This document shows, one piece after another, positions 1-64,000 of a stretch of DNA of 64,000 bases (its first letter is position 1; the number at the start of each line of letters is the position of its first letter). This DNA comes from an uncultured Thermoleophilia bacterium (GTDB lineage Bacteria > Actinomycetota > Thermoleophilia > UBA2241). The notes below the pieces were generated by a model. It ran no database searches, had not been told where the DNA came from, and saw only the letters and a list, made by a program, of their open reading frames with translations. The stretch covers positions 96,001 to 160,000 of the forward strand of contig CAVPCT010000004.1 in the NCBI GenBank assembly GCA_963702475.1, in the 5' to 3' direction. Position numbers and translations under genes: made by a program.

Positions 1-610
1 CACCGCCGGCCAGATGCGCTCCATGATGCCGGCCGTCTCCGCGGTGATCTCGGCGGCGCGCGTCAGGAGCCCGTGCCGCGCCGCCTCGTCCTTGAGCGAC
101 GGCACGTTGATCTCCACGTTGAGGACGCCGCCGGCGACGCCGGAGGCGGCCATCTGCACGGCCACGCCCAGGTCGCTGGCCGCGGCCGTGTTGAAGCCGA
201 CGGACACGGTCTCGGCGAGGCGTAGCAGCTTGAGACACGACTCCGCCGTGGCCAGCGGCACGTCGGCGGCGGTACGGATGGCGACCTGGATCTGCGCCGC
301 GCGCGCCGCCTTCTCGTCGTCGGTCTCCTTGGGCATGCGGAACGCGTCCACCACCCCGAGATAGGCGTCGGTATCGCGGTCGACGGCGGCCAAGAGGCCG
401 GCGCGCAGCTTGTCCGCGGCTGCGAGCGAGTCGCGCAGGACGGGCTCGCGTTCCTCGAGCTCCGCCTTGCCGACGCTGAGCTTGCAGACCATGGCCACGA
501 GGCCGGCGGCCATGCCGCCGGCGGCCGCGGCCACGCTGCCGCCGCCGGGGGCGGGCGAGTCGGACGCGAGCTCGGCGGCGAAGCCGGTGAGGGTCAGGTC
601 AGATGAGCAT
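1..610 (-). CDS. Formiminotetrahydrofolate cyclodeaminase/cyclohydrolase family protein (FTCD C-terminal domain); runs off the window edge; 1-nt frameshift near 601
   Basis: Manual translation: MLI/DLTLTGFAAELASDSPAPGGGSVAAAAGGMAAGLVAMVCKLSVGK, with the family PGGGS signature; GGAGGAG RBS upstream of ATG at 610. Not in the ORF track. Confidence 0.85.
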
Positions 611-685
611 GTGCTCCTCCGGGTCTCGATTCGGGTTGACCAGCGGCGCACCGGCACGGGGCCGGGACGGGGGCCGAGTGAGTCG

Positions 686-739
686 TGCCCGGCCGCCCGC
701 GGCGCCGCCCGGCCGGGCGGCGCCGCGGGCGGCCGGGCA
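686..739. repeat. Perfect 54-bp palindrome (27-bp arms, no spacer) just downstream of larA
   Basis: TGCCCGGCCGCCCGCGGCGCCGCCCGG followed directly by its reverse complement. Confidence 0.9.
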
Positions 740-743
740 GCGC

Positions 744-2050
744 TCATCCTACGACGGGCAGACAGTCGCCGCCGTACGGCAGCAGGCCGATCGTGCCACC
801 GGGCTGCAGCTGCAGGGCCCGGTCGACGGCGGCCTGCAGGTCGATGTGGCGCTCGTAGCCCAGCAACTCGCACATCGTCGTCGGACAGGCCGTCGCTCAC
901 CAGCAGGATCGCGGCCTTCTCGCGGATCTTGGCGTTGTCCACGCCCAGATCCGCGGCGATGACGTCGATCTCCCGGTCGCTGGGGTCGGCGGCCTTCACC
1001 AGCTCGATGCCGTGGGCGAACGTCTGCTGCAGCCAGAACCGAAGCCTGGGGTGGTTGTGCTCGAGGCCCTCGGGGCACGGCGAAGCGAACACGATGACGC
1101 CGCCTTCCTTCACCGCGAAGTACGCGGCGATGAGGCCCTTCTCGCCCTGCCACCACTCGATGTCGGCCGGATACGAGCTCACGATGACGATGTCGGCCGG
1201 CTCCGGCACACGGACGCCCCAGGCACGCCGGGACACCTCGACGCCGGCGCGGTGCGCCTCCACGCAGTCCCCCGCGACGATCTCCACGATCTTGTGGTAC
1301 GGGTCCTGAACGACGTTGACGATGAACGCCAGGCCGACGATGCGCGCGACCTCTTCCATACCGCGGCGGCAGGGTGTGTCCACCTCGCCCAGCGGGATCT
1401 CCGGCAGCACGGTGGCCGTGACGTGCGTGGCGGCGGTGGTCGCGAACCCGCAGACGCCCGGCTGGACGATCTTGGCGCCGCCGGCGTACCCGGCGCCGCA
1501 GTGCGGGATGATGTTGCCGAGCCCGATGAGGAGGTCGGCATCCATGGCGGTGCGGTTCACCTGCACGGGGATGGTGTAGCCCTCGCCGGCGCTGATCGCG
1601 CCGAGGTCCACGAGCTGGTCCTCGTCGTTGAAGTCGTGCTGCGAGATGTGCACGCGGCCGAGGGCCTCCTCGCCCACTTTGGCCAGGATCTCGTCGTCGG
1701 TCATCAGCCGATGCGTGCCGGGCGCGGTGAGGATCTCGATGTGGTCGTCGGTCACGCCGGCGGCGTTCAGCTCGTCGAACAGCACCGGCAGGATGCGGTG
1801 GACCGGGGTCGTGCGCGTAGCGTCCTCGACCAGGACGACGACCTTGAGCTTGCCCGCCGCGAGCTCCGCGAGCGGCGGCGTGCCGATGGGGGCGCGGAGC
1901 CGCGCTCGCAGCGTGGCGGCGAAGTCCTCGATCTCCGGCAGCTCCTCCATCTCGCCGGTGAAGACGATGCTGCCGGCCGGGACCTCGGCCGAGACCGTCC
2001 GGCGCTTCGCCGTACGGGAGCTCGATGACGGTGCGTTCGTCCGCGACCAT
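744..2050 (-). CDS. larA: LarA-family nickel-pincer-dependent 2-hydroxyacid racemase/epimerase (frameshifts near 2005 and 870)
   Basis: Joined frames give VVLVEDATRTTP, APGTHR, IIPHCGAGYAGGAKIVQPG, SSYPADI, CPEG and C-terminal GLLPYGGDCLP; TGA at 744-746. Confidence 0.8.
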
Positions 2051-2060
2051 GCCTGAGGCC

Positions 2061-2507
2061 TCAGGCGCCGGCGGGCGCAGCCGCCCCGGCGCCGCCTTTG
2101 GTCACCGTGATCGTCCCGGCGGTCGCGTCGACCCTGACGGCGTCACCGTTCTCGAGAGCCTCGTAGAAGCCCTCTTCGACCTCGTCCACCAGCGGGATCT
2201 CCATGGCGATGATGGTGGAGACGATCACCGGCTCCGGCCGCTCCAGCACCACGGCGGCCGGCGCGACGTTGTTGATGATCAGGCGATACAGGCCGTCGGC
2301 CTGGACGACCGAGCTGCCTTTGCCCGTCGGCATCACGAGCACCCGGCCTGCGACGCTCTGGCAATCGAGCGCGTGGCCCTTCTCGATGACCGTGCCGGTG
2401 GTCGGGTCGCAGAGCGCGAAGCAGAGGGCGTCCTTCGACAGCAACGCGGAGCCTTCGCCGGCGCCCTCGGAGATGCAGCGGCAGGAGAAGGTGAGCTGCT
2501 CGGCCAT
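2061..2507 (-). CDS. Aconitase X small (swivel) subunit, DUF126
   Basis: MAEQLTFSCRCISEGAGEG...DPTTGTVIEKGHAL...VLVMPTGKGSS; start overlaps the large-subunit stop. Confidence 0.88.
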   Translation of the reverse strand: MAEQLTFSCRCISEGAGEGSALLSKDALCFALCDPTTGTVIEKGHALDCQSVAGRVLVMPTGKGSSVVQADGLYRLIINNVAPAAVVLERPEPVIVSTIIAMEIPLVDEVEEGFYEALENGDAVRVDATAGTITVTKGGAGAAAPAGA

Positions 2508-3721
2508 CAGTGGACCTCCCCGGCGATGGCGGCTTCGACGGCCTGCATCAGCGGCCGCACCGCATAGTCCTGTCCGTACACCTGGCAGTAGAAGGCGCAC
2601 TTCTGCGACTCGGTGACGCCGGGCCTGCCGTAGTAGATGTCCCAGCAGCCGGGCACGTCCATGCAGGTGTCGGGCAGGACGTGCCCGCCGGCGCGCTGGA
2701 TCGTCGCCAGGTGGCCCATGCGGTCGGCGAGCTCCAGCGTCAGGCTGCTGACCAGGAGCCAGGTGTCCACCGCGAAGCGGCGGCCCTGGAGCTGCTCGGC
2801 GATCTCGCCGATCTGGCGGATGGTGAGGTGCGGGCAGCCGAACATGGCGTACTCGATCGGCCCCGGCGTGCCGGCGAACTGCTCGCGCACGCGCTCGAGG
2901 TCGGCCTGCGTGATCTTCACAGTCGCCTTGGGAGCCTTGCCGCCGAGGGCCGTGTCCACATCCGGGGCCTCGGGAGTGATGCCGGCGATGTGGTACATGG
3001 CGACGGAGCCGGACGTCGCCAACTCGGCGCCGAACTGCACGAAGCCCTCCGGTGTGGCGCGCTTCGTGATGCCGGTGAACACCGGCACCTCGCCGCCCTT
3101 GTACACCTGCGGGTAGGCGTAGCCGAGCAGGTGCCAGTCGAAGTCCTCCTCGACCTTGGCCTCGACCTCCACGACGACCTCGGCCAGGCGGTTCTCGTCG
3201 AGCAGGAACCCGTACTCGGGCACCCGGCCGGTCACGGCCGCGCACAGCGCGCTGATGGACGACTCGCGGTTGCTGCGCGCGCCGAGCACGGAGTTCACGT
3301 ACGGCGTGGCGCTCGACTCCGAGAAGGCGACGATCTCGCCGAAAGCCGGCACGTTCTTCTCGATCTCCGGCGTGCAGCTCAGCGTCATGATTGCGCCGAT
3401 CCTGCGGTACGCAGCGTTGCTCTTCGTCACGTTGTCGAGGCCGAACTGGTCCATCGCCCAGAGGTGGTCGGAGACGTAGTCCAAGTCCATGCTCGGGTTC
3501 GTCGTGGGCGGGACGATGCAGCGCGCGCCGCCGTCCACCAGCTTGGTCACGAAGTAGATGTCGCCCTGCTGGGCGCTGGCCGCGACATGCGCCCGGGTGA
3601 TGGGCACCATGCGCTTGGCGTAGAAGGCGCGGCCGGTTCCGACCTGCACCTTCATGGCGAGGGCCATGCCCTCCCCGTACTTGCCGTCGAGCATCTCCTG
3701 CTCGAAGGTCGTCAACTCCAT
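2507..3721 (-). CDS. Aconitase X large (catalytic) subunit, DUF521
   Basis: MELTTFEQEMLDGKYG, TTNP, SCTP, FSESSA, NSVLGARSNRES, GCPH, DTCM. Confidence 0.9.
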   Translation of the reverse strand: MELTTFEQEMLDGKYGEGMALAMKVQVGTGRAFYAKRMVPITRAHVAASAQQGDIYFVTKLVDGGARCIVPPTTNPSMDLDYVSDHLWAMDQFGLDNVTKSNAAYRRIGAIMTLSCTPEIEKNVPAFGEIVAFSESSATPYVNSVLGARSNRESSISALCAAVTGRVPEYGFLLDENRLAEVVVEVEAKVEEDFDWHLLGYAYPQVYKGGEVPVFTGITKRATPEGFVQFGAELATSGSVAMYHIAGITPEAPDVDTALGGKAPKATVKITQADLERVREQFAGTPGPIEYAMFGCPHLTIRQIGEIAEQLQGRRFAVDTWLLVSSLTLELADRMGHLATIQRAGGHVLPDTCMDVPGCWDIYYGRPGVTESQKCAFYCQVYGQDYAVRPLMQAVEAAIAGEVH

Positions 3722-3734
3722 AGGAGCTCCCTTC

Positions 3735-4691
3735 TCAGGCGGGAGGGGCGGCCACGTTGCACGGCTTTCCCTCGATGAAGCGCACGGCATTGTCGGTGCA
3801 GGCGGCAGCCAGCCTCGTGCTGGCCTCGCCGGTGTTGAACCCGATGTGGGGGGTGAGGACCACGTTCTCCAGCGTGAAGAAGCCGGCGGCGCTGGGGTCG
3901 GCCAGATCGAAGACGTCCAAGCCGGCGCCGGCGATGCTCCCGCAGGCGAGCGCCTCGTACAGGGCGGCCTGGCGGACAAGACCGGCTCTCGCCGTGTTGA
4001 CGAGCACGCCGTGCCCGGGCATGCGCGCCAGGAGTGGCGCGTCGACCATGTCCCGTGTCTCAGCCGTCAGCGGCGCGTGCAGGCTGACCAGGTCGCTGTC
4101 GGCGAACAGCCGGTTCAGCGGCAGATACGTCGCTCCGGTCTCGGCCACGAGGGCGTCCGAGCGGACGACGTCGTGGGCAAGGATCGTCATGCCGAACGCG
4201 TGACCCAGCGTGGCGACGCGCCGGCCGATGGCGCCGGTGCCGACCACGCCGAGCGTGCTGCCGCACAACTCGCCGCCGCGGAACCGATCCCAGTCGCGCT
4301 CGCGCCTGTCGCGAAAGAAGCGGTCGGCGGCCGCGACCTTGCGCTTGACGGCGAGCATGAGCCCGAGGGCGAGCTCCGCGACGGCGTTGGTGGCGTACTC
4401 GGGCACACGGCAGACGACCACGCCGCGCCGCGCCGCCGTCTCAACGTCCACCGTGTCGACACCCGTAGCCGCCAGAGAGATCATGCGCAGCCGCGGCAGC
4501 CGCTCGAGGGCGGGCGCGTCCATCCGTGCCCAGCAGCACAGCACGACCTCGGCGTCGCCCGCCCGCTCGACCAGCTCGTCGTCGTCGCGAGGAACGCCCT
4601 CGTAGACGCGCACGTCACCGAGTGCCGAGAGACGCGCGAGGTTCTCGTGGCCGAGGTCGAAGTCGTCGAGGACGACGATGCGCATGGGCAC
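3735..4691 (-). CDS. D-isomer-specific 2-hydroxyacid dehydrogenase (glycerate dehydrogenase-like)
   Basis: ATGVDTVD, YATNAVAE, GVVGTGAIG, LHAPLT, NTAR, LDVF, TPHIG. Confidence 0.9.
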   Translation of the reverse strand: MPMRIVVLDDFDLGHENLARLSALGDVRVYEGVPRDDDELVERAGDAEVVLCCWARMDAPALERLPRLRMISLAATGVDTVDVETAARRGVVVCRVPEYATNAVAELALGLMLAVKRKVAAADRFFRDRRERDWDRFRGGELCGSTLGVVGTGAIGRRVATLGHAFGMTILAHDVVRSDALVAETGATYLPLNRLFADSDLVSLHAPLTAETRDMVDAPLLARMPGHGVLVNTARAGLVRQAALYEALACGSIAGAGLDVFDLADPSAAGFFTLENVVLTPHIGFNTGEASTRLAAACTDNAVRFIEGKPCNVAAPPA

Positions 4692-4748
4692 AGCTCCGGA
4701 TCGCGGTGGTGGCGCGGCGCGCCCTGGCGTCGCCGCAGTGCATCGCCC

Positions 4749-4857
4749 ATCATGAACGCGGCGGGGGAGGGGTCAACCGGCGGCCTCTCGCCCGTCCACG
4801 CACGTGGACGGAAAAGGAGCGCGTACCGATTGACGACCGCGCCACGGGGGCTATGCT
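4749..4857. promoter_or_regulatory. Candidate divergent sigma70-type promoters flanking a palindromic operator
   Basis: + strand TTGACG(4830-4835)-N16-TATGCT(4852-4857); - strand TTGACC(4776-4771)-N16-CATGAT(4754-4749); inverted repeat CCGTCCACG-ca-CGTGGACGG at 4792-4811. Confidence 0.55.
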
Positions 4858-4981
4858 GTCCGCAGACCGGCTCCGTGCCTCGGGACCCTGCTCACGGGCC
4901 CCCGCCCGGGCCCCTCGCCGGGGGGTCAGGGCCACGCGGACGCCGCCTATCGCCTTTCCCCTCGCCCCGACTGGAGGACAC

Positions 4982-6397
4982 ATGCCTGCCTATCGCCTGC
5001 GCACCACGGCTCTCGACGAGGAGGGGTGCGCCGCCGTCCACGCGGCGACCGTCGAGATCCTCGAGAAGACCGGCGTGGAGGTGCGGCACGACGGCGCCCT
5101 GCGGCTGCTGAGCGACGCCGGCGCGCAGGTGGACGGCACGCGCGTGCGCATCCCGGCGGCGCTCGTGGACGACGCCCTCGCCGCCGCGCCGCGCACCGTT
5201 ACCATGGCCTCGCGCGGCGAGACCGGCGCGCTCGCGCTGAAGGCCGGTCCCGTCTACTACGGCTCCGGCTCCGACTGCCTCGTCTGTCTGGGGCCGCACA
5301 CCCGCGAACGCCGCATGGTCTCACTCGACGACGTGGAGCAGATGGCCGCTCTCCAGGAGCACCTGCCCAACACCGACTTCGTGATGAGCATGGCGCACCC
5401 GCACGAACTGCCGGCCTCGTTCGCCCCAGCCGCGCAGTTCGCGGCCATGCTGCGCGGCACGTCCAAGCCGCTCATCATGGTGCCGGAGGTGGCCGCGGAC
5501 ATCGACCTGTTCCACGAGATGGCGGCCGTGTGCGGCTCCGCCGGCAGCTGGGCGCTGTACGCCATGCCCACGCCGCCGCTGGTGCACGGCGAGCACTCGG
5601 CGGCACGCCTCATCCGCTGCGCGGAGCTGGGCGTGCCGATGGTGTACGCCTCGGCGACGCTGCAGGGAGCGACCGGGCCCGCGTCGCGCGCCGGGCAGAT
5701 CGTGCAGACCAACGCCGAGATGCTGAGCGGCCTTGTGGTCAGCGAGCTCGCTGTGCCGGGCGCCCCGTTCGTGTACGGCGTCGCCCAGGGCGCCATGAAC
5801 CCGCGCACGGCGCACGTCGTCTACTGCGCGCCGGAGAGCATGGCCGTCCAACAGGCCTCCGCCGACCTGGCCGGCTTTTACGGCCTGCCCACATTCGGCT
5901 ACGGCGGCTGCTCTGACTCGCTCGCGCTCGACGAGCAGTGGGCCTTCGAGGCGGGTATGACGCTGCTCACCGCGGCACAGGCCGGTGTCACCCTGCTGCA
6001 CGACATCGGCTACGTGGCGTCGGGCACGGCCTCGTCCTACGAGACCATGGTCGTGCTGGACGAGCTCGTCGGCTGGGTGAAGGCGTACCTCGACGGCGTG
6101 ACCATCGACCCCGAGGCTCTGGCGCTGGAGGAGATCGACGCCGTGGGCCCGGGCGGGAGTCACCTGTCGCGCAAGTACTCCCGCCGGCACCTGCGCGACT
6201 ACGTAGCGCCACGCCTGATCTCGCAGGACCAGTACGACGCATGGCAGGCACGCGGCGGCGACACCCTGCTCGACCGCACCGCCGAGAGAACACGCGAGCT
6301 GCGTGAGGCGCCGCGGGCGTATGAGCTCGGCGAGGACGCGGCGGCGGCGCTGGACGCGCTGGTGGAGAAAGCGCGGACGGCGGCGCTGGGCAGCTGA
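4982..6397 (+). CDS. MttB-superfamily methyltransferase #1 (non-pyrrolysine)
   Basis: GGAGGA RBS; ILEKTGV, YYGSGSD, GATGPAS.AG, PGAPFVYG, GYGGCSDS..DEQ, LLHDIGY, VGPGGSHL. Confidence 0.92.
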   Translation: MPAYRLRTTALDEEGCAAVHAATVEILEKTGVEVRHDGALRLLSDAGAQVDGTRVRIPAALVDDALAAAPRTVTMASRGETGALALKAGPVYYGSGSDCLVCLGPHTRERRMVSLDDVEQMAALQEHLPNTDFVMSMAHPHELPASFAPAAQFAAMLRGTSKPLIMVPEVAADIDLFHEMAAVCGSAGSWALYAMPTPPLVHGEHSAARLIRCAELGVPMVYASATLQGATGPASRAGQIVQTNAEMLSGLVVSELAVPGAPFVYGVAQGAMNPRTAHVVYCAPESMAVQQASADLAGFYGLPTFGYGGCSDSLALDEQWAFEAGMTLLTAAQAGVTLLHDIGYVASGTASSYETMVVLDELVGWVKAYLDGVTIDPEALALEEIDAVGPGGSHLSRKYSRRHLRDYVAPRLISQDQYDAWQARGGDTLLDRTAERTRELREAPRAYELGEDAAAALDALVEKARTAALGS

Positions 6398-6639
6398 CGG
6401 CGGGCGCCGTACCACCGCACCGACCGTGCCCGCGTCGCGCTCCTCGCGACTGGTTGTATTCTGCAACGAACCGCGAGGAGCCCGCATCGGTGACGATGGG
6501 CTCGGGCGGGAGACAATGCGGCGCGACTGGACGCAGGCCGGAAAGCCGAGCCGGCCCGCTCGGCCCGGGCGGCTGCCGACCGGGCCGAGCGGTCGCGGGC
6601 GGTAGCCGTCTACGCGGCCTGCCGGCGCCCAGGGATGAG

Positions 6640-8067
6640 TCAGGCGAAGGCGCCGGCGCGGATGAGTTCGCGCACCGGGTCGACGTCCACCGGCGGAGGC
6701 GTGCCCGGCACGAGCGGAGGCACGACCTCGCGGATGCGCTCGTAAGCAGCCGCGGTGCCGCAGCCGAGCGGACCGGCGCCGCGGGTGTCGACGGCCTGCG
6801 CCGCGACCAGCAGCTCGACGGCGACGATCGCCTCACCGAGCTCGACCTGCTCGGCCAGCTTGCGGGCAGAGAGCGGCAGATGCGTGGCGTGGTCTTCGAT
6901 GCCCTCGGCGCCCGAGCTGCTTGCGAGAGCGAACGACACCGGCTGCGCGAGTGCGCCGGCCTCCACCGTGAGTGACTCAGCCGTGATGGCGAGGATGCTG
7001 AGGCCAAGGTCGGGGCCGGGCTCGGGCATCAGCCCGGTCGGCAGCCCCGACCAGAGCGAGTCGAGCAGCTTCATGCTTCGCTCGGTCGCGGCGACGAGCA
7101 TGCCGGCGAGGGCGGCGCGCATGTAGTCGAGCGCCGCCGACAGCGCCAGCACCTCGTACACGGAGGCCGACCGGATCACGCATTCGTCGGCGAACACGAC
7201 GGGGTTCACCTGCGCGCAGCGCAGCTCGACCTCGAGCCGCTCGACGGCGTGCTCGAGCGCAGTGCGAGCCGCGGACTGGATCGGCCCCGTGCTGCGGTAC
7301 GTCAGCGGGTCCTGCAGGTTGCGCGCCGCTCCCTCAGCCCACAGGTAGCTGCCGTCCAGCAGCCCGCGCATGCGAGCGAAGGTACGTGCCAGGACGGGAT
7401 CCGGGCGGGCGCGCTCGACCGCGGGGTGCAGCGGAGAGAGGTTGGCGGCGAACCCCTCGAGCGCGAGGGCGCCGCCCACGTCGGCCGCGTCAACGAGGCG
7501 GGCGGCGTCGGCCAGCGCCAGCGCCGCCCGGCCGGTCCCGAAGGCGCTCGTGTTGAACAGGGCGAGGCCCTCACCCGGCGCCAGGTCCGTGCCGCCGAAG
7601 ACCTCGGCCACGAGGTCGGCCATCGGCGGCAGGTCGCTGGCGCCCAGCGAGCCCAGCGAGCGGACCCGCGGCCTCTCATCCTCGTTCAGCGCCTCCACGA
7701 GGCGCTCCGCGAGGACCGGCCGCAGGCAGGTGAAGCCCGCCGCCATCTGGTTGGCGAACACCACCATGGCGGCGCGCACCACGTCGGCCGGCGCCAGCGG
7801 GCCGACGCCGCTGCGCGTCTCCTGGATCTGGCGCCACTCGAAGGCGGCGTCGTCCGCGGCCACCGTGACGCGCTTCTGCACGCCAAGCCCCGTGGTGAGC
7901 CCGTACGTGGGCGTGCCGGCCTCCCACGTGGCGTCGGCGACCGTGCGGGCGCGCCTCATGCGCTCAACGGCTTCGCCGTCGAGCTCGACGCGGGTCCCGC
8001 CGCGCGCGACCGCGACCACGTCGGCGAGCGTGAGGTCCTGCCCCGTGAGGATCACCGCCATCGTCAC
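6640..8067 (-). CDS. Aromatic amino acid lyase superfamily protein lacking the ASG/MIO motif (ergothionase-like amine lyase)
   Basis: YGLTTGLG, GVGP, GSLGASDL (no Gly), GEGLALFN, QDPLTYR, EGIEDH, AAQAVD. Confidence 0.85.
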   Translation of the reverse strand: MTMAVILTGQDLTLADVVAVARGGTRVELDGEAVERMRRARTVADATWEAGTPTYGLTTGLGVQKRVTVAADDAAFEWRQIQETRSGVGPLAPADVVRAAMVVFANQMAAGFTCLRPVLAERLVEALNEDERPRVRSLGSLGASDLPPMADLVAEVFGGTDLAPGEGLALFNTSAFGTGRAALALADAARLVDAADVGGALALEGFAANLSPLHPAVERARPDPVLARTFARMRGLLDGSYLWAEGAARNLQDPLTYRSTGPIQSAARTALEHAVERLEVELRCAQVNPVVFADECVIRSASVYEVLALSAALDYMRAALAGMLVAATERSMKLLDSLWSGLPTGLMPEPGPDLGLSILAITAESLTVEAGALAQPVSFALASSSGAEGIEDHATHLPLSARKLAEQVELGEAIVAVELLVAAQAVDTRGAGPLGCGTAAAYERIREVVPPLVPGTPPPVDVDPVRELIRAGAFA

Positions 8068-8310
8068 TCCCTTCGCATCGCCGCCGAGGCCTCTCTACCC
8101 GCGGGTCTGCCCCGCCACGGCGTCCTCCTCGCCCACTCCGAGCACGTCGCGACAGTATCGCACGCCCTCCTCCAACGCGGCCTCCGCGGCGGCGAGAGCT
8201 GTGCCCATGTCAGCGAAGGGGATATCGGGAACGCTGAGGCGGAGCAGCACGGTCACTGCCGCCGGGTCGTGTGCGGCGGGGGAGGGGCTCGCGCCCGCGC
8301 CCGCCGACCG

Positions 8311-9726
8311 TCACGCGTCGGCCGCGGCGAGCTCCGCTGCCACGATGGCGTCCAGCTCGGCCACCTGCCCCGGTTCAAGCTCGAACGCGCGCGGCTCGCT
8401 GCGCAGACGCGCGACCATGGCGCGCACGCGGTCCAGCATGGACCGCGCGCCCTCGCTCGTCCAGCGGTCGAAGCCGGTGTCGTCGAACAGCTGGCTGCTC
8501 CAGAACTCCCGGTAGTGACGGCGCGTGTACTTGGTGCTCAGGTGGTTGCCGCCCGGCCCCGCCGCGCGGATCTCGTCCAGCGCCAGCGAGTACTCGTCCA
8601 CCGGCACCTCGCGCAGGAACGCCCTGGCGTACCCGGCCAACTCGTCGCCGAGCACGATGGACTCGTAGGAGCTCTGCATGCCGTCCTCGAGGTAGCCGAC
8701 GTCGTGCAACAGCGTGGCTCGCGACAGGGCGCCGAGCATGGTGGTCAGCGCCGACTCGGCGGCCCACTGCTCGTCGAGGATCTTGGACTCGGAGTTGCCC
8801 GCGTACGAGAAGCTCGGCAGGCGGTAGAAGCGCGCCAGGTCGCAGCAGGCCTGGAGCGCCAGGACGGCCTCGGGCAGCGTGTACGGGTCGCCGTTCATGG
8901 TGCGCATGTCCATGGCGCCGCCGCCGGCCCCGTAGACGAATGGCGCGCCGGGGCGTACGTGCTGGTGCAGCACGAGGCCGCTGAGCACCTCCGCGTTGGC
9001 GACGAGCACGGTCGCGGTGACCGACCGCGGCGCCGTGGTGCCCGCCTGCGGTGCCGGGGCGTAGATCAGCGGGATCTGCAGCTCGGCGCAGCCGACCACC
9101 TTGGAGAGCGCCTCGGCGTCGTGCTGCAGCGGCGGCGAGGGCATCGCGTAGACGACGATGCTCTCAGCCTCTCCGGCCACGGCGGCCATCTCGCGGATGC
9201 GCGCGAGCCGCCGTCCGTTGATCGGCGTGAGCAGGACCGGCTTGCGCGTGCCCTTGAGCAGCGCCGCCACGTGTGCCACGTCGTCGACCACGGGGTCGAC
9301 GTCCTCGGGCGACGCCATGGTCATTGCGAAGTCCATGTGCGGCAGCTTCTCGGCGAGCGCCGCCATGCCCTCGGTGTCCGCCAGCACCGCCCGGCGGCGC
9401 TCGTTCGTGTCGGGGTCGCACACGTACAGGCAGTCCGACCCCGTGCCGAAGTAGCTGGCGCCGTCCCGCAGCTGCAGCGGCGCCGTATCGCCCCCACGCG
9501 GCTTGACGACCCACTCACGCGGCGCCGCGGCCAGCGCCCTCTCGACCAGCTCTGGCGAGAATCGCACGCGGGTCCCCTGCACGTCCGCGCCAAGCTCGGC
9601 GAACAGGCGCAGCGAGGCCTCGTCCTGCAGCACCTCGACCCCCACCTCGGCCAGCAGCGTGAGCGTGGCTTCGTGGAGCCGCCTGCAGTCGGCCTCGTCC
9701 CAGAGCGTGAGCGTCGCGGTCGGCAT
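8311..9726 (-). CDS. MttB-superfamily methyltransferase #2 (non-pyrrolysine)
   Basis: MPTATLTLW, YFGTGSD, AGTTAP, PGAPFVYG, SYAGNSESK..DEQ, LLHDVGY, GPGGNHL. Confidence 0.92.
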   Translation of the reverse strand: MPTATLTLWDEADCRRLHEATLTLLAEVGVEVLQDEASLRLFAELGADVQGTRVRFSPELVERALAAAPREWVVKPRGGDTAPLQLRDGASYFGTGSDCLYVCDPDTNERRRAVLADTEGMAALAEKLPHMDFAMTMASPEDVDPVVDDVAHVAALLKGTRKPVLLTPINGRRLARIREMAAVAGEAESIVVYAMPSPPLQHDAEALSKVVGCAELQIPLIYAPAPQAGTTAPRSVTATVLVANAEVLSGLVLHQHVRPGAPFVYGAGGGAMDMRTMNGDPYTLPEAVLALQACCDLARFYRLPSFSYAGNSESKILDEQWAAESALTTMLGALSRATLLHDVGYLEDGMQSSYESIVLGDELAGYARAFLREVPVDEYSLALDEIRAAGPGGNHLSTKYTRRHYREFWSSQLFDDTGFDRWTSEGARSMLDRVRAMVARLRSEPRAFELEPGQVAELDAIVAAELAAADA

Positions 9727-9798
9727 GGGGGTCCTTTCGGTCGGCGGCGCCGAGCGGCGCGGGAGCGCCGCAGAGGCGCCGGCGGGGGAGGGGGCACC

Positions 9799-9842
9799 GG
9801 CCGGGGGGAGGGAGCCGTAGTACGCGCTCCCTCCCCCCGGCC
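9799..9842. terminator. 17-bp GC-rich stem-loop downstream of SBP gene (terminator or mRNA stabiliser)
   Basis: GGCCGGGGGGAGGGAGC-N10-GCTCCCTCCCCCCGGCC. Confidence 0.6.
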
Positions 9843-9853
9843 CAGCGGTCATG

Positions 9854-11462
9854 TCACTCGGTGAAGTGCGCCGTCGTGAACAGCGTCTGCGACCAGTCGG
9901 GCAGCAGGGTGATGCCCTGCACCGTCTCAGGCTGGCCGGCCAGGCCTTCGGTGACCAGGAGGTTGATCATGGGCACCTCGTCCATGAGGATCTGCTGCGC
10001 CTGCTTGTAGAGCTCGGCGCGCTTGGCGGCATCTCCCTCGGTCGGGATCTGCGCGGTGAGCGCGTCGAACTCCGCGTTCTCCCAGCGCGAGTAGTTCCAA
10101 GGTGCCGTGCTGGTGAGGGCCAGCAGGAAATACGTGACCGGCGTGGCCCGCGAGCCCCAGTCCACGATGCTGAAGTCGGCCTCGTACCAGGTGTCGGTGC
10201 CCTTGTCGGCGTAGAAGACGTCCGGCGTCACCTGCTGGATCTCGACGTTGACGCCGATGTCCTTCATCTGCTGCTGCCATACCGTGGCCATGGCGGGCAC
10301 AAGTTCGATGGTCTGGGTGACGAGCCTGATGGGCTCGCCGTCATAGCTCGACTCGGCGAGCAGCTGCTTGGCCGTCTCCACATCGTACGGGACGGCCTCC
10401 TGCGAGGTGGTAGTCGGAATAGGCCGGGCCGACCAGGGTGCCGTTGCCGGGATCGGCCACGCCCGGCGCCGCGAGATCGACGAGGGCCTGGCGGTCGGTG
10501 CCGGCCCAGAGCGCCTGGCGGAACTTGAGGTCGGCGCCGGGCCCCTGGTCGCAGCGGATCTGCAGCTCGAAGCAGTAGTTGGTGGTCGAGCATGAGGATC
10601 TGGAAGCCGCCGTTGGCCTCGATGGTCTGCTTCTGCTCGGCCGTGAGGCCGCCGACCCAGTCGAGCTGCCCGCCGAGCAGGCCCTCGATCTGGGCCGACT
10701 TCTCCGGCGAGTAGATGAACTCGATCCCGTCCAGGTACGGCAGCTGGTTGCCCTGCTCGTCCTTGCCCCAGTACGTCGGGTTCTTGACCAGGGTCGTGCG
10801 GTCCTCGAGCGACTGCGACTCGAGCATGAACGGCCCGGTGCCGACGGCCTCCTTGTTCGGGTCCTTGACGTTCTTGTTGAGCATCAGGCAGCGGTAGTCC
10901 GTCAGGGAGCTGGAAACTCCGAGTCGGGCTTCTCGAGCGCGAAGGTGACGTGGGTGGGGTCGTCCGCCGTGACGTCCACCACGTTCGCGAAGATGTCGGC
11001 CATGGGCGAGCCCAGCTCCTTGCTGCGCAGCCGGCCCATGCTGTAGACAACGTCCTCCGAGGTGAAGGGATCGCCGTTGGAGAACGTCACGCCCTCCTGG
11101 AGGGTGAAGTTCCAGATCTTGTTGTCGGTGCTGCTCCACTCGGTGGCGAGACGCGGCACGACCTTGAAGCCGGGGTCGAGGTCCACGAGCTTCTCCATGA
11201 TCTGCTCCTGGACCATGATGTCGGCCACGTTGTCGGAGTGAAGCACGGGGTCGAGCCCGCCGTTGCCGGGTTGCTGCCCAATACGCAGCACGCCGCCCAT
11301 CTTGACGGCCGTGCTCGCCGGGCTGGACGACTCCGAACCCGTCGTCGTCTCGGCCTCGCCGCACCCCACGGAGAGGACGGCGGCGGCGAGCAGCAGCGTC
11401 AGCGCCGCCGCCACGGCGATCAGCCCGCCGCGGGATCTTGACCTAACACGATGCACACCCAT
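9854..11462 (-). CDS. ABC transporter substrate-binding lipoprotein, family 5 (frameshifts near 10912, 10583, 10400)
   Basis: Lipobox LSVGC; GVTFSNGDPFTSEDVVYS, VGTGPF, NPTYW, LPYLD, WNYSRWENAEFD spread over successive frames. Confidence 0.88.
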
Positions 11463-11704
11463 ACCCGTTCCCCCTTTGCCGACGTTGAACGTGTCTGGCG
11501 GACCGCGGTCCGCCGGACCGCTGCACCCGGGATGCCCCGGCCTGGGCGCGCGTTCCTGTGGGCGCAGGGAAGGCCGTCTGGCGACTCCTCCCTGATCTCG
11601 TCAGTGTGGGCTCGGTCGTGTCGGTTGTCCACGACCGTCAACGGAGCGGTCCCACATATGGGACCGTGATTCCGGCGCCGCCCCCGCGGGCACGCGGCGC
11701 CGCT

Positions 11705-12649
11705 TCAGTTGTACCTGATCCGCGGGTTGAGGACGGCGTACAGGACGTCGGCCACCAGGTTGGCGACCACGTAGATGATCACGATGAGCAGCGCCGTGGC
11801 CTGCACCAGCTGCAGGTCGCGGCGCTGGATGGCGAACAGCAGCAGACGGCCGATGCCCGGATAGCCGAACACGGCCTCCGTGACGATGAGGCCGCCGATG
11901 AGCCAGCCGATGCCGATGGCCACCACGGTGATGGTGGGCAGCAGCGAGTTGCGCAGCACGTGCGTGAAGAGCACCTTGCGAGGGGGCAGGCCCTTGAGGT
12001 TGGCGGTGCGCACGTAGTCCATCTGCAGGACGTCGACGGTGCTGGAGCGCGTCATGCGGACGACGTAGGCGAGGCTCGTGAGGGCCACGGTGATGGCCGG
12101 CAGGATGAGGTACGGCAAGGCCTCGGTGAACGACGTGTCGGGAGCGATGTTCGACTGCGACGGGAACCAGCCCGAGCTCGATGGAGAACACGGTGATGAG
12201 GATCAGACCGCTGACGAACTCGGGCAGGCCGATGAACGCCAGCGACCCGACCGAGATGGTCTGGTCGACCCAGGTGTTCTTGCGTAAGGCGGCGAGCAGG
12301 CCCAGCAGGATGCCGATGGGCACGTAGAAGACGAAGGCCACCGCGGCCAGGTACAGCGAGTTCTGCAGGCGCTGGAAGATGACGGGGCGCACCTCGGTGT
12401 TCATGCTGGGCGACTCGCCCCAGTCGCCGCGCACGTAGTTGCCGAGCCAAGACGTGTACTGGACGGCGATGGGCCGGTCCAGGCCGAGCTCGTGGCGCAG
12501 CTCGGTCTTGGCCGTCTCGGTCGCGAAGCGCCCGAGGATCTGCGAGGCCACGTCGCCGGGCAGCACCGCCGTGGCCCAGAAGATGATGATCGAGGCCAGC
12601 AGCACGGTGAGGACCATGAAGCCCAGGCGCCTGAGGATGAAGGTGCCCA

Positions 12650-12650
<1 letters not shown>
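11705..12650 (-). CDS. Peptide/nickel-type ABC permease (DppB-like), frameshift near 12165
   Basis: MGTFILRRLG, LGLDRP..QY, RMTRSS..DYVRTANLKGL, TEAVFGYPGIG. Confidence 0.9.
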
Positions 12651-14821
<2,171 letters not shown>

Positions 14822-14824
14822 GCC

Positions 14825-15766
14825 TCAGTTTCTCCCGCCGCCGGGCAGCATGACCTGCCGCAGGCCGTCGCTCATCAGGTTGGTCGCGATCACGAGCAGC
14901 GCGATGGTGCAGGCCGGGAAGAGCAGCACCCACGGGGCCAGGCTGAAGAAGTTGCGCGCCTCGTTGATCTGCAGGCCCCAGTCGGGCGAGGGCGGCTGCA
15001 CGCCGAGCCCCAGGAAGCCCAGCGAGGCGACCAGGAAGATCGAGTAGCTGAAGCGCATGGAGGCCTCCACCAGCAGCGGCGGCAGCGAGTTGGGCAGGAT
15101 CTCGCGGAACAGCACGTAGGAGCGCGTCTCGCCGCGCACGCGAGCCGCCTCCACGAACTCCTTGTTCTTGAGGTCGAGGACCATGCTGCGCACCACGCGG
15201 GCCACCATCGGGATGTACAGGATGGCGACCACGAACACGATGTTGAGGTTGGACGGCCCCACCGTGCTGAGCAGCACCAGCGCCAGCAGCAGCGACGGGA
15301 ACGACAGCAGCACGTCGAGTAATCGCATCACCACCTCGTCGGTGGTGCCGCCCACGTAGCCGGAGGCGAGGCCGATGGCGGTGCCGATGATGACCGCGAC
15401 GATGGTGCCGAGGCCGCCGAGCAGGAAGATGTTGCGCGTGCCGACGATGATGCGGCTGAAGATGTCGCGCCCGAACTGGTCGTTGCCGAAGGGGTGAGTG
15501 AGAGTCGGGGTACCGAGCCGGAGCTTGGCGTCCTGTTCCTGGTAGTCGTACGGGGCGACCCACGGCCCGAACACGGCCAGGAACAGGAAGAAGCAGAAGA
15601 CGATGGTGCCGACCAGCGCCGCGGGACGCTTCAGCAGGCGGCGCCAGTAGAGCCGCCACTGGTGGGGCCGCTCCTTGCCGCTGCCCGGGCCAAGCAGTTC
15701 CTTGGCCATCGTCTCGTCCATGATGGCCGTGTCGAAGGACTCATCCGTCAGATTGGGCTCGACCAC
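14825..15766 (-). CDS. Peptide/nickel-type ABC permease (DppC-like)
   Basis: HPFGNDQFGRD, EFVEAAR, LGFLGLGVQPPSPDWG; start GTG 15766 inferred (ORF extends to 15826). Confidence 0.9.
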   Translation of the reverse strand: MVEPNLTDESFDTAIMDETMAKELLGPGSGKERPHQWRLYWRRLLKRPAALVGTIVFCFFLFLAVFGPWVAPYDYQEQDAKLRLGTPTLTHPFGNDQFGRDIFSRIIVGTRNIFLLGGLGTIVAVIIGTAIGLASGYVGGTTDEVVMRLLDVLLSFPSLLLALVLLSTVGPSNLNIVFVVAILYIPMVARVVRSMVLDLKNKEFVEAARVRGETRSYVLFREILPNSLPPLLVEASMRFSYSIFLVASLGFLGLGVQPPSPDWGLQINEARNFFSLAPWVLLFPACTIALLVIATNLMSDGLRQVMLPGGGRN

Positions 15767-16067
15767 GTGCCCGTCCTCGGTTGCTCGCCAGACTGCAGTG
15801 GGCGCAGTATGCCAGCGGCGTGTCACGTATTCCAGCGCAGACGCCGCGCAACCGGCTGTTCCACTGGTTTCCTCTGTCGCCCCGCGTGGTTTGGAGCACG
15901 CCCGGCGCAGCCTTCAGGCCCGCGGGCTTGAGCAAGCGCCAGCAGGATCGAGGTTCGCCCAGCATTCTGCGCGGCCCCGCGGGTGCCTGCAAGACCTCCC
16001 GGGTCCGCTTCCCACATGGTGGACGGCGAGCGGTCGGGCGGGGGAGGCACCCGCCCCCCCACTCAGC

Positions 16068-18077
16068 TCACCGGATCGCCGACGTCCCCGGGGGCGGCAG
16101 CAGGCCGCGAGCCTCGAGGTCCTTCGCAACGTCCTCGAGACCTGACTCCAGGAGCTCCGCCCGCGTCGGGAGGCCGGTCTTCGGGTCGCAGCCGCGCCTC
16201 GTGTACCACTCCTCGAGGATGCGGTCGTACTCCGCGAGCGTGAACTGGACCTGGTCCTCCGTGTACAGCGGATGTGGCACGCCGTGCTTCTTCTGCCACC
16301 AGAGGAAGAAGGGGTAGTCGTCCGTGCGACTCGCGCCCTCGCGGGCGTTGTAGCAGCGCTCCAGGGTGATCGTGCGGCGAGCCGCGGCCGTCAGGTCGGC
16401 TTCCGTGAAGTCCTCACCGGTCGCGGCCGAGAGAAAGTCGCTCCACTGCGGCAGGTCGATGCCCTCCACCGGCTGGTTGTAGCGAGTGGCGAACTTGCAC
16501 GTCCCGGCCATGTCGGCCATCACCATCATGTGCTCGAAGTCGCATTCGGCCTGCACGATCTGCGGGTGATACGACCAGCCGTTGTCACGGAAGATGGACG
16601 GGTCACCGTAGCGTTCCTGCCCGATGTCCGCCAGCAACTCCCTGGTGATGCCCCACTCCTCCCGCAGATCGGGCGTCAGGATGCTCATGCCGCCCATGAG
16701 ATGATCGTAGCCGCGCGTGTTGACGTTGAGCGCGAGAGTGTAGATGAGCGTGATCCCTATCCCGTGACCGGGCATCCAGGCGAACTGGCCCTTGGTGTGG
16801 GCCGCGTAGGCCGCGGAGCCCCGCCCCAGCCTTCTGGCCGCCTCCTCGGGGAAGTCGGCCAGGATGTCGCCGAACCCCTCACGGAGCGCGATCCTGCGCG
16901 TGAGCTCGAGGATCGCCTCCTCATTGCCCTCGGTGATCTCGATGCCGTCGGTGTCGGCGGCGGTGATGATGCCCTGCTTCCACAGCTCCATGGCCCAGAT
17001 GATGGCCGTGCCCACAGAGCTGATGTTCAGGCCCAGCCGGTTGCAGAGGTTGTTGTACACGGCCAGGAAGGGAGCGCTCGGGGTCTTGAACGACATGCCC
17101 AGGATCTGGACGAAACCCTCGACCCCCTCGCCCTTCGCGCCCCTGTACTTCCCGTCTCTCACGTGAAGGAAGTGGTCGCAGTGGATCGGACACCCGTAGC
17201 AGGATCGACTCTTCTCGATGAGTGGGACGAACGCTTGTTCTTCGATCTCCTCGAAGCGCGTCCCCAGCATCTGGTCGGAGATCGTGGACCTGCTGTCAGA
17301 GCCCCCCACCCAGCCGAGAGTTCCCCACTGCCGCGTGCTTGCGTACATCGGATCGTCCTCGTACCGCGTCCACTGGGAGCGGCACAGCTGGAGGAACTCC
17401 TCCGGCTGATCGAGGGCGATGCCCCGGGAGCCGCGCACGGCCACGCCCTTCAGCCGCTTCGACCCCCACACGGCGCCCAGCCCGCCGAGCGCCGCCGCGT
17501 GGGCGACGCCGTCCATGACGCAGGCGGCCATGCTCAGGTTCTCACCTGCCGGGCCGATCGTGAGCGTGGCGATGGGGTCCAGGAACCGCCGGCCTGCGGG
17601 ACGACCCCTGTGGGCGTCGCAGAGCCGCCGTCGCGTCTCCCATACGTCCTCGCCCCACGACTCGCGGGCGTCCAGCAGCGCCACCTCGTTGTCGTCAATC
17701 CACAGGTACGTGGGGCTCTCCGCTTCGCCGCGCAGCACGATGGCGTCGTACCCTGCGTACTTCATCGTGGAGGCGAACGCGCCGCCCACGTCGGCACGAC
17801 CGTAGAGGCCGGTCAGCGGTGACTTGCTGACGATCTCGCAGCGACTGGATGACGGGGCCGGCGTGCCGGTGAGGGGGCCGGCGGCGATGATGACGACGTT
17901 GTCGGCTCCCAGGGGCCGCGTCTCCGGTCCGGTGAGGTCGTAGAGAAGACGGATCGCGAAGCCACGGGCGCCCACGTAGGTGCGCGCCCACTCGTCGTCC
18001 AGGGCGCGCACTTCGTGACGACCCGTGCTCAGGTCGACCCACAACAGGCGACCGCTCCAGCCTCCGTTGGCACTCAT
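16068..18077 (-). CDS. Aldehyde:ferredoxin oxidoreductase (AOR/WOR family, tungstopterin)
   Basis: GRLLWVDLS, KSPLTG, KYAGYD, IGPAGEN, GAVWGSKRLK, CYGCPIHC, REGFGDILA, TGLPT. Confidence 0.9.
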   Translation of the reverse strand: MSANGGWSGRLLWVDLSTGRHEVRALDDEWARTYVGARGFAIRLLYDLTGPETRPLGADNVVIIAAGPLTGTPAPSSSRCEIVSKSPLTGLYGRADVGGAFASTMKYAGYDAIVLRGEAESPTYLWIDDNEVALLDARESWGEDVWETRRRLCDAHRGRPAGRRFLDPIATLTIGPAGENLSMAACVMDGVAHAAALGGLGAVWGSKRLKGVAVRGSRGIALDQPEEFLQLCRSQWTRYEDDPMYASTRQWGTLGWVGGSDSRSTISDQMLGTRFEEIEEQAFVPLIEKSRSCYGCPIHCDHFLHVRDGKYRGAKGEGVEGFVQILGMSFKTPSAPFLAVYNNLCNRLGLNISSVGTAIIWAMELWKQGIITAADTDGIEITEGNEEAILELTRRIALREGFGDILADFPEEAARRLGRGSAAYAAHTKGQFAWMPGHGIGITLIYTLALNVNTRGYDHLMGGMSILTPDLREEWGITRELLADIGQERYGDPSIFRDNGWSYHPQIVQAECDFEHMMVMADMAGTCKFATRYNQPVEGIDLPQWSDFLSAATGEDFTEADLTAAARRTITLERCYNAREGASRTDDYPFFLWWQKKHGVPHPLYTEDQVQFTLAEYDRILEEWYTRRGCDPKTGLPTRAELLESGLEDVAKDLEARGLLPPPGTSAIR

Positions 18078-18126
18078 CGTCTCGGCTCCTCTCCGGTGCC
18101 GCTCGCACCGCGGCCGGCCCGGCGAC

Positions 18127-18612
18127 TCATGAGCCGGCCAGTCTGATCAGCGCGGTGCGAGCCGCGCACATTCCTTTCAGGCGCACCGGCTCAACGTCCC
18201 CACTCACCTGCTCATAGCTCAGCGCTCCGGTCGGGCAACTGGACACGCAAGCGGGCGAGCCTCCGCAGTGGTCGCAGAGCCGGACCTGCCGCTCGACCGG
18301 ATCCCAAACGGGACCTGCGTAGGAGCAGACCTCGGCGCACGCGCGGCAGTTGGTGCAGACGTCTTCGTCAATCGTGACGACGCCGGAGTCGGGGTCCTGC
18401 CCGATCGCCCCCGGCGGGCAGCAGGGCAGGCAGACCGGCTCCACACAATCCAGGCAGAGCACCGGCACGGTCACGCCGCTGCGTTCATTGTCGATGATCC
18501 GGATCCTGGCCCGGGCCGGATTACAGGTGCCGGTCTTGACCAACGCGCAGATCTGGGCGCAGATCATGCACCCGGTGCAGAGCTCGTGCCTGACGAGAAT
18601 CCGCCGCGCCAT
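18127..18612 (-). CDS. 4Fe-4S polyferredoxin electron-transfer subunit partnering the AOR
   Basis: Four Cys clusters: CTGCMICAQIC, CLDCVEPVCLPCCP, CTNCRACAEVC, CDHC...CVSSCP. Confidence 0.9.
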   Translation of the reverse strand: MARRILVRHELCTGCMICAQICALVKTGTCNPARARIRIIDNERSGVTVPVLCLDCVEPVCLPCCPPGAIGQDPDSGVVTIDEDVCTNCRACAEVCSYAGPVWDPVERQVRLCDHCGGSPACVSSCPTGALSYEQVSGDVEPVRLKGMCAARTALIRLAGS

Positions 18613-18680
18613 CGCGCATCTCCTCTCTTCTTCTCCATCGCCGGCCGCAGCCGCCTGGGCGCGGCTCTCGAGCTCGGTCC

Positions 18681-20210
18681 TCAGGGGTCGCCCGACGCCG
18701 CCTCGAAGCTCACCGAGGCAAGAACGGTCTCCACGTCGCAGGCCGCGGGGCGATGTTCGCCGAGGCATGCTCTCTGAAGCTGTCGAAGGATCGTCGCGTC
18801 CATCTCGGGAGCCCGATAGCGGGCGATGGCGTCCTGCGCGCTCCGCAGCGAGGCCCTGGCGAGATCCTGCGACCCGTGGGCCTCCCACCGGTCATACGAG
18901 AGCCTGTTGAAGCAGGAGCCGTGCGCCCAGTCGCGCGAGTGCCGACGAGTGTGTGGCTGGGTGAGGAAGGAGCCTTGGGATCCGACCCTCTTGAGAGCGT
19001 CGAGCGCGATCGTCTCACCACTCACGTCGATCGTGGTCATCGCCGCCCTGAGCATGCCGATGATCTCGTCATCAACCATGAACTTGGCGAACGACATCGC
19101 GTTGAGCGAGCTGAGCGCGCCCGTGCCATGAAGGACGAGCGAAGCTCCGGAAGCCAGAGACGCGGCCAAGCTGAGGCCGCCTTCGACACCGGCCTGCATG
19201 TCGGCCACATGCGCATCGGTGAGACTCCCGCCGGCCCGGGACGGAAGGCCGAGGAAGCTCGCCAGCTCGACCGCTCCGGCGGTCAGCTGCCAAAACTGCG
19301 GCACCCCCATCATCACCTGGCCGCTCTGCATGGACGAGACCGACGACGCCGCCCCGTAGACAAAGGGGGAGCCAGGCCTCGCGGCCTGACCCAAGGTCAG
19401 GCCGGCCAGGACTTCAGCGTGCTGAAGCGTGAGGATGCCCGCCAGCGTGACGGGCCCCGTGACGCCGCCCATCACCGACGGCGTCACGCACACGGCCTGG
19501 CCACGACGCGCCAGCTCGACGACGGAACGGCATGCGGCGCTGTCCAAGAGGAGCGGAGACGTCGGATTCACCACCGCCAGCACGCGGACCTCGTCCGCCC
19601 AATCGGCCCCGAAGAGGATCTCCGCGGTCTGGAGGGTCGTCAGCAGCCGATCAGGCGACGCGACCGAGTGGATGGTGGGCTTGTCACTCACGGCGAGGGT
19701 CGCGTAGAGGCCGAAGCCGTAGCGGAGCGCGGCAGGAAGGTCCTGCGGCACCGGGCCGCAGGCCAGCAGGTCGATGTTGGCGGACACGTGCGCGAGCGCC
19801 GCGATGGCCACGCAGTCCGCGGAGGAGCCTGGTCTCCTGCCGTCGCGATCGCAAACGAACGGCGCGCCGGCGCAGGTGGCGATGTGGCTGGTGTCGTCGC
19901 CGAAGGCCAGTTCACGACGACCGCGGGTACCGGCGACCGCGAATCGTGACGGCGCTGTCTCCAGGGCCCCCTCTATCATCTGCTGCGTCAGCCGGGCACG
20001 GCGCCCGTCACGCGAAGCTCCGGACCTCTCCAGGATCTCCAGAGCCTCGGTGGATTCCAGCGCGACCCCGGTCGTCGTCAGCAGTTCCAGCGCCGCATGA
20101 TGGATCAGCTGGAGATCCTGGGACGACAGGATGTGCGCTCCAGACCGCCAAGCGGTCGTCGACTGCAGTGGGGCGGCAGGCGGCGGGAGTCTCGAGGCGC
20201 TATCGGACAT
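18681..20210 (-). CDS. MttB-superfamily methyltransferase #3 (non-pyrrolysine, MtgB-like motifs)
   Basis: NPTSPL, MGGVTGPVTLAG, SRAGGSLTDAH..DMQAG; start approximate. Confidence 0.9.
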   Translation of the reverse strand: MSDSASRLPPPAAPLQSTTAWRSGAHILSSQDLQLIHHAALELLTTTGVALESTEALEILERSGASRDGRRARLTQQMIEGALETAPSRFAVAGTRGRRELAFGDDTSHIATCAGAPFVCDRDGRRPGSSADCVAIAALAHVSANIDLLACGPVPQDLPAALRYGFGLYATLAVSDKPTIHSVASPDRLLTTLQTAEILFGADWADEVRVLAVVNPTSPLLLDSAACRSVVELARRGQAVCVTPSVMGGVTGPVTLAGILTLQHAEVLAGLTLGQAARPGSPFVYGAASSVSSMQSGQVMMGVPQFWQLTAGAVELASFLGLPSRAGGSLTDAHVADMQAGVEGGLSLAASLASGASLVLHGTGALSSLNAMSFAKFMVDDEIIGMLRAAMTTIDVSGETIALDALKRVGSQGSFLTQPHTRRHSRDWAHGSCFNRLSYDRWEAHGSQDLARASLRSAQDAIARYRAPEMDATILRQLQRACLGEHRPAACDVETVLASVSFEAASGDP

Positions 20211-20359
20211 CGCCAGGCACGGCCACTGTGCCGCGTCGACAGAGGGAGACCGAGGGCCCACCAACGAGCTCATCTTGCAGCTGCATCCGCATCCGCGCCG
20301 CCCCTTGCTCGCGCACGGCGGACCACGAGTCGAGCAGCCAGCCGACGAGTCATGCCTAT

Positions 20360-20403
20360 CACAATGTGAAAAAAACCTATCATATTGTGGCACTTACAGT
20401 CAA
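20360..20403 (-). promoter_or_regulatory. AT-rich candidate promoter with inverted repeat upstream of mttB#3-Fd-AOR
   Basis: - strand TTGACT-N18-TAGGTT; inverted repeat CACAATGTGA-N10-TCATATTGTG at 20360-20389. Confidence 0.5.
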
Positions 20404-20471
20404 TGACGTCGAATCGGATCCGTCCCATAGAACCGCGCTGCACCCGTGTGACTGCGCGCGGCCACCTGCGC

Positions 20472-21272
20472 CTATCGGTCGTGGGGCCTCCGAGGCGGCC
20501 TTCCCGGCTGCAGGCGCAAGTGCTCGCCAAGCCGCTCGCTCAAGCCGCTTGCAGCTGCGAGCACCTCGCGGATCAGGAAGGGCAAGACCGGTTCTGATGC
20601 TCGTTCCGAGGGCGCAGCGATGCTCAAAGCGGCAACGACTCGGCCGCTGCCGTCGAACACAGGGACTCCCACGCCCGTGGCATCCCGATCCACCTCGCCG
20701 CTGGCCACCATGTAGCCTTGTCGCCGAACGCTCTCGATGAGCTCCTCGAGGTGCTCCCGGGTCACCGGCCGCCCATCCGCATATCGCTGGCCGCCGGCCG
20801 ATTCGATCGCACGAGTGATGGAATCCTGGTCCAAGTGCGCGAGGACGGCGACGGCAGACCCGCCGTAGAGTGGAGCGACCGACCACCTGGGCCACGACAC
20901 GCGCATCGGCCGTGGGCTCTCGACAGTCTCGACGCACACCACAGAGGAACCGTGTGGCACGGTGAGAATGGCGGTCTCCCCCGTGCTCTCCGTCAGTTGC
21001 TGCATGAACGGAAGCGCCACCCCAGCGATGTCGCCGCCGATCTGGCCCTGCGCGGACCGCGCCAGGGCGAAGACGGCGGGGCCCATGCCCACTCGACCCC
21101 GCCCGAGTCGGGTAAGCAGGCCGCGACGCTCCAGTGTCTGCACAAGCCGGTACACTGTGCTCTCGGGCACTTGCACCCGCGCGGCGATCTCGGAGGTGGA
21201 GAGCGGAGCGGGGGATGCCGCGACAGCCGCGAGGACGGAGAGTCCGCGGTCGAGGGCCTGAGTTCCCGCCAT
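20472..21272 (-). CDS. IclR family transcriptional regulator (canonical single HTH)
   Basis: QALDRGLSVL, PESTVYRLVQTL, TGETAIL, VRRQGY, GVGVPVF, AALSI. Confidence 0.92.
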   Translation of the reverse strand: MAGTQALDRGLSVLAAVAASPAPLSTSEIAARVQVPESTVYRLVQTLERRGLLTRLGRGRVGMGPAVFALARSAQGQIGGDIAGVALPFMQQLTESTGETAILTVPHGSSVVCVETVESPRPMRVSWPRWSVAPLYGGSAVAVLAHLDQDSITRAIESAGGQRYADGRPVTREHLEELIESVRRQGYMVASGEVDRDATGVGVPVFDGSGRVVAALSIAAPSERASEPVLPFLIREVLAAASGLSERLGEHLRLQPGRPPRRPHDR

Positions 21273-21723
21273 GATCCCCCCGGGGTCGGTGATGAGGACG
21301 CGATGAAGGCTGCGAGCCGCACGCTCTTCTCATGATGTGGGACCTGCGGCCGCACGGCAAGCATGCCCGAGCTGCGGAGCCCGTTCGAGCAACGTGCCAC
21401 GAACGCTTGCGCGCGCGCTGTCTGGTAGCAGGCGGCCGGCGACGCGCTACCAATTCCGGCGCATGCGCCGCGCAGTCCTCGACGGCGGGCCTTGTCGCCC
21501 TCATGCGATTCCCCTAGCGTTGAGCTATGCCAACGCTCGCCAGCATCAGCGCCGCACCGATCAGCGTGCCGATCGTGGCGCCGCACCGCTTCTCCTTCGG
21601 GCTATTGGAGGATCCGGGCCGGTTGCTCTCCAAGACCGCGCGGCCCCGCGAGCAAGGAGCAGCAGCCTCGTTCTCCCCGTCCAGACCGCTCGCGTCCGGC
21701 GTGGCACAGAGAGGAAGTGGACG

Positions 21724-22812
21724 ATGAAGGGACCGCACACCGCGCCGGTCGAAGGTATCCCGGTCTGGTACACGTACTGCCACCTGATCGATGCGGGTAC
21801 CGTGGACGAGGAGCTTGGCCTTGTTGCGGAGGAGCTCGCGCGGCGCGGCGCGCGTCTCGGCTACTTCCTCGCCGCCCCCGGGCACGACTTCTACCCCCAC
21901 TTCACGCACGAGCTCGACAGCCTCTTCCGCTTCGGCGGCTGCATCCCAGCGATCCACGTGAAGGCCGAGGTGCGTGACACCGTACTCCTCGGCCTGCAGT
22001 GGCTCGCGGAGGGCGGCGGGCTGCTGGTCCGCGCCGGCGAGGGGGTCGACGAGGTGAGCGACCTTCGCGGCAGGAGGATCGGCCTCACCAGAAGCCTCAA
22101 CCCGAGAAAGGTCGACTACCGGCGCGTTACGGACGAGCGCGGCGTGGAGGTCGTGCTCGGGCTCAACGGCGTGAGTCGCGACGACGTCGAACTGGTCGAC
22201 TGCGACCGCGTCGACGACTGGTACGACGCGCCAGAGGCCAAGGTGCCGCTGACCGGGCTCACGGAGTTCTGGAGCCGGTACGGGATCGACCCGGACCTAC
22301 GGCACCGGCCGCTGGTGGCAGAGCTCGAGGCCGGCATCATCGACGCGTGCTTCGTCACCGACCCCTTCGACCTCGGCTACCCGGACTACCCGGGCTTCTC
22401 CCTGATCGGAAGCCTGGCCCGCCACCCCGACTGGACGCTGCAGGTCGGCGGCGCGCCGTATGCGCTCACCTGCACAAGGCCGTTCGCCGACGAGCACCCC
22501 GACCTCGTGACCGCGTACCTTGCGGGTCTCGTGAGAGCCGGCAGGTGGTGCAACGATGATCCATCGGAGGCGGCCCGGCTGCTCGAGACGACCGGCTTCT
22601 ACCTGCCGGCGGAGACCACGCACGCGAAGCTCCGCACCGTCGACTTCGTGCCCAGCCTCTCCGCCGACAACCTGAGGGCCCTCGAGATCGAGAAGGACTT
22701 CATGCTGAGCGGCGGCTGCATCGCGCACGACGTCGACGTGCGCGCGTGGGCCGCGCCGGACTTCCTCACGGCTGCGCACCGCGAGCTCAAGGGGCGGGCC
22801 ACCGGGCCCTGA
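21724..22812 (+). CDS. DszB-like desulfinase / periplasmic-binding-fold protein without signal peptide
   Basis: YTYC, HFTH, FRFGGCIP, SDLRGRRIG, HPDLVTAYLAGLVRAGRW, DVRAWAAPDFL. Confidence 0.7.
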   Translation: MKGPHTAPVEGIPVWYTYCHLIDAGTVDEELGLVAEELARRGARLGYFLAAPGHDFYPHFTHELDSLFRFGGCIPAIHVKAEVRDTVLLGLQWLAEGGGLLVRAGEGVDEVSDLRGRRIGLTRSLNPRKVDYRRVTDERGVEVVLGLNGVSRDDVELVDCDRVDDWYDAPEAKVPLTGLTEFWSRYGIDPDLRHRPLVAELEAGIIDACFVTDPFDLGYPDYPGFSLIGSLARHPDWTLQVGGAPYALTCTRPFADEHPDLVTAYLAGLVRAGRWCNDDPSEAARLLETTGFYLPAETTHAKLRTVDFVPSLSADNLRALEIEKDFMLSGGCIAHDVDVRAWAAPDFLTAAHRELKGRATGP

Positions 22813-22865
22813 ATCCGCCGGCGCGTCCGCGCCGCGCGTCCCTCCGGGCCACGCGCCGGCGCCGC

Positions 22866-22902
22866 AACGGGACGGGGGCCACTGCGCGGCCCCCGTCCCG
22901 TT
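22866..22902. terminator. 15-bp stem-loop between convergent genes
   Basis: AACGGGACGGGGGCC-N7-GGCCCCCGTCCCGTT. Confidence 0.65.
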
Positions 22903-22933
22903 CCGTTCCCTCGAGCGCCTCGCGGCGCCCGCG

Positions 22934-24538
22934 TCACTCGGTGAAGAACCCCTCGGTGAACGTGGTGTGCGCCCAGTCCGGGTCGAGCACGATGCCGTCG
23001 ACCTTGGCGGACTCGCCGGCGACCCCGGTCAGGACGATGAAGTTCATGATCGGCACTTCCTCCTGGATGAGCGCCTGCGCCTGCTTGTACAGATCGGCGC
23101 GCTCGGCCTCGTCCAGCGCCAGCGGGATCTGCTTGCAGATCTCGTCGAACTCGGCGTTGTTCCAGCGCGAGTAGTTCCACGCCGCGTCGCTCGTGAGCGC
23201 CAGCTTGAAGTACGTGATGGGCGATGCGCGCGTGCCCCAGTCAACGACGCCGAAGTCGGCCTGGTACCAGTTGTCGGTCCCCTTGTCTGCGTAGAAGACG
23301 TCGCTGGGCACCTTGACGATCTCGACGTTGACGCCGATGTCCTTCATCTGCGCCTGCCAAGCGGTGGCGATGGCCGGGATCGGGTCGGCGGTCTGCGCCA
23401 CGAGCTTGATGTCGACGCCGTCGGCGTAGCCCGCATCGGCGAGCATCTGCTTGGCCGCCTCCGGGTCGTAGGCGACGACCTCGGTGTCGGCGTAGTACGC
23501 CTGGTACGCAGGGCCGACGAACGTGCCGTTGCCGGGCTCGCCCACGCCCGGAGCCACCAGGTCGATGATCGCCTGGCGGTCGGTGCCGGCCCACAGCGCC
23601 TGACGGACCTTGAGGTCCTTACCGGCGCCCTGGTCGACGCGGATCTGCAAGCAGTTGAGGTAGTTGGTCACCGACGTGATGGTCTTCAGCATCGGATCGG
23701 ACTCCACGACCTGCTTCTGCTCGGACGTGATGCCGCCCACCCAGTCGAGGGCGCCGCCTTGCAGCCCCTCGATCTGGCCGGCTGTGTCGGGCGAGTAGAT
23801 GAAGTCGACGCCGTCGAAGTAAGGCAGCTGGTCGCCGTTCTCGGCCTTGTCCCAGTACTGCGGGTACTTCACCATCACGGCGCGGTCCTCGGCCGCGAAC
23901 GACTCGAGCATGAAGGGGCCGGTGCCCACGAGCTCGGTCATCGGGTCGGCCACGCTCTTGCAGAGCATCTTGGCGCGGTAGTCGGTCAGCGACGACGGGA
24001 ACTCGGAGTCGACCGCCTTCAGCTTGAACGTGACCTGGGTGGGGCTGTCGGCCACGACCTCCTCGATGTTGGCGTAGACGCCGGCCATCGGCGATTCCTC
24101 GCTCCGCAGGCGCTCGAACGAGTAGATGACGTCGTCGGCCGTGAACGCCTCGCCGTTGTGGAACGTGACACCCTCCTGGAGCACGAACGTCCAGCTCTGG
24201 CCGTCGGGCGAGTCCCAGCTCTGCGCGAGCCACGGCTGCACGCTGAAGTCCGGGGCGAGCTTGACCAGGTTCTCGGTCGCCTGGCACGTCATCAGGATGT
24301 CGCCCACGGACCCGGCCATCATGACGGGGTCGAACTGGCCGTTGCCGGGCTGCATGCCGACACGCAGCGTGCCCCCGGGGACCGGAGTTCCGGCGGCCGG
24401 GCTCTCGCTGGCGCCGCCGCCGCCCTCTTCTTCCGTGCCGCAGCCCACCGCAGCCACCGCCATCGCGGCGATGAGCAGCAGGATGGCTGCGACGGCCAGC
24501 GCCCGGGCCAGCCGTGTCTTCCTCTTGTGCGTGTTCAT
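22934..24538 (-). CDS. ABC transporter substrate-binding lipoprotein, family 5 (orphan; close paralog of 9854-11462)
   Basis: Intact 534-aa ORF; lipobox AVGC; GVTFHNG, VGTGPF, DVFYADKGTDNWY. Confidence 0.93.
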   Translation of the reverse strand: MNTHKRKTRLARALAVAAILLLIAAMAVAAVGCGTEEEGGGGASESPAAGTPVPGGTLRVGMQPGNGQFDPVMMAGSVGDILMTCQATENLVKLAPDFSVQPWLAQSWDSPDGQSWTFVLQEGVTFHNGEAFTADDVIYSFERLRSEESPMAGVYANIEEVVADSPTQVTFKLKAVDSEFPSSLTDYRAKMLCKSVADPMTELVGTGPFMLESFAAEDRAVMVKYPQYWDKAENGDQLPYFDGVDFIYSPDTAGQIEGLQGGALDWVGGITSEQKQVVESDPMLKTITSVTNYLNCLQIRVDQGAGKDLKVRQALWAGTDRQAIIDLVAPGVGEPGNGTFVGPAYQAYYADTEVVAYDPEAAKQMLADAGYADGVDIKLVAQTADPIPAIATAWQAQMKDIGVNVEIVKVPSDVFYADKGTDNWYQADFGVVDWGTRASPITYFKLALTSDAAWNYSRWNNAEFDEICKQIPLALDEAERADLYKQAQALIQEEVPIMNFIVLTGVAGESAKVDGIVLDPDWAHTTFTEGFFTE

Positions 24539-24716
24539 GTGAATGTGTCCCCCTTCTGGTTGCCAGCTTCATGCCGGCCCTCCCACAGGGCCGACGGGCG
24601 CCCGCCCCGGGGCGCCCCTGGTTCCGTGACCTTGCACATTAGCGGCGCAGGCGGGGGTGTCAAGGTCGGGGAGTCGAGTGCGCGGCGGGGCCGGCGGGCG
24701 CAGCCGGCCCGGCCTG

Positions 24717-26102
24717 TCAGGCCAGGCAATAGGCGTCGAGCCGGCGCCGGACCACCGCGTCCAGGTCGTCAGGCGGCTCGTGTTGTTCCAGTCGGCGCGC
24801 GACTTCGCGTTGTGCGGCGGCGCGCAGCTCCTCGGCGCCGCCGGCCTGCCACTTCTCGAGCGCGTCGCGCATCAGGAGCGAGGCCCTCAGGCGGTCGCGG
24901 GCGTGCCGCCGCGTGTGCGCCTGCCCGAGATAGCCGCCGGCGGGCCCGACGTCGTCGATGACGTCCTCGGCGAGCTGCTCGGCGTCCGCGCCGGCCGGCT
25001 GGGCCGCGACGCGCAGCATCGCGGCCAGCTCGTCGTCCATCACCAGCTTCTCGACCGAGGCGATGTTGAACGAGCTGAGCACACCGGCGCCCTGCATGAT
25101 GAAGTCGGCGCCGGCGCGCATGCCCGCGCCCAGGCAGAGCGCCGACTCGAGCATGGCCTGCGAGTCCGGCAGATGCGCGTCGGTGACGGCCGCTCCAGCG
25201 CGCACCGGCAGGCCGCAGAGGCGTGCCAGGCCGACCGTCGCCTCCGCCATCCCGGCGAACTCGGCCGTGCCGAAAGTCGCGTTGCCCGTGCGCAGGTCGG
25301 ACATGGTCGAGAGGCCCCCATAGACGAACGGGCTCCCCTCGCGGATGCCTTGCGCGATCACGAGGGCGGCCAGCACTTCGGCGTGCTGCACGACGAGCGT
25401 GCCGGCCGGCGTAGCGGGGCCGGTGGTACCGCCCATGGTGCACGCCGTGACGCAGGACGGCTGCCCGAGCCGCGCCCAGCGCAGGAGCATGCGCACGTTC
25501 TCGCCGGCCAGCTGGAGCGGCGACGTCGTGTTGAGGACGATGAGCGCGCGGGGGACGTCGTGCCAGCCCGCGCCCCACAGGATCTCGTTGATGGCGATCG
25601 CGTCGTCGAGGTCCTCCTCGGCACTGGCGATCCACTCGGTGCTCTTGTCGCTCAGCGTGAGCCGGGCGTACGTCGAGCGCCGCGTGCGCTCGTCCTCGGG
25701 CAGGTCGAGCGGTTCGACGGCGTCGGCCTGGAAGCCGACCTGGTCCGAGAGGTGGGCGACCATGGCGACGTCCTCGACGTCCGACAGCCGCCCGGCGCGG
25801 ACCGTGTCACCGTCGAGCACGTAGGCCGGACCGGACACGGTGCCGAGCACGGTCGGCCCCTCGCCGAAGACCAGATCCCGCTCCCGCGAGCGGCCCTTGA
25901 GCACGAACGCCGAGGGCGCGGCGGCCAGCGCCGCCCGCACCGCGTCCTCAGGGATCCACACGCGGCGCCCCACTGCGCGCGCGCCATGGGCCACGAGCAT
26001 GGCGACCGCGTCGTCGTCCTGCACGAGCACGCCGGTGCACGCCAGCACGCGGAACGCCGCCTCGTGGATCGCCTCGATGTCGGTGAGCGAGAACACGGTC
26101 AA
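24717..26102 (-). CDS. MttB-superfamily methyltransferase #4 (non-pyrrolysine, MtgB-like motifs)
   Basis: NTTSPLQ, MGGTTGPAT.AG, RAGAAVTDAH.PDSQA, VGPAGGYL. Confidence 0.92.
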   Translation of the reverse strand: MTVFSLTDIEAIHEAAFRVLACTGVLVQDDDAVAMLVAHGARAVGRRVWIPEDAVRAALAAAPSAFVLKGRSRERDLVFGEGPTVLGTVSGPAYVLDGDTVRAGRLSDVEDVAMVAHLSDQVGFQADAVEPLDLPEDERTRRSTYARLTLSDKSTEWIASAEEDLDDAIAINEILWGAGWHDVPRALIVLNTTSPLQLAGENVRMLLRWARLGQPSCVTACTMGGTTGPATPAGTLVVQHAEVLAALVIAQGIREGSPFVYGGLSTMSDLRTGNATFGTAEFAGMAEATVGLARLCGLPVRAGAAVTDAHLPDSQAMLESALCLGAGMRAGADFIMQGAGVLSSFNIASVEKLVMDDELAAMLRVAAQPAGADAEQLAEDVIDDVGPAGGYLGQAHTRRHARDRLRASLLMRDALEKWQAGGAEELRAAAQREVARRLEQHEPPDDLDAVVRRRLDAYCLA

Positions 26103-26115
26103 ACCGCCGGCCGGG

Positions 26116-27571
26116 TCACACGTCCGGGACGAACCCGTCCACGATGGCGTCGATGCGCGCCTTGACGTCGTCCGCGAGCGGCGCCGGCTCGTGCTCGGCG
26201 AGGAGCTTCAGTGCCTTGCGGCGGGCTTTCTCGAGGATGTCGAGCCCGCCCTCCTCCTCCCACCGCATGCGCCCCTCACGGTTGATGATCGTCGGTCGCC
26301 ACTGCGCCGAGCGCACATGCCGCTTGGTGTGCTTGTTCCTGAGGAAGTCGCCGCCGGGGCCGACCTGCCGCACCACGTCCACGGCCAGCGTCTCTTCGTT
26401 CACCTCGACGCCGCCCCAGAAGCGGCGGTTCAGTGAGATGAACTCGTCCATGAGCACGACGAGCTCGAGCGAGACCGTCATGCCGAAGTCCATGTAGCCG
26501 AGGTCGTGGTTGAGGTTGGAGCCGACCGCGAGGCTCAGCAGCACGGCCTCCCCGGCCTCCATGCCGGCCTGCGCGTCGACCACCTGTGAATCGGTCGTCC
26601 CGCCGTAGCCCCAGTTGGGGAGGTCCATCCAGCGGGCCAGCTCGGCCGCGCAGACGTAGCCCATGTAGTACTCGGGCGCGTTGTAGGCGGACTGCATGGT
26701 CGCCATGTCCAGCACCGCTGGCCCGATGCCGTAGATGAACGGCGCGCCGGGGCTGCGGAGCTGGTGGACGACGAGGCCCAGCAAGCGACTCCGCCGTGCC
26801 CAGGGCGATGTGCCCGGCCACGGTGATGGGCGCCGTGCCGCCGGCGAGCGGCGCCGTGGAGTACACGAACGGGATGCCCTTGTCGGCGCCGTAGAGGAGC
26901 TTGGCCAGCGACTCGCCGGGGTGCAGGAGCGGGCTCGACGGCTCGCCGTACACGGTGAAGTAGGGCTTCGCGCGGGCCGCATCGACGCCTCCGCGCAACT
27001 CGCAGGTGATCTCCCACATCGCCGCGAGGTCGCCGGCGTTCTCCGCCACCACCACCGGCGGCTTGGTCGAGTTCTCCACCATGGCGCGGAAGCTCTCCAG
27101 CAGCGCCTTGTGCGGGTCGCAGTCGCCGGGGTGCGCGTGCGCCATGACGAAGTCGACGTTGGGGAGAGCGTCGCAGAGCCGCGCCGCCATCACTCCATCG
27201 GCGAGGACGGTGGGCCGGTGCTCACCGGTCTCCAGGTCGTAGACGTTGGTGACCGCCGAGCCGTTGCCGAAGTAGACGTTGTAGCGGCCGAGCGACATGG
27301 CCGGCTCGCCCTCGCGGTCGTAGACCTCGATGACCGGGGGCGCCGTGGCGCGGGCCTGCTCGACGAGCTCGCGGGGCACGCGCACGAGGTCGTCGCCCTC
27401 CACCTCGCAGCCGGCGGCGCGCAGCAACTCCAGGGCCTCGGCGTTGCGGACGCGCTGGCCCACGGTGGCCATGATCTCCAGGGCGGCGTCGTAGATGGCC
27501 GCCTTGTCCTCATCTGTCAGGTAGGTCATGTGGCCGGGGCGGAGCCGCGGCTCGGGACTGGCGTCGGTCAC
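26116..27571 (-). CDS. MttB-superfamily methyltransferase #5 (non-pyrrolysine), frameshift near 26785
   Basis: YFGNGS, EPSSPL, AGGTAPITVAG / PGAPFIYG, WGYGGTTDS..DAQAG, NHDLGY, VGPGGDFL; GAGGAG RBS before GTG 27571. Confidence 0.88.
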
Positions 27572-27642
27572 GATTTCTCTCCTCAAAGACGGTCTGCTTC
27601 ACGGGCGCGGCCGCCGCAGCGGGCCGCGCCGGTCACATCATC

Positions 27643-29187
27643 TCAGAGGCGGCGCACGATGGCGGCGAACTGGCCGGCCGCCACGGCCCGCGCCGCCGCC
27701 TCCAGCTCCGGCGCCAGGTAGCGGTCGCGGCCGAGGGTGGGCGCGAAGGTCCTGACGAGGTCGCGCCCCGCTCTGGTCCCGGCGCCGGCTACCAGCGGCG
27801 CCAGCAGATCGATGGCCTGCGCCGCGCACAGCGCCTCGATGCCGAGCACGGCCTGCGCATTGCGCATCACGTCGCGCAGCTTCAGCGCCGAGGTCATGCC
27901 CATGCTCACGTGGTCCTCCTGGTCCCCGGAACTGGGGATGGAGTCGACGCTGGCGGGGTGGCACAGGACCTTGTTCTCGGCGACGAGGGCCGCCGCCGTG
28001 TACTGGGCGATCATGTAGCCGTTGTTGAGGCCGCTGTCGGTGGTGAGGAACGGCGGCAGATCACTGAGGGAGCTGGTCAGCATGCGGAACGTGCGGCGCT
28101 CGCTGATGTTGGCGATCTCGCTCAGGGCCATCGCCGCCAGGTCGAGTGCGAGGGCGAGCGGCTCCCCGTGGAAGTTGCCGGCCGAGATGATCTCGCCGCT
28201 CTCCGGGAACACGAGCGGGTTGTCCGTCACGGCGTCGACCTCGACAGTGACGACCTCGCGCAGCCAGCGCAGCGCGTCGCGGCAGGCGCCGTGCACCTGG
28301 GGGATACAGCGCAGCGAGTAGGCGTCCTGCACCTTGTCGCAGTTCAGGTGGCTGAGCATGATCGCGCTGCCCTCGGTGGCGGCGCGCACGTGGCGGGCCG
28401 TCAGGAGCTGGCCGGGGATCGGGCGCAGCTCCTGGATGCGCGCCTGGAACGGCCCGACGGAGGCGCGCAGGCCCTCCAGGCTCATCGCGCCGATCAGATC
28501 GGCGGAGTCGAGCAGCGCCTCGCCGTCGGCGACTGAGAGGCAGGCGATCGCCGCCATGAACTGGGTGCCGTTCAGCAGGCTCAGGCCCTCCTTCGCCTCG
28601 GGCACGAGGGGCGCGAGCCCGGCGGCCTGCAGAGCAGGCCCGCTCGGCTCGCGCCGCCCGTCGTCCGTGAGCAGTTCGCCCTCGCCCATCATCGCGAGGA
28701 CCAGATGAGCCGACGGGGCGAGGTCGCCGGAGGCGCCCAGCGAGCCACGCGACGGCACCCACGGCACCAGGTCGGCATTGAGCATGGCCGCGACCATCTC
28801 GGCGCAGGCGGCGCGCACGCCGGAGTGGCCACGCGCCATGGTGTTCAAGCGGATGACCATCGCCGCCCGCACGGTCTCACGGCTGAGCGGCTCGCCGACG
28901 CCCACGGCGTGACTGCGCACGAGGTTCTCCTGGAGCTCTTTGACCTTGTCGGCGGGGATGTGCGTGGTGGCCAGCAGGCCGAAGCCCGTCGTGACGCCGT
29001 AGGCGACCTGCTCTTCCGCGATGACGCGGGCGATCACGGCGTGCGCGGCAGCGATGCGGTGCAGCGCGGCCCGGCCCAGGGAGACCTGGGCCCCGCCGCG
29101 CGCGACCGCCACGACCTGCTCGATCGTGAGCGGCGCGTCGCCGATCACCAGCTCGGCGACACCTCGGCCGGGGACCGCCGCGCTCAC
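27643..29187 (-). CDS. hutH: Histidine ammonia-lyase
   Basis: YGVTTGFG, LVRSHAVG (His-type SH), GSLGASGDLAP (MIO), QDAYSLRCIPQVHG, GNFHG, QEDHVSMG. Confidence 0.95.
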   Translation of the reverse strand: MSAAVPGRGVAELVIGDAPLTIEQVVAVARGGAQVSLGRAALHRIAAAHAVIARVIAEEQVAYGVTTGFGLLATTHIPADKVKELQENLVRSHAVGVGEPLSRETVRAAMVIRLNTMARGHSGVRAACAEMVAAMLNADLVPWVPSRGSLGASGDLAPSAHLVLAMMGEGELLTDDGRREPSGPALQAAGLAPLVPEAKEGLSLLNGTQFMAAIACLSVADGEALLDSADLIGAMSLEGLRASVGPFQARIQELRPIPGQLLTARHVRAATEGSAIMLSHLNCDKVQDAYSLRCIPQVHGACRDALRWLREVVTVEVDAVTDNPLVFPESGEIISAGNFHGEPLALALDLAAMALSEIANISERRTFRMLTSSLSDLPPFLTTDSGLNNGYMIAQYTAAALVAENKVLCHPASVDSIPSSGDQEDHVSMGMTSALKLRDVMRNAQAVLGIEALCAAQAIDLLAPLVAGAGTRAGRDLVRTFAPTLGRDRYLAPELEAAARAVAAGQFAAIVRRL

Positions 29188-30077
29188 GAGCGCTTCGCCT
29201 TCTTCCGCTTCTCGAGCAGCTTCTGCAGCAGCGGCACGACCTCGAGCGGCGCCTTGGCCACGGGGATGCCGGCGGCCTCCAGCGCCTTCTTCTTGTCCGC
29301 GGCCGTGCCGGCGCCGCCCTCCACGATGGCGCCGGCGTGACCCATGCGCTTGCCGGGCGGCGCCGCGAACCCGGCCACGAACGCGACGACCGGCTTGGTC
29401 ACGTGCTTCTTGATGAACTGGGCGGCGGTCTCCTCGTCGTTGCCGCCGATCTCGCCGATGAGCACGATGGCCTCGGTCTCGGGGTCGGCCTGGAAGCGCT
29501 CGAGGCAGTCGACGAAACCGAGGCCGTGGACCGGGTCGCCGCCCATGCCGACCACGGTGGACTGCCCGATGCCGGCATTGGTGAGGGCGTTCAGGACCTC
29601 GTAGGTGAGCGTCCCCGAGCGCGAGACCAGGCCGACGGCGCCGGGCATGCACACGTCCGCCGGCATGATGCCGACGTTGCAGCGGCGCGGCGTGACCAGC
29701 CCGGGGCCGTTGGGCCCGATGAGCAGGGTGTTGCGCCGCTCCAGGTGGGAGATGACCTCGGCCATGTCGCGGGCGGGGATGTCCTCGGTGACGCAGACGA
29801 TGAGCCGGATGCCGGCGTCGGCCGCCTCGATCATGGCGTCGCGGGCGAAGCCCGCCGGCACGAAGATCACGGAGACGTCGGGCCTGGTCTGCTCCATGGC
29901 GTCGGCGACCGTGTCGAACACCGGCACGCCGCTCACCTCCTGGCCGCCGCGGCCCGGCGACGTGCCGGCCACGACGTTGGTGCCGGCCGCGCGCATGCGC
30001 ACGGCGTGGAAGGTACCCTCGCGGCCGGTGACGCCCTGCACGAGGACGCGCGTGTTCTCGTCGACCAGGATGGACAT
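29184..30077 (-). CDS. sucD: Succinate--CoA ligase alpha subunit
   Basis: [45 protein letters not shown]. Confidence 0.93.
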
Positions 30078-31276
30078 CAGCCGGCCTCCCCATCCGCGCC
30101 GGCGGCCGCCGGCGCCTCGTTGGACGCGAGCTCCCCGCGCGCCGCCGCCACGGCCATCGTGACCGCCTCGGGGGCGCTGGCCGCCACGTGCAGCTGCGGG
30201 AGCCCGGCCTCGGAGAGGATCTTGCGCCCCGCCGAGGCCGCCGTACCGTCGAGGCGCACGACCACGGGCGCCTCGACGCCGACCTCCGCGAAGGCCTGCA
30301 GCAGCCCCCGAGCCACCTCGTCGCAGCGCGTGAGGCCGCCGAAGATGCTCACCAGCACGGCCTTCACGCCGTCCGCGGCGAGCACGAGATCGAGGGCGTT
30401 GGCCACGACCTCGGCCCGGGCGCCGCCGCCGAGGTCGCAGAAGTCGGCGGCGGCGCCGCCGGCCGCGGCCAGCTGGTCGATGGTGCTCATCACCAGGCCG
30501 GCGCCGTTGCCCATCACGCCGATGTCGCCGTCGAGCGCGACGAAGGCGAGCCCGTTGCGGTGGGCTCGCGCCTCGCGCTCGTCCAGGCCCGCCTCAGAGA
30601 TGGCGGCGAAGTCCGGGTGCCGGAACAGGGCGCTGTCGTCGATCGTCACCTTGCTGTCGAGGCACACGACGGCGCCGTCGGGCGTGAGCGCCAGCGGATT
30701 GACCTCGAGCAGCGTGGCGTCGGTCTCCAGGTAGAGTCGCCACGCGGCCCGCACCACGGCCCACAGCGAGCGGCCGGCGAACGACTTGCGCGGCAGGCCG
30801 GCCGCGGCGAGCACGTCCCGCACCTGGTAGTCGCAGAGGCCGAGGAGCGGGTCGAGGGGCCGCCGGATCAGGGCGCCGGGGTCGCGGCGGGCGATGCTCT
30901 CGATGTCCACGCCGCCCTCGCGCGCGAACACCAGCACCGGGCCGCGGTCGGCGCGCGAGAGCATGAACGCCAGGTACATCTCGCGGGCGATGTCCGCGGC
31001 CTCCTCGATCAGCACGCACTCGACGGGCTTGTCCTTGATGGTCATCGCGAGGATCGCGCTGGCGGCCGCGTGCACGTCCTCGATGGTGGCGCACCTCTTC
31101 ACGCCGCCGGCCTTGCCGCGTCCGCCGGTCTTGGCCTGGGCCTTGACGACCACCGGCAGACCGATGCGCTTGGCGGCATCGACCGCCTCGGGCGGCGTCC
31201 ACGCGGTCTCGCCGGCCATCACCGGCAGCCCGGCTTTGGCGAACAGCTCCTTGCCCTGGTGTTCGAGCAGGTCCAT
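30077..31276 (-). CDS. sucC: Succinate--CoA ligase (ADP-forming) beta subunit
   Basis: MDLLEHQGKELF, GGRGKAGG, EGGVDIE, EVNPL, GNGAGL, IFGGLTRCD. Confidence 0.92.
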   Translation of the reverse strand: MDLLEHQGKELFAKAGLPVMAGETAWTPPEAVDAAKRIGLPVVVKAQAKTGGRGKAGGVKRCATIEDVHAAASAILAMTIKDKPVECVLIEEAADIAREMYLAFMLSRADRGPVLVFAREGGVDIESIARRDPGALIRRPLDPLLGLCDYQVRDVLAAAGLPRKSFAGRSLWAVVRAAWRLYLETDATLLEVNPLALTPDGAVVCLDSKVTIDDSALFRHPDFAAISEAGLDEREARAHRNGLAFVALDGDIGVMGNGAGLVMSTIDQLAAAGGAAADFCDLGGGARAEVVANALDLVLAADGVKAVLVSIFGGLTRCDEVARGLLQAFAEVGVEAPVVVRLDGTAASAGRKILSEAGLPQLHVAASAPEAVTMAVAAARGELASNEAPAAAGADGEAG

Positions 31277-31288
31277 GCGGGCCCCGGG

Positions 31289-31882
31289 TCAGGCCGGCGG
31301 CGCGGCCGGCGTCGGCGAGAGGCTCGCCTCCGACGCCAGGCGCCTGCCCAGCCGGAACGCCTCGGCGTTCAGGTCGCGGAACTTCTCCGGCACGCGCTTG
31401 ACCACGGCCTCCTCGACGGCGTACGCGGGGAGGATACCGGCGAACTCGACGAGCGCGCCGAGGGCGACGATGTTGGTGACCACCTTCTTCTTGAGCTCCT
31501 CCGCGGCGGTCCGCGTGAACGGCACCCCGCACAGGGTCCACTGCGCGCTCTCAGGCCCCGGATGCACGAAGTCGGAGTCGTAGACGAGCAGGCCGCCGGG
31601 CCGCATGCCGGTGACGTAGGCGCGGTAGGCGCCCGGCGCCAGGCACAGGTTCACGTCCGGCGAGAGCACCTCGGGGTAGTCGATCTCCTCGCTCGAGATG
31701 ATGACCTCGCTCTTGGAAGCCCCGCCGCGCGCGGCGGGGCCGTAGCTCTGCGTCTGCACCACCTGCTTGCCGAGCTCCGTGGCGGCCTCGGCGATGATCG
31801 CGGCCACCAGCAGGATGCCCTGGCCGCCGGCGCCGGAGCAGCGGATCTCGGCGCGCACCGAGAGGTCGCGGCCGTCAACCAT
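31289..31882 (-). CDS. korC: 2-oxoacid(2-oxoglutarate):ferredoxin oxidoreductase gamma subunit
   Basis: GAGGQG, QTQSYGPAARGG. Confidence 0.88.
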   Translation of the reverse strand: MVDGRDLSVRAEIRCSGAGGQGILLVAAIIAEAATELGKQVVQTQSYGPAARGGASKSEVIISSEEIDYPEVLSPDVNLCLAPGAYRAYVTGMRPGGLLVYDSDFVHPGPESAQWTLCGVPFTRTAAEELKKKVVTNIVALGALVEFAGILPAYAVEEAVVKRVPEKFRDLNAEAFRLGRRLASEASLSPTPAAPPA

Positions 31883-32783
31883 TGCCGCCTCCCTTCGCGG
31901 CCCTGGCCTGTGCCGCCTCGGCCATCTCGCTCAGGGCCGTCACGAACTCCCTGCGCTCGGCGTGATGGATGAGGCCGACGGGGTACTCGTCGTGGCGCCG
32001 CGACTCGCCTTCTTCGAACTCGCTCGCCGGCACGGCGCGCTCCTTCTGCACCTTGAGGAACTCCGCCGGGTCGGGAGTGAGGTTGAAGCGCCCGTAGTAC
32101 ACGGGGCACACGGCCATGGCCTCGACCATGCTGAAGCCCTTGTGGGCGATGCCGCCGGCGATCACGTCGACAAGCTGGCGGTAGCCCCAGGCGGTGCCGC
32201 GGGCGACGTAGGTCGCCCCCGCGGCGTGCGCCAGCTCGCAGAGGTCGAAGGCGGGCTCCACGTTGCCGTACACGCTCGTCGTCGACTTGTCGCCGGTGTG
32301 CGTGGTCGGGCTCATCTGCCCGCCGGTCATGCCGTAGATGGAGTTGTTGAACACCAGCGCGGTCACGTCGATGTTGCGCCGCGCCGCGTGGATGAAGTGG
32401 TTGCCGCCGATGGCCGAGCAGTCGCCGTCGCCCATGGCGACGATCACGTGCAGGTCCGGGTCGGCCGTCTTCACTCCCGTGGCGACGGCCAGGGCGCGCC
32501 CGTGGGCGGTGTGCACGGTCGAGTACTCGACGTACTGGGAGATGCGGCCGCTGCAGCCGATGCCTGCCACCACGACGACCTTGTCCGGGTCCAGGTCGAG
32601 GCCCAGGATCGCGTCGATGAGGGCGCGCGTGATGGTCCCGTTGGAGCACCCGGGGCACCAGATGGTGCGCGCGGTGCGCAGCCACGGTGTGATCTCGCTG
32701 GTCTTGTGGAGCTTGATGCGCGGCAGCTTGAAGTCGGCCTTCGGCTCCTGCTCCAGCTGCTCCTGGTCGACGAGGGCGCTCAT
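31875..32783 (-). CDS. korB: 2-oxoacid(2-oxoglutarate):ferredoxin oxidoreductase beta subunit
   Basis: WCPGC, GIGCS, HGRAL, GDGD..AIGGNHFIHAARRN, YGMTGGQ. Confidence 0.9.
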   Translation of the reverse strand: MSALVDQEQLEQEPKADFKLPRIKLHKTSEITPWLRTARTIWCPGCSNGTITRALIDAILGLDLDPDKVVVVAGIGCSGRISQYVEYSTVHTAHGRALAVATGVKTADPDLHVIVAMGDGDCSAIGGNHFIHAARRNIDVTALVFNNSIYGMTGGQMSPTTHTGDKSTTSVYGNVEPAFDLCELAHAAGATYVARGTAWGYRQLVDVIAGGIAHKGFSMVEAMAVCPVYYGRFNLTPDPAEFLKVQKERAVPASEFEEGESRRHDEYPVGLIHHAERREFVTALSEMAEAAQARAAKGGGNG

Positions 32784-33943
32784 GACGCCTCCCAATCCTG
32801 GTAGTAGTACTCCTTCTTGACGAGCTCTTTGATCTCGTCGGGCGTGATCAGCTTGCCGTCCACGCGCCCGTAGTCGACGACCTTGGCGCGCCCGCCGACC
32901 GCCGCCTGGACCTCCCAGCTCATCTGTTTGATGTTCATCTCGGGGACGATGACGGTGCGCACCTGATCGGCCATGCGCTCCACCGACCTGGTCGGGAACG
33001 GCCACAGGGTGATGGGACGGACCATCCCGAGCCGGACGCCTTGTGCGCGGGCCCACTTGACCACGGCCCGCGCCGAGCGGGAGACGCTGCCGTAGGCGAA
33101 GATCGCCACGTCGGCGTCGTGCATCTCGTAGTTCTCCACGCGCACGATGGCGTCGCGGTGGTGGTAGATCTTCTCGCGCAGGTAGCTGCCCAGATCGCTG
33201 GCGACCTCGGGGTCGCCGGTCTCGGGCGCGCCGCTGCGACGGTTGTAGACGAGGCCGGTGACGTGCACGCGGAAGGGCGAGCCGAGCGGCGGCCGCGGGA
33301 GGATGTTGTCGATGTCGCTCATCACGGTGTCGTACTCGTCGGGGTCGCAGTCGGGCAGGCCGCGCTCGGCGATGCGCAGGCTGCCCGGCTCCGGCAGCAC
33401 GACCGCCTCGCGCATGTGACCGACCAGCGCGTCCGAGAGGATGATCACCGGGGTGCGGTACTGCTCGGCCAGGTTGAAGGCCGCCACCGTGAGCGTGTAG
33501 CACTCGAGCACGCCGCTCGGGGCGAGGGCGATGATGGAGTGCTCGCCGTGCGTGCCCCAGCGGGCCTGCATCACGTCGCCCTGGGCGGGCTCCGTGGGCA
33601 GGCCCGTGGAGGGCCCGCCGCGCATCACGTCGACGATGACGCAGGGGATCTGCGCCATGGTGGCGAAGCCGATCATCTCCTGCATCAGGCTGAAGCCCGG
33701 GCCGGAGGTCGCGGTGAGCGCCTTCTTGCCGGCCAGGCTGGCGCCGCAGACGGCGGCGATGGAGGCGATCTCGTCCTCCATCTGGATGAAGCGGCCGCCG
33801 ACCTCGGGCATGCGCCTGGCGAGCCGCTCGGCGATCTCGGTGGACGGGGTGATGGGGTAGCCGGCGAAGAAGCGCGCGCCGGCGGCTATGGCGCCCTCGG
33901 CGACCGCCTCGTTGCCCTGCAGCAGGATGGGTGTCCCGGCCAT
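32780..33943 (-). CDS. korA: 2-oxoacid(2-oxoglutarate):ferredoxin oxidoreductase alpha subunit
   Basis: GNEA, GYPITPSTE, QMEDE, TATSGPGFSLMQE, MRGGPSTG. Confidence 0.9.
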   Translation of the reverse strand: MAGTPILLQGNEAVAEGAIAAGARFFAGYPITPSTEIAERLARRMPEVGGRFIQMEDEIASIAAVCGASLAGKKALTATSGPGFSLMQEMIGFATMAQIPCVIVDVMRGGPSTGLPTEPAQGDVMQARWGTHGEHSIIALAPSGVLECYTLTVAAFNLAEQYRTPVIILSDALVGHMREAVVLPEPGSLRIAERGLPDCDPDEYDTVMSDIDNILPRPPLGSPFRVHVTGLVYNRRSGAPETGDPEVASDLGSYLREKIYHHRDAIVRVENYEMHDADVAIFAYGSVSRSARAVVKWARAQGVRLGMVRPITLWPFPTRSVERMADQVRTVIVPEMNIKQMSWEVQAAVGGRAKVVDYGRVDGKLITPDEIKELVKKEYYYQDWEAS

Positions 33944-33944
33944 G

Positions 33945-34306
33945 TCAGTGCTCCTCGTGGTCGGTGGTGCACCGGTGCTGGTCGCCGGTGACCTCGGCCG
34001 CCTTCTCGCCCTTGGCCCCGGCCAGCGCCGCGTACACGCGCCCGGCGTCGTCGCTCGGCTCCTCGGCGGCCTGAGTATCCTCGGCGGCGCCCTTCTTCTC
34101 CCGGCGCCGCACCTCGATGGCGAAGTCGGGGCAGTGCAGCTCGCACAGCAGGCACATGGTGCAGTCGTCCGGGCGCGCCACCACGGCCTCACCCATCTCG
34201 GCGGCGTCGAACACGTGCGTGGGGCACAGCTCGATGCAGATGCCGCACGCCTTGCAGAGGCTCGCGTCGAGCTGCACGGGGGACTCCTGCACGCTTGGCT
34301 TGCCGC

Positions 34307-34310
<4 letters not shown>
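33945..34310 (-). CDS. korD: 2x[4Fe-4S] ferredoxin (delta subunit)
   Basis: [12 protein letters not shown] and [16 protein letters not shown]. Confidence 0.88.
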
Positions 34311-35990
<1,680 letters not shown>

Positions 35991-36472
35991 TTCCGGCCTC
36001 GCCTCTTTCACGGTCGCTTTCCTGCACGCCGCTGCGCGGCGTCTGTCTCTCTCTTCGACTGTAGTACGCGCGCGCGGACGAGCCACCCGCAGGCGTCGTG
36101 GCGTCCCACATGCTGCACCGATTCTCCACCAATTGGGCTGTGGGCGCGCCCGGACGCCTCGCCCCGGGTGCGACCGTGCTCACACGGTGACTCGGGTGGC
36201 GCAGTGCCGACCGACGCACGGGGCACCAGGGCTGTGAAGGTGTTCGAGAAAGCCGCATACGCGTTCACCCCGGCATCACCCGCAAGGGCCCCTGTGACTG
36301 CCGTCAGAAGCAATGGGTGTTCTCTCCACTGCCAGAATGCTGTACTTTGTACTCTCGAACATACATGTATTCCCGTATCGCGGAATCGTGACCGCTGTCG
36401 ATACCGACTCGGACTCGGTGACCAGTGGCAACGCCGCACTGGAGGGATGTGATGGGTCAGCCTTCGGCATCG

Positions 36473-37349
36473 ATGGAAAACGGGCGCAACACCAGCTCGG
36501 CAGCACGCACGCTGGACATCCTTCAGTTCCTCGCGTGCCGCACCCATCCGGTGTCGGCGACCGTCATCGAAGCTGCCTGTGGCATACCTCGGTCGACGGC
36601 CTATACGCTGCTCAATCTGCTGAAGGAACGACGCTTCGTCACGTACTGGCGGGGAGAGCGTTGCTGGAGCGTGGGTCCGGCGACGTCCGAGCTGAGCACG
36701 ACAGCACCGCTGTTCGTCCACGGGCTTGGCGGTGCTGCGCGCGTTTGCGGCCACGAGAAGCAGCCTGTCGACGCGGGACATCGCCCAGCGAGCTCGGCTT
36801 TCCCAATCCACGGCAAGCTCGGGTCGTAGAGCTCCTCGTCACCAGCGACTTGCTTCACGAGGAAGCTGGTGGACGGTACTCCTTGGGGCTCGAGCTCGTG
36901 AGTCTCGCCTCGAGGTCGGGTGGGTCGATCGCCTGCGGATCATGTGTCATCCCCACCTCATCCGACTGCGGGACGCCACGCAGGAGACAGCCAACCTCGT
37001 CCTGCTCGACGGCGACCACGCTCTCTACATCGACCAGATCGAAAGCCGATACTCGCTCCGTCACAGCGGCTGGGTGGGACGAAGGGTCCCGCTCCAGGAC
37101 ACAGCAGTGGGCGCCGCGTTCGCGGACCGCTCGAAGGCACACGTCGCCGCGGACAAAGTCGAGATGGGCGTGACCGGCATAGTCCAGGCGCTTGCACTCT
37201 CAGAGGGCGATGCGGCCGTCAGTGTCTCCGGTCCCACTTGGCGCCTCAAGGAGTTTGGACTAAGTCGAGCGCGCCAGATGGTCGAGGCGGTGGCAAGAGA
37301 GACTGCGATGCGTGTAGACCGAGAGCGGGCGGAGCGAGTCGCTCGATAG
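36473..37349 (+). CDS. IclR-family regulator with tandem HTH domains, divergent from hutU (several frameshifts)
   Basis: RTLDILQFL..IPRSTAYTLL / second HTH RDIAQRARL / RLRDATQETANL, YIDQIES; colinear with 52246-53133. Confidence 0.8.
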
Positions 37350-37513
37350 CCTGACAACCTGAACCACGTCGGACGCCGCTCCCGCTGTCTCCTGGGATGC
37401 CACGAGACCTGACAGACCAGCCTGGCCGGCTGGCCCGGAGCGAACGGCCGTCGGACCTGGTTCTGCAGCTTCGATAGAGTCAGAAGGGATCGCGGCAAGG
37501 CCCGTGTCTTCGA

Positions 37514-38475
37514 TCAGCCGACCCGCGTCGCAAGTTCCCGTCGCAGTTCAAGGACTCTGACGAGGAACTCGTCCCGAAGCGTCCTCGAGCTCGCGAAGGC
37601 TGCGACCGGCCGTCTGCCGGTCGGTCTGCCGCTCGAGCTTGCTCGATGAGTTCCGGCGTGAGCGCCGGACACGTGTTGTACGACCAGTCCGCGGTGCGCG
37701 CCGGGTCGAACTGGCGAAGCGCCGAGGCCAGACCAGCATCACCGCCCTGCATCCAGTAGATCATCGCGGGGCCGAGGAGGGCGTACCGGAGACCCTGGCC
37801 ATCCCTCATGGCCACGTCGATCTCTTCCGTCGTCGCCACGTCTTCGTCGATGAGGTGGAACATCTCGCAGTAGACCGCCTCGAGCAGTCTGCTGCCGATG
37901 TAGCCGGGAATCTCGCGGCGCACGTGCAACGGGGTCTTGCCGAGTCGACGATAGAAGGCCATGGCCGTCTGCACAGCCACATCTGACGTCGACCGACCGC
38001 CCACGACCTCAACAAGGGGAACGATGTGGGCGGGGTTGAAGGGATGGCAGACGAGGACGCGTTCTGGTCTGCCACATCTCTTCTGGAGAGCGCTGGGGAT
38101 GATGCCCGATGAACTCGACGCGATGACGCACGCCGCGGGACTTGCCGTGTCTATCTCCGCCAGCAGATCGGCCTTGAGCTCCTCGTCGTCCGGCGCACAC
38201 TCCATGACGAAGTCGGCTTCGGCGACCGCCCCGTGAAGCGCCTGGTGGAAGGCGAGGTCGTCCGGCGAGACATCGGGCGCCATGCCCACGCGACTGAGCA
38301 TCGGCCACACGCGCCGCACTGTTTCCCGAAGCCTCTCCTCTGCCCCGGGGGCCGGGTCGCTCGCTGTCACGCTCAAGCCCTTCGCAAGGAGAAGTGCCGC
38401 GAGGCGCGAGCCGATCAACCCCGTGCCCACGACCGCCACCCGGCCGATATGCTGCGCGTCATCTCCGCTCGCCAT
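37514..38475 (-). CDS. L-carnitine dehydrogenase-like 3-hydroxyacyl dehydrogenase (C-terminal frameshifts)
   Basis: VVGTGLIG, DPAPGAE, IASSSSG, HPFNP..VPLVEVVGG, GLRYALLGP; end rebuilt as RDEFLVRVLELRRELATRVG*. Confidence 0.8.
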
Positions 38476-38521
38476 CACGCCTCCTTCACACCCCGTCCCG
38501 CACTGATATGCGCCGGCAGGC

Positions 38522-41069
38522 TCACTCCGGGAACCACTCCTCGCCGTAGTGCTCGCCCCTGCTGACGGCACCTTCGGCCAGGAGCTGCTCGATCTCCACG
38601 TCGCCGTAGCCGAGCTCGCGCAGGATCTCGACCGTCTGAGCGCCGTAGGACGGAGCAGGCCCAGGAATCAGCGTGCGCCGCCCCTGGTAGATGACCGCGT
38701 TCGGCGCCACCATGTCGACGGTGTGTCCGGACGGATGGTCCTCGTGCCGGATGAACAGCGGCCGTCCCGAGGTCACCAGGCCGGCGGCGGCGGCCTCAGA
38801 GACGAGATACTCGTCTCGCACGGCCGCCATCGACGTGACATGAGCGACTCCGACGCCGGCTGACATTCAGGATCTCCACCCACTCCGCCGCCGGGCGCTC
38901 GAGGAAACGCTCCTCCAAGAGAGCCTCAAGCATCGCGTCGGCCTTCTCCGCCTCCTGTCCTCGGGCGCGTGTCGGACCGTGGCCGAGAAGCTCCGGGGCC
39001 ACCTCAGGAAGGTCGGCGAACTGGGGCAAGCTGCGAAGATCGACGAATTGGTCCCGGCGCAGACCGATGAAGATCCAGCCGTCCGAGGCGCGATAGAGCC
39101 GGTAGAGGGCGTGCTCGCCCTTCGCCTCCGGCCCCGACGGCTCGTCGAAAGGCTGCCGCCCCTCGAAGTCGTACATGAGGGGCAGCTGGAGGAACTGGGC
39201 CGTCGCGGCCAAGCTGGTCTCCACGTGGGTGAACGCCCCGCGCCTCTCTGCAGCGTGGATCCCGACCAGAGCGGCGAAGGCGCCGAGATAGCCGGCCATC
39301 ATGTCGACGGTGCCGAGATGGGCGTGCTCCTCGGGCGTCTGCAGCGATCCACCGAACCGTGCCATGATTCCCGTCGCTGCCTGGGCGAGATCGTCGAATC
39401 CAAGCTCATCTGAGCGTGGACCGGGCCGGGGCCCGCCGAAGCCCGTGAACTGCACGAAGACGAGCTCGGGCTTGATCGACGACAACGACTCGACGGTCCA
39501 GACCGAGCCCGGGCAACTGCCGATCTGGTCCATTGAAGACGACGGCGTCAGCGGTCTTGACGAGGCGTGCGAACACCTCGCGGCCCCGCGGCTGACGAAT
39601 ATCGACCAGGACACTCCGCTTTCCGCAATTGCACTGCACGGCGAACATGTACGTGCAACTCTGGTCGAATCTGGGCTCGATGACGTCAAGCTTGATGACC
39701 TCGGCGCCGAAGCGTGTCAGCGTCGAGGTGATCGTCGGTCCGGCGATGACGTTGGTCAGGTCAAGGAACCGCAGGCCCGTCAGGGGCGAGGTCTGCGCGG
39801 CGGCGGCAGTCGACGGCCTGGGCCGCGTCCCCTGGGACCGCTCGGAGGCAGCCCCAGGGCGGATCTGGGAACCGCCCGCATCGGCGCTCTCGAGCCACGC
39901 GTGCGGGCCCTGATGAAGCATGCGGCCAAAAGGCGTCGCCGCGGCCTCCGTCACGAGGCCCGAAGCAATCGCGTGGTCGCTGTGGAGCCACTCCTGCGTC
40001 GTCATCTGCGGACAGCCGGGGGCGTGCCGCTCGCGGAACAGACGGTGCCACTCCTCGCTCGAGCGCTGGGCGAGACGCCGGCGGACAAGCGGGCGGATGC
40101 GATCCGCCCAGCGCTTCGACAGCGGATAGGCGTAGAGTGAGCCGCCCTCGGGATCTGCCCAGGTCGAGGATGGTGAGTACGGGTCCTCGAAAGGAAGACC
40201 ATCCGCCACGAGTTCGTCCCAGACGCCAAGGAGCCGCAACGTGCGCTCGGCGTGGCCGCGATGCCCGGGGGCGCAGACGTAGAACGGGCGACTATCGCTG
40301 CAACAGGTAGTTCTCGTAGAGCGGGTCGATGTACTCCCCCAGCTCTTCATAGCTCATGCGAGAGCGGGATCCCCTGCTCTTCGCGCCGGGCTATCTCACG
40401 TTCACGATGTGAGCGAAAACGGTCCGGCAGCCCGTGGATGTGCACGGTGCTGTAGACAAGGCTCTCGAGCACCGCGAGAGCGAGCGGTACTTCGATGATC
40501 TCGCCACGTCCATCGCGTTCTCTGGCATGAAGCGCAGCCATGACCGCGACCGCGGCAAGGGCGGCGGCGTTCGTCGAAGCGACAGGAAGCGGCGTGTAGC
40601 TGGGGATGATGCCACGCAGCTTGCGGTTGAGCCCCATGTCCGTGGACATCCCGAGCACCGCCGAGATCACGCCCTCCCACGCCGGCAGGCCCGCATGCTC
40701 TTCGTCCCTGGCGGAGAACCCGGGCAGAGACAGGTAGATGAGAGCAGGGTCGTCCGCGGTGAGGTCTTCGGCGCCGAGCCCCAACCGCCGCATGACGCCC
40801 GGGCGGAAGTTCTCGATGAGGACGTCGGCCCGGCGGATGAGGTCCCGCGCCTGCGTACGTCCACGCTCGGACTTCAGGTCGAGCTCGACGACCTTCTTGC
40901 CGCGGTTGAGGACCGCGTTCGCCGGATCCTTCCACAGCGGTCCGCCCGGCGGATCGACGTGCACGACGCGGGCGCCCTGGTCGGCCAGCATGAGGGCGAC
41001 CGCCGGACCGGCGACGTACTGCCCGAAGTCGACGACGCTGACGTCGCTCAGCGGTCCGTCAGCGGTCAT
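38522..41069 (-). CDS. DddD-like tandem-domain class III (CaiB/BaiF) CoA transferase (about 4 frameshifts)
   Basis: Two CaiB starts (DFGQYVAGP; LDLTNVIAGP) plus PANAVLNRGK, TDMGLNR, HAERTLRLLG, GFDD..QA..GIMARFG, PEEHAHLGT, DHPSGH; ORF pieces 40347-41087, 39406-40350, 38796-39689, 38522-38866. Confidence 0.8.
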
Positions 41070-41179
41070 TGTCCACCTCCAGGCCACCTGTCGGCATCGT
41101 CCTCAAGCCGGGCGCCGACCCACGTTCGCGGTACCAGGCACGGCGGTCCTTCCATTCTCCCGAAGGCTCTTGCCGCACG

Positions 41180-42052
41180 TCACTGAGGCGGAATGCCGAG
41201 CATGTCGCGAGCCTCGTCCACCGAAGCCGCTCGTGCGCCCAGGCGCTCGATGATCTCGATGGCGCGCGTCACGAGCTGTCCATTCGTGGCCGGCACGCCC
41301 TTCTCCAGGTAGAGGTTGTCCTCGAGGCCCACGCGCACGTTGCCCCCGAGGAGCACGGCCTGAGCGACCACCGGCATCTGCGCACGTGGAGATGCCACAG
41401 GCACTCCAGACTGCCCCCGCGGGCAGAGCATCGACCATGGCCAGCATCGTCTGTGCGGTCGCAGGGGCCCCAAAGGGCAGGCCGAGGACGAACTGGACCC
41501 ACGGTGGCCGTTCCAGGACGCCCGCTTCAGGAGAGTCGTGACGATGCTGAGCCCCGACAGGTCGAAGGCCTCCAGTTCGGGCTTGATGTGCAGCCGCAGG
41601 AGACGCTCAGCCATCCGCCGACACATCTGCGGCGTGTAGATGTTGACATCACGATCGGAGAACACAGCCGTCCCCAGATCGAGCGAGCAGATGTCGGGCA
41701 GAAGTTCCTCCGCATGGGCGATCCTCTCCAGGGCCGGGATCAGGACCGTACCCTCGGCGTACTCGGAGAGGTCGTCGTCGTCGAAGTAGACCTCGCCGCC
41801 CATGCCGCCCGTCAGGTTGATGAGCACATCGACGTTGCTGGCGCGCACCCGCTCGACGACCGTGCGGTAGTGCCCGGTCTCCAGGGAAGGAACGCCGGTC
41901 TCGGGGTCACGGACGTGGATGTGGACGATCGCGGCGCCTGCCTCAGCCGCCTGAATAGCGGCGTCGGCGATGGCGTCTGGCCCGACCGGTCGATGCCGAA
42001 CGGGCATCCCGGCACCAGTCACCGCACAGGACACGATCACGGTGTCACGCAT
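41180..42052 (-). CDS. Beta-keto acid cleavage enzyme (BKACE/DUF849; dehydrocarnitine cleavage-like), internal compensating frameshifts
   Basis: VSCAVTGAG, AGAAIVHIHVRDP, INLTGG, PDICSLD, KPELEAFD, GGNVRVGLEDN. Confidence 0.88.
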   Translation of the reverse strand: MRDTVIVSCAVTGAGMPVRHRPVGPDAIADAAIQAAEAGAAIVHIHVRDPETGVPSLETGHYRTVVERVRASNVDVLINLTGGMGGEVYFDDDDLSEYAEGTVLIPALERIAHAEELLPDICSLDLGTAVFSDRDVNIYTPQMCRRMAERLLRLHIKPELEAFDLSGLSIVTTLLKRASWNGHRGSSSSSACPLGPLRPHRRCWPWSMLCPRGQSGVPVASPRAQMPVVAQAVLLGGNVRVGLEDNLYLEKGVPATNGQLVTRAIEIIERLGARAASVDEARDMLGIPPQ

Positions 42053-42175
42053 CGGTCGACTTCCTTTCGGATCGCATCTCTGCCCGGGGACTGAGGGTCG
42101 AGGCGCACTTCACGAGGTGCCCGTGTCGCTGAGGCGGGCGGCCGGACACGCGGGAGCCCTCGTCCGCCGCTCTCA

Positions 42176-42796
42176 TCACTCCCCCACCTCCCGGCCGGCG
42201 GCGAACGCCGCCAGGTTCAGCTCGTACCAGCTCTTCGGGACGTTGCGGGCGATGGCCTGCCGCCAGGTCTCGACCGCGAACGGCAGGTGCGTGGAGAGCG
42301 CGCCGACGAGCACGATGCCGGCCACCTTGAGGTCGCCGACCTCGAGCGCCACGGCGTTGCCGTCGACGACCACGACGTCGTGGCCGGCCGCGGCCATGCG
42401 CGCGGCCGCGTCGAACGGGTAGGTGTGCTCGCCCTGCGAGGCCAGGGGCGGCACGATCTGCTGGGTGTTGACGATGGCCACGCCGTCGGGCGTGAGCGCC
42501 GGCGCGGCGCGCAGCCCCTCGGCCGCCTCGAAGGCCAGCAGGTAGTCCACTTCGCCGGGGCTGATGCTCGGCGCGACCACCCGCTTGCCGATGCGGATGT
42601 GCGAGCTCACGCTGCCGCCGCGCTGGCTCATGCCGCGGGTCTCGCTGAGCTTGACCTCGAGGCCGCCGTTGAGCAGCGCCGCGTCGGCGACGACGGCGGC
42701 GGCCACGATCACGCCCTGGCCGCCGACGCCCACGACCATGATGTCGTCGACCACGCCGGGGGCGTAGTGCAGGGCGCAGGCGTTCGGGGCGCTCAT
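42176..42796 (-). CDS. iorB: Indolepyruvate:ferredoxin oxidoreductase beta subunit
   Basis: GVGGQG, SETRGMSQRGGSV, AFEAAEGLR. Confidence 0.88.
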   Translation of the reverse strand: MSAPNACALHYAPGVVDDIMVVGVGGQGVIVAAAVVADAALLNGGLEVKLSETRGMSQRGGSVSSHIRIGKRVVAPSISPGEVDYLLAFEAAEGLRAAPALTPDGVAIVNTQQIVPPLASQGEHTYPFDAAARMAAAGHDVVVVDGNAVALEVGDLKVAGIVLVGALSTHLPFAVETWRQAIARNVPKSWYELNLAAFAAGREVGE

Positions 42797-44686
42797 GCCA
42801 CGCCCGCCTTCGTGATGGCGCCGGGCTTGCAGAGCTGCGCGCAGAGCGAGCAGCCGGTGCAGGTCTCGGCGTCGATGGCCACCTTGTGGCGGCTCTTGTG
42901 CGTGGCCTCAACGTGCCGCAGCGAGGGGCAGCCGAGCTGCAGGCACTGCTGGCAGGCGTTGCAGAGCGCCTCGTCGACCGCGTAGGGCTCGCCGGAGAGC
43001 TTGGCCGGGAAGAGCATGCAGGGGCGCGTCGTGATGAGCACGGCCGGGCCCTCGAAGGCGAGAGCGGCCCGCAGTGCCTGCAGGCAGGCCCCGTAGTCGT
43101 AGGGGTCGACGTGCACGACGTGCTCGACGCCGAGGGCGCGGCAGATGACGGCGATGTCGACGGGCTTCGTCTCCGCGCCGGCGAGGGTCTGCTCGTTGCC
43201 GGGGTTGGTCTGGCCGCCGGTCATGGCGGTGATGCGGTTGTCCTGGATGAGCACGGTCACGTTGGTGCGCTGGTGGACGGCGTTCAGCAGCCCCGTGAGG
43301 CCGCTGTGCAGGAAGGTGGAGTCGCCGATCACGGCGATGGAGCCCTTCTCGCTGCCCCCGGCGCGCCTGAAGCCCTGCTCGAGGGGGATGCTGGCGCCCA
43401 TCTCGAAGGCCGAGTGCATGTGGCAGACCGGCGGCAGCGTGGTGAGGTCGTAGCAGCCGATGTCGCCGTGCACGTCGAGGTCGAGCTTCTTCATCGCCGT
43501 GGCCATGCCGCGGTGCGGGCAGCCGCTGCACAGCACGGGCGGCCGCGGGATGACTGTGACGTCCTCCGCGGCCTTCTCCTCGGCCCAGCGCGGCAGGTCG
43601 AGGCCGGCCTCGAAGAAGCCCCGGCCGACACGCACGGCGGTCAGCTCGCCCCACTGCGGGAACCACTGCTTGCCCTCGCAGGCGATGCCGGCGGCGAGGA
43701 GCTGCTCCTCGAGGTACGGCTCGAGCTCCTCGACCACGAACAGGCGGTCGACCGTCGCGGCGAAGCGGCGGATGACCTCGAGGGGCAGCGGCTGGATCAT
43801 GCCGAGCTTGAGGAAGCGGGCGTCGGGCAGGGCCTCCTTGGCCGAGACGTAGGCGGCGCCGGCGCTGAGCACGCCGATGCGCGCCGCGCCGCCGCCCTGG
43901 AGCGCGACCAGGCCGGCGCCTGCGGCGCCGGCCCCGGCCTCGACGCGCGCCAGCTCGCCGGTGAGCGCCGTCGCCTCGGCGTACTGCCGCAGGCGCTCGA
44001 CGCGTTCCAGCAGGCTGCGGTGCAGCGGGCGCGAGAAGCGCGGCAGCAGGCTGTACTTCGCGGTGATGCGGTGCGGCGGCTTGCGCTCCGGCGGCGTGAC
44101 GGCGCAGGCGCGCGCGGGTCGCCGTCGCCGCGCGGCCGCGGCCGTCCGCGCCGTCCTCGTCGTCCGCGCCGATGCGCACGAGCGACTTCTGGTGCGCCGT
44201 CTGGATGCTGAGGCGCACCATCACCGGCACGTCGAACTGCTCGCTGATCTCGAAGGCCAGGCGGGTGTACTCGTAGCACTCCTGGCTGTCGGCCGGCTCC
44301 AGCATCGGCATGCTGCTCATGCGGCCGAAGTAGCGGTCGTCCTGCTCGGTCATGCCGCTGGCCATGCCGGGGTCGCCGGCGAGGCAGACGACGAGGCCGC
44401 CGTTGACGCCCGTGTACACGGAGCTGATGAGCGGGTCGGCGGCCACGCTGGCGCCGGCGCTCTTCATCGCCGTGAGGGCGCGGGCGCCGCCCATGGAGGC
44501 CCCGAACGCCACCTCGTAGGCGACCTTCTCGTTGGTGGACCACTCGGCGTAGACGCCGTCGTAGCGCGCCAGGCTGGTGACGATCTCGGTGCTGGGCGTG
44601 CCGGGGTAGGCCGCCGCCACCTGCACGCCCGCCTCCCAGGCGCCGCGCGCCACGGCCTCGTTGCCCAGCATCAGGTGCGTTTCCAT
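42793..44686 (-). CDS. iorA: Indolepyruvate:ferredoxin oxidoreductase alpha subunit (frameshift near 44120)
   Basis: LGNEAVARG, YPGTPSTE, NEKVA / PPVLCSGCPHR, GDIGCY, IGDSTF.HSG, TAMTGGQ, C-terminal ferredoxin. Confidence 0.9.
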
Positions 44687-44927
44687 GCAGTCCCTCGCGG
44701 TCGAAGTCCGAGTAGCTGCCGGCTCCCGGCAGACACAGGTTCAGTCTGGCGGGGACGATGCGGGTGGCGGGGCCTTCGGCGCGGTATTCCGCCCCGTCGG
44801 ACGATTCCGAAGGGCGCGGAGCACATCAAGTCCGAAATGGTGGCCTGGATGCTCGTCAGAATGTGCACCGTCAGACGCCGTTGAGCGCCCCACGCCGAAG
44901 ATCTGGCGCAACCATCGGCGCCCTCTG

Positions 44928-46313
44928 TCACAAGGACTTGCAGTACGTCTTGAGCTGCCGCTCCGTGATGGAATCAAGGCTCGGCTCGCACATAGGACGC
45001 CAGGAGCTCCTCGACCTTCTGTCGTGCCACCGTTGCGGAGTCCGTCCACCGGCGCGGGACCAGCCGTCGTGAAGCAGGCGATTGAGAAGGGCTGGTGCTG
45101 CAGACCCCTGCCGTGTCTGCGGGTATGCGATTGGCTGAGGAAGTTGCCGCCCAGGTCCCACCGCGTCAATCACCTCGAACGCCAGGTCGTCGTCGTCGAC
45201 TGGGATCGCCCGCAGCGCCGCGCGCAAGAGGCCGACAACAGCATCGTCGATCACCAGCTTCTCCCAAGACACGCCATTGCCTGAGCTGATCGCGCCGACT
45301 GCGTTCAAGACGAAGTCGACTCCTTTCTGCATCACGGCGGCGAGGCCGAGGGCGCTCTCGACCCCCGCCTGCATGTCGACAACGTGAGAGTCGGTGACCG
45401 CCCCCCCGGCCTTGCACGGCAGGCCCAGGAAGTGACCGAGATCCACGGTCGTCGCCATCAACGCCCAGAACTCGGGCACACCGAAGAGCAGGTCTCCCGT
45501 CCGCATGGAGGCAACGGAGGAGAAGCCGGAATACAGGCAGGGACACCCCTCGCCGGCAAGCTGCGCCAGAACCAGGCCGGCGAGCGTCTCGGCGTGTTGC
45601 AGCGCCAGAATGCCGGCGAGCGACGCCGGTCCCGTCGTGCCTCCCATGACGCACGGCGTCACCGTAAGGGGCTGATGGCGACGCGCAAGCTCGAGGATGG
45701 TCGTGCAGTGGCTCTCGTCAAGCTGGAGCGGTGACGTGCTGTTGAGGCACAACGAGAGTCTCTTGGCAACTCGTGCCAGTCACCCCCAAACAGGATCTCC
45801 GCCATCTGCAGGACCACGGGCAGCTGACGTTGCTCGGCGACGGGGTACTCCAGCGGCTTGTCGGTCATGCACATCGATCGACACAGGGTCTCCGCATAGC
45901 AGACCGGGTCGGTCCAGTCGACCGGCGCCAGCGAGTAGCCGACCAGGTCCACGTTGTCAAGGACGTGGCAGAGGCGCAGCGAGCGAACGAAATCGTCCAT
46001 GGTCGCCTGGCGTAGATGGCCCTTCTTCGGCGACGCACGACGCCCCTCCCGCATTGCTGATGATCGTGTCGCCACCTCCGAACACAAGGTCCCGGTCTCG
46101 GAGCCCTTGCCGCGACCGTGAAGGACCGCGGCACCGTCGACACCGCAGCCATCACCTGATCGGCGGTCATGTAGACACGTGACTCCGTCGACGCGGAATC
46201 CTCTTGCGGCAAAGAGACGGACAGCCTGATCGCCGCGGAAGACGAAACCGGTCTCCTCGAGGATGCGCAGGCCCGCCGCGTGCAGCCTCGAGAGCCGTTG
46301 CCGCTCCCATCAT
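44928..46313 (-). CDS. MttB-superfamily methyltransferase #6 (non-pyrrolysine, MtgB-like motifs), multiple frameshifts
   Basis: LHAAGLRILEETG; MTDKPL; NSTSPLQ, MGGTTGPASLAG, KAGGAVTDSH..DMQAG, VGPG. Confidence 0.78.
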
Positions 46314-46468
46314 CAGTTCCCCTTCACTGCTCCTGTGATCTCTGCGTCAGGCTGCCTTCACGCCACGAAGACGCGTCTCTCGCGCCTTTCATCGAGTCGC
46401 AGCGCAGCCAGCGATCCGGATGCTGCGCGCCGGGGCGACCTCCTCGATGCGCCTGGCTTCATGCGTCT

Positions 46469-48116
46469 CTACGCGATGTACGCCCGCGTCAGGTCGAGGA
46501 ACTCCGCCCCGTTCGCCTCGACGCCCATGACCTTCTTGTTCATGGCGCGGAGCGCCTCGATCCATAGGCGATGACGCAGGGTGTCTCGTCTGTCTGGAGG
46601 GTCGCCATCTGCGTACCGATGTCTCTCCGAGACGCTTCGTCCAGGGTCGCATCGTACTGCTCCGCCAGCCTGTCAAACTCGGAGTTCTTCCAGCCCGTGT
46701 TGTTCCACACCCCGGTGGATGTGAGCATGGGAAGGAAGAACTGGGACGGTATGGCCTTCGCGGCCCAGTCGGTGATGCCAAAGGGCACCGTCAGCCACGG
46801 AGCGCTCTCGTCCGAGCCGTAGTACATCGTCTGTGTCTGGAGCTGGATCTTCACGTTTATGCCCGCCGGCTCGCACTGGGCCTTGATGATCTGCGCGTAC
46901 TGCGGCACCTCGAGGTACTCCTCGGCGACGAGTGTGACGTCCAGCCCGTCGGCCATACCCGCGTCGGAGAGCAACTGCTTGGCCTTCTCGTAGTCTTGGG
47001 CACGTTGCTCGATGGACACGCCGATCGGGTAGAGCGAGCAGAAGACGTTGTCGTTGCCGATCAGGCCCTTGCCATCGAACAGGCTGTCGAGCAGCCCCTG
47101 CCGGTCGAGGCAGCAGGCGACCGCCTGGCGTACGTTCTTGTCGGTGAAGGGCGCCTTGTCGACGCGCATCTGCACCTCGCGCATCTGCGTGGAAGGCGTC
47201 GAGACGATCTTGACGTTGGGGTCGCCGAGCAAACCCTGCGACCCCTGGAACGGTGTCGAGAGCTGCATGTCCTGGCTGCCCGACTGCAACTGCAGGGTCT
47301 GGGCCTGTTCCTCAGCGTAGGAGACCGTGACTCCGTCGAGATAGGGCAGCCCCGACTGCCAGTAGGTGGGGTTCTTCGCGAACTGGGCGCTCTGCTTGGA
47401 CGTGTAGGCAGTCAGGGTGAACGGGCCCGTGCCCACCGGGCTCTTCTCGAAGTCGCCGGCGTAGTCCTTCGGCAGCATGACGCAGTCATAGTTGGACGAT
47501 GAGACGAGATAGGGGAAGTCGACGAAGGCGCGGTCCAACCCGAACTCGACGGTGCTGTCGTCGACTGCGCGGACCCCATCGGGCGAGAGGATGCCTTGGA
47601 AGTTGGTGAGTGCAGCTGAGCCGGCCGCCGGATCCGCAAGGCGCTTGATCGTGGCCACGACGTCATCGGCAGTGAACGGTTGCCCGTTGCTGAAGGCGAC
47701 GTTCTGGCGCAGCTTGAAGGTCCACGTTTGCGCCGTCGCGTCCGGAGTCCAGCTCTCGGCCAGGACGGGCGAAGAGTAAGGTCGTTCTCAGCCCAGGTCA
47801 GGTATTCGCACACGAGCTGGATCGTGGCGATGGCGCCGGCGTCGTACATGGTGACGGGGTCGAGGGCACCCGTGGGCGGCATCATCGTGACGCGGAGAGT
47901 ACCCCCGGCTTTCGGTGCAGCGCTGGTCGTTGCCGAGGGCGACGCGGTGGAGCTCGGCATGTCGTCGCCGCACGCGGAAAGCAGCGAGCCGAGCGTCGTC
48001 AACGACAATCCAAGAACACTCCCTCGAACCAACATCTGGCGCCGCGTCATGCGTCCTCGGGCGACCTCATCCAGCAGGTGCTGGCTGAGCTCTCTCTGCA
48101 ACTGGTTCTCATGCAT
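46469..48116 (-). CDS. ABC substrate-binding protein, family 5, Tat-lipoprotein (frameshifts near 47775 and 46565)
   Basis: MTRRQMLVRG...LSAC; VGTGPF, NPTYW, LPYLD, PFTDKNVRQA, WNNTGW. Confidence 0.87.
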
Positions 48117-48620
48117 CGTGCAGTCCCCCTTGCGGCGAATGCGGGCGCTGGTCTGGATCCGGACCGCGCTCCCCAGAATGCTGGCAGTATGTGCTGCGGG
48201 AATCACTGAGCAACGGTGCCGCCCGGTTTTCCGCCATTCGGGACGAAACGCGCGCGCAGACTGCGATGCCTGCTCCCACGGCTTCTCACGCAGCCAGGGA
48301 GCGTCGTCCTGCGAGCGCGGTACCACGAGGCCACATATCGCCGGCAATGCTCGCGGCCACGGCCGGCAGCGCGGCCCAGTGGAGCAGAGGTAGGTCCCAG
48401 GTCGCGGGAGGGGATCGCGCGGCCGGGACCAGTGCGACGGAAAAGCGTCCGGCCCGCGAGCGCCGGTGCGGAGCTCGCGGGCCTGGCGGGACTGCCGGCG
48501 GGGCGAGGGCCGGAAGAGTGCGGCCGGCGGGGCTACCCGAAGTGGGCTGCCCCGCCGGCCGCGGACGGACGCAAGCGGTGCGTCCGGTGCGCGTCCGGGA
48601 TGTCAGGCGCGATCGCGCTG

Positions 48621-49244
48621 TCAGGCGACGATCGCCTTGCAGAGGCTCACGGCGCCGGGCGCGTCCGACGCGTAGCCGTCGGCCTGGATCTCGTCGGCGT
48701 AGGGCTGCGTGAGCGGCGCCCCGCCGACGATGGCCTTGGCGCGCACGCCGGCCTCGTGCATGGCCTCCACCGTCTTGCGCATCTGCGGCATGGTCGTCAC
48801 GAGCAGGGCCGACATGCCGACCACCGCCGCGTCGTGCTCCTTGGCGGCGGCCACGAACTCCTCGGGCGCCACATCGGTGCCCAGGTCGATCACATTGAAC
48901 CCGGCGCCCTCGAGCATGAGCACCACGAGGTTCTTGCCGATGTCGTGCAGGTCGCCCTTGACGGCGCCCATCACGACGGTGCCCTTGCCGCCGCTCACGC
49001 CCTCCACGAGGAGCGGCTTGAGCAGGGCCAGGCCCTCCTGCATGGCCTCGGCCGAGATGAGCATCTCGGGGATGAAGAGGTCGCCCTTGGCGAACAGGTC
49101 GCCGATGGTGTCCATCGCCGGGATGAGGCCGTTGTCGAGGATGTCGCCGGCCTCGTTGCCCTCGTCCAGGTACTTCTGCGTGAGCTGCGGGGCGGCGTCC
49201 ACGTCGCCCTCGATCACTGCCTGCTTCAAGTCTTCAAACGCCAT
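48621..49244 (-). CDS. Corrinoid methyl-accepting protein (MttC/MtqC-type)
   Basis: GLIPAM..IGDLF, FIPEML, KGDLHDIGKNLV (DxHxxG), DLGTDV, MSALL, VGGAP. Confidence 0.95.
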   Translation of the reverse strand: MAFEDLKQAVIEGDVDAAPQLTQKYLDEGNEAGDILDNGLIPAMDTIGDLFAKGDLFIPEMLISAEAMQEGLALLKPLLVEGVSGGKGTVVMGAVKGDLHDIGKNLVVLMLEGAGFNVIDLGTDVAPEEFVAAAKEHDAAVVGMSALLVTTMPQMRKTVEAMHEAGVRAKAIVGGAPLTQPYADEIQADGYASDAPGAVSLCKAIVA

Positions 49245-49298
49245 CGTTCCTCCAGAGAGTCTCAGTGAGAGGCCGGTCGGCGGATCTCACGGTGCGAG

Positions 49299-49366
49299 GC
49301 CGGCGGGCGGGCCGCCGCGCTGGGGCGCCCGGAGGGCGTCCGGTCGCGGCGGCGGCCCGCCGGCTG
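49299..49366. terminator. Long imperfect GC hairpin between mttB#7 and the corrinoid gene
   Basis: CCGGCGGGCGGGCCGCCGCG...GGGCGCCC-ggag-GGCGTCC...CGCGGCGGCGGCCCGCCGG. Confidence 0.45.
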
Positions 49367-49379
49367 AGCCGTCCGGCTG

Positions 49380-50822
49380 TCAGCCGGCGAGCGCCTTGTC
49401 GGCGGCCTTCACGACGTTGTCCATGTCGCGCTTCACGTCGTCCGGCAGGTCGAGGGGCTGCAGGTCCTTCTTCAGCTCCTTGTACAGCTCGACGGCGCGG
49501 GTGTGCAGGTCCTTGCGGCCCGCGGCGATCCAGTTGTCGAGCACATCGGGCACGAGAAGGTCGGGACGGATCATCTCGCGGCAGTGACGGAGCGTGTGCC
49601 TGCGGCGCAGGTAGTGGCCGCCGGCGCCGGCGTCGATGATCTCCTCGACGGCGAGGTTCTCGTCGTCGACCTGCACGCCGGCCACGGTGCGCTGGATGAC
49701 GGCCAGGATACGGTCGTCGATGACCAGCTCGACCGGGCTGGCGAGCGTCGAGCCGCCCAGGCGGCCGGCGCCGTACAGGATGTCCGCGCCGGCCATGGAG
49801 AGCACCGCCGGCTGCAGGGTCTTCTCGGAGGCCGTCTGGCCGTCCGGCACGTAGGAGTCGGCCATCATGGAGAAGGTCTCGACCGGCACGTTCCACGCCG
49901 CCTTGCAGAACTGGGCGCAGGCGGCGCGCGTGAGGATCGTCTCGCTGCTGGCGAGCAGGGCGTTGCCGGTGCCGAGGTCCATGGTCGTGTTGAACACGGT
50001 GGCGACGAACGGCAGGCCGGGCTTGAACAGCTGGCTCATGGTGAGGAAGGCGAGCAGCTCGACGGCCTCGAGCAGCACGGTGCCGGCGATGGTGCCGGGC
50101 GCGGTGGCGCCCAGAACGGGCAGCGAGTTGGCGGCCACGGGGATGTCGTACTCGGCAGCCCCGGCCAGCTGCGCCATGTCCATGTCCTTGAACACCAGCG
50201 GACTCAGGGACGTGGGGTTGATGAGCAGCAGCGGGCGCTTGCGCAGCTCGTCGGCGCCGCCGGCCCGCGCCAGCATGAGGTCGAAGAGGTACGGCACGCT
50301 CTCGTAGCAGTAGGCGAGGAGCATGAGCGGCTTGGACGTGTTCTGCAGCTGCACGTTGAGGCCGTGCACATCCGCCGTCTCCATGGGGGCGTCCATGGGG
50401 GTCTGGATGGCGCACACGTCGATGTTGGGGAGGATCTCGACGAGCTGGCACCACTCGGCGAAGCGCTGGTGCGTGTTGTCAACGTAATCGCCGGAGTCAG
50501 GGTCGAGATAGCGCATGGTCTGGACGCAGGTGGTGGAGTAGAAGCGACCCGTGGGGTCAGGCACGGTGAAGTCGTGCTTCTCGTCGCCGCCTTTGACGGT
50601 GACGCTGTGCGGCACGGTCTCGAGAGCCCCGGCGATCACATCGGCCGGGAACTTGACCATGCGCGTCTCGTGATCCACCTGTGCACCGGCGGTCTCGAGG
50701 CGCTTGAGCGACTCCTCGTGGTCGACCTTGACCCCGTAGGTGGACAGGATGTGGACAGCCTTGTCGTGGATCGAGGCGACGTCCGCCTCCTCCAGCAGCT
50801 GCACCCGCAAGGTCTTGGCCAT
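49380..50822 (-). CDS. MttB-superfamily methyltransferase #7 (non-pyrrolysine, divergent)
   Basis: IHDKAVHIL..YGV, NTSKP, INPTSLSPL, LGATAPGTIAG, KPGLPF, MMADSYVPDGQ, GAGGHYL. Confidence 0.9.
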   Translation of the reverse strand: MAKTLRVQLLEEADVASIHDKAVHILSTYGVKVDHEESLKRLETAGAQVDHETRMVKFPADVIAGALETVPHSVTVKGGDEKHDFTVPDPTGRFYSTTCVQTMRYLDPDSGDYVDNTHQRFAEWCQLVEILPNIDVCAIQTPMDAPMETADVHGLNVQLQNTSKPLMLLAYCYESVPYLFDLMLARAGGADELRKRPLLLINPTSLSPLVFKDMDMAQLAGAAEYDIPVAANSLPVLGATAPGTIAGTVLLEAVELLAFLTMSQLFKPGLPFVATVFNTTMDLGTGNALLASSETILTRAACAQFCKAAWNVPVETFSMMADSYVPDGQTASEKTLQPAVLSMAGADILYGAGRLGGSTLASPVELVIDDRILAVIQRTVAGVQVDDENLAVEEIIDAGAGGHYLRRRHTLRHCREMIRPDLLVPDVLDNWIAAGRKDLHTRAVELYKELKKDLQPLDLPDDVKRDMDNVVKAADKALAG

Positions 50823-51155
50823 GGCTTCTCCCTCTCGCTTGGTGTCATCGTGCGGTCGCGGGGGCGCCGGTCTGACCGGCGCGGCACGGCCGCGACGCGC
50901 ATTGACGGTGGGTCCGGCGGAGGGACGGGACGTGCGGTGTGGCCCTCCTCCGTTCCCGAATCAGGTCCAGGACGTGCCCTTGTCCCGATTCTGGAACGCG
51001 CCTACCGTAGCGATACAGCTTCGGCGAGCACAAGCGCGACGCGCCGTCCGTCCGGGATGTCGGACGGTAATGGGGGCGACGTCCAGCACGCGGGGGGGCC
51101 GGGGCGACCGCGTCCGGCAGGAGCGCCGGCGGGTGCGACGGCCGCGGTCGGGCGG

Positions 51156-52046
51156 CTACAGCTTCGGGTGCAGCGCGGCCTCGTACGCCGCCGTCAGCTC
51201 CGCCGCGGCGGCGCACACGAGTGCGGCCACCGCGTCCACGCCTCGCTCCTCGAGCCGCCACGTGGGCCCGATGACGTTGACGCCGGCGTTGGGGACCATG
51301 CCGCCGATAGCGGCGGAGACGGCGGTCACGCCCGGCTCGACGGCGTCCTTGACCACGTGAGCGTTGCAGCCGCCGGTCTCCTGGAAGGCCGCCCCGACCG
51401 AGGTACCCTCCAGCGGCACGCGCCTGCCCACCCAGCCGCGGCAACGCAGATCGAAGTGACTCTCCACCTGGTCGAGGTAGAGCGCCTGCCCGGCGTCTTC
51501 GACGATGAGGCTCGCGGTCTCGCCGGTCTCGTCGCGCAGACGGACGAGGATGGGCCGAGCGGTGAGCTGCAGGCGCTCGGCCCAGCCCACCCGCGACGCC
51601 ATGCTGACGAAGCGCAGACCCAATCCGTAGGTGCCGTCGTAGCCGGCCATCACGAGACCGTGGTCGGCCAGTGCGACGAGCAGGCGGCCGACCAGGTCGG
51701 GAGGCAGCGCGGTCGCGGCGGCCAGGTCCTGCGGACTCATGCGGCCGCCGCCTCGCTCAAGCGTCTCGAGCACCAGCATGCCGTGCACGAACAGCAGGCT
51801 GTCGGAGCGCAGGTCGAGCAGGCGCCGGCCCGGTGCCCAGCCGGCTTCATCGGGCAGGTCCGCCAGGTAGCCTCGCGCCTCCAGCACACGCAGCAGCTTG
51901 TAGAGACTGGTGCGCGGGATCCCGCAGCCCTCGCCGATCTGAGCGGCCGTCACCGGGCACCCCTGCTGGCCGACGTATTCGAGGACGTCGAGCGTACGCG
52001 CGGAGGCTCTCAGGGGCTGGGCGTCGTCGGTCGCGCCGTTGGTCAT
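51156..52046 (-). CDS. IclR-family regulator with tandem HTH domains
   Basis: RTLDVLEYV..IPRTSLYKLL; second HTH SPQDLAAATALP; RLRDETGETASL, YLDQVES; start could be 52067. Confidence 0.87.
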   Translation of the reverse strand: MTNGATDDAQPLRASARTLDVLEYVGQQGCPVTAAQIGEGCGIPRTSLYKLLRVLEARGYLADLPDEAGWAPGRRLLDLRSDSLLFVHGMLVLETLERGGGRMSPQDLAAATALPPDLVGRLLVALADHGLVMAGYDGTYGLGLRFVSMASRVGWAERLQLTARPILVRLRDETGETASLIVEDAGQALYLDQVESHFDLRCRGWVGRRVPLEGTSVGAAFQETGGCNAHVVKDAVEPGVTAVSAAIGGMVPNAGVNVIGPTWRLEERGVDAVAALVCAAAAELTAAYEAALHPKL

Positions 52047-52147
52047 GGAGAGCCTCGTCGTCGGCATGGCCGGACCGGGGCCGGCGGCATCATCAGGGCC
52101 GCATGAAACCAGCGCCGCCGGGACGGCGCAAGGCCGCGAGTCGTTCC

Positions 52148-52217
52148 GTCCTGCATGCTGGACGCGTCTGTCGCACCCACAGCTTCGGCCGTCGGCGTGA
52201 CGTCTGGTATTCTGGAC
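52148..52217. promoter_or_regulatory. Two 16-bp palindromic operator candidates between divergent IclR genes
   Basis: GTCCTGCATGCTGGAC (52148-52163) and GTCTGGTATTCTGGAC (52202-52217). Confidence 0.6.
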
Positions 52218-52245
52218 ACCGGCAGTCTCGCAACGCGTCTGTGAG

Positions 52246-53133
52246 GTGATGCGCGTGTCACAGTCTCGCCCGCCCGGTCCGGACGTCCCCGAGTCGTCGG
52301 CGACCCGCGCGCTGGACGTGCTCGAGTTCCTTGCGCGCCGCACCTCTCCGGCGCCGGCGGCCATCATCGCCTCGCAGTGCGCCATCCCCCGCTCGAGCCT
52401 GTACGCGCTGCTGCGGGTGCTCCGCGCCCGGCGCTTCGTCGTGTACCACGAGGACCAGAAGACCTGGAGCCTGGGTCCGGCGGCACACGAGCTCAGCGCC
52501 GCTGCGCCGCTGTTCGCCCACGGCCTGGCCGTTCTGCACGCCTTCGCCACCTCGTCGCGGCGGCTGACGCCGCGCGAGATCGCCTCGGCCAGCGGCGTGC
52601 CCAAGGCCGTCGTCGACCGCATCGTCCCGCTGCTGCAGGACAGCGATATGCTGCACGCCGAGCCGGACGGGTCGTTCTCGCTCGGCCTCGAGCTTGTCAG
52701 CCTGGCCTCTCGCGTCGCCTCTGTGGACTCGTTGCGCATCCTCGCGCGCGGTCCGCTGATGCAGCTGCGCGACGCCACGCAGGAGACGGCCAGCCTGATC
52801 GTCAAGGACGGCGACCACGGCCTCTACGTGGACCAGATCGAAAGCCGCTACGTGCTGCGCATCAGCAGCTGGGTGGGTCGCCGTGTACCGCTCGAGGGCA
52901 CAGCGACCGGCGCGGCGTTCGCCGATCCGCACCGCGCCCATCTCGTGCGCGAGGCCGTCGAGCCGGGCGTCACTGCGCTCGCCAAGGCTTTGGACATCAA
53001 GGAGCCGCGGGCCGCCATCAGCGTGCTCGCGCCCTCGTGGCGCCTGCGCGAGTTCGGCGAGGGCCGCGCGACGGAGATCATCGAGGCCGTCGCGCGCCGC
53101 ATCTCGGCGAGCGTGCCGCGGCAGAGGTCGTGA
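52246..53133 (+). CDS. IclR-family regulator with tandem HTH domains
   Basis: RALDVLEFL..IPRSSLYALL; second HTH TPREIASASGVP; QLRDATQETASL, YVDQIES. Confidence 0.9.
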   Translation: MMRVSQSRPPGPDVPESSATRALDVLEFLARRTSPAPAAIIASQCAIPRSSLYALLRVLRARRFVVYHEDQKTWSLGPAAHELSAAAPLFAHGLAVLHAFATSSRRLTPREIASASGVPKAVVDRIVPLLQDSDMLHAEPDGSFSLGLELVSLASRVASVDSLRILARGPLMQLRDATQETASLIVKDGDHGLYVDQIESRYVLRISSWVGRRVPLEGTATGAAFADPHRAHLVREAVEPGVTALAKALDIKEPRAAISVLAPSWRLREFGEGRATEIIEAVARRISASVPRQRS

Positions 53134-53207
53134 GGAGCCGGGACGGGTCCGCGCGCGGCCGCCGGCTCCCGCGTCCGCGTAGGCCCTCGCCCGCGCCGGC
53201 GCCCGGC

Positions 53208-55061
53208 TCAGCCCTTTGAGAGTACCGGCAGCGCCGGCGTGTCGCTCAGCAGCTGCTTCGTGTACTCGTGCTGGGGGTCGTCCAGTACCGCGTCCACCAA
53301 TCCGAACTCGACGATCTCGCCCTCGTTCATCACCGCGACCTCGTGCGCCACGCTGCGGATGAGCGCCAGGTTGTGGGTGACGAACAGCATGCTCACGCCC
53401 AACTCGGCCTGCAGCTGCATGAGCAGCTCGATGATGGCCGCCTGCACGGAGACGTCGAGCCACGAGGTGACCTCGTCGCAGATGAGCACGCTGGGTTCGG
53501 CGGTGAGAGCCCGCGCGATGGCGATGCGCTGGCGCTCGCCGCCCGAGAGCTGCTCCGGATAGCGGTTGAGCAGTGAGGCGTCGAGCGCCACCTGGTCGAG
53601 CACCTTGACCATGCGCGCCTCGCGCTCCTCGCGGGTCGTCTTGAAGAAGATCTCGATGGGCATCGAGAGGATCTGGCGGATGGTCTTGCGCGGGTTCAGC
53701 GAGCTGTACGGGCTCTGGAAGATGTACTGGATGTCGCGGCGCTCCTCGCGCGAGCGGCCGTAGGACTCTCGCGCGAGCGCCTTGCCGCGCAGCTTGATGT
53801 CGCCCGTGACCTTGAACGGGTGCAGGCCGGAGACGCAGCGCGCCAGCGTGGTCTTGCCGCTGCCGGACTCGCCCACGAGAGCGAGGCAGCGGTGGTCGCA
53901 CAGCTCGATGCTGACGCTGTGCAGCACCTCCTTGTTCTGGTACCAGGCGACGACGTCCTTGCAGCTGATGACGATCTTCTCGTCGGTGCGGCAGAGCTCG
54001 TCGGCCTTCACGCGGAGCGGGGCCGAACTGGTCGCCGGCATGGCTTTGACCTCTTCCCAGCGCCAGCAGCGTACCTGGTGGTCGGGATGCGGCCCTTCGT
54101 ACGGCGGGAAGTCGGTGGCGCACCTGTCGATGCGCAGGGCGCAGCGCGGGGTGAAGGCGCAGCCGGCGACGCGCTGGCCGGGCCGCGGCGCCCAGCCGGG
54201 GATGCCGTGCAGGGCCCGCTCGCCGGAGAGGTCGGGGATCGCGTCGAGCAGTCGGCGCGTGTAGGGATGGTACGCGCCGGCGAAGAGCTCGTCCTTGGGG
54301 CCGATCTCCACGAGGCGTCCGGCGTACATCACGGCGATGCGGTCGGCCAGGTTGGCGACCACGGCGAGGTCATGAGTGACGTACAGCGCCGAGACACCGT
54401 AGGAGCGTGTGAGGTCACGGACCGTCTCGAGCACGTGCGCCTGCGTGGTGACGTCCAGCGCCGTGGTGGGCTCGTCCAGCACGATGACGCGCGGCCGGTT
54501 CGCCATGGCCATGGCGATGACCACGCGCTGCTGCTGGCCGCCGGAGAGCTGGTGCGGGTAGCGGCGCAGGAAGGCCCTGTCGCTCGGCAACAGCACCTCG
54601 GCCATCATCTCCTTGAGGCGCGCCTCGCGGTCCGCCTGGGAGCTGCCGAAGTCGTGCGCGTTGAGGATCTCCATGAGCTGGTCGCCGATGCGCAGCGCCG
54701 GGTTCAGCGCCGCCGAGGCGTCCTGGGGCACGTAGGAGATCAGGCCGCCCCTGATGCGGCGCAGGTCGCCCCCGGTCGACGCCAGCACGTCGGTGCCGGC
54801 GATGTCGATGACGCCCTCGGAGACCTTGGCGCCGCGGCGCTGATAGGCGAGCAGGGAGGTGGCAGCCGTCGTCTTGCCCGAGGCCGACTCGCCCACCAGA
54901 CCGAGCACCTCGCCCTGGTGGATGGCGAACGAGACGTCGTCGTCGATGTCGATGCCGGACGGGTCGAGGACGATGCGCAAGTCGCGGACGGTGAGGACGA
55001 TGTCGCAGAGCGGTGCCCCTTCGGCGCCCCCCTCGATAGCTTGACTGCGGCGGCTATTCAC
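53208..55061 (-). CDS. Peptide/nickel-type ABC ATPase, fused DppD-DppF
   Basis: GESASGKT and GESGSGKT, two LSGG, DEPTTALD / DEVTSWLD; GTG start overlaps the permease stop. Confidence 0.92.
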   Translation of the reverse strand: MNSRRSQAIEGGAEGAPLCDIVLTVRDLRIVLDPSGIDIDDDVSFAIHQGEVLGLVGESASGKTTAATSLLAYQRRGAKVSEGVIDIAGTDVLASTGGDLRRIRGGLISYVPQDASAALNPALRIGDQLMEILNAHDFGSSQADREARLKEMMAEVLLPSDRAFLRRYPHQLSGGQQQRVVIAMAMANRPRVIVLDEPTTALDVTTQAHVLETVRDLTRSYGVSALYVTHDLAVVANLADRIAVMYAGRLVEIGPKDELFAGAYHPYTRRLLDAIPDLSGERALHGIPGWAPRPGQRVAGCAFTPRCALRIDRCATDFPPYEGPHPDHQVRCWRWEEVKAMPATSSAPLRVKADELCRTDEKIVISCKDVVAWYQNKEVLHSVSIELCDHRCLALVGESGSGKTTLARCVSGLHPFKVTGDIKLRGKALARESYGRSREERRDIQYIFQSPYSSLNPRKTIRQILSMPIEIFFKTTREEREARMVKVLDQVALDASLLNRYPEQLSGGERQRIAIARALTAEPSVLICDEVTSWLDVSVQAAIIELLMQLQAELGVSMLFVTHNLALIRSVAHEVAVMNEGEIVEFGLVDAVLDDPQHEYTKQLLSDTPALPVLSKG

Positions 55062-55999
55062 GTGGACCCCGTGTTGCGGTCGATGCCCATCATGGCGCGG
55101 GCCAGGCCGTCGGCCATGAGGTTGGTGCTGATGGTCAGCGCGGCGATGAGGATGACCGGCGCGATGACGGCCCACGGCTGGATGGTGATGGCGATGCGGT
55201 TCTCGTTGATCATGAGACCCCAGTCGGCCGACGGCGGCTGCATGCCGAAGCCCAGGAACGAGAGCGCCGCGATCATGATGATGGAGTACGTAAGTCGCAG
55301 GCCGAACTCCACGAGGAGCGGGCTGCTGATGTTGGGCAGAACCTCGCGGAACAGGATGCGGCGCCGCGGCACGCCCACGGCCGTGGCGGCGCGCACGAAG
55401 TCACGTTGCGCGAGATCGACGGTGGCGGCGCGCGTGACGCGCGCGATGCGCGGCATGTGCGAGATGCCGACCATGAGCACGATGAGCCACAGCTTGGGCC
55501 CGACGATGGACACGAACAGCATGGCGAGGACCACCGACGGGAAGGCGAGCACCACGTCGAGCATGCGCATGATGCTCTCGTCCACCCAGCGCCGCGCGTA
55601 CCCCGAGATGAGGCCGAGACTGACGCCGAACACCATGCCGAGCACGGTCGCGGCGATGCCCAGCACGAACACGCTGAGGCCGCCGTACAGCACGCGGGTG
55701 TAGACGTCGCGACCGAGGAAGTCGGTGCCGAGCCAGTACTCGGCGGACGGCAGCGAGAACGGGGGGCCGATGAACTCCGTGGGCGAGTACGGCGCCCAGA
55801 AGCGCCCGAACACGGCGATCACCAGCAGGACCAGGAAGAGGACGAAGCCGACCTTGGTGCGGCGCAGGCTCCAGGCGTCGAGCACCGTCTGCACCCACTC
55901 GGCGCGCTGCTTACCGATGGGCAGCGCCTCCAGGGGCTCGATCTCGAGCGTCTCGAGCGGCTGGAGCGGATCGAGGCCGGCGTCGCTGGTCTGGCTCAT
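55058..55999 (-). CDS. Peptide/nickel-type ABC permease (DppC-like)
   Basis: LGTDFLGRD, DFVRAA, LSFLGFGMQPPSADWG. Confidence 0.92.
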   Translation of the reverse strand: MSQTSDAGLDPLQPLETLEIEPLEALPIGKQRAEWVQTVLDAWSLRRTKVGFVLFLVLLVIAVFGRFWAPYSPTEFIGPPFSLPSAEYWLGTDFLGRDVYTRVLYGGLSVFVLGIAATVLGMVFGVSLGLISGYARRWVDESIMRMLDVVLAFPSVVLAMLFVSIVGPKLWLIVLMVGISHMPRIARVTRAATVDLAQRDFVRAATAVGVPRRRILFREVLPNISSPLLVEFGLRLTYSIIMIAALSFLGFGMQPPSADWGLMINENRIAITIQPWAVIAPVILIAALTISTNLMADGLARAMMGIDRNTGST

Positions 56000-56964
56000 C
56001 GCAGGCCCGTCCGCAGGCGCGGGCTGATGAGGATCGTGAGGATGTCCGCGCCCAGGTTGAGGAGCACGTAGACGGCGGCGATGAGCAGCACGAGCGCCTG
56101 CACCACCGGCATGTCGCGGTTGGCCACCGCGTCAACGAGCCCCGTCCCGATGCCGGGGAAGCCGAACAGGTACTCCACGGTGACGATGCCGCCGGCCAGC
56201 CAGGCGATGTTGATGGCGATCACCTGGATAGTCGGGATGATGGCGTTGGGAAGGGCGTGGTGCCACAGCACCCGCGACTCCTTGAGGCCCTTGAGGCGCG
56301 CCATCATGACGTACTCGCTCTCGAGCACCTCGATGGTCGAGGCGCGCAGCATGCGACTCACGTACGGGATCACCGCCAGGATCAGAGTGACCACCGGGAG
56401 GATGAACAGGTCCATCTGGCCGCTGAGCGGCGCCCGCGAGTCGACGTTCGACACCGACGGCAGCCAGTTGAACACGGCCGTCGCGAAGATGAGCACCAGG
56501 ATGATGCCGATCACGAACTCGGGCAGCGACACCAGCGTGAGATTGAAGATGTTCATGCCGTTGTCGAACTTCGAGTCTCGGTACACCGCGCTGAACGCCC
56601 CGATGACGATCGAGATGGGGATGCTGAAGAGCGCCGCCAGCGACACCAGGATGAACGAGTTGATGACGCGCTGCTTCAGGAGGTCGGTGACCTTGGCCTG
56701 GCCGCCCACCAGGGACTTGCCGAGGTCCCCTTTCACCACGCTGCCCAGCCAGCTCGTGTACTGCGACAGCATCGGCTTGTCGAGGCCGAGCTCCTTGCGC
56801 AGCGCCTCGTAGCGGACCTTGTCGGCGGAGTCCTTGCCGAGGATGGCCTTGGCGGCGTCGCCGGGCAGCGCCTGCGTGGCGGCGAAGACCACGACGCTCA
56901 CGAGGAACAGCGTGAGCAGGCCCAGGCCGAGGCGGATGAGCAGGAGCTTGAGGAGGGGCGGCAC
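55996..56964 (-). CDS. Peptide/nickel-type ABC permease (DppB-like)
   Basis: LPGDAA, LGLDKP..QY, EYVMMARLKGL, VEYLFGFPGIG. Confidence 0.92.
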   Translation of the reverse strand: MPPLLKLLLIRLGLGLLTLFLVSVVVFAATQALPGDAAKAILGKDSADKVRYEALRKELGLDKPMLSQYTSWLGSVVKGDLGKSLVGGQAKVTDLLKQRVINSFILVSLAALFSIPISIVIGAFSAVYRDSKFDNGMNIFNLTLVSLPEFVIGIILVLIFATAVFNWLPSVSNVDSRAPLSGQMDLFILPVVTLILAVIPYVSRMLRASTIEVLESEYVMMARLKGLKESRVLWHHALPNAIIPTIQVIAINIAWLAGGIVTVEYLFGFPGIGTGLVDAVANRDMPVVQALVLLIAAVYVLLNLGADILTILISPRLRTGLR

Positions 56965-56987
56965 GCAGGCGGCGGGTCAGCCCGGAC

Positions 56988-57023
56988 GGCGGGCGCTCCG
57001 GCCAAGAGGCCGGAGCGCCCGCC
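56988..57023. terminator. 16-bp stem-loop between SBP and permease genes
   Basis: GGCGGGCGCTCCGGCC-aaga-GGCCGGAGCGCCCGCC. Confidence 0.6.
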
Positions 57024-57053
57024 CGCACCGGGCAGGACGATCAAAGGAGTGGA

Positions 57054-58718
57054 TCACGCGAACCAGCCGAGGCGGTAGCGCGCGTTGCTCGCGCAGGAAC
57101 CGAGTCCCGAGTAGTCGGCCAGCATGCCCATGACCGTGGCGGCCATCGCGTCCACCTGGTTGTCGAAGGCGTAGATGATGTAGCGCGCCCTCGTTGTACT
57201 CGATGGTCGCGGCCTCGGTGATCAGTTCGTTGCGCTTGGCGTCGTCCACCGTCTTCATGGCCTCGTTGACGAGGTCCATGTACTTCTGGTTGGTCGGAGC
57301 CCAGTGGGTCTCGTCGTAGAGGGCGCCCGGCATGGTGCCCATGCCGGTCTGAGCGAGGTAGCCACGCGTGCCCCAGTTGTCCATGGCGAAGCCCCACTTG
57401 AGGTACTGGTCGCCCCAGAACACGTCGCCGGTGACGTTGTCGACCTTCACCGTGACGCCGGCGGCCTGCGCCTGCTGCGCGAACACCGTGGCGGCGGCGG
57501 GGGCGTTGTTGCTGACCGACGTGGAGGTCATGAGCTTGACGGTCATGTTCTCCTGGCCGGCCTGCTTGAGCAGCGACATGGCCTGCTCGATGTCCTGCTC
57601 GCGCTGCGGCAGGTCCTTGGGGTAGCCGGGGTCGAACGGGCCGTACATGTCGTTGCCGAGCCACTGCAGGCCGTCGGCGCCCTGGGCGATCATCTCGGGG
57701 CGGTTGACGAGGAGGCGGAACGCCTGGCGCACGCGCACGTCGTCGAACGGCTTGACGTCCACGTTCATGGTGAACGGGATCCAGGAGCCGGTCTTGGCCT
57801 CGAGGAGCTTGTGGCCGGCGCCCTCGGCGATCTGGCGCTGCGCGCCGGGGATCATGTTCACGTAATCCACGGCGCCGCCGAGCAGGGCGTTCATCTGCGC
57901 GGTGGTGTCGGCGAACTCGATGATCGACAGCTGGTCGACGTAGGGGCCGCCGTCCTGGCGCCAGTAGTTCTCGTTCTTGACGAAGACGCACTGCACGCCC
58001 GGCTGGAAGTCGCTCGGGCTGGGCGAGCTTGAAGGGGCCGGTGCCGATGGCGCCCTCGCCACCCTTGGGGTCGTAGCCGACGGGGACGACGGCGGCGCTG
58101 TAGGTGGCTAGCGCCTCCGGGAAGATGGCGTTGGTCTCCGTCGAGGTTGAACTGCACCGTGAGGTCGTCGATCTTCTTGGTGCCGCCCGGCGCGAGGCCC
58201 TTGAGCTGCGCGGCCGCAAGGCCCGGGCTCTTGGGGTCCATGATGCGTTCGAAGCTGTAGACCACGGCGTCGGCGTTGACCGGCGAGCCGTCGTGGAAGG
58301 TGAGGCCCGACTTGAGCTTGACCGTGTACTGCGTGCCGTCGGCGTTCGGCTCGAGCGACTCGGCCAGCGCCATGCCTAGCACGCCCTCGTTGCTGTACTC
58401 GAGCAGCGAGTCGTACATGTTGAAGCGCATGTCCATGGACTGCATGGTGTACGCGGTGGCGTGCGCGTCCAGGTCCTCCTTGGCCGAGCCCTGGCCGGCG
58501 GCGACACGCAGGTGGCCGCCCATGTTGGGCGTGCCGGCCGCGGCCGAACCGCTGGCGGACGGGCTGGCGCTGGAGCCGGACTCCTCGCTGGAGCCGCAGG
58601 CTGCCGTGGTCGAACCTAGTGCCGCGACCGCGCCGACGGCTGCGGCACCCTGCAGCACCTGGCGCCTGGTCAGCTGTTTGGCGAAGACTCCCCGCTTCTC
58701 GTCATCTCGTGTGCTCAT
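57054..58718 (-). CDS. ABC substrate-binding protein, family 5, Tat-lipoprotein (frameshifts near 58140, 58020, 57185)
   Basis: LTRRQVLQG...AAC; TFHDGSP, IGTGPF, PFDDVRVRQA, YDETHW; end rebuilt as NARYRLGWFA*. Confidence 0.88.
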
Positions 58719-59187
58719 TCTCCGCTCCCCCTTGCTCTTACCAGGTCATGACCTGCGCCGTGGCCCAGACGGCACCCCGGTGGGGCGCCTCAGCCTCCCT
58801 CGACGGAGTGAGTCCAGAACGGGACTCTGCGCCTCGCGGTACCGCATAGTACGCGCACGTCATGCGAAAAGGGAACCCTGACCACCGGGCGCGGTCCAGT
58901 ATCCGAGACGGTTTTGCGGACCGGTCGCGATGTTCGAAAAGACGTTCGGGGCCGTGCCGGCGTTCGGGCCGCCGCATCGGCGGCGTCGACGGCGGCCCCC
59001 GACTGTCAGAGGTGTGGGCGAGAACGGGAATGCAGAAGCCGCGCGCGACGAGGTCGTCTGACTGCACTCACCGCTGATCCGCGCCGACACCAGCGACCCT
59101 CCCTGGGACGCTCGTCTCGCCGGGGACCTCGCCCTACAGGCCGCGTTCATCGAGCGGCCGGCGCTGGGTCCGCCGATCCAGGGCGAG

Positions 59188-60597
59188 TCAGTCCGGCGGC
59201 CCGGAGCCGCCGGCCACGATGGCGTCGAGCCCCGCGAGCTGACTGCCCGCCAGGTCGAACGCGCGCGGCTCCGCACGGAGGTGCGCGGTGCGGGCGCGCA
59301 CCTTGTCCAGCAGCGTCAGGGAGCCCTGGGCTCGCCAGCGCTGGTACCCGGCGTCGTCGAACAACTCGCTCCTCCAGTACTCGCGGTGGTGCCGCCTGGT
59401 GTACTTCGTCCCCAGGTGGTTGCCGCCCGGCCCCGCCGAGGCGATCTCCTGGACGGCGAGCGCCTCGTCGTCGAGCGGCACGTCGCGCAGGAAGGCCTTG
59501 GCGTACCCGGCGAGCTCGTCCCCAAGGACGAGCGCCTCGAAGGCGGCCGACATGCCGTTCTCCAGGCCGCCGAAGCCGTGCAGCAGCGTCGCCCGGGAGA
59601 GCCCGCCCAGGATCGTCGTGAGGGCGACCTCCGCCGACCACTGCTGGTCGAGCGCCTTGGAGACGGAGATGCCGGCGTAGGAGTAGCTGGGGAGGCCGTA
59701 GTACCTGGACAGGTCGCAGCCGGCCTGCAGCGCCAGGTGGAGGTCCGGCGTGGTGTACGGATCGGCCGCCGAGCGCATATCCGTGGCGCCGCCCCCGGCC
59801 CCGTAGACGAACGGGGCGCCGGGCCGCACGCGCTGGTGCAGCACCAGCGCGCTGAGGACCTCGGCGTTGGCCACCACGACAGCGGCCGGGATCGAGCATG
59901 GCGCCGTTGAGCCTGCCGACGGCGCCGGACCGCAGATCAACGGTACCTGCGCCTCGGCGCAGGCGACGATCTTGGAGAGGCCGCCGGCGTCGTGCCGCAG
60001 CGGCGGCCCGGGCATGGCGAGCACGGCGATGCTGTCACGCTCGCCACACAGCTCCGCCATGCGCCGGATCTCCGGCACGCAGCGTCCGTCCATCGGGGTC
60101 AGGACCAGCGGCTTGCGCGTGCCCCGCAGCAGAGCCGCGGCATGTGCGAGGTCGAACGCCTCGGCCGGCGCGTCGTGGCAGGAGACGACCATCATCACGA
60201 AGTCCACCCGCGGCAGCCGCTCACACAGCGCCGCCATCTCCTCGAGGTCGGTGAGCCGGGCCGGCCGCCGCTCGCGGGTGTCCGGGTCCAGCACGTACGG
60301 GCAGCCTTGGCCGTTGCCGAAGTACATGTCGCCTGGGCGGAGTGCGAGGGGCGGCGCCTGACCGCCTCGCGACCGCAGGGTCCACTCGCGAGGCGCACTC
60401 CGCAGCGCAGCCTCGACGAGCTCGCCATCGAGGTACACTCTCTCTCCCTCGACGCGTGCGCCCGCCTCCGCGTAGAGCCTCAGCGCAGTCGCGTGCTGCA
60501 GTACGTCGACGCCCACCTCCGCCAGCACGGTCAGAGTGGCCTCGTGGAGACGGGCGCAGTCGCCGGGACCGAGCAGCGAAAGGGTAGGAGCGGGCAC
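59188..60597 (-). CDS. MttB-superfamily methyltransferase #8 (non-pyrrolysine; close paralog of #2)
   Basis: RLHEATL, YFGNGQG, AGSTAP, PGAPFVYGAGGG, SYAGISVSK..DQQW, GPGGNHL. Confidence 0.92.
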   Translation of the reverse strand: MPAPTLSLLGPGDCARLHEATLTVLAEVGVDVLQHATALRLYAEAGARVEGERVYLDGELVEAALRSAPREWTLRSRGGQAPPLALRPGDMYFGNGQGCPYVLDPDTRERRPARLTDLEEMAALCERLPRVDFVMMVVSCHDAPAEAFDLAHAAALLRGTRKPLVLTPMDGRCVPEIRRMAELCGERDSIAVLAMPGPPLRHDAGGLSKIVACAEAQVPLICGPAPSAGSTAPCSIPAAVVVANAEVLSALVLHQRVRPGAPFVYGAGGGATDMRSAADPYTTPDLHLALQAGCDLSRYYGLPSYSYAGISVSKALDQQWSAEVALTTILGGLSRATLLHGFGGLENGMSAAFEALVLGDELAGYAKAFLRDVPLDDEALAVQEIASAGPGGNHLGTKYTRRHHREYWRSELFDDAGYQRWRAQGSLTLLDKVRARTAHLRAEPRAFDLAGSQLAGLDAIVAGGSGPPD

Positions 60598-60612
60598 GCT
60601 CGGTCTCGTGCT

Positions 60613-62647
60613 TCAGACCGGGGCGGCGGCGCGGACGAGCTCGACGCGGACGCCCACGTCACGCAGCGGCGGAAAGCCGCTTACCGGGTCGGGTTCGCCC
60701 GCCGACGTCAGGAGATTCACGTTCGCCTCGCTCCAGCCGTGCACGGCGCGAAGGGTGCCGGATGTGATGTCGCCTGGCGCGACGACGCGCACCGGCAGGT
60801 CGAGGGCCCCGGTCCGCGAGGTCACGCGGACGATGTCACCGCTCGCCAGGCCGAGGCCGCGAGCGTCGCTGGGGTGCATCTCGAGGTCCGGTCCGGGCGC
60901 GACGTCGCGCAGGCGTGCGATGGTGCGGGACTGGCTGTTCAGGAGCGCGACGTTGCGACCGCCCGCAAGGAGCACCAGCGGGTACGCCGGGTCGGGCGAC
61001 TCGAGGCGGGCCGGGCGCCGGTAAACAGGCAGTTCGTCGTGCCCGAGGTCGCGCAGGTAGCGCGACGTGAGCTCGAGCCTGCCCGACGGAGTGGCAAGAC
61101 GGGCGCCGGGCGTGGCCTCGTACCGCACGCCCTCCGGGTGCTCGCGAAGCTGCTCGAGCGTCAGTCCCGTCGGCTCGAGCAGCCAGCGGTCCAGGGCGCA
61201 CTCGTCCTCCCAGGGGAAGAACCGACCCGCCCCGAGGCGCACCGCGAGATCACGCCAGAACTCGTACTCGTCCTGAACGCCGGGGATGGAGAGCGCGGGC
61301 GCGGTCAGCGTGAGCAGCTGGTACTTGAGGTGCACGTGCAACTCCGTCCGCTCGAGGAAGGAGGCCGCCGGCAAGACGTAGTCGGCCAGCGCGGCGGTGT
61401 CCGTCATGAACAGGTCGCGCACCACCAGGAGATCCAGCGACGCGAGAGCGCGGGTCACCCGCGCGGCGTCGGGGTGGGCCAGGACCGGGTTGGCGCCCGT
61501 CACAATGAGCGCGCGCAGCGGGTAGGGATCGCCCTCGAGCATGGCCCCGAGCGCCGTGGGTGTGTGGCAGTCGTGGCAGATGTCGTACAGCACGGGGAAC
61601 GCGTCGGCGCCGAGTGGCCCTAGGTGCCGCAGCGGGACCTCGTCGTACAGCGTCAGGTCGCGGAGCGGGGGGAGAGGGCAGTCGGACGCCGCCCTCCACT
61701 CCGACCGAGCCGAGCAGCGAGTCCAGGACGGCGAGGGTCCGGACGGTGCCGACGCCGTTGCCGTGATGCTCCAGTCCGAGTCCGGCGTAGGAGGCCACAT
61801 GCGGCGCGGCGCCGGCCACCACGGCCGCCACATCGCGGACCATCGTGGCCGGTACGCCGGTCTCCTCCTCCACGAGCTCCGGCGTGAAGCTCTCCGCGTA
61901 CGCGGCCGCGGCGCGAAAGCCGATCGTCCGGCGCTCGACGGCAGCACGGTCCACGGCTCCCGTGGCGATGAGCTCGCGTATGAGCCCCCAGGCCAGGGCT
62001 CCGTCCGTGCCGGGCCGCACGGGCACGTGGATGTCCGCCCGGCGCGCGATCGCTGAGCGCCGGGGGTCGACCACCACCAGCGAAGCCCCGTTGCGCCGCG
62101 CCGCCCTGATGTACTGCATCATGGTCGGGTGCGAGTGCGGCGGGTCAGCCGCCCAAAGCACGATGCACCGCGCGTGCTCGAAATCCGGCACCGGCCAGGC
62201 GCCGAGCACGAGCCGGTAGGCGATGAAACGCGTCGCCCAGCACACCGCGTCGACACACAGGTAGTTGGGCGTACCGACGGCGTGAGCGAAGCGCCGCGCG
62301 ATCGCCTCCTGCTGGCCGAAGCCCAAGGCCTCGCCCTTCCAGATGCCCAGGCTGCGGGCCCCGTGCCGGTCGCGGACCGCGGCGACGCGCTCGGCGATCT
62401 CGTCCAGCGCCTCGCCGAGCTCGATCTCCCGCCAGCCGGCCTTCGTGCGCTTGAGCGGCCGGAGCAGGCGGTCGGGGTGGTGGACCAGGTCACCGGCCGC
62501 GCGGGCCTTGACGCACACGTGCCCCCGGCTCCAGAGGTGGTCGGGGTCGCCCGCGACAGCGACCACCCGCCCGTCGCGCACGGTCACGTCGATGCCGCAG
62601 CGGTCATCGCACATGCGGCAGAGCGTCTTCACGACCCGCTCGCCCAT
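60613..62647 (-). CDS. Cytoplasmic Mo/W-bisPGD enzyme (DMSO reductase superfamily, acetylene-hydratase-like), frameshift near 61690
   Basis: CRMCDDRC...GHVCVK [4Fe-4S] motif, GTPNYLCVDAVC, VVDPRRS, RPGTDGAL / DLFMTDTA.LADYVLPAASFLE, TPSGRLEL, MHPSDA, HGW; no Tat signal. Confidence 0.9.
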
Positions 62648-62692
62648 CGGGTCCTCCAGCGGTCGAGGTCAAGACGTGACACCGTTCACGGA

Positions 62693-62728
62693 GGGCCGGG
62701 CGCCCGAAGAGATCGGAGCGCCCGGCCC
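62693..62728. terminator. Stem-loop downstream of SBP, related in sequence to 56988-57023
   Basis: GGGCCGGGCGCCCGA-agaga-TCGGAGCGCCCGGCCC. Confidence 0.55.
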
Positions 62729-62755
62729 AAGGCTTTCAGCTAGCCGCCGGGCGGC

Positions 62756-64000
62756 TCAGACGAAGTAGACCGTGCGGTACCGCGCGTTGTTGGCGGACAT
62801 CCCGATGCCGGAGAAGTCGGCCAGAGCGCCGGCGACCTTGGGGCTGTAGGAGTCCGCGATCTTCTCGAAGGAATAGATCAGGTAGCCGCCGTCGTTGTAC
62901 TCCATGGTGGAGGCTTCGGTGATGAGCTCGTTGCGCTTGGCATCGTCGGTGGTCCGGAACGCCTCGTCGACGAGCTTCATGTAGTCGTCGCGTGTGCTCG
63001 CCCAGTGCGTCTCGTCGTACAGAGCGCCGGGCACGGTGCCCATGGCGGCCTGCGCCAGGTAACCACGGGTGCCCCACTGGTCCATGGCGAACGGCCACTT
63101 GAGGTACTGGTCGCCCCAGAACACGTCGCCGGTGACGTTGTCGACTTTGACGGTGATGCCGGCGCCCTCGGCCTGCTTGGCGAACACCGTAGCCACCGCC
63201 GGCGCCGAGCTGGCGACGGCGGTCGACGTGCTGAGCTTGATGGTCATGCCGTCCTGCCCGGCCTGCTTGAGCAGCGACTTGGCCTCCTCCAGGTCCTGCT
63301 GGCGCTGGGGCAGGTCGGAGGGGTAACCGGGGTCGAAGCGGCCGTACATGTCGTTGCCGATGACCGCCATGCCGTCCACGGCCTGGTCGATGATCTGCTG
63401 GCGATCTGCGACAAGGCGCATGGCCTGCCGAACACGCACGTCATCGAACGGCTTGGTGAGCACGTTCATCGTGATGGGGATCCACAGGCCGGTCTCGGCC
63501 TCCAGCAGCTGCATGCCGGCCCCTTCGGCGATCTTCATCTGGGCGCCGGGGATCATGTTGCAGTACTCCACGGCGCCGCCGAGCAGGGCGTTCATCTGCG
63601 CGGAGTTGTCGGCGAACTCGATGATGGAGAGCTGGTCGACGTACGGGCCCTCGCCCCAGTAGTTCTCGTTGCGAGCCATGACGCACTGCACGCCGGGCTG
63701 GAAGTCGGCGGGGGCCGCGAGCTTGAACGGGCCGGTGCCGATGACGCCCTCGCCTCCCTTGGGGTTGTAGCCGACGGGGACGATGGTGGCCGAGTATGCA
63801 GAGAGCGCCTCGGGGAAGATCGAGTTCGGCTCCTCGAGGACGAACTGCACCGTGAGGTCGTCGACCTTCTTGGTCCCGCCCGGCTTGAGGCCCTTCAACT
63901 GCGTGGCCGCGAGGCCCGGATTCTTGGGGTCGAGGATGCGCTCGAAGCTGTACACAACGGCATCGGCGTTCACGGGCGAGCCGTCGTGGAACACGAGGTC
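62756..64000 (-). CDS. ABC substrate-binding protein, family 5 (5' end outside window; close paralog of 57054-58718)
   Basis: FHDGSPVNADAVVYSFERI, IGTGPF, PFDDVRVRQA, VDNVTGDVFWGDQYLKW, YDETHW. Confidence 0.92.
   Translation of the reverse strand, partial: DLVFHDGSPVNADAVVYSFERILDPKNPGLAATQLKGLKPGGTKKVDDLTVQFVLEEPNSIFPEALSAYSATIVPVGYNPKGGEGVIGTGPFKLAAPADFQPGVQCVMARNENYWGEGPYVDQLSIIEFADNSAQMNALLGGAVEYCNMIPGAQMKIAEGAGMQLLEAETGLWIPITMNVLTKPFDDVRVRQAMRLVADRQQIIDQAVDGMAVIGNDMYGRFDPGYPSDLPQRQQDLEEAKSLLKQAGQDGMTIKLSTSTAVASSAPAVATVFAKQAEGAGITVKVDNVTGDVFWGDQYLKWPFAMDQWGTRGYLAQAAMGTVPGALYDETHWASTRDDYMKLVDEAFRTTDDAKRNELITEASTMEYNDGGYLIYSFEKIADSYSPKVAGALADFSGIGMSANNARYRTVYFV

Follow-up and report, generated by a model that had tools for sequence, protein, structure and literature searches.

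The window analysed here, a 64,000-nucleotide stretch with 70% G+C, comes from the 4.3-Mb metagenome-assembled genome (MAG) of an uncultured soil or sediment actinobacterium. Because of the high G+C content, genes were called by their third-position G+C frames, and they were named from Pfam and NCBIfam profiles. This bore out the gene list of an earlier note on this DNA: eight non-Pyl MttB (PF06253) genes (six intact, one frameshifted and one fragmentary), a corrinoid protein, HutH, HutU, a MIO-less lyase and four IclR regulators. The 64 kb contained about a dozen apparent frameshifts; four of these were compared with relatives, and in each case the window has one base too many. It forms part of a much larger region rich in MttB, with ~30 MttB genes over C4:1-235 kb. 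The whole MAG has 75 MttB matches, 13 of them Pyl-type (TAG-type), as well as 27 corrinoid-protein matches, tRNA-Pyl, PylS and three pterin-binding proteins. Since it encodes haem-copper oxidase subunit I as well as CODH/ACS, the strictly anaerobic life assumed earlier was not borne out. Window coordinates given below are on the minus strand unless marked (+).

The genes hutU2, fer4-OFOR, sucCD, hutH2, mttB5 and mttB4 follow one another on one strand with gaps of -16 to 48 nt. HutU2 (34316..35963; Pfam, NCBIfam) is a urocanate hydratase in two frames, broken near 35352 by one extra base relative to L031 and L032. Its C-terminal half alone scored 567 bits with the hutU model (cut-off 375). The score of HutU2 with the model of thiourocanate hydratase was 424 bits (cut-off 930), and this assignment was rejected; both genomic urocanases are of the urocanase type. 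Next come a four-subunit 2-oxoacid:ferredoxin oxidoreductase (gamma, beta, alpha and delta-ferredoxin; 31292..34313; Pfam) and a succinyl-CoA synthetase (29187..31288; SucD 29187-30080, SucC 30083-31288; Pfam), with no second SucC found in the genome by tblastn. HutH2 (27646..29157), a histidine ammonia-lyase with the ASG (MIO) motif, reached 657/650 bits against NCBIfam cut-offs of 524/539. The hutU-fer4-OFOR order was repeated in four related loci (L032, L078, L079 and L085). An IclR-family regulator in two frames (36470..37349, +; tblastn, Pfam) diverges from hutU2, another lies upstream of MttB3 (20472..21272; Pfam), and two more are divergent from each other (51159-52070, and 52282-53091, +; Pfam). 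IclR2 shares 52% identity with the IclR of the hut operon upstream of the window, and its orthologues (62-66%) stand between HAL4 and MttB5-like genes. That upstream operon, a complete hutU-hutI-FTCD_C-FTCD_N-hutH set accompanied by an IclR gene, stops 2.6 kb short of the window. Every HAL-family gene (four) and every urocanase (two) of the genome lies within C4:87-171 kb, amid MttB genes.

MttB5 (26119..27598; Pfam) is in two frames, with a break near 26784 that reflects one extra base relative to L016; its orthologues are single-frame in other loci. MttB4 (24732..26117; Pfam, 325 bits) and MttB3 (18681..20393; 362 bits over profile positions 31-489) belong to an MtgB-like clade. In a quick IQ-TREE run, the two grouped with the 3/4-like MttBs of the sister-family hut operons described below (support of 100). 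The 5-like genes of those operons were sister (100) to G000 MttB167k, which adjoins HAL4, within a clade (100) containing MttB5. The best PDB match of MttB4 was MtgB (9yce/2qne, 2.4e-67), in which four residues (R312, F356, Y97 and H348) bind glycine betaine. MttB4 keeps F356 and the carboxylate-binding R312, whereas Y97 is replaced by Ser and H348 by Gln, a pattern by which it looks like a binder of acidic betaines that is not of the glycine-betaine type.

SBP5b (22937..24541; Pfam) is a family-5 solute-binding protein whose best named relative was of the NikA/Opp5A type (NCBIfam, 188 bits; cut-off 600). In many loci it comes after an MttB4 orthologue, and sister-family locus L098 has a 66-67% match. 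An Opp/Dpp-type ABC importer (9857..15778; Pfam throughout) comprises SBP5a in four frames (9857-11432), a permease in two frames (11711-12653), a fused double ATPase in two frames (12658-14824) and an OppC-type permease (14828-15778), its frameshifts at 13739 and 12173 being +1 nt relative to L016. Orthologues of this importer came after MttB4/SBP5b in L016, L034, L039, L041, L043, L044, L062 and L065 (77-97%), and L098 and L101, from the sister family, have them at 64-83%. We took as core genes this importer, MttB3, SBP5b, MttB4, MttB5, HutH2, SucCD, the 2-oxoacid:ferredoxin oxidoreductase, HutU2 and the IclR gene divergent from it.

Elsewhere in the window, MttB1 (5012..6394, +; Pfam, 225 bits; trimeth_pyl, 310 bits, cut-off 525) has orthologues (72-80% identity) adjoining those of MttB4 in L017, L036, L042, L078, L082, L084 and L086. 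MttB2 (8314..9723; Pfam, NCBIfam) is sister to MttB8 (59191..60612; Pfam, NCBIfam) in the tree, and MttB6 (44940..46345) is fragmentary and pseudogene-like, in three pieces with two TGA. MttB7 (49383..50822; Pfam, NCBIfam) adjoins the corrinoid protein (B12-binding_2 plus B12-binding; 48627..49244; Pfam; best NCBIfam match MtgC, 192 bits, cut-off 370) and clades with MttB84k, a neighbour of HAL1; the set of MttB7-like, corrinoid and HAL1-type genes was also found in L112. No in-frame TAG was found in the eight window MttB genes. In an alignment of the six full-length window copies, MttB5 and MttB6 being left out, the column that holds TAG in 13 other genomic MttB genes was occupied by T, V, N, I, C or M.

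We have then compared gene neighbourhoods. The MttB5-like/MttB4-like tandem was present in 32 of 50 metagenome loci. In fourteen loci the MttB4 match reached 56% or more and the sequence ahead of the first MttB5-like gene extended for at least 600 nt; a HAL4-type gene stood upstream in 12 of these (the misses were L016 and L026). HutU2 orthologues (87-92%) lay near MttB4 in L028, L031 and L032. Of 20 species genomes from the same family, 17 had some HAL-family gene within ~10 kb of the MttB4 orthologue (all except L090, L093 and L094). Within that distance, 15 had a HAL4-type gene, five a HutU2-type gene and four the lyase. Gene orders vary among these 20 genomes, and the MttB5-MttB4 pair retains its HAL, HutU, lyase and IclR neighbours in related contigs and genomes despite rearrangements. 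No HAL gene was found in three same-family loci with 46-49% matches, in ten metagenome loci with MttB4 matches of 42-49% or, outside the class of the window, in five small loci that had flanks of 1.5 kb and matched MttB at 33-36%. Part of the within-family synteny may be inherited, because related genomes share ancestry. The HAL beside the MttB pair in this family is usually of the HAL4 type. Because this gene is accompanied by PEPCK too, ancestry and not function could account for where it lies.

In a sister family, a canonical HutH with ASG and Ser-His motifs was located 0-14 nt downstream of an MttB5-like gene in all six genomes examined. Its operon neighbours encode HutI, HutU, FTCD_N and FTCD_C, together with a corrinoid protein, an Fe-S protein, a Pterin_bind protein and a GntR/UTRA regulator; in L111 the gaps run from -56 to 184 nt. 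At E<=1e-30, genome G089 (2.7 Mb, 99% complete) gave three MttB matches, one of them TAG-type. The other two, which are non-Pyl, share the hut operon with the sole HAL and sole urocanase of the genome, and in G582 the operon likewise contains all three non-Pyl MttBs. The linkage of MttB4/MttB5 orthologues to HAL-family genes is thus conserved (17 of 20 same-family genomes, and a tight operon in 6 of 6 from the sister family). It gives strong comparative support to the earlier claim that these MttBs act on a histidine derivative, the substrate being our reading of the neighbourhoods.

On balance, we favour a core that encodes a corrinoid-dependent system using N-methylated histidine(s); which compound is used, how many demethylations take place and in what order the steps run are inferred here from sequence. 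Hercynine, its partly demethylated forms or ring-N-methylhistidines are the candidates that would be imported by the family-5 binding protein and the Opp-type ABC transporter. MttBs of two or three clades (5-like, 3/4-like and 7-like) would pass the methyl group(s) to the Co(I) corrinoid protein and on to tetrahydrofolate, a reading with which the CODH/ACS and the three pterin-binding proteins of the genome agree. The resulting histidine would be deaminated by the MIO-containing HutH and its product hydrated by HutU, and HutI and formiminotransferase/cyclodeaminase, encoded just upstream of the window, would complete the conversion to glutamate. The glutamate carbon could then enter 2-oxoglutarate:ferredoxin oxidoreductase and succinyl-CoA synthetase, with a gain of ATP. 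A MIO lyase would require that hercynine lose all its methyl groups to give histidine, for which we know of no precedent. According to one article (PMC13080624), each characterised non-Pyl MttB takes one methyl off a permanently charged quaternary amine.

A second entry is probably provided by the MIO-less HAL-family lyase (6646..8067), a candidate trimethylammonia-lyase that has 'GA-SD' in place of 'GASGD', without the Gly of the ASG motif. It scored 255/253 bits with the hutH models, under the cut-offs of 524/539, and its best PDB match was ergothionase 6s7j (2.5e-45). Orthologues at 63-68% identity were found in five metagenome loci, and a further match (52%), in L044, is truncated where the contig ends; in a comparison with three full-length orthologues the identity was 64-66%. 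The earlier description of a MIO-less, ergothionase-like lyase is supported. The enzyme would probably split trimethylamine off a betaine, and the 13 Pyl-type MttBs could use this product. It is possible, if rather doubtful, that this route carries the flux. The lyase would then release trimethylamine from the betaine of histidine or of another aromatic compound, leaving urocanate or an analogue. HutU would take the urocanate and the Pyl-type MttBs elsewhere the trimethylamine, while the non-Pyl MttBs of the window would serve other substrates. The Pyl machinery of the genome and the recurrence of lyase orthologues in the island of relatives are consistent with this. So is the neutral Ile at the position of Lys384 of Td ergothionase, where the hercynine lyase Swoo_3913 has Asn according to section 3.2 of a preprint (bioRxiv 10.1101/2025.08.13.670108). 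However, where HAL (His83) and Swoo_3913 (His117) have the imidazole-binding His, the lyase lacks one, and this position varies among its orthologues. Homologues at 49-52% in Gaiellaceae/Thermoleophilia MAGs occupy another operon (ADH, Fae, enolase-superfamily, amidohydrolase, cysteine-dioxygenase-like and ALDH genes), with an MttB directly beside the lyase in none of five loci (L002 has one ~3 kb upstream). In the six sister-family hut-MttB loci (L097-L101 and L111), no match was best assigned to the MIO-less lyase, and the operon HALs have ASG.

The remainder of the window is heterogeneous. A 650-aa LarA_N/FTCD_C (FchA-like) fusion (1..1950; Pfam, NCBIfam) runs past the window start and scored 281 bits as LarAH6 malate-racemase-type (cut-off 500) and 163 as FchA methenyl-THF cyclohydrolase (cut-off 275). 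The FTCD_C domain of the cyclodeaminase claimed earlier is present, but as the C-terminal part of a fusion and with FchA as best NCBIfam match, below cut-off. Homologues (45-49%) stand beside AcnX or IOR in L080, L082, L086 and L087. AcnX (2100..3718; small subunit 2100-2507, large 2513-3718; Pfam; cis-3-hydroxy-L-proline dehydratase, 204 bits, cut-off 700) was found downstream of MttB4 orthologues in L020, L030, L080 and L086. A D-isomer-specific 2-hydroxyacid dehydrogenase occupies 3738..4691 (Pfam). An AFOR-family tungsten/molybdopterin oxidoreductase (16074..18047; Pfam) has homologues immediately next to MttB genes in L111, L112, L055 and L060. The carnitine-type module (37744..41935; Pfam) contains a 3-hydroxyacyl-CoA-dehydrogenase family gene (37744-38478), two CoA-transferase III (CaiB-like) genes or pieces (38859-40350 and 40590-41051) and BKACE (41237-41935), which we read as a carnitine route by analogy with L-carnitine dehydrogenase/BKACE clusters. 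An IOR-like 2-oxoacid:ferredoxin oxidoreductase (POR_N/TPP_C/Fer4 plus gamma; 42182..44692; Pfam) recurs at 80-96% in L034, L036, L042, L082-L084 and L086-L088. Pfam also identified SBP5c (46639..47610), a second Opp-type ABC importer (53211..58544) with fused ATPase, two permeases and SBP5d in four frames, and SBP5e (62759..64000), which runs past the window end; both SBP5c and SBP5e are family-5 solute-binding proteins.

Given the carnitine-type module, AcnX, IOR and AFOR in the window and the 75 genomic MttB matches, the earlier view of the 64 kb as a single supercluster is not supported. The same features, the 27 corrinoid-protein matches and a gene density at which a neighbour is easily an MttB are compatible with a generic methylated-amine island. 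Its MttBs would use glycine betaine, proline or hydroxyproline betaine, carnitine-derived betaines or choline derivatives and no methylated histidine, and the hut genes would be nearby through common C1 delivery to tetrahydrofolate or inherited synteny. Co-regulation without a common substrate is conceivable because the C1 units of both pathways enter tetrahydrofolate, and FTCD/FchA-type domains have the folate pool in common with the pterin-binding methyltransferase. All observed cases of the MttB-HAL linkage came from a single class of Actinomycetota. We nevertheless consider this reading unlikely: the MttB-poor sister-family genomes G089 and G582 keep every non-Pyl MttB in the hut operon, where the gap to HutH is 0-14 nt and which has its own corrinoid protein and pterin-binding methyltransferase, and MttB4 lacks two of the four glycine-betaine-binding residues of MtgB.

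The earlier note also invoked sulfur removal from ergothioneine. The Mo/W-bisPGD enzyme with an N-terminal 4Fe-4S domain (60616..62668, two frames; Pfam, PDB) adjoins MttB8 at 3 nt. Its PDB relatives were near-equal (FdhA 3.6e-43, thiosulfate reductase 8.8e-37, acetylene hydratase 2.8e-36, FdhH 1.2e-35), with no NCBIfam cut-off reached and no cysteine-desulfurase module, so the likeness to acetylene hydratase or MES is not specific. An intact paralogue (62% identity; C4:163177-165285) has Fer4_11, Pyr_redox_2 and URO-D-like genes nearby, and it recurs next to orthologues of SBP5b and MttB4 in eight loci (L065, L077, L081, L090-L094). The DszB-like protein of the note, an NMT1/SsuA-fold protein (21760..22809, +), had DszB as sole PDB match, but the likeness is weak (E 2.3e-9); Pfam gave weak NMT1 hits and NCBIfam SsuA_fam at 52.8 bits (cut-off 163.5), and orthologues (62-82% identity) adjoin SBP5b in L016, L091 and L092. 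A scheme in which these two proteins turn imported ergothioneine into hercynine by desulfurisation or desulfination, with demethylation or elimination to follow, all within one 64-kb supercluster, is favoured by DszB as sole solved relative, by the closeness of the Mo enzyme to MttB8, by the recurrence of its paralogue and by the cysteine-dioxygenase-like neighbour of lyase homologues elsewhere. It is nevertheless very improbable given the unspecific Mo enzyme, the weak DszB match, the urocanase-type HutU2, the missing ergothionase Lys and the failure to find either gene in the six sister-family hut-MttB loci.

The carnitine-type module, AcnX, IOR, the Mo enzyme, MttB1, MttB2, MttB7 and MttB8 and the second transporter would be parts of a larger island for other methylated amines, not of one pathway. 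The pairing of MttB and hut genes, repeated in a sister family, suggests that methylated histidines, hercynine for example, are consumed by an undescribed route.

In all six genomes examined from a sister family of the same class, a canonical HutH gene lies 0-14 nt downstream of a gene of the MttB5-like clade (clades are named after the window genes, MttB1 to MttB8 in order), and this adjacency is the decisive evidence for the linkage of MttB proteins to histidine utilisation. In one of them, G089, the operon (locus L111, minus strand) encodes successively ABC proteins, AFOR, MttBx, a MttB5-like protein, HutH, a corrinoid protein, a 367-aa Fe-S protein, HutI, FTCD_N, FTCD_C, HutU, a Pterin_bind protein and a GntR/UTRA regulator, with gaps of -56 to 184 nt. 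The G089 genome (2.7 Mb, 99% complete) yielded three MttB matches at E<=1e-30, one TAG-type and two non-Pyl, and both non-Pyl genes are inside the hut operon, together with the only HAL and the only urocanase of the genome. Likewise, the three non-Pyl MttBs of another genome, G582, are all found in its hut operon. A quick IQ-TREE search placed these genes relative to those of the window's own MAG (G000), each group inside a 100* clade: the sister-family 5-like genes were sister to MttB167k, a G000 paralogue of MttB5 outside the window, in the clade that includes MttB5, and the 3/4-like genes grouped with MttB3 and MttB4. A second pairing, of a MttB7-clade gene with a corrinoid protein, a HAL1-type lyase, an IclR regulator and a HutU1-type urocanase, is common to G469 (L112) and G000.

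The sister-family operon is most simply read as a pathway for one compound, since its MttBs are translationally coupled to HutH and it has its own corrinoid protein, pterin-binding methyltransferase, HutI, formiminotransferase/cyclodeaminase and HutU. In such a pathway the MttBs would make histidine, the substrate of HutH, from a methylated histidine, and the methyl group would pass through the corrinoid protein to tetrahydrofolate. We consider it rather probable that these MttB clades act on a methylated histidine. Hercynine would be the natural analogue of the known MttB substrates, yet three demethylations would have to precede the action of a MIO enzyme; N-pi- or N-tau-methylhistidine would need one demethylation before HutH. 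The two to four MttB paralogues per operon fit the hercynine and the ring-methylhistidine readings alike.

Further features of these operons were recorded. The sister-family operon urocanases (L099:3347-5413, L101:1873-4032 and L111:4424-6481) are 685-719 aa long, carry an N-terminal extension and scored 400-418 bits for hutU (cut-off 375), compared with 643 for the second, standard urocanase of G469. A conserved protein of 331-367 aa (L097:11420-12415, L111:9351-10454) is encoded between the corrinoid protein (or MttB) and HutI. Its C-terminal two-cluster ferredoxin domain is the only recognisable one, and we regard this Fe-S protein as a candidate corrinoid activation protein; the G000 homologue (C6:4634-5350, 48%) is beside MttB genes on contig C6. 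Genes for an AFOR-family tungsten/molybdopterin oxidoreductase stand directly beside MttB genes in the window (16074-18047), in L111 (15717-17642, 4-nt overlap) and in L112 (1467-3365, 7-nt gap).

In G000, the four HAL-family genes and both urocanases are all contained in C4:87-171 kb. HAL1 (C4:87140-88681) belongs to a complete hutU1-hutI-FTCD_C-FTCD_N-hutH operon, with a divergent IclR gene, that ends 2.6 kb before the window; a MIO-less lyase is encoded between MttB1 and MttB2; HutH2 lies 48 nt upstream of MttB5-MttB4; and HAL4 (C4:169717-171228) is divergent from MttB167k. Within the window, hutU2 to mttB4 form a single gene string with gaps of -16 to 48 nt. The NCBIfam equivalog cut-offs were passed by HutH2, HAL1, HutI and the C-terminal half of HutU2. 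HutH2 scored 650/657 bits as histidine ammonia-lyase (TIGR01225/NF006871, cut-offs 539/524) and has the GASGD motif. The C-terminal half of HutU2 reached 567 bits for hutU (TIGR01228, cut-off 375), 424 for thiourocanate hydratase (NF058530, cut-off 930) and 431 for S-methyl-thiourocanate hydratase (cut-off 880), and HutU2 is by score a predicted urocanase. HAL4, with Ala-Cys-Gly at the MIO position, remained at 518 bits, just below the HutH cut-off of 524. IclR regulators with HTH_IclR and IclR_C domains are encoded by four window genes, one paralogue being divergent from each hut operon. As in canonical tetrahydrofolate-dependent histidine utilisation, G000 encodes all five activities (HutH, HutU, HutI, glutamate formiminotransferase/cyclodeaminase), but the pathway is present in duplicate, with genes for MttBs, a corrinoid protein and a pterin-binding methyltransferase dispersed among its own, and the window hut genes share one string with a 2-oxoacid:ferredoxin oxidoreductase (OFOR) and succinyl-CoA synthetase.

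In the HAL4-type enzymes (C4:169717-171228; orthologues in L030-L043), the MIO position is occupied by Ala-Cys-Gly or, in some, by Ala-Ser-Gly, and the EDH motif has Phe instead of His; their HutH scores fall slightly short of the cut-off, and PEPCK is retained as a neighbour. HAL1, which scores 696 bits as HutH, reads 'TSCCTGVG' where other HALs have Ser-His and seems to lack the imidazole-binding His.

We have also examined the MttB neighbourhoods in metagenomes and in related genomes. MttB4 has many relatives in public data, at 55-98% identity, and the MttB5-like/MttB4-like tandem was present in 32 of 50 metagenome loci. The upstream side was inspected in the 14 metagenome loci in which the MttB4 match was 56% or higher and the first MttB5-like gene was preceded by 600 nt or more of sequence; 12 of these carried a HAL4-type gene upstream, 76-93% identical to G000 HAL4, and in most of the 12 an IclR2-like gene stood between the HAL4-type and MttB5-like genes. 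Of the remaining two, L016 has 2.2 kb of sequence without a match, and L026 breaks off in a MttB7-like/corrinoid/IclR set that in L033 and L034 runs on to a HAL. HutU2 orthologues were found downstream of MttB4 in L028, L031 and L032, and one 18-kb stretch of L032 comprises HAL4, IclR, three MttBs, the lyase, a solute-binding protein, hutU2 and OFOR, ending at the start of a HutH2-type gene. No HAL was detected in the 10 metagenome loci with only 42-49% MttB4 matches.

The linkage was further assessed in 20 same-family species genomes with variable gene orders: within ~10 kb of the MttB4 orthologue, 15 had a HAL4-type gene and 17 any HAL-family gene, with hutU2 in five and the lyase in four. 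Among the genomes searched outside the class (phylum-wide samples), there were no close orthologues of MttB4 or of the sister-family 5-like genes, and five small loci of weak MttB matches had no HAL. Next to HAL4, G000:C4:160561-168802 (L014) encodes the intact paralogue of the window Mo/W enzyme with Fer4_11, a Pyr_redox_2 flavoprotein, URO-D-like and PrpD-family proteins and MttB167k; this set recurs in L030, L080, L091 and L092 and could represent either a complex resembling formate dehydrogenase or a novel redox partner for MttB systems.

As for the MttB proteins themselves, six window genes matched the MTTB profile (PF06253) with 225-325 bits over profile positions ~30-495, MttB5 matched in two pieces and MttB6 as fragments only. 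Seven of the eight have no in-frame stops, and the MttB6 fragments have TGA only, no TAG. In an alignment that took in the six full-length window MttBs (all except MttB5 and MttB6), the pyrrolysine column holds T, V, N, I, C or M, and TAG in 13 other G000 MttBs. These sequence features place the window MttBs in the non-pyrrolysine branch of the superfamily. For TIGR02369 (MttB proper), the six intact genes scored 271-345 bits, under the equivalog cut-off of 525. The glycine betaine methyltransferase MtgB is described as binding its substrate via Y97, F356, R312 and H348 (accessible text of PMC13080624). Alignment of MttB4 to 9yce gave Ser, Phe, Arg and Gln at these positions, so that two of the four binding residues are changed. 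The family alignment of 51 paralogues showed the substrate-carboxylate Arg to be kept only in MttB3, MttB4 and C4_24586, the three proteins for which the four-residue mapping was used, as it is unreliable outside the MtgB-like clade. With the Arg and one aromatic residue kept and the other two positions small or neutral, the predicted MttB4 pocket is consistent with an acidic substrate bulkier than glycine betaine. The window corrinoid protein has both B12-binding_2 and B12-binding domains and remained under the named subfamily cut-offs of NCBIfam (MtgC, 192 vs. 370 bits; pyl_corrinoid, 183 vs. 215). Orthologues of MttB4, itself non-Pyl and MtgB-like, with one in-frame TAG each and 61% identity were found at G520:C297:38023-39396, G704:C769:359-1726 and G503:C4:719615-720988.

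The source MAG comprises 4.3 Mb in 9 contigs (completeness 93.8%, contamination 6.5%), and the window corresponds to G000:C4:96001-160000. Since the window has 70% G+C, spurious frames crowd its ORF lists, and genes were therefore called by third-position G+C with a frame Viterbi and named by Pfam and NCBIfam; nearly all are on the minus strand. The window starts with a LarA_N/FTCD_C fusion, the AcnX small and large subunits and a D-2-hydroxyacid dehydrogenase, followed by MttB1 (plus strand), the MIO-less HAL homologue and MttB2, and then by an Opp-type ABC importer, the AFOR-family enzyme, MttB3, an IclR regulator and a NMT1/SsuA-fold protein (plus strand). The middle part encodes SBP5b (a family-5 solute-binding protein, as are SBP5a to SBP5e), MttB4, MttB5, HutH2, SucD, SucC, the four-subunit OFOR, HutU2 and a divergent IclR. 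After this come a 3-hydroxyacyl-CoA-dehydrogenase family protein, two CoA-transferase III proteins (one in pieces) and BKACE (37744-41935), then an IOR-like oxidoreductase, the MttB6 fragments and SBP5c, the corrinoid protein, MttB7, two IclR genes and a second ABC importer, and at the window end MttB8, the Mo/W-bisPGD enzyme and SBP5e. The gene set at 37744-41935 resembles a carnitine dehydrogenase/dehydrocarnitine-cleavage module; third-position G+C there is below that of the rest of the window. In the fusion (1-1950), a LarA-type (nickel-pincer racemase) N-terminal domain is joined to a FTCD_C/FchA-type folate domain, and homologues with 45-49% identity adjoin AcnX or IOR in L080, L082, L086 and L087.

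Several genes (SBP5a, a permease, a fused ATPase, MttB5, HutU2, an IclR gene, SBP5d and the Mo enzyme) are split over two to four frames. At the four breaks aligned with close relatives (MttB5 ~26784, HutU2 ~35352, ATPase ~13739, permease ~12173), the window always has one extra base. All compared changes thus go in one direction, which suggests assembly insertions more than gene decay. Orthologues of the broken genes read in a single frame, and homopolymers occur at only some of the breaks. Two X2 contigs span the MttB5 and HutU2 break points, with one gap in each. The contigs from other samples are short and 88-99% alike, the best holding ~1/5 of the sampled words, and represent relatives, not the same strain; among the listed holders of related sequence, no sequencing run is on record as RNA. 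MttB6, in three pieces with 2 TGA, looks truly degraded.

The lyase at 6646-8067 is a HAL homologue with at most 34% identity to the other HALs of G000. It scored 253/255 bits in the two HutH tests (TIGR01225/NF006871) and has GA-SD in place of the ASG motif, lacking the Gly of Ala-Ser-Gly. Its closest relative of solved structure is the ergothionase of Treponema denticola (6s7j), with which, as with the Shewanella lyases (Swoo_3913, SO_3057, SO_3299), it has in common the MIO-less HAL fold, the conserved Tyr base and the QDPL..R and (I)EDH motifs. In the accessible text of bioRxiv 10.1101/2025.08.13.670108, Lys384 of ergothionase (T. denticola numbering) is described as essential and as binding the thiolate, and the hercynine lyase HBTL (Swoo_3913) has Asn at that position. 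The HMMER alignment places Ile361 of the window lyase there, and orthologues have I, V or L; the Lys is thus absent and, as in HBTL, replaced by a neutral residue. The other HBTL features are also present, namely the Tyr base (Y in TYGLTTGLG), the Gln/Arg/Asn carboxylate binders (Q and R in LQDPLTYR, N in VNPVVF) and the Glu (E in GIEDHA). Unlike ergothionase and the Shewanella enzymes, the window lyase lacks the His that binds the imidazole N-tau (Swoo His117/HAL His83), reading 'ETRSGVG' at this site, which varies in the orthologues (ESRVGQG, ESHVGQG, EHRVGQG). Its setting, with MttB genes around it, is a cytoplasmic one, whereas the Shewanella genes are beside a periplasmic urocanate-type reductase.

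Homologues of the lyase (49-52% identity) in other Thermoleophilia are in a quite different operon. The attempt to link lyase and MttB through lyase neighbourhoods in GTDB species genomes found no adjoining MttB in any of five loci, one MttB being 3 kb upstream in L002, and was unsupported. In L002-L005 (Gaiellaceae/Thermoleophilia MAGs; ~4300-11400), the 49-51% homologues are at the end of an operon with an Opp-type importer, Zn-ADH, Fae-like, enolase-superfamily, amidohydrolase, cysteine-dioxygenase-like and aldehyde dehydrogenase genes, which may indicate a betaine carrying sulfur or an aldehyde in these aerobic relatives. Because the window lyase resembles ergothionase but lacks the Lys and the imidazole His, and its homologues have a different operon, we consider it a probable trimethylammonia-lyase acting on a betaine.

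Every item of the earlier note's gene list was present in the window, with three to be qualified. The 'cyclodeaminase' exists as a domain, but within the fusion protein, its best named relative being FchA. The Mo/W enzyme, called acetylene-hydratase-like, proved no closer to acetylene hydratase (2.8e-36) than to formate dehydrogenase (FdhA 3.6e-43, FdhH 1.2e-35) or thiosulfate reductase (PhsA-type, 8.8e-37); its domains are Molybdop_Fe4S4, Molybdopterin and Molydop_binding only, and its intact paralogue reached no NCBIfam cut-off. The metallopterin-dependent ergothioneine synthase (MES) carries a fused cysteine-desulfurase module, which the window enzyme lacks. For the DszB-like protein, DszB, with its Cys/His/Arg catalytic residues, was indeed the sole PDB match, a single weak one (E 2.3e-9, 40 bits, residues 41-338). 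The sulfur steps suggested for this pathway, through the Mo enzyme, the DszB-like protein and thiourocanate, are not supported beyond weak likenesses; by its score HutU2 is a urocanase.

G000 has 75 MTTB matches, ~50 near full length and ~30 on C4:1-235 kb, and eight MttBs per 64 kb are unremarkable in themselves in this genome. Thirteen of its MttBs have one in-frame TAG (for example C3:1126031-1127419, C4:37664-39085 and C4:51594-53003), all in the same alignment column with the motif AG-x-TAG-(G/A/S/T)-D, and this is an unusually large set of Pyl-type paralogues for one bacterium. A tRNA with anticodon CTA (C3:641046-641118) and a PylS C-terminal domain (C3:657647-658372, 314.6 bits, cut-off 178) are also encoded; expression of Pyl-type mttB in Actinobacteriota has been published (PMC10805028, as far as its accessible text goes). 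The genome further encodes 27 corrinoid-protein matches, CODH/ACS, three pterin-binding proteins and one haem-copper oxidase. Taken together, this gene set makes G000 a methylotroph that depends on cobalamin and has a Wood-Ljungdahl module; with the oxidase, it need not be strictly anaerobic. The view of the window as one 64-kb supercluster was not upheld: other substrates are indicated by the carnitine-type module, AcnX, IOR and the second transporter, and the window covers only part of a broad island for methylated amines.

Among the nearest known systems is MtgB/MtgC/MtgA of Desulfitobacterium hafniense (2qne, 9yce), which likewise combines a TIM-barrel MttB-family methyltransferase with a corrinoid protein and a pterin-binding methyltransferase. 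MtgB is the closest solved structure to MttB4 (2.4e-67), which keeps its carboxylate Arg and F356 but has Ser for Y97 and Gln for H348, and the corrinoid protein is below the MtgC cut-offs. In contrast to the Mtg system, the genes described here form part of histidine-utilisation operons, each of which has two to four paralogues of MttB. Eubacterium limosum shows a large MttB paralogue expansion, as does G000, and no hut genes beside its MttB-type genes are reported in the literature found. Its MtpB, MtcB, MtyB and MthB also belong to the non-Pyl part of the superfamily and remove a single methyl from their respective quaternary amines (proline betaine, carnitine, gamma-butyrobetaine or phosphocholine), none being histidine-derived; together with trimethylamine and glycine betaine, these are the characterised substrates named in the accessible text of PMC13080624. 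Literature searches found no MttB with ergothioneine and, by title or abstract, no system joining the MttB superfamily to histidine; hercynine with corrinoid, methylhistidine with MttB, and MttB with urocanate returned incidental mentions only.

The MttB-histidine link rests on comparative genomics. A fuller reading, which we advance only tentatively, is that the 5-like, 3/4-like and 7-like non-Pyl MttBs are N-methylhistidine or hercynine:corrinoid methyltransferases which, with a dedicated corrinoid protein, the Fe-S helper and the pterin-binding methyltransferase, remove all methyls from a histidine betaine or from ring-methylated histidines for a MIO-type HutH. If true, MttB-family chemistry would be seen here for the first time on a histidine derivative; should two to four tandem paralogues act in series, tertiary and secondary amines would, also for the first time, be demethylated to a primary amine independently of pyrrolysine.

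Hercynine, ergothioneine and the methylhistidines are widespread microbial, fungal and animal products whose anoxic fate is barely known; to our knowledge, ergothionase-type lyases, which release trimethylamine, are the only described anoxic entries for them. Most metagenomic members of the MttB superfamily have no assigned substrate. Demethylation by a cobalamin-dependent route would extend this superfamily to a further class of substrates, and the methyls would pass to tetrahydrofolate (and on to acetyl-CoA or CO2) rather than end up in trimethylamine. With its 12 genes, the G089-type operon is compact enough for direct expression and assay, and the finding would provide an annotation rule for many 'trimethylamine methyltransferase' calls in Actinomycetota of wetland, sediment and soil.

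Follow-up and report, generated by a model that had tools for sequence, protein, structure and literature searches.

The window, by which we mean the whole 64,000-nucleotide stretch that was analysed, carries on its minus strand a set of frames over 37514-42052 that resolve into a BKACE gene, a DddD-family double CoA-transferase gene, and a carnitine-dehydrogenase-like (CDH-like) gene. The features of the region are these:

48624..49286 and 49383..50960, minus strand: a corrinoid protein gene (Pfam; MtgC as best NCBIfam model with 192 bits, cut-off 370) and an MttB-superfamily methyltransferase gene (Pfam; NCBIfam 345 bits against a cut-off of 525), respectively
46543..47787, minus strand: SBP_bac_5 solute-binding protein, a possible uptake component (Pfam)
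42179..44686, minus strand: indolepyruvate:ferredoxin-oxidoreductase-like alpha and beta genes, directly upstream, alpha split over two frames (POR_N, TPP_enzyme_C, and POR domains)
41180..42052, minus strand: BKACE (beta-keto acid cleavage enzyme) of the carnitine-cluster type (Pfam PF05853, 220 bits)
38522..41069, minus strand: DddD-family double class-III CoA-transferase, ~848 codons (two PF02515, CoA_transf_3, domains over three ORFs)
37514..38475, minus strand: carnitine-dehydrogenase-like 3-hydroxyacyl dehydrogenase of the 3HCDH family (PF02737 and PF00725)

The matches to PF05853, PF02737, and PF00725 confirm the flanking DUF849 (BKACE) and carnitine-dehydrogenase-like genes proposed in a sequence-only reading of this DNA. 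The interval singled out there runs exactly from the CDH-like stop to the BKACE start, as the CDH-like stop ends at 37514. The three genes presumably form an operon. The alpha and beta genes have IOR_alpha and IOR_beta as their best NCBIfam models, both below cut-off, and their position would place them in the same operon. The SBP_bac_5 gene may also be tied to it; SBP_bac_5 ABC systems are embedded within the BKACE-DddD-CDH clusters of two other loci (L033 and L053). Horizontal transfer was considered from base composition, with a GC content of 0.65-0.68 at 36-42 kb versus 0.70-0.75 nearby, and is not claimed because other stretches are equally low and GC3 is unreliable in broken ORFs. The host, an uncultured actinobacterium related to Thermoleophilia, has many MttB-family genes.

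Three ORF pieces of the central gene match PF02515 with 176, 96, and 112 bits (cut-off 23.3) and together make up two class-III CoA-transferase (CaiB/BaiF) domains. When four intact homologues of 832-849 aa were used in tblastn, five frame segments were returned in the order -3, -1, -2, -3, -1 that cover residues 1-848. Five colinear segments imply four frameshifts in one double-CaiB gene, which rules out the alternative of two separate CaiB genes and agrees with the earlier estimate of ~850 codons. All seven motifs picked out in that reading (PANAVLNR, TDMGLNR, HAERTL, LDLTNVIAGP, GFDD, PEEHAHLGT, and DHPSGH) were found in stop-to-stop translations. With its four breaks read through, the product has the fused, colinear double-CaiB build of ~830-850 aa that marks the broad DddD family, and it resembles the DddD proteins of Marinomonas MWYL1, Halomonas HTNK1, B. 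ambifaria, and S. fredii NGR234 in length, in its two PF02515 domains, in a domain-1 Glu, and in a domain-2 Asp. Copies of DddD were reportedly ratified by experiment in work by Todd et al. in 2007 and 2010. The domain-2 Asp (GFDD) fits the catalytic G-[YF]-D pattern and aligns with the GYD Asp of the solved class-III transferases 9br6 and 4ed9. In domain 1 the corresponding residue is Glu ("AWE") in place of the Asp of Rv3272 and Frc-like chains, and this Glu, E132 in the family alignment, is invariant among 22 family members. The window protein is 54% identical to homologue P0003, 47% to the NGR234 copy, and 44-47% to dddB/dddC- and GMC-linked copies over >800 residues. CaiB of E. coli (crotonobetainyl-CoA:carnitine CoA-transferase, PDB 1xk6 and 1xvt) shares the class-III fold and, putatively, a chemistry of betaine-type CoA esters, and it matches domain 1 with an E value of 1e-11. 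In contrast to the fused window gene, CaiB is a single-domain homodimer of ~405 aa from the anaerobic cai operon, and the relationship is distant (49.6 bits to NF002914).

The module has seven frame breaks in 4.54 kb, two in BKACE, four in the CoA-transferase gene, and one in the CDH-like gene. Those in BKACE, near 41525 and at 41384, compensate each other and leave a middle segment out of frame; those in the CoA-transferase gene lie near 40360, 40305, 39490, and 38866. The CDH-like break lies near 37590, and the final 16 residues, read in the other frame, match a contig C5 paralogue with 87.5% identity. At 41384, a 153-nt short-read contig has one base fewer (and one other difference), and at 39490 the extra base is absent from a 150-nt short-read contig (with eight other differences). 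In both cases the frame is restored. Since both short-read-covered sites are in frame (two of two, the other five being uncovered), most of the breaks look like consensus errors, and we regard the frame breaks as mainly errors of the assembly consensus. It is rather unlikely, by comparison, that this strain carries the module as a pseudogene cluster in decay, with real frameshifts and no protein made whatever the family does elsewhere. The case for decay draws on break density, because the MttB and SBP5 homologues of the same genome have only 9 (strict) to 17 (all counted) breaks in 112 kb, or ~0.08-0.15 per kb, and rpoB and rpoC, ~8 kb together, are unbroken. The break sites also lie outside long homopolymers. 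The window protein has a terminal branch of 0.88 versus 0.34 in its sisters and, in a MAFFT alignment (faster setting, 93 rows), keeps 105 of 113 near-invariant columns, and 93 of 124 conserved columns, the fewest of any row. A DddD-family gene was absent from the 40 related genomes searched, genus relatives included. Against decay, phase switches are dense in unrelated neighbour genes too (4-7 per 4 kb in the bins at 36-48 kb and 8-12 kb versus 1-4 elsewhere), and frame breaks also affect a urocanase gene, the IOR alpha gene, one MttB gene, and two SBP genes. Furthermore, the five CoA-transferase pieces have no in-frame stops, no large deletions appear against the intact homologues in tblastn, and the catalytic Asp and Glu are retained. 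One candidate for a within-class DddD-like gene, an 829-aa open frame in the related genome G036, was rejected, since it joins an acyl-CoA dehydrogenase to one downstream CaiB domain.

A tree with DddD proteins had been recommended as a check, and with the breaks read through, it was built from 99 rows of the family (Marinomonas MWYL1 itself not included). The window protein falls outside a 21-row clade (SH-aLRT 100, stem 0.62) that contains NGR234, the B. ambifaria-type and Halomonas/Oceanimonas-type copies, and all dddB+dddC-linked rows, and thus lies apart from the copies with known or presumed DMSP cleavage. In that clade, dddB and dddC are neighbours in 10 rows, GMC in four, and BKACE/CDH in none. 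The remaining 76 rows hold all 17 BKACE+CDH rows and zero dddB+dddC rows. Forcing the window protein into the clade made the likelihood 74.4 lnL worse (p-AU 0.0004, on 39 of the 99 rows), in an AU test whose group was named after the tree had been seen. As judged from alignment and tree, the window CoA-transferase is a member of the DddD family on a branch outside the dddB/dddC-linked, DMSP-type clade. A position outside this clade does not by itself mean that DMSP is not the substrate.

The neighbourhoods follow the same division. Unlike DddD of the known types, the window gene lies between BKACE and the CDH-like gene, with dddB, dddC, dddA, and dddT all missing from its surroundings; the canonical synteny (dddB/dddA, dddC, dddT, and dddR) is not found at this locus. 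Fe-ADH, Aldedh, GMC, and BCCT gave no match at 29-51 kb of the window, and BCCT and GMC gave none in the whole genome. The conserved BKACE/CDH linkage on which the earlier proposal depended does exist, in several gene orders. BKACE and CDH both lie within 8 kb of the DddD-family gene at 16 of 80 loci (17 of the 80 when the queries came from the window itself), often directly adjacent and on one strand. The 16 loci come from Bacillota, Actinomycetota, and Alpha- and Gammaproteobacteria, with hosts including Brevibacillus, Streptosporangiaceae, Marmoricola, Pseudomonas, Marinobacterium, Oceanisphaera, Motiliproteus, Cohaesibacter, Algihabitans, Thermohalobaculum, and Arenicellales. None of these 16 loci has dddB or dddC, and a close GMC gene is also absent from the BKACE/CDH-linked loci. 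Genes for GBBH-like proteins, BCCT, acyl-CoA dehydrogenase, CaiD-like hydratase, and ADP-forming acyl-CoA synthetase recur in the linked clusters. The minimal conserved module appears to be BKACE, CDH, and the DddD-like gene, given that acyl-CoA dehydrogenase, hydratase, or synthetase genes are present at only 7-8 of the 80 loci. This linkage points to a role in betaine/carnitine metabolism rather than in DMS production.

How firmly carnitine itself can be assigned depends on the flanking enzymes. The CDH-like gene has L-carnitine dehydrogenase NF005471 as its best NCBIfam model (290 bits against a cut-off of 414, model positions 7-277 of 321) and reaches the equivalog cut-off of neither NF005471 nor NF005716, its score being lowered by the frameshifted C-terminus. 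The window BKACE scores best with Kce (153 bits against a cut-off of 382), and NCBIfam holds no equivalog model for the dehydrocarnitine-cleaving BKACE activity. Carnitine is therefore unproven as the substrate, as CDH and BKACE both score below all NCBIfam equivalog cut-offs. With X placed at its breaks, the window BKACE belongs to a 15-row clade (SH-aLRT 100) with all BKACEs of the DddD-linked carnitine clusters, including those of L046, L033, and L055, where fusions of CDH to a thioesterase pass the carnitine 3-dehydrogenase cut-off of 592 (724, 791, and 657 bits, respectively). A CDH/thioesterase fusion from S. meliloti is said to have been described by Bazire et al. in 2019. The linked loci carry the same kind of fusion, and the side-by-side CDH-like and BKACE genes recall the route from carnitine to glycine betaine by CDH, BKACE, and a betainyl-CoA thioesterase, as encoded by P. 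aeruginosa cdhCAB (in part after PMC12482172). Unlike that route, the window module has an extra DddD-like CoA-transferase, and no homologue of the cluster thioesterase was found in its genome (E<=1e-6). The idea that the DddD homologue replaces the thioesterase thus fits this genome only. It fails as a general rule, because 15 of the 19 CDH-bearing loci retain a 4HBT_2 thioesterase, either on its own or as a CDH fusion.

Taken from gene content and homology, the module may serve a carnitine-to-glycine-betaine route in which the transferase unloads CoA from betainyl-CoA, the likeliest of the readings and one that we find about as easy to believe as to doubt. The dehydrogenase would produce a 3-keto acid by oxidizing L-carnitine or a closely similar 3-hydroxy onium acid, and BKACE would cleave this keto acid with acetyl-CoA to acetoacetate and betainyl-CoA. 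The DddD-like enzyme would then move CoA from betainyl-CoA to acetate or acetoacetate, with release of free glycine betaine and either regeneration of acetyl-CoA or formation of acetoacetyl-CoA, such that the thioester is kept and not hydrolysed. Both the substrates and the direction of CoA transfer are putative. The neighbouring corrinoid and MttB genes could be a downstream demethylation module. Their assignment to glycine betaine was set aside, as all scores fall below NCBIfam equivalog cut-offs, and the MttB matches the solved TMA methyltransferase 7xcl better (187 bits) than MtgB 2qne/9yce (118 bits). The genome has ~54 MttB-family methyltransferase loci. In a bolder form, held tentatively, the large DddD branch would be the CoA-recycling partner of BKACE rather than a DMSP lyase. 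Betainyl-CoA would then have no other exit in this anaerobe-like genome, where a thioesterase of the cluster type is missing, and the enzyme would feed the MttBs. If so, conversion of carnitine to glycine betaine would be thioester-neutral, and glycine betaine would be supplied to some MttB-family loci by a carnitine route that needs no oxygen and releases no TMA.

A CaiB-like role, in which CoA is shuttled among the CoA esters of gamma-butyrobetaine, crotonobetaine, and carnitine (e.g., carnitinyl-CoA plus gamma-butyrobetaine) and betainyl-CoA is not unloaded, strikes us as improbable. It would suit the 7-8 loci at which the acyl-CoA dehydrogenase, CaiD-like hydratase, and ADP-forming synthetase genes accompany the DddD-like gene. 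The hydratase, which at L023 directly follows the DddD-like gene, has crotonobetainyl-CoA hydratase as its best NCBIfam model (335 bits, below the cut-off of 500), and the family scores weakly with the L-carnitine CoA-transferase model NF002914. However, the window and loci L011, L018, L019, and L053 have BKACE, CDH, and the DddD-like gene without those three genes nearby, and the best matches to them in the window's genome are on other contigs.

Very unlikely, in our estimation, is a genuine onium-propionate CoA-transferase/lyase that releases DMS or TMA from DMSP or beta-alanine betaine and is merely co-located in an onium-compound island; in a bolder form, BKACE would turn a gonyol-type 5-onium-3-oxopentanoate into 3-onium-propionyl-CoA for cleavage by the DddD-like enzyme. 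The identity to dddB/dddC- and GMC-linked copies, the retention of all family-invariant catalytic positions, and the LysR and BCCT genes that flank L018, L019, and L022, like dddR and dddT in the canonical cluster, favour a lyase, and the gene company of the BKACE/CDH-linked loci described above argues against one. Betainyl-CoA carries its onium group on the alpha carbon, which makes beta-elimination of the DMSP-CoA type impossible. DMSP is mainly a marine solute, and contigs almost identical to this stretch come from runs labelled as freshwater sediment metagenome. No RNA run was listed as containing the stretch. Both kinds of paralogue coexist, at 46-47% identity, in P. taeanensis MS-3 and Pseudomonas sp. 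MBLB4136, one adjoining BCCT/Fe-ADH/Aldedh/LysR genes and the other in a BKACE-CDH-GBBH-BCCT cluster. DMSP-dependent DMS production by an isolate related to P. taeanensis MS-3 is given in an excerpt of PMC9327192, but the canonical paralogue and dddP are likewise present in that genome. In an excerpt of PMC6309047, the DddD-like protein of the actinobacterium Microbacterium ZYFD042, expressed in E. coli, is reported not to act on DMSP, and the R. pomeroyi "dddD-like" SPO_RS08640 is treated as no DMSP lyase in an excerpt of PMC9769926. These actinobacterial and roseobacterial proteins are double-CaiB relatives for which the excerpts give neither a BKACE/CDH context nor a function.

Surveys of genomes and metagenomes use dddD counts to gauge the potential for DMS production. 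Window-type copies, at 44-47% identity over >800 residues, would pass the dddD filters of >=40% identity and >=800 aa quoted in an excerpt of PMC9327192, and the caution raised earlier about dddD-based DMS estimates is thus reasonable. If these proteins are betaine-CoA transferases, dddD tallies made without placement in the canonical clade would over-count DMS potential, and the carnitine/BKACE pathway would gain an energy-saving step, of which no description was found in the literature searched (Bazire et al. 2019 not covered). The enzymes would be easy to test, since culturable Pseudomonas, Marinobacterium, and Brevibacillus encode intact homologues.

The genome in question (4.3 Mb in 9 contigs, 94% complete, 6.5% contamination) encodes an RpoB with 94% identity to a 'MAG: Actinobacteria bacterium' protein and 86-87% to MAG proteins named 'Thermoleophilia bacterium', and the G+C content of the window is ~70%. 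The observation made in the sequence-only reading, a DddD-like gene between a BKACE gene and a carnitine-dehydrogenase-like (CDH) gene, was confirmed, and Pfam annotation delimits the three components as follows.

42052-41180, minus strand: BKACE
between 41087 and 38796, minus strand: three overlapping ORFs with CoA_transf_3 domains
38571-37480, minus strand: 3HCDH_N/3HCDH domains

All seven motifs first listed for the DddD-like protein were found in stop-to-stop translations. By tblastn with four intact homologues of 832-849 aa, the CoA-transferase gene is colinear with homologue residues 1-848; it begins at 41069, passes through frames -3, -1, -2, -3 and -1, and ends with the stop codon that follows 38525. 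Because of this colinearity, the locus is one double-CaiB gene of ~848 codons with four frameshifts, as had been suggested, and not two CaiB genes. Its product has two class-III domains, with the catalytic Asp retained in domain 2 and a family-invariant Glu at the corresponding position of domain 1. The BKACE gene, 110 nt from the transferase gene, holds a compensating pair of frameshifts. The CDH-like gene, separated from the transferase gene by 46 nt, has one frameshift near 37590 and a stop codon ending at 37514; beyond the frameshift, its last 16 residues are encoded in another frame and match a paralogue on contig C5 of the same genome at 87.5% identity.

These breaks could mean that the gene is dead, a reading that we consider possible and the less probable of two; the stretch is probably instead poorly polished and strain-heterogeneous, with frame breaks that are consensus errors. 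Four runs of a single study yielded contigs that cover parts of it, many at 98.7-100% identity. The runs are recorded as 'DNA?' without a library entry and were taken as short-read data because of contigs 151 nt long. These contigs cover two of the seven break sites, leaving five uncovered, and at both (41384 and 39490) they have one base fewer than the window, which restores the frame; the 153-nt contig at 41384 has one further difference from the window and the 150-nt contig at 39490 has eight. Within the five pieces of the transferase gene no in-frame stops were found, and tblastn with the four intact homologues showed no deletions. Genuine decay would fit the break density, 7 in the 4.54 kb of the module versus a background of 0.08-0.15 per kb (9 within-gene frame switches, or 17 with tandem loci, in the 112 kb made up by 54 MttB and 24 SBP_bac_5 loci elsewhere and here in the genome, used as probes), and the unbroken rpoB and rpoC. 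Yet codon-phase switches crowd two regions of the window: the three 4-kb bins from 36 to 48 kb have 6, 4, and 7, and the bin at 8-12 kb has 5, compared with 1-4 per 4 kb elsewhere. Unrelated neighbors are broken as well, namely the urocanase gene, the indolepyruvate:ferredoxin-oxidoreductase-like (IOR) alpha gene, an MttB gene, and a pair of SBP genes. Also on the side of decay, the window protein has retained 105 of the 113 columns conserved at ≥98% and 93 of the 124 conserved at 90-98%, the lowest retention among 93 rows, and its terminal branch is 0.88 versus 0.34 for its sisters. Across this assembly the consensus varies in quality: at positions 8000-12000 and 36000-48000 of the window, codon-phase switches are frequent and several genes are broken, whereas its other parts and rpoB/rpoC are clean.

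The middle fragment of the transferase matches 359 longer proteins of ~830-850 aa (PF02515) at 38-49% identity, including proteins of Burkholderia ambifaria, Pseudomonas, Halomonas, Marinobacter, and Oceanimonas, one of them named DddD. A scan of species-representative genomes returned at least 590 relatives, and the best 80 loci were kept. They were placed in a tree of 99 rows with the window, 12 database proteins, two further proteins, the plasmid copies from S. fredii NGR234 and D. shibae, and two Pseudomonas second paralogues. A clade of 21 rows (SH-aLRT 100, stem 0.62) contains NGR234, the B. ambifaria cluster representative, Halomonas- and Oceanimonas-type proteins, and the Pseudomonas second paralogues. 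In a tblastn panel for neighboring genes, 10 rows of this clade had an iron-dependent alcohol dehydrogenase (Fe-ADH) with an aldehyde dehydrogenase (dddB/dddC type), 4 had a GMC oxidoreductase gene (dddA type), and none had a BKACE or CDH neighbor. The other 76 rows include all 17 with BKACE and CDH (16 loci and the window) and 14 beside a DMFA2_C gene, and the panel found no row with dddB and dddC among them. The window and the metagenomic proteins P0002 and P0003 form a group with support 100, nested in a clade of 8 rows (support 97) together with Brevibacillus, protein P0005, and three Streptosporangiaceae. Placing the window inside the 21-row clade was rejected by 74.4 lnL units (p-AU 0.0004) in an AU test on 39 of the 99 rows with a group named after the tree had been seen. 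The groups are not separable by identity alone: the window protein shares 54% identity with P0003, 47% with NGR234, and 46% with the B. ambifaria type.

The original interpretation was supported in part, and the conserved BKACE/CDH linkage belongs to that part. Queries taken from the window itself found both BKACE and CDH at 17 of 80 loci, at three of which the BKACE match is only 30-32% and at one a fragment on the edge of the locus; the tblastn panel gave 16 of 80. Pfam annotation of 26 named loci places the genes directly adjacent on the same strand in several orders: BKACE-CDH-thioesterase-DddD-like in Brevibacillus, BKACE-DddD-like-CDH/thioesterase in Arenicellales and, minus the thioesterase, in the window, DddD-like-BKACE-CDH-BCCT in Marinobacterium and Oceanisphaera, and BKACE-SBP-DddD-like-CDH/thioesterase-ABC in Cohaesibacter. 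The CDH-thioesterase fusions of three loci (L046, L033, L055) score above the NCBIfam carnitine 3-dehydrogenase cut-off. Further carnitine or gamma-butyrobetaine genes occur repeatedly among the 80 loci (GBBH-like at 6, BCCT at 19, acyl-CoA dehydrogenase at 7, enoyl-CoA hydratase at 7, ADP-forming acyl-CoA synthetase at 8). Read through its breaks, the window BKACE clusters with all carnitine-cluster BKACEs (15 rows, support 100), and four further BKACE paralogues encoded in this genome fall outside.

The genome's two carnitine-type BKACE genes each adjoin an IOR-like gene (window 42179-44686; contig C7, 64779-75262, locus L102). On C7 the BKACE copy is followed by SDR, thiolase, and AMP-forming ligase genes, with an ADP-forming acyl-CoA synthetase farther downstream, past the IOR-like gene. 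A third conserved context of the DddD family is the DMFA2_C gene (N,N-dimethylformamidase beta-subunit-like), which adjoins the DddD-like gene at 17 of 80 loci, mostly from the Roseobacter group and usually with an AraC/DJ-1 regulator (L040, L053, L056, L058, L063-L067, L070, L072, L078, L079, L086, L088, L090, and L092; D. shibae pDSHI01 35848-37389).

In the enzyme families concerned, CDH yields 3-dehydrocarnitine, which BKACE and acetyl-CoA convert to acetoacetate and betainyl-CoA. If BKACE, CDH, and the transferase form the minimal conserved module, as we infer, the transferase most likely handles a BKACE product. It could hand the CoA of betainyl-CoA to acetate, which would regenerate the co-substrate of BKACE, or alternatively to acetoacetate, which would spare acetoacetate activation. 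That the enzyme instead moves CoA between gamma-butyrobetaine and carnitine esters in the manner of CaiB seems unlikely, and that it is a true onium-propionate lyase more unlikely still: beta-elimination of the DMSP-CoA type is impossible for betainyl-CoA, and with carnitine no lyase step is therefore expected. Alcolombri et al. 2014 reportedly found that DddD uses acetyl-CoA and acetate.

The proposal that the transferase replaces the thioesterase did not hold as a general rule, since 15 of 19 CDH-bearing loci retain a 4HBT_2 thioesterase, either as a protein of its own or as part of a CDH fusion; the exceptions are L013, L018, L023, and L088, in two of which the cluster lies at a locus or contig edge. 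The proposal could still fit the window's own genome, where five queries (three free thioesterases and two C-terminal domains of CDH fusions) found no homologue at E≤1e-6. Matches to BCCT, GBBH, Rieske, GMC, and DMFA2 were likewise not found in this genome.

The MttB superfamily is greatly expanded here, with 54 loci in the genome, 24 on contig C4, and at least 7 in the window (4469-6394, 8314-9966, 18684-20393, 24720-26207, 44931-45779, 49383-50960, and 59191-60612). All copies score under the TMA-methyltransferase equivalog cut-off and are interspersed with genes for corrinoid proteins and SBP_bac_5/Opp-type ABC systems. The MttB genes of the window are also interspersed with an FTCD-domain gene, a urocanase gene with a frameshift, and two genes of the histidine-ammonia-lyase family (together at 4-2142, 6643-8094, 27646-30348, and 34307-36086), a set that could serve plain histidine use or the breakdown of a histidine betaine, for example hercynine or ergothioneine. 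The sulfate reducer Desulforhopalus singaporensis (L029, 4377-14311) is a further anaerobe in which the DddD family meets MttB genes; they lie on both sides of its DddD-like gene, which is also flanked by genes for a BCCT transporter and an OYE/Pyr_redox flavoprotein. Elsewhere in the window's genome, a ribonucleotide reductase large-subunit gene (C5, 600165-603992; 2165-5992 of locus L103) carries an intein with a LAGLIDADG endonuclease domain.

Relatives in the DddD family that are not DMSP lyases are already known from two cases: in PMC6309047, a Microbacterium DddD-like gene expressed in E. coli did not cleave DMSP, and in PMC9769926 an R. pomeroyi gene is given as 'dddD-like'. The literature searched (supplements and Bazire 2019 lay outside the search) describes neither the BKACE/CDH context nor a positive function; DddD did not occur in it together with carnitine dehydrogenase or paired with BKACE, DUF849, or dehydrocarnitine. 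Among the matches listed, DddD, carnitine, and CaiB are co-mentioned in Endozoicomonas work.

Both contexts meet in P. taeanensis MS-3 (C9:182552-185056 and C1:129724-132240) and Pseudomonas sp. MBLB4136 (C1:723524-726034 and C1:4242101-4244623), each of which has two DddD-family paralogues that are 46-47% identical. One paralogue per genome faces Fe-ADH-Aldedh-LysR genes (dddB/dddC/dddR type), with a BCCT/dddT gene only in MS-3; this is the arrangement of the Marinomonas-type dddBCDRT clusters as described in PMC9327192. The other lies within a BKACE-CDH-GBBH-BCCT cluster. These two-paralogue strains are suited to distinguishing the functions.
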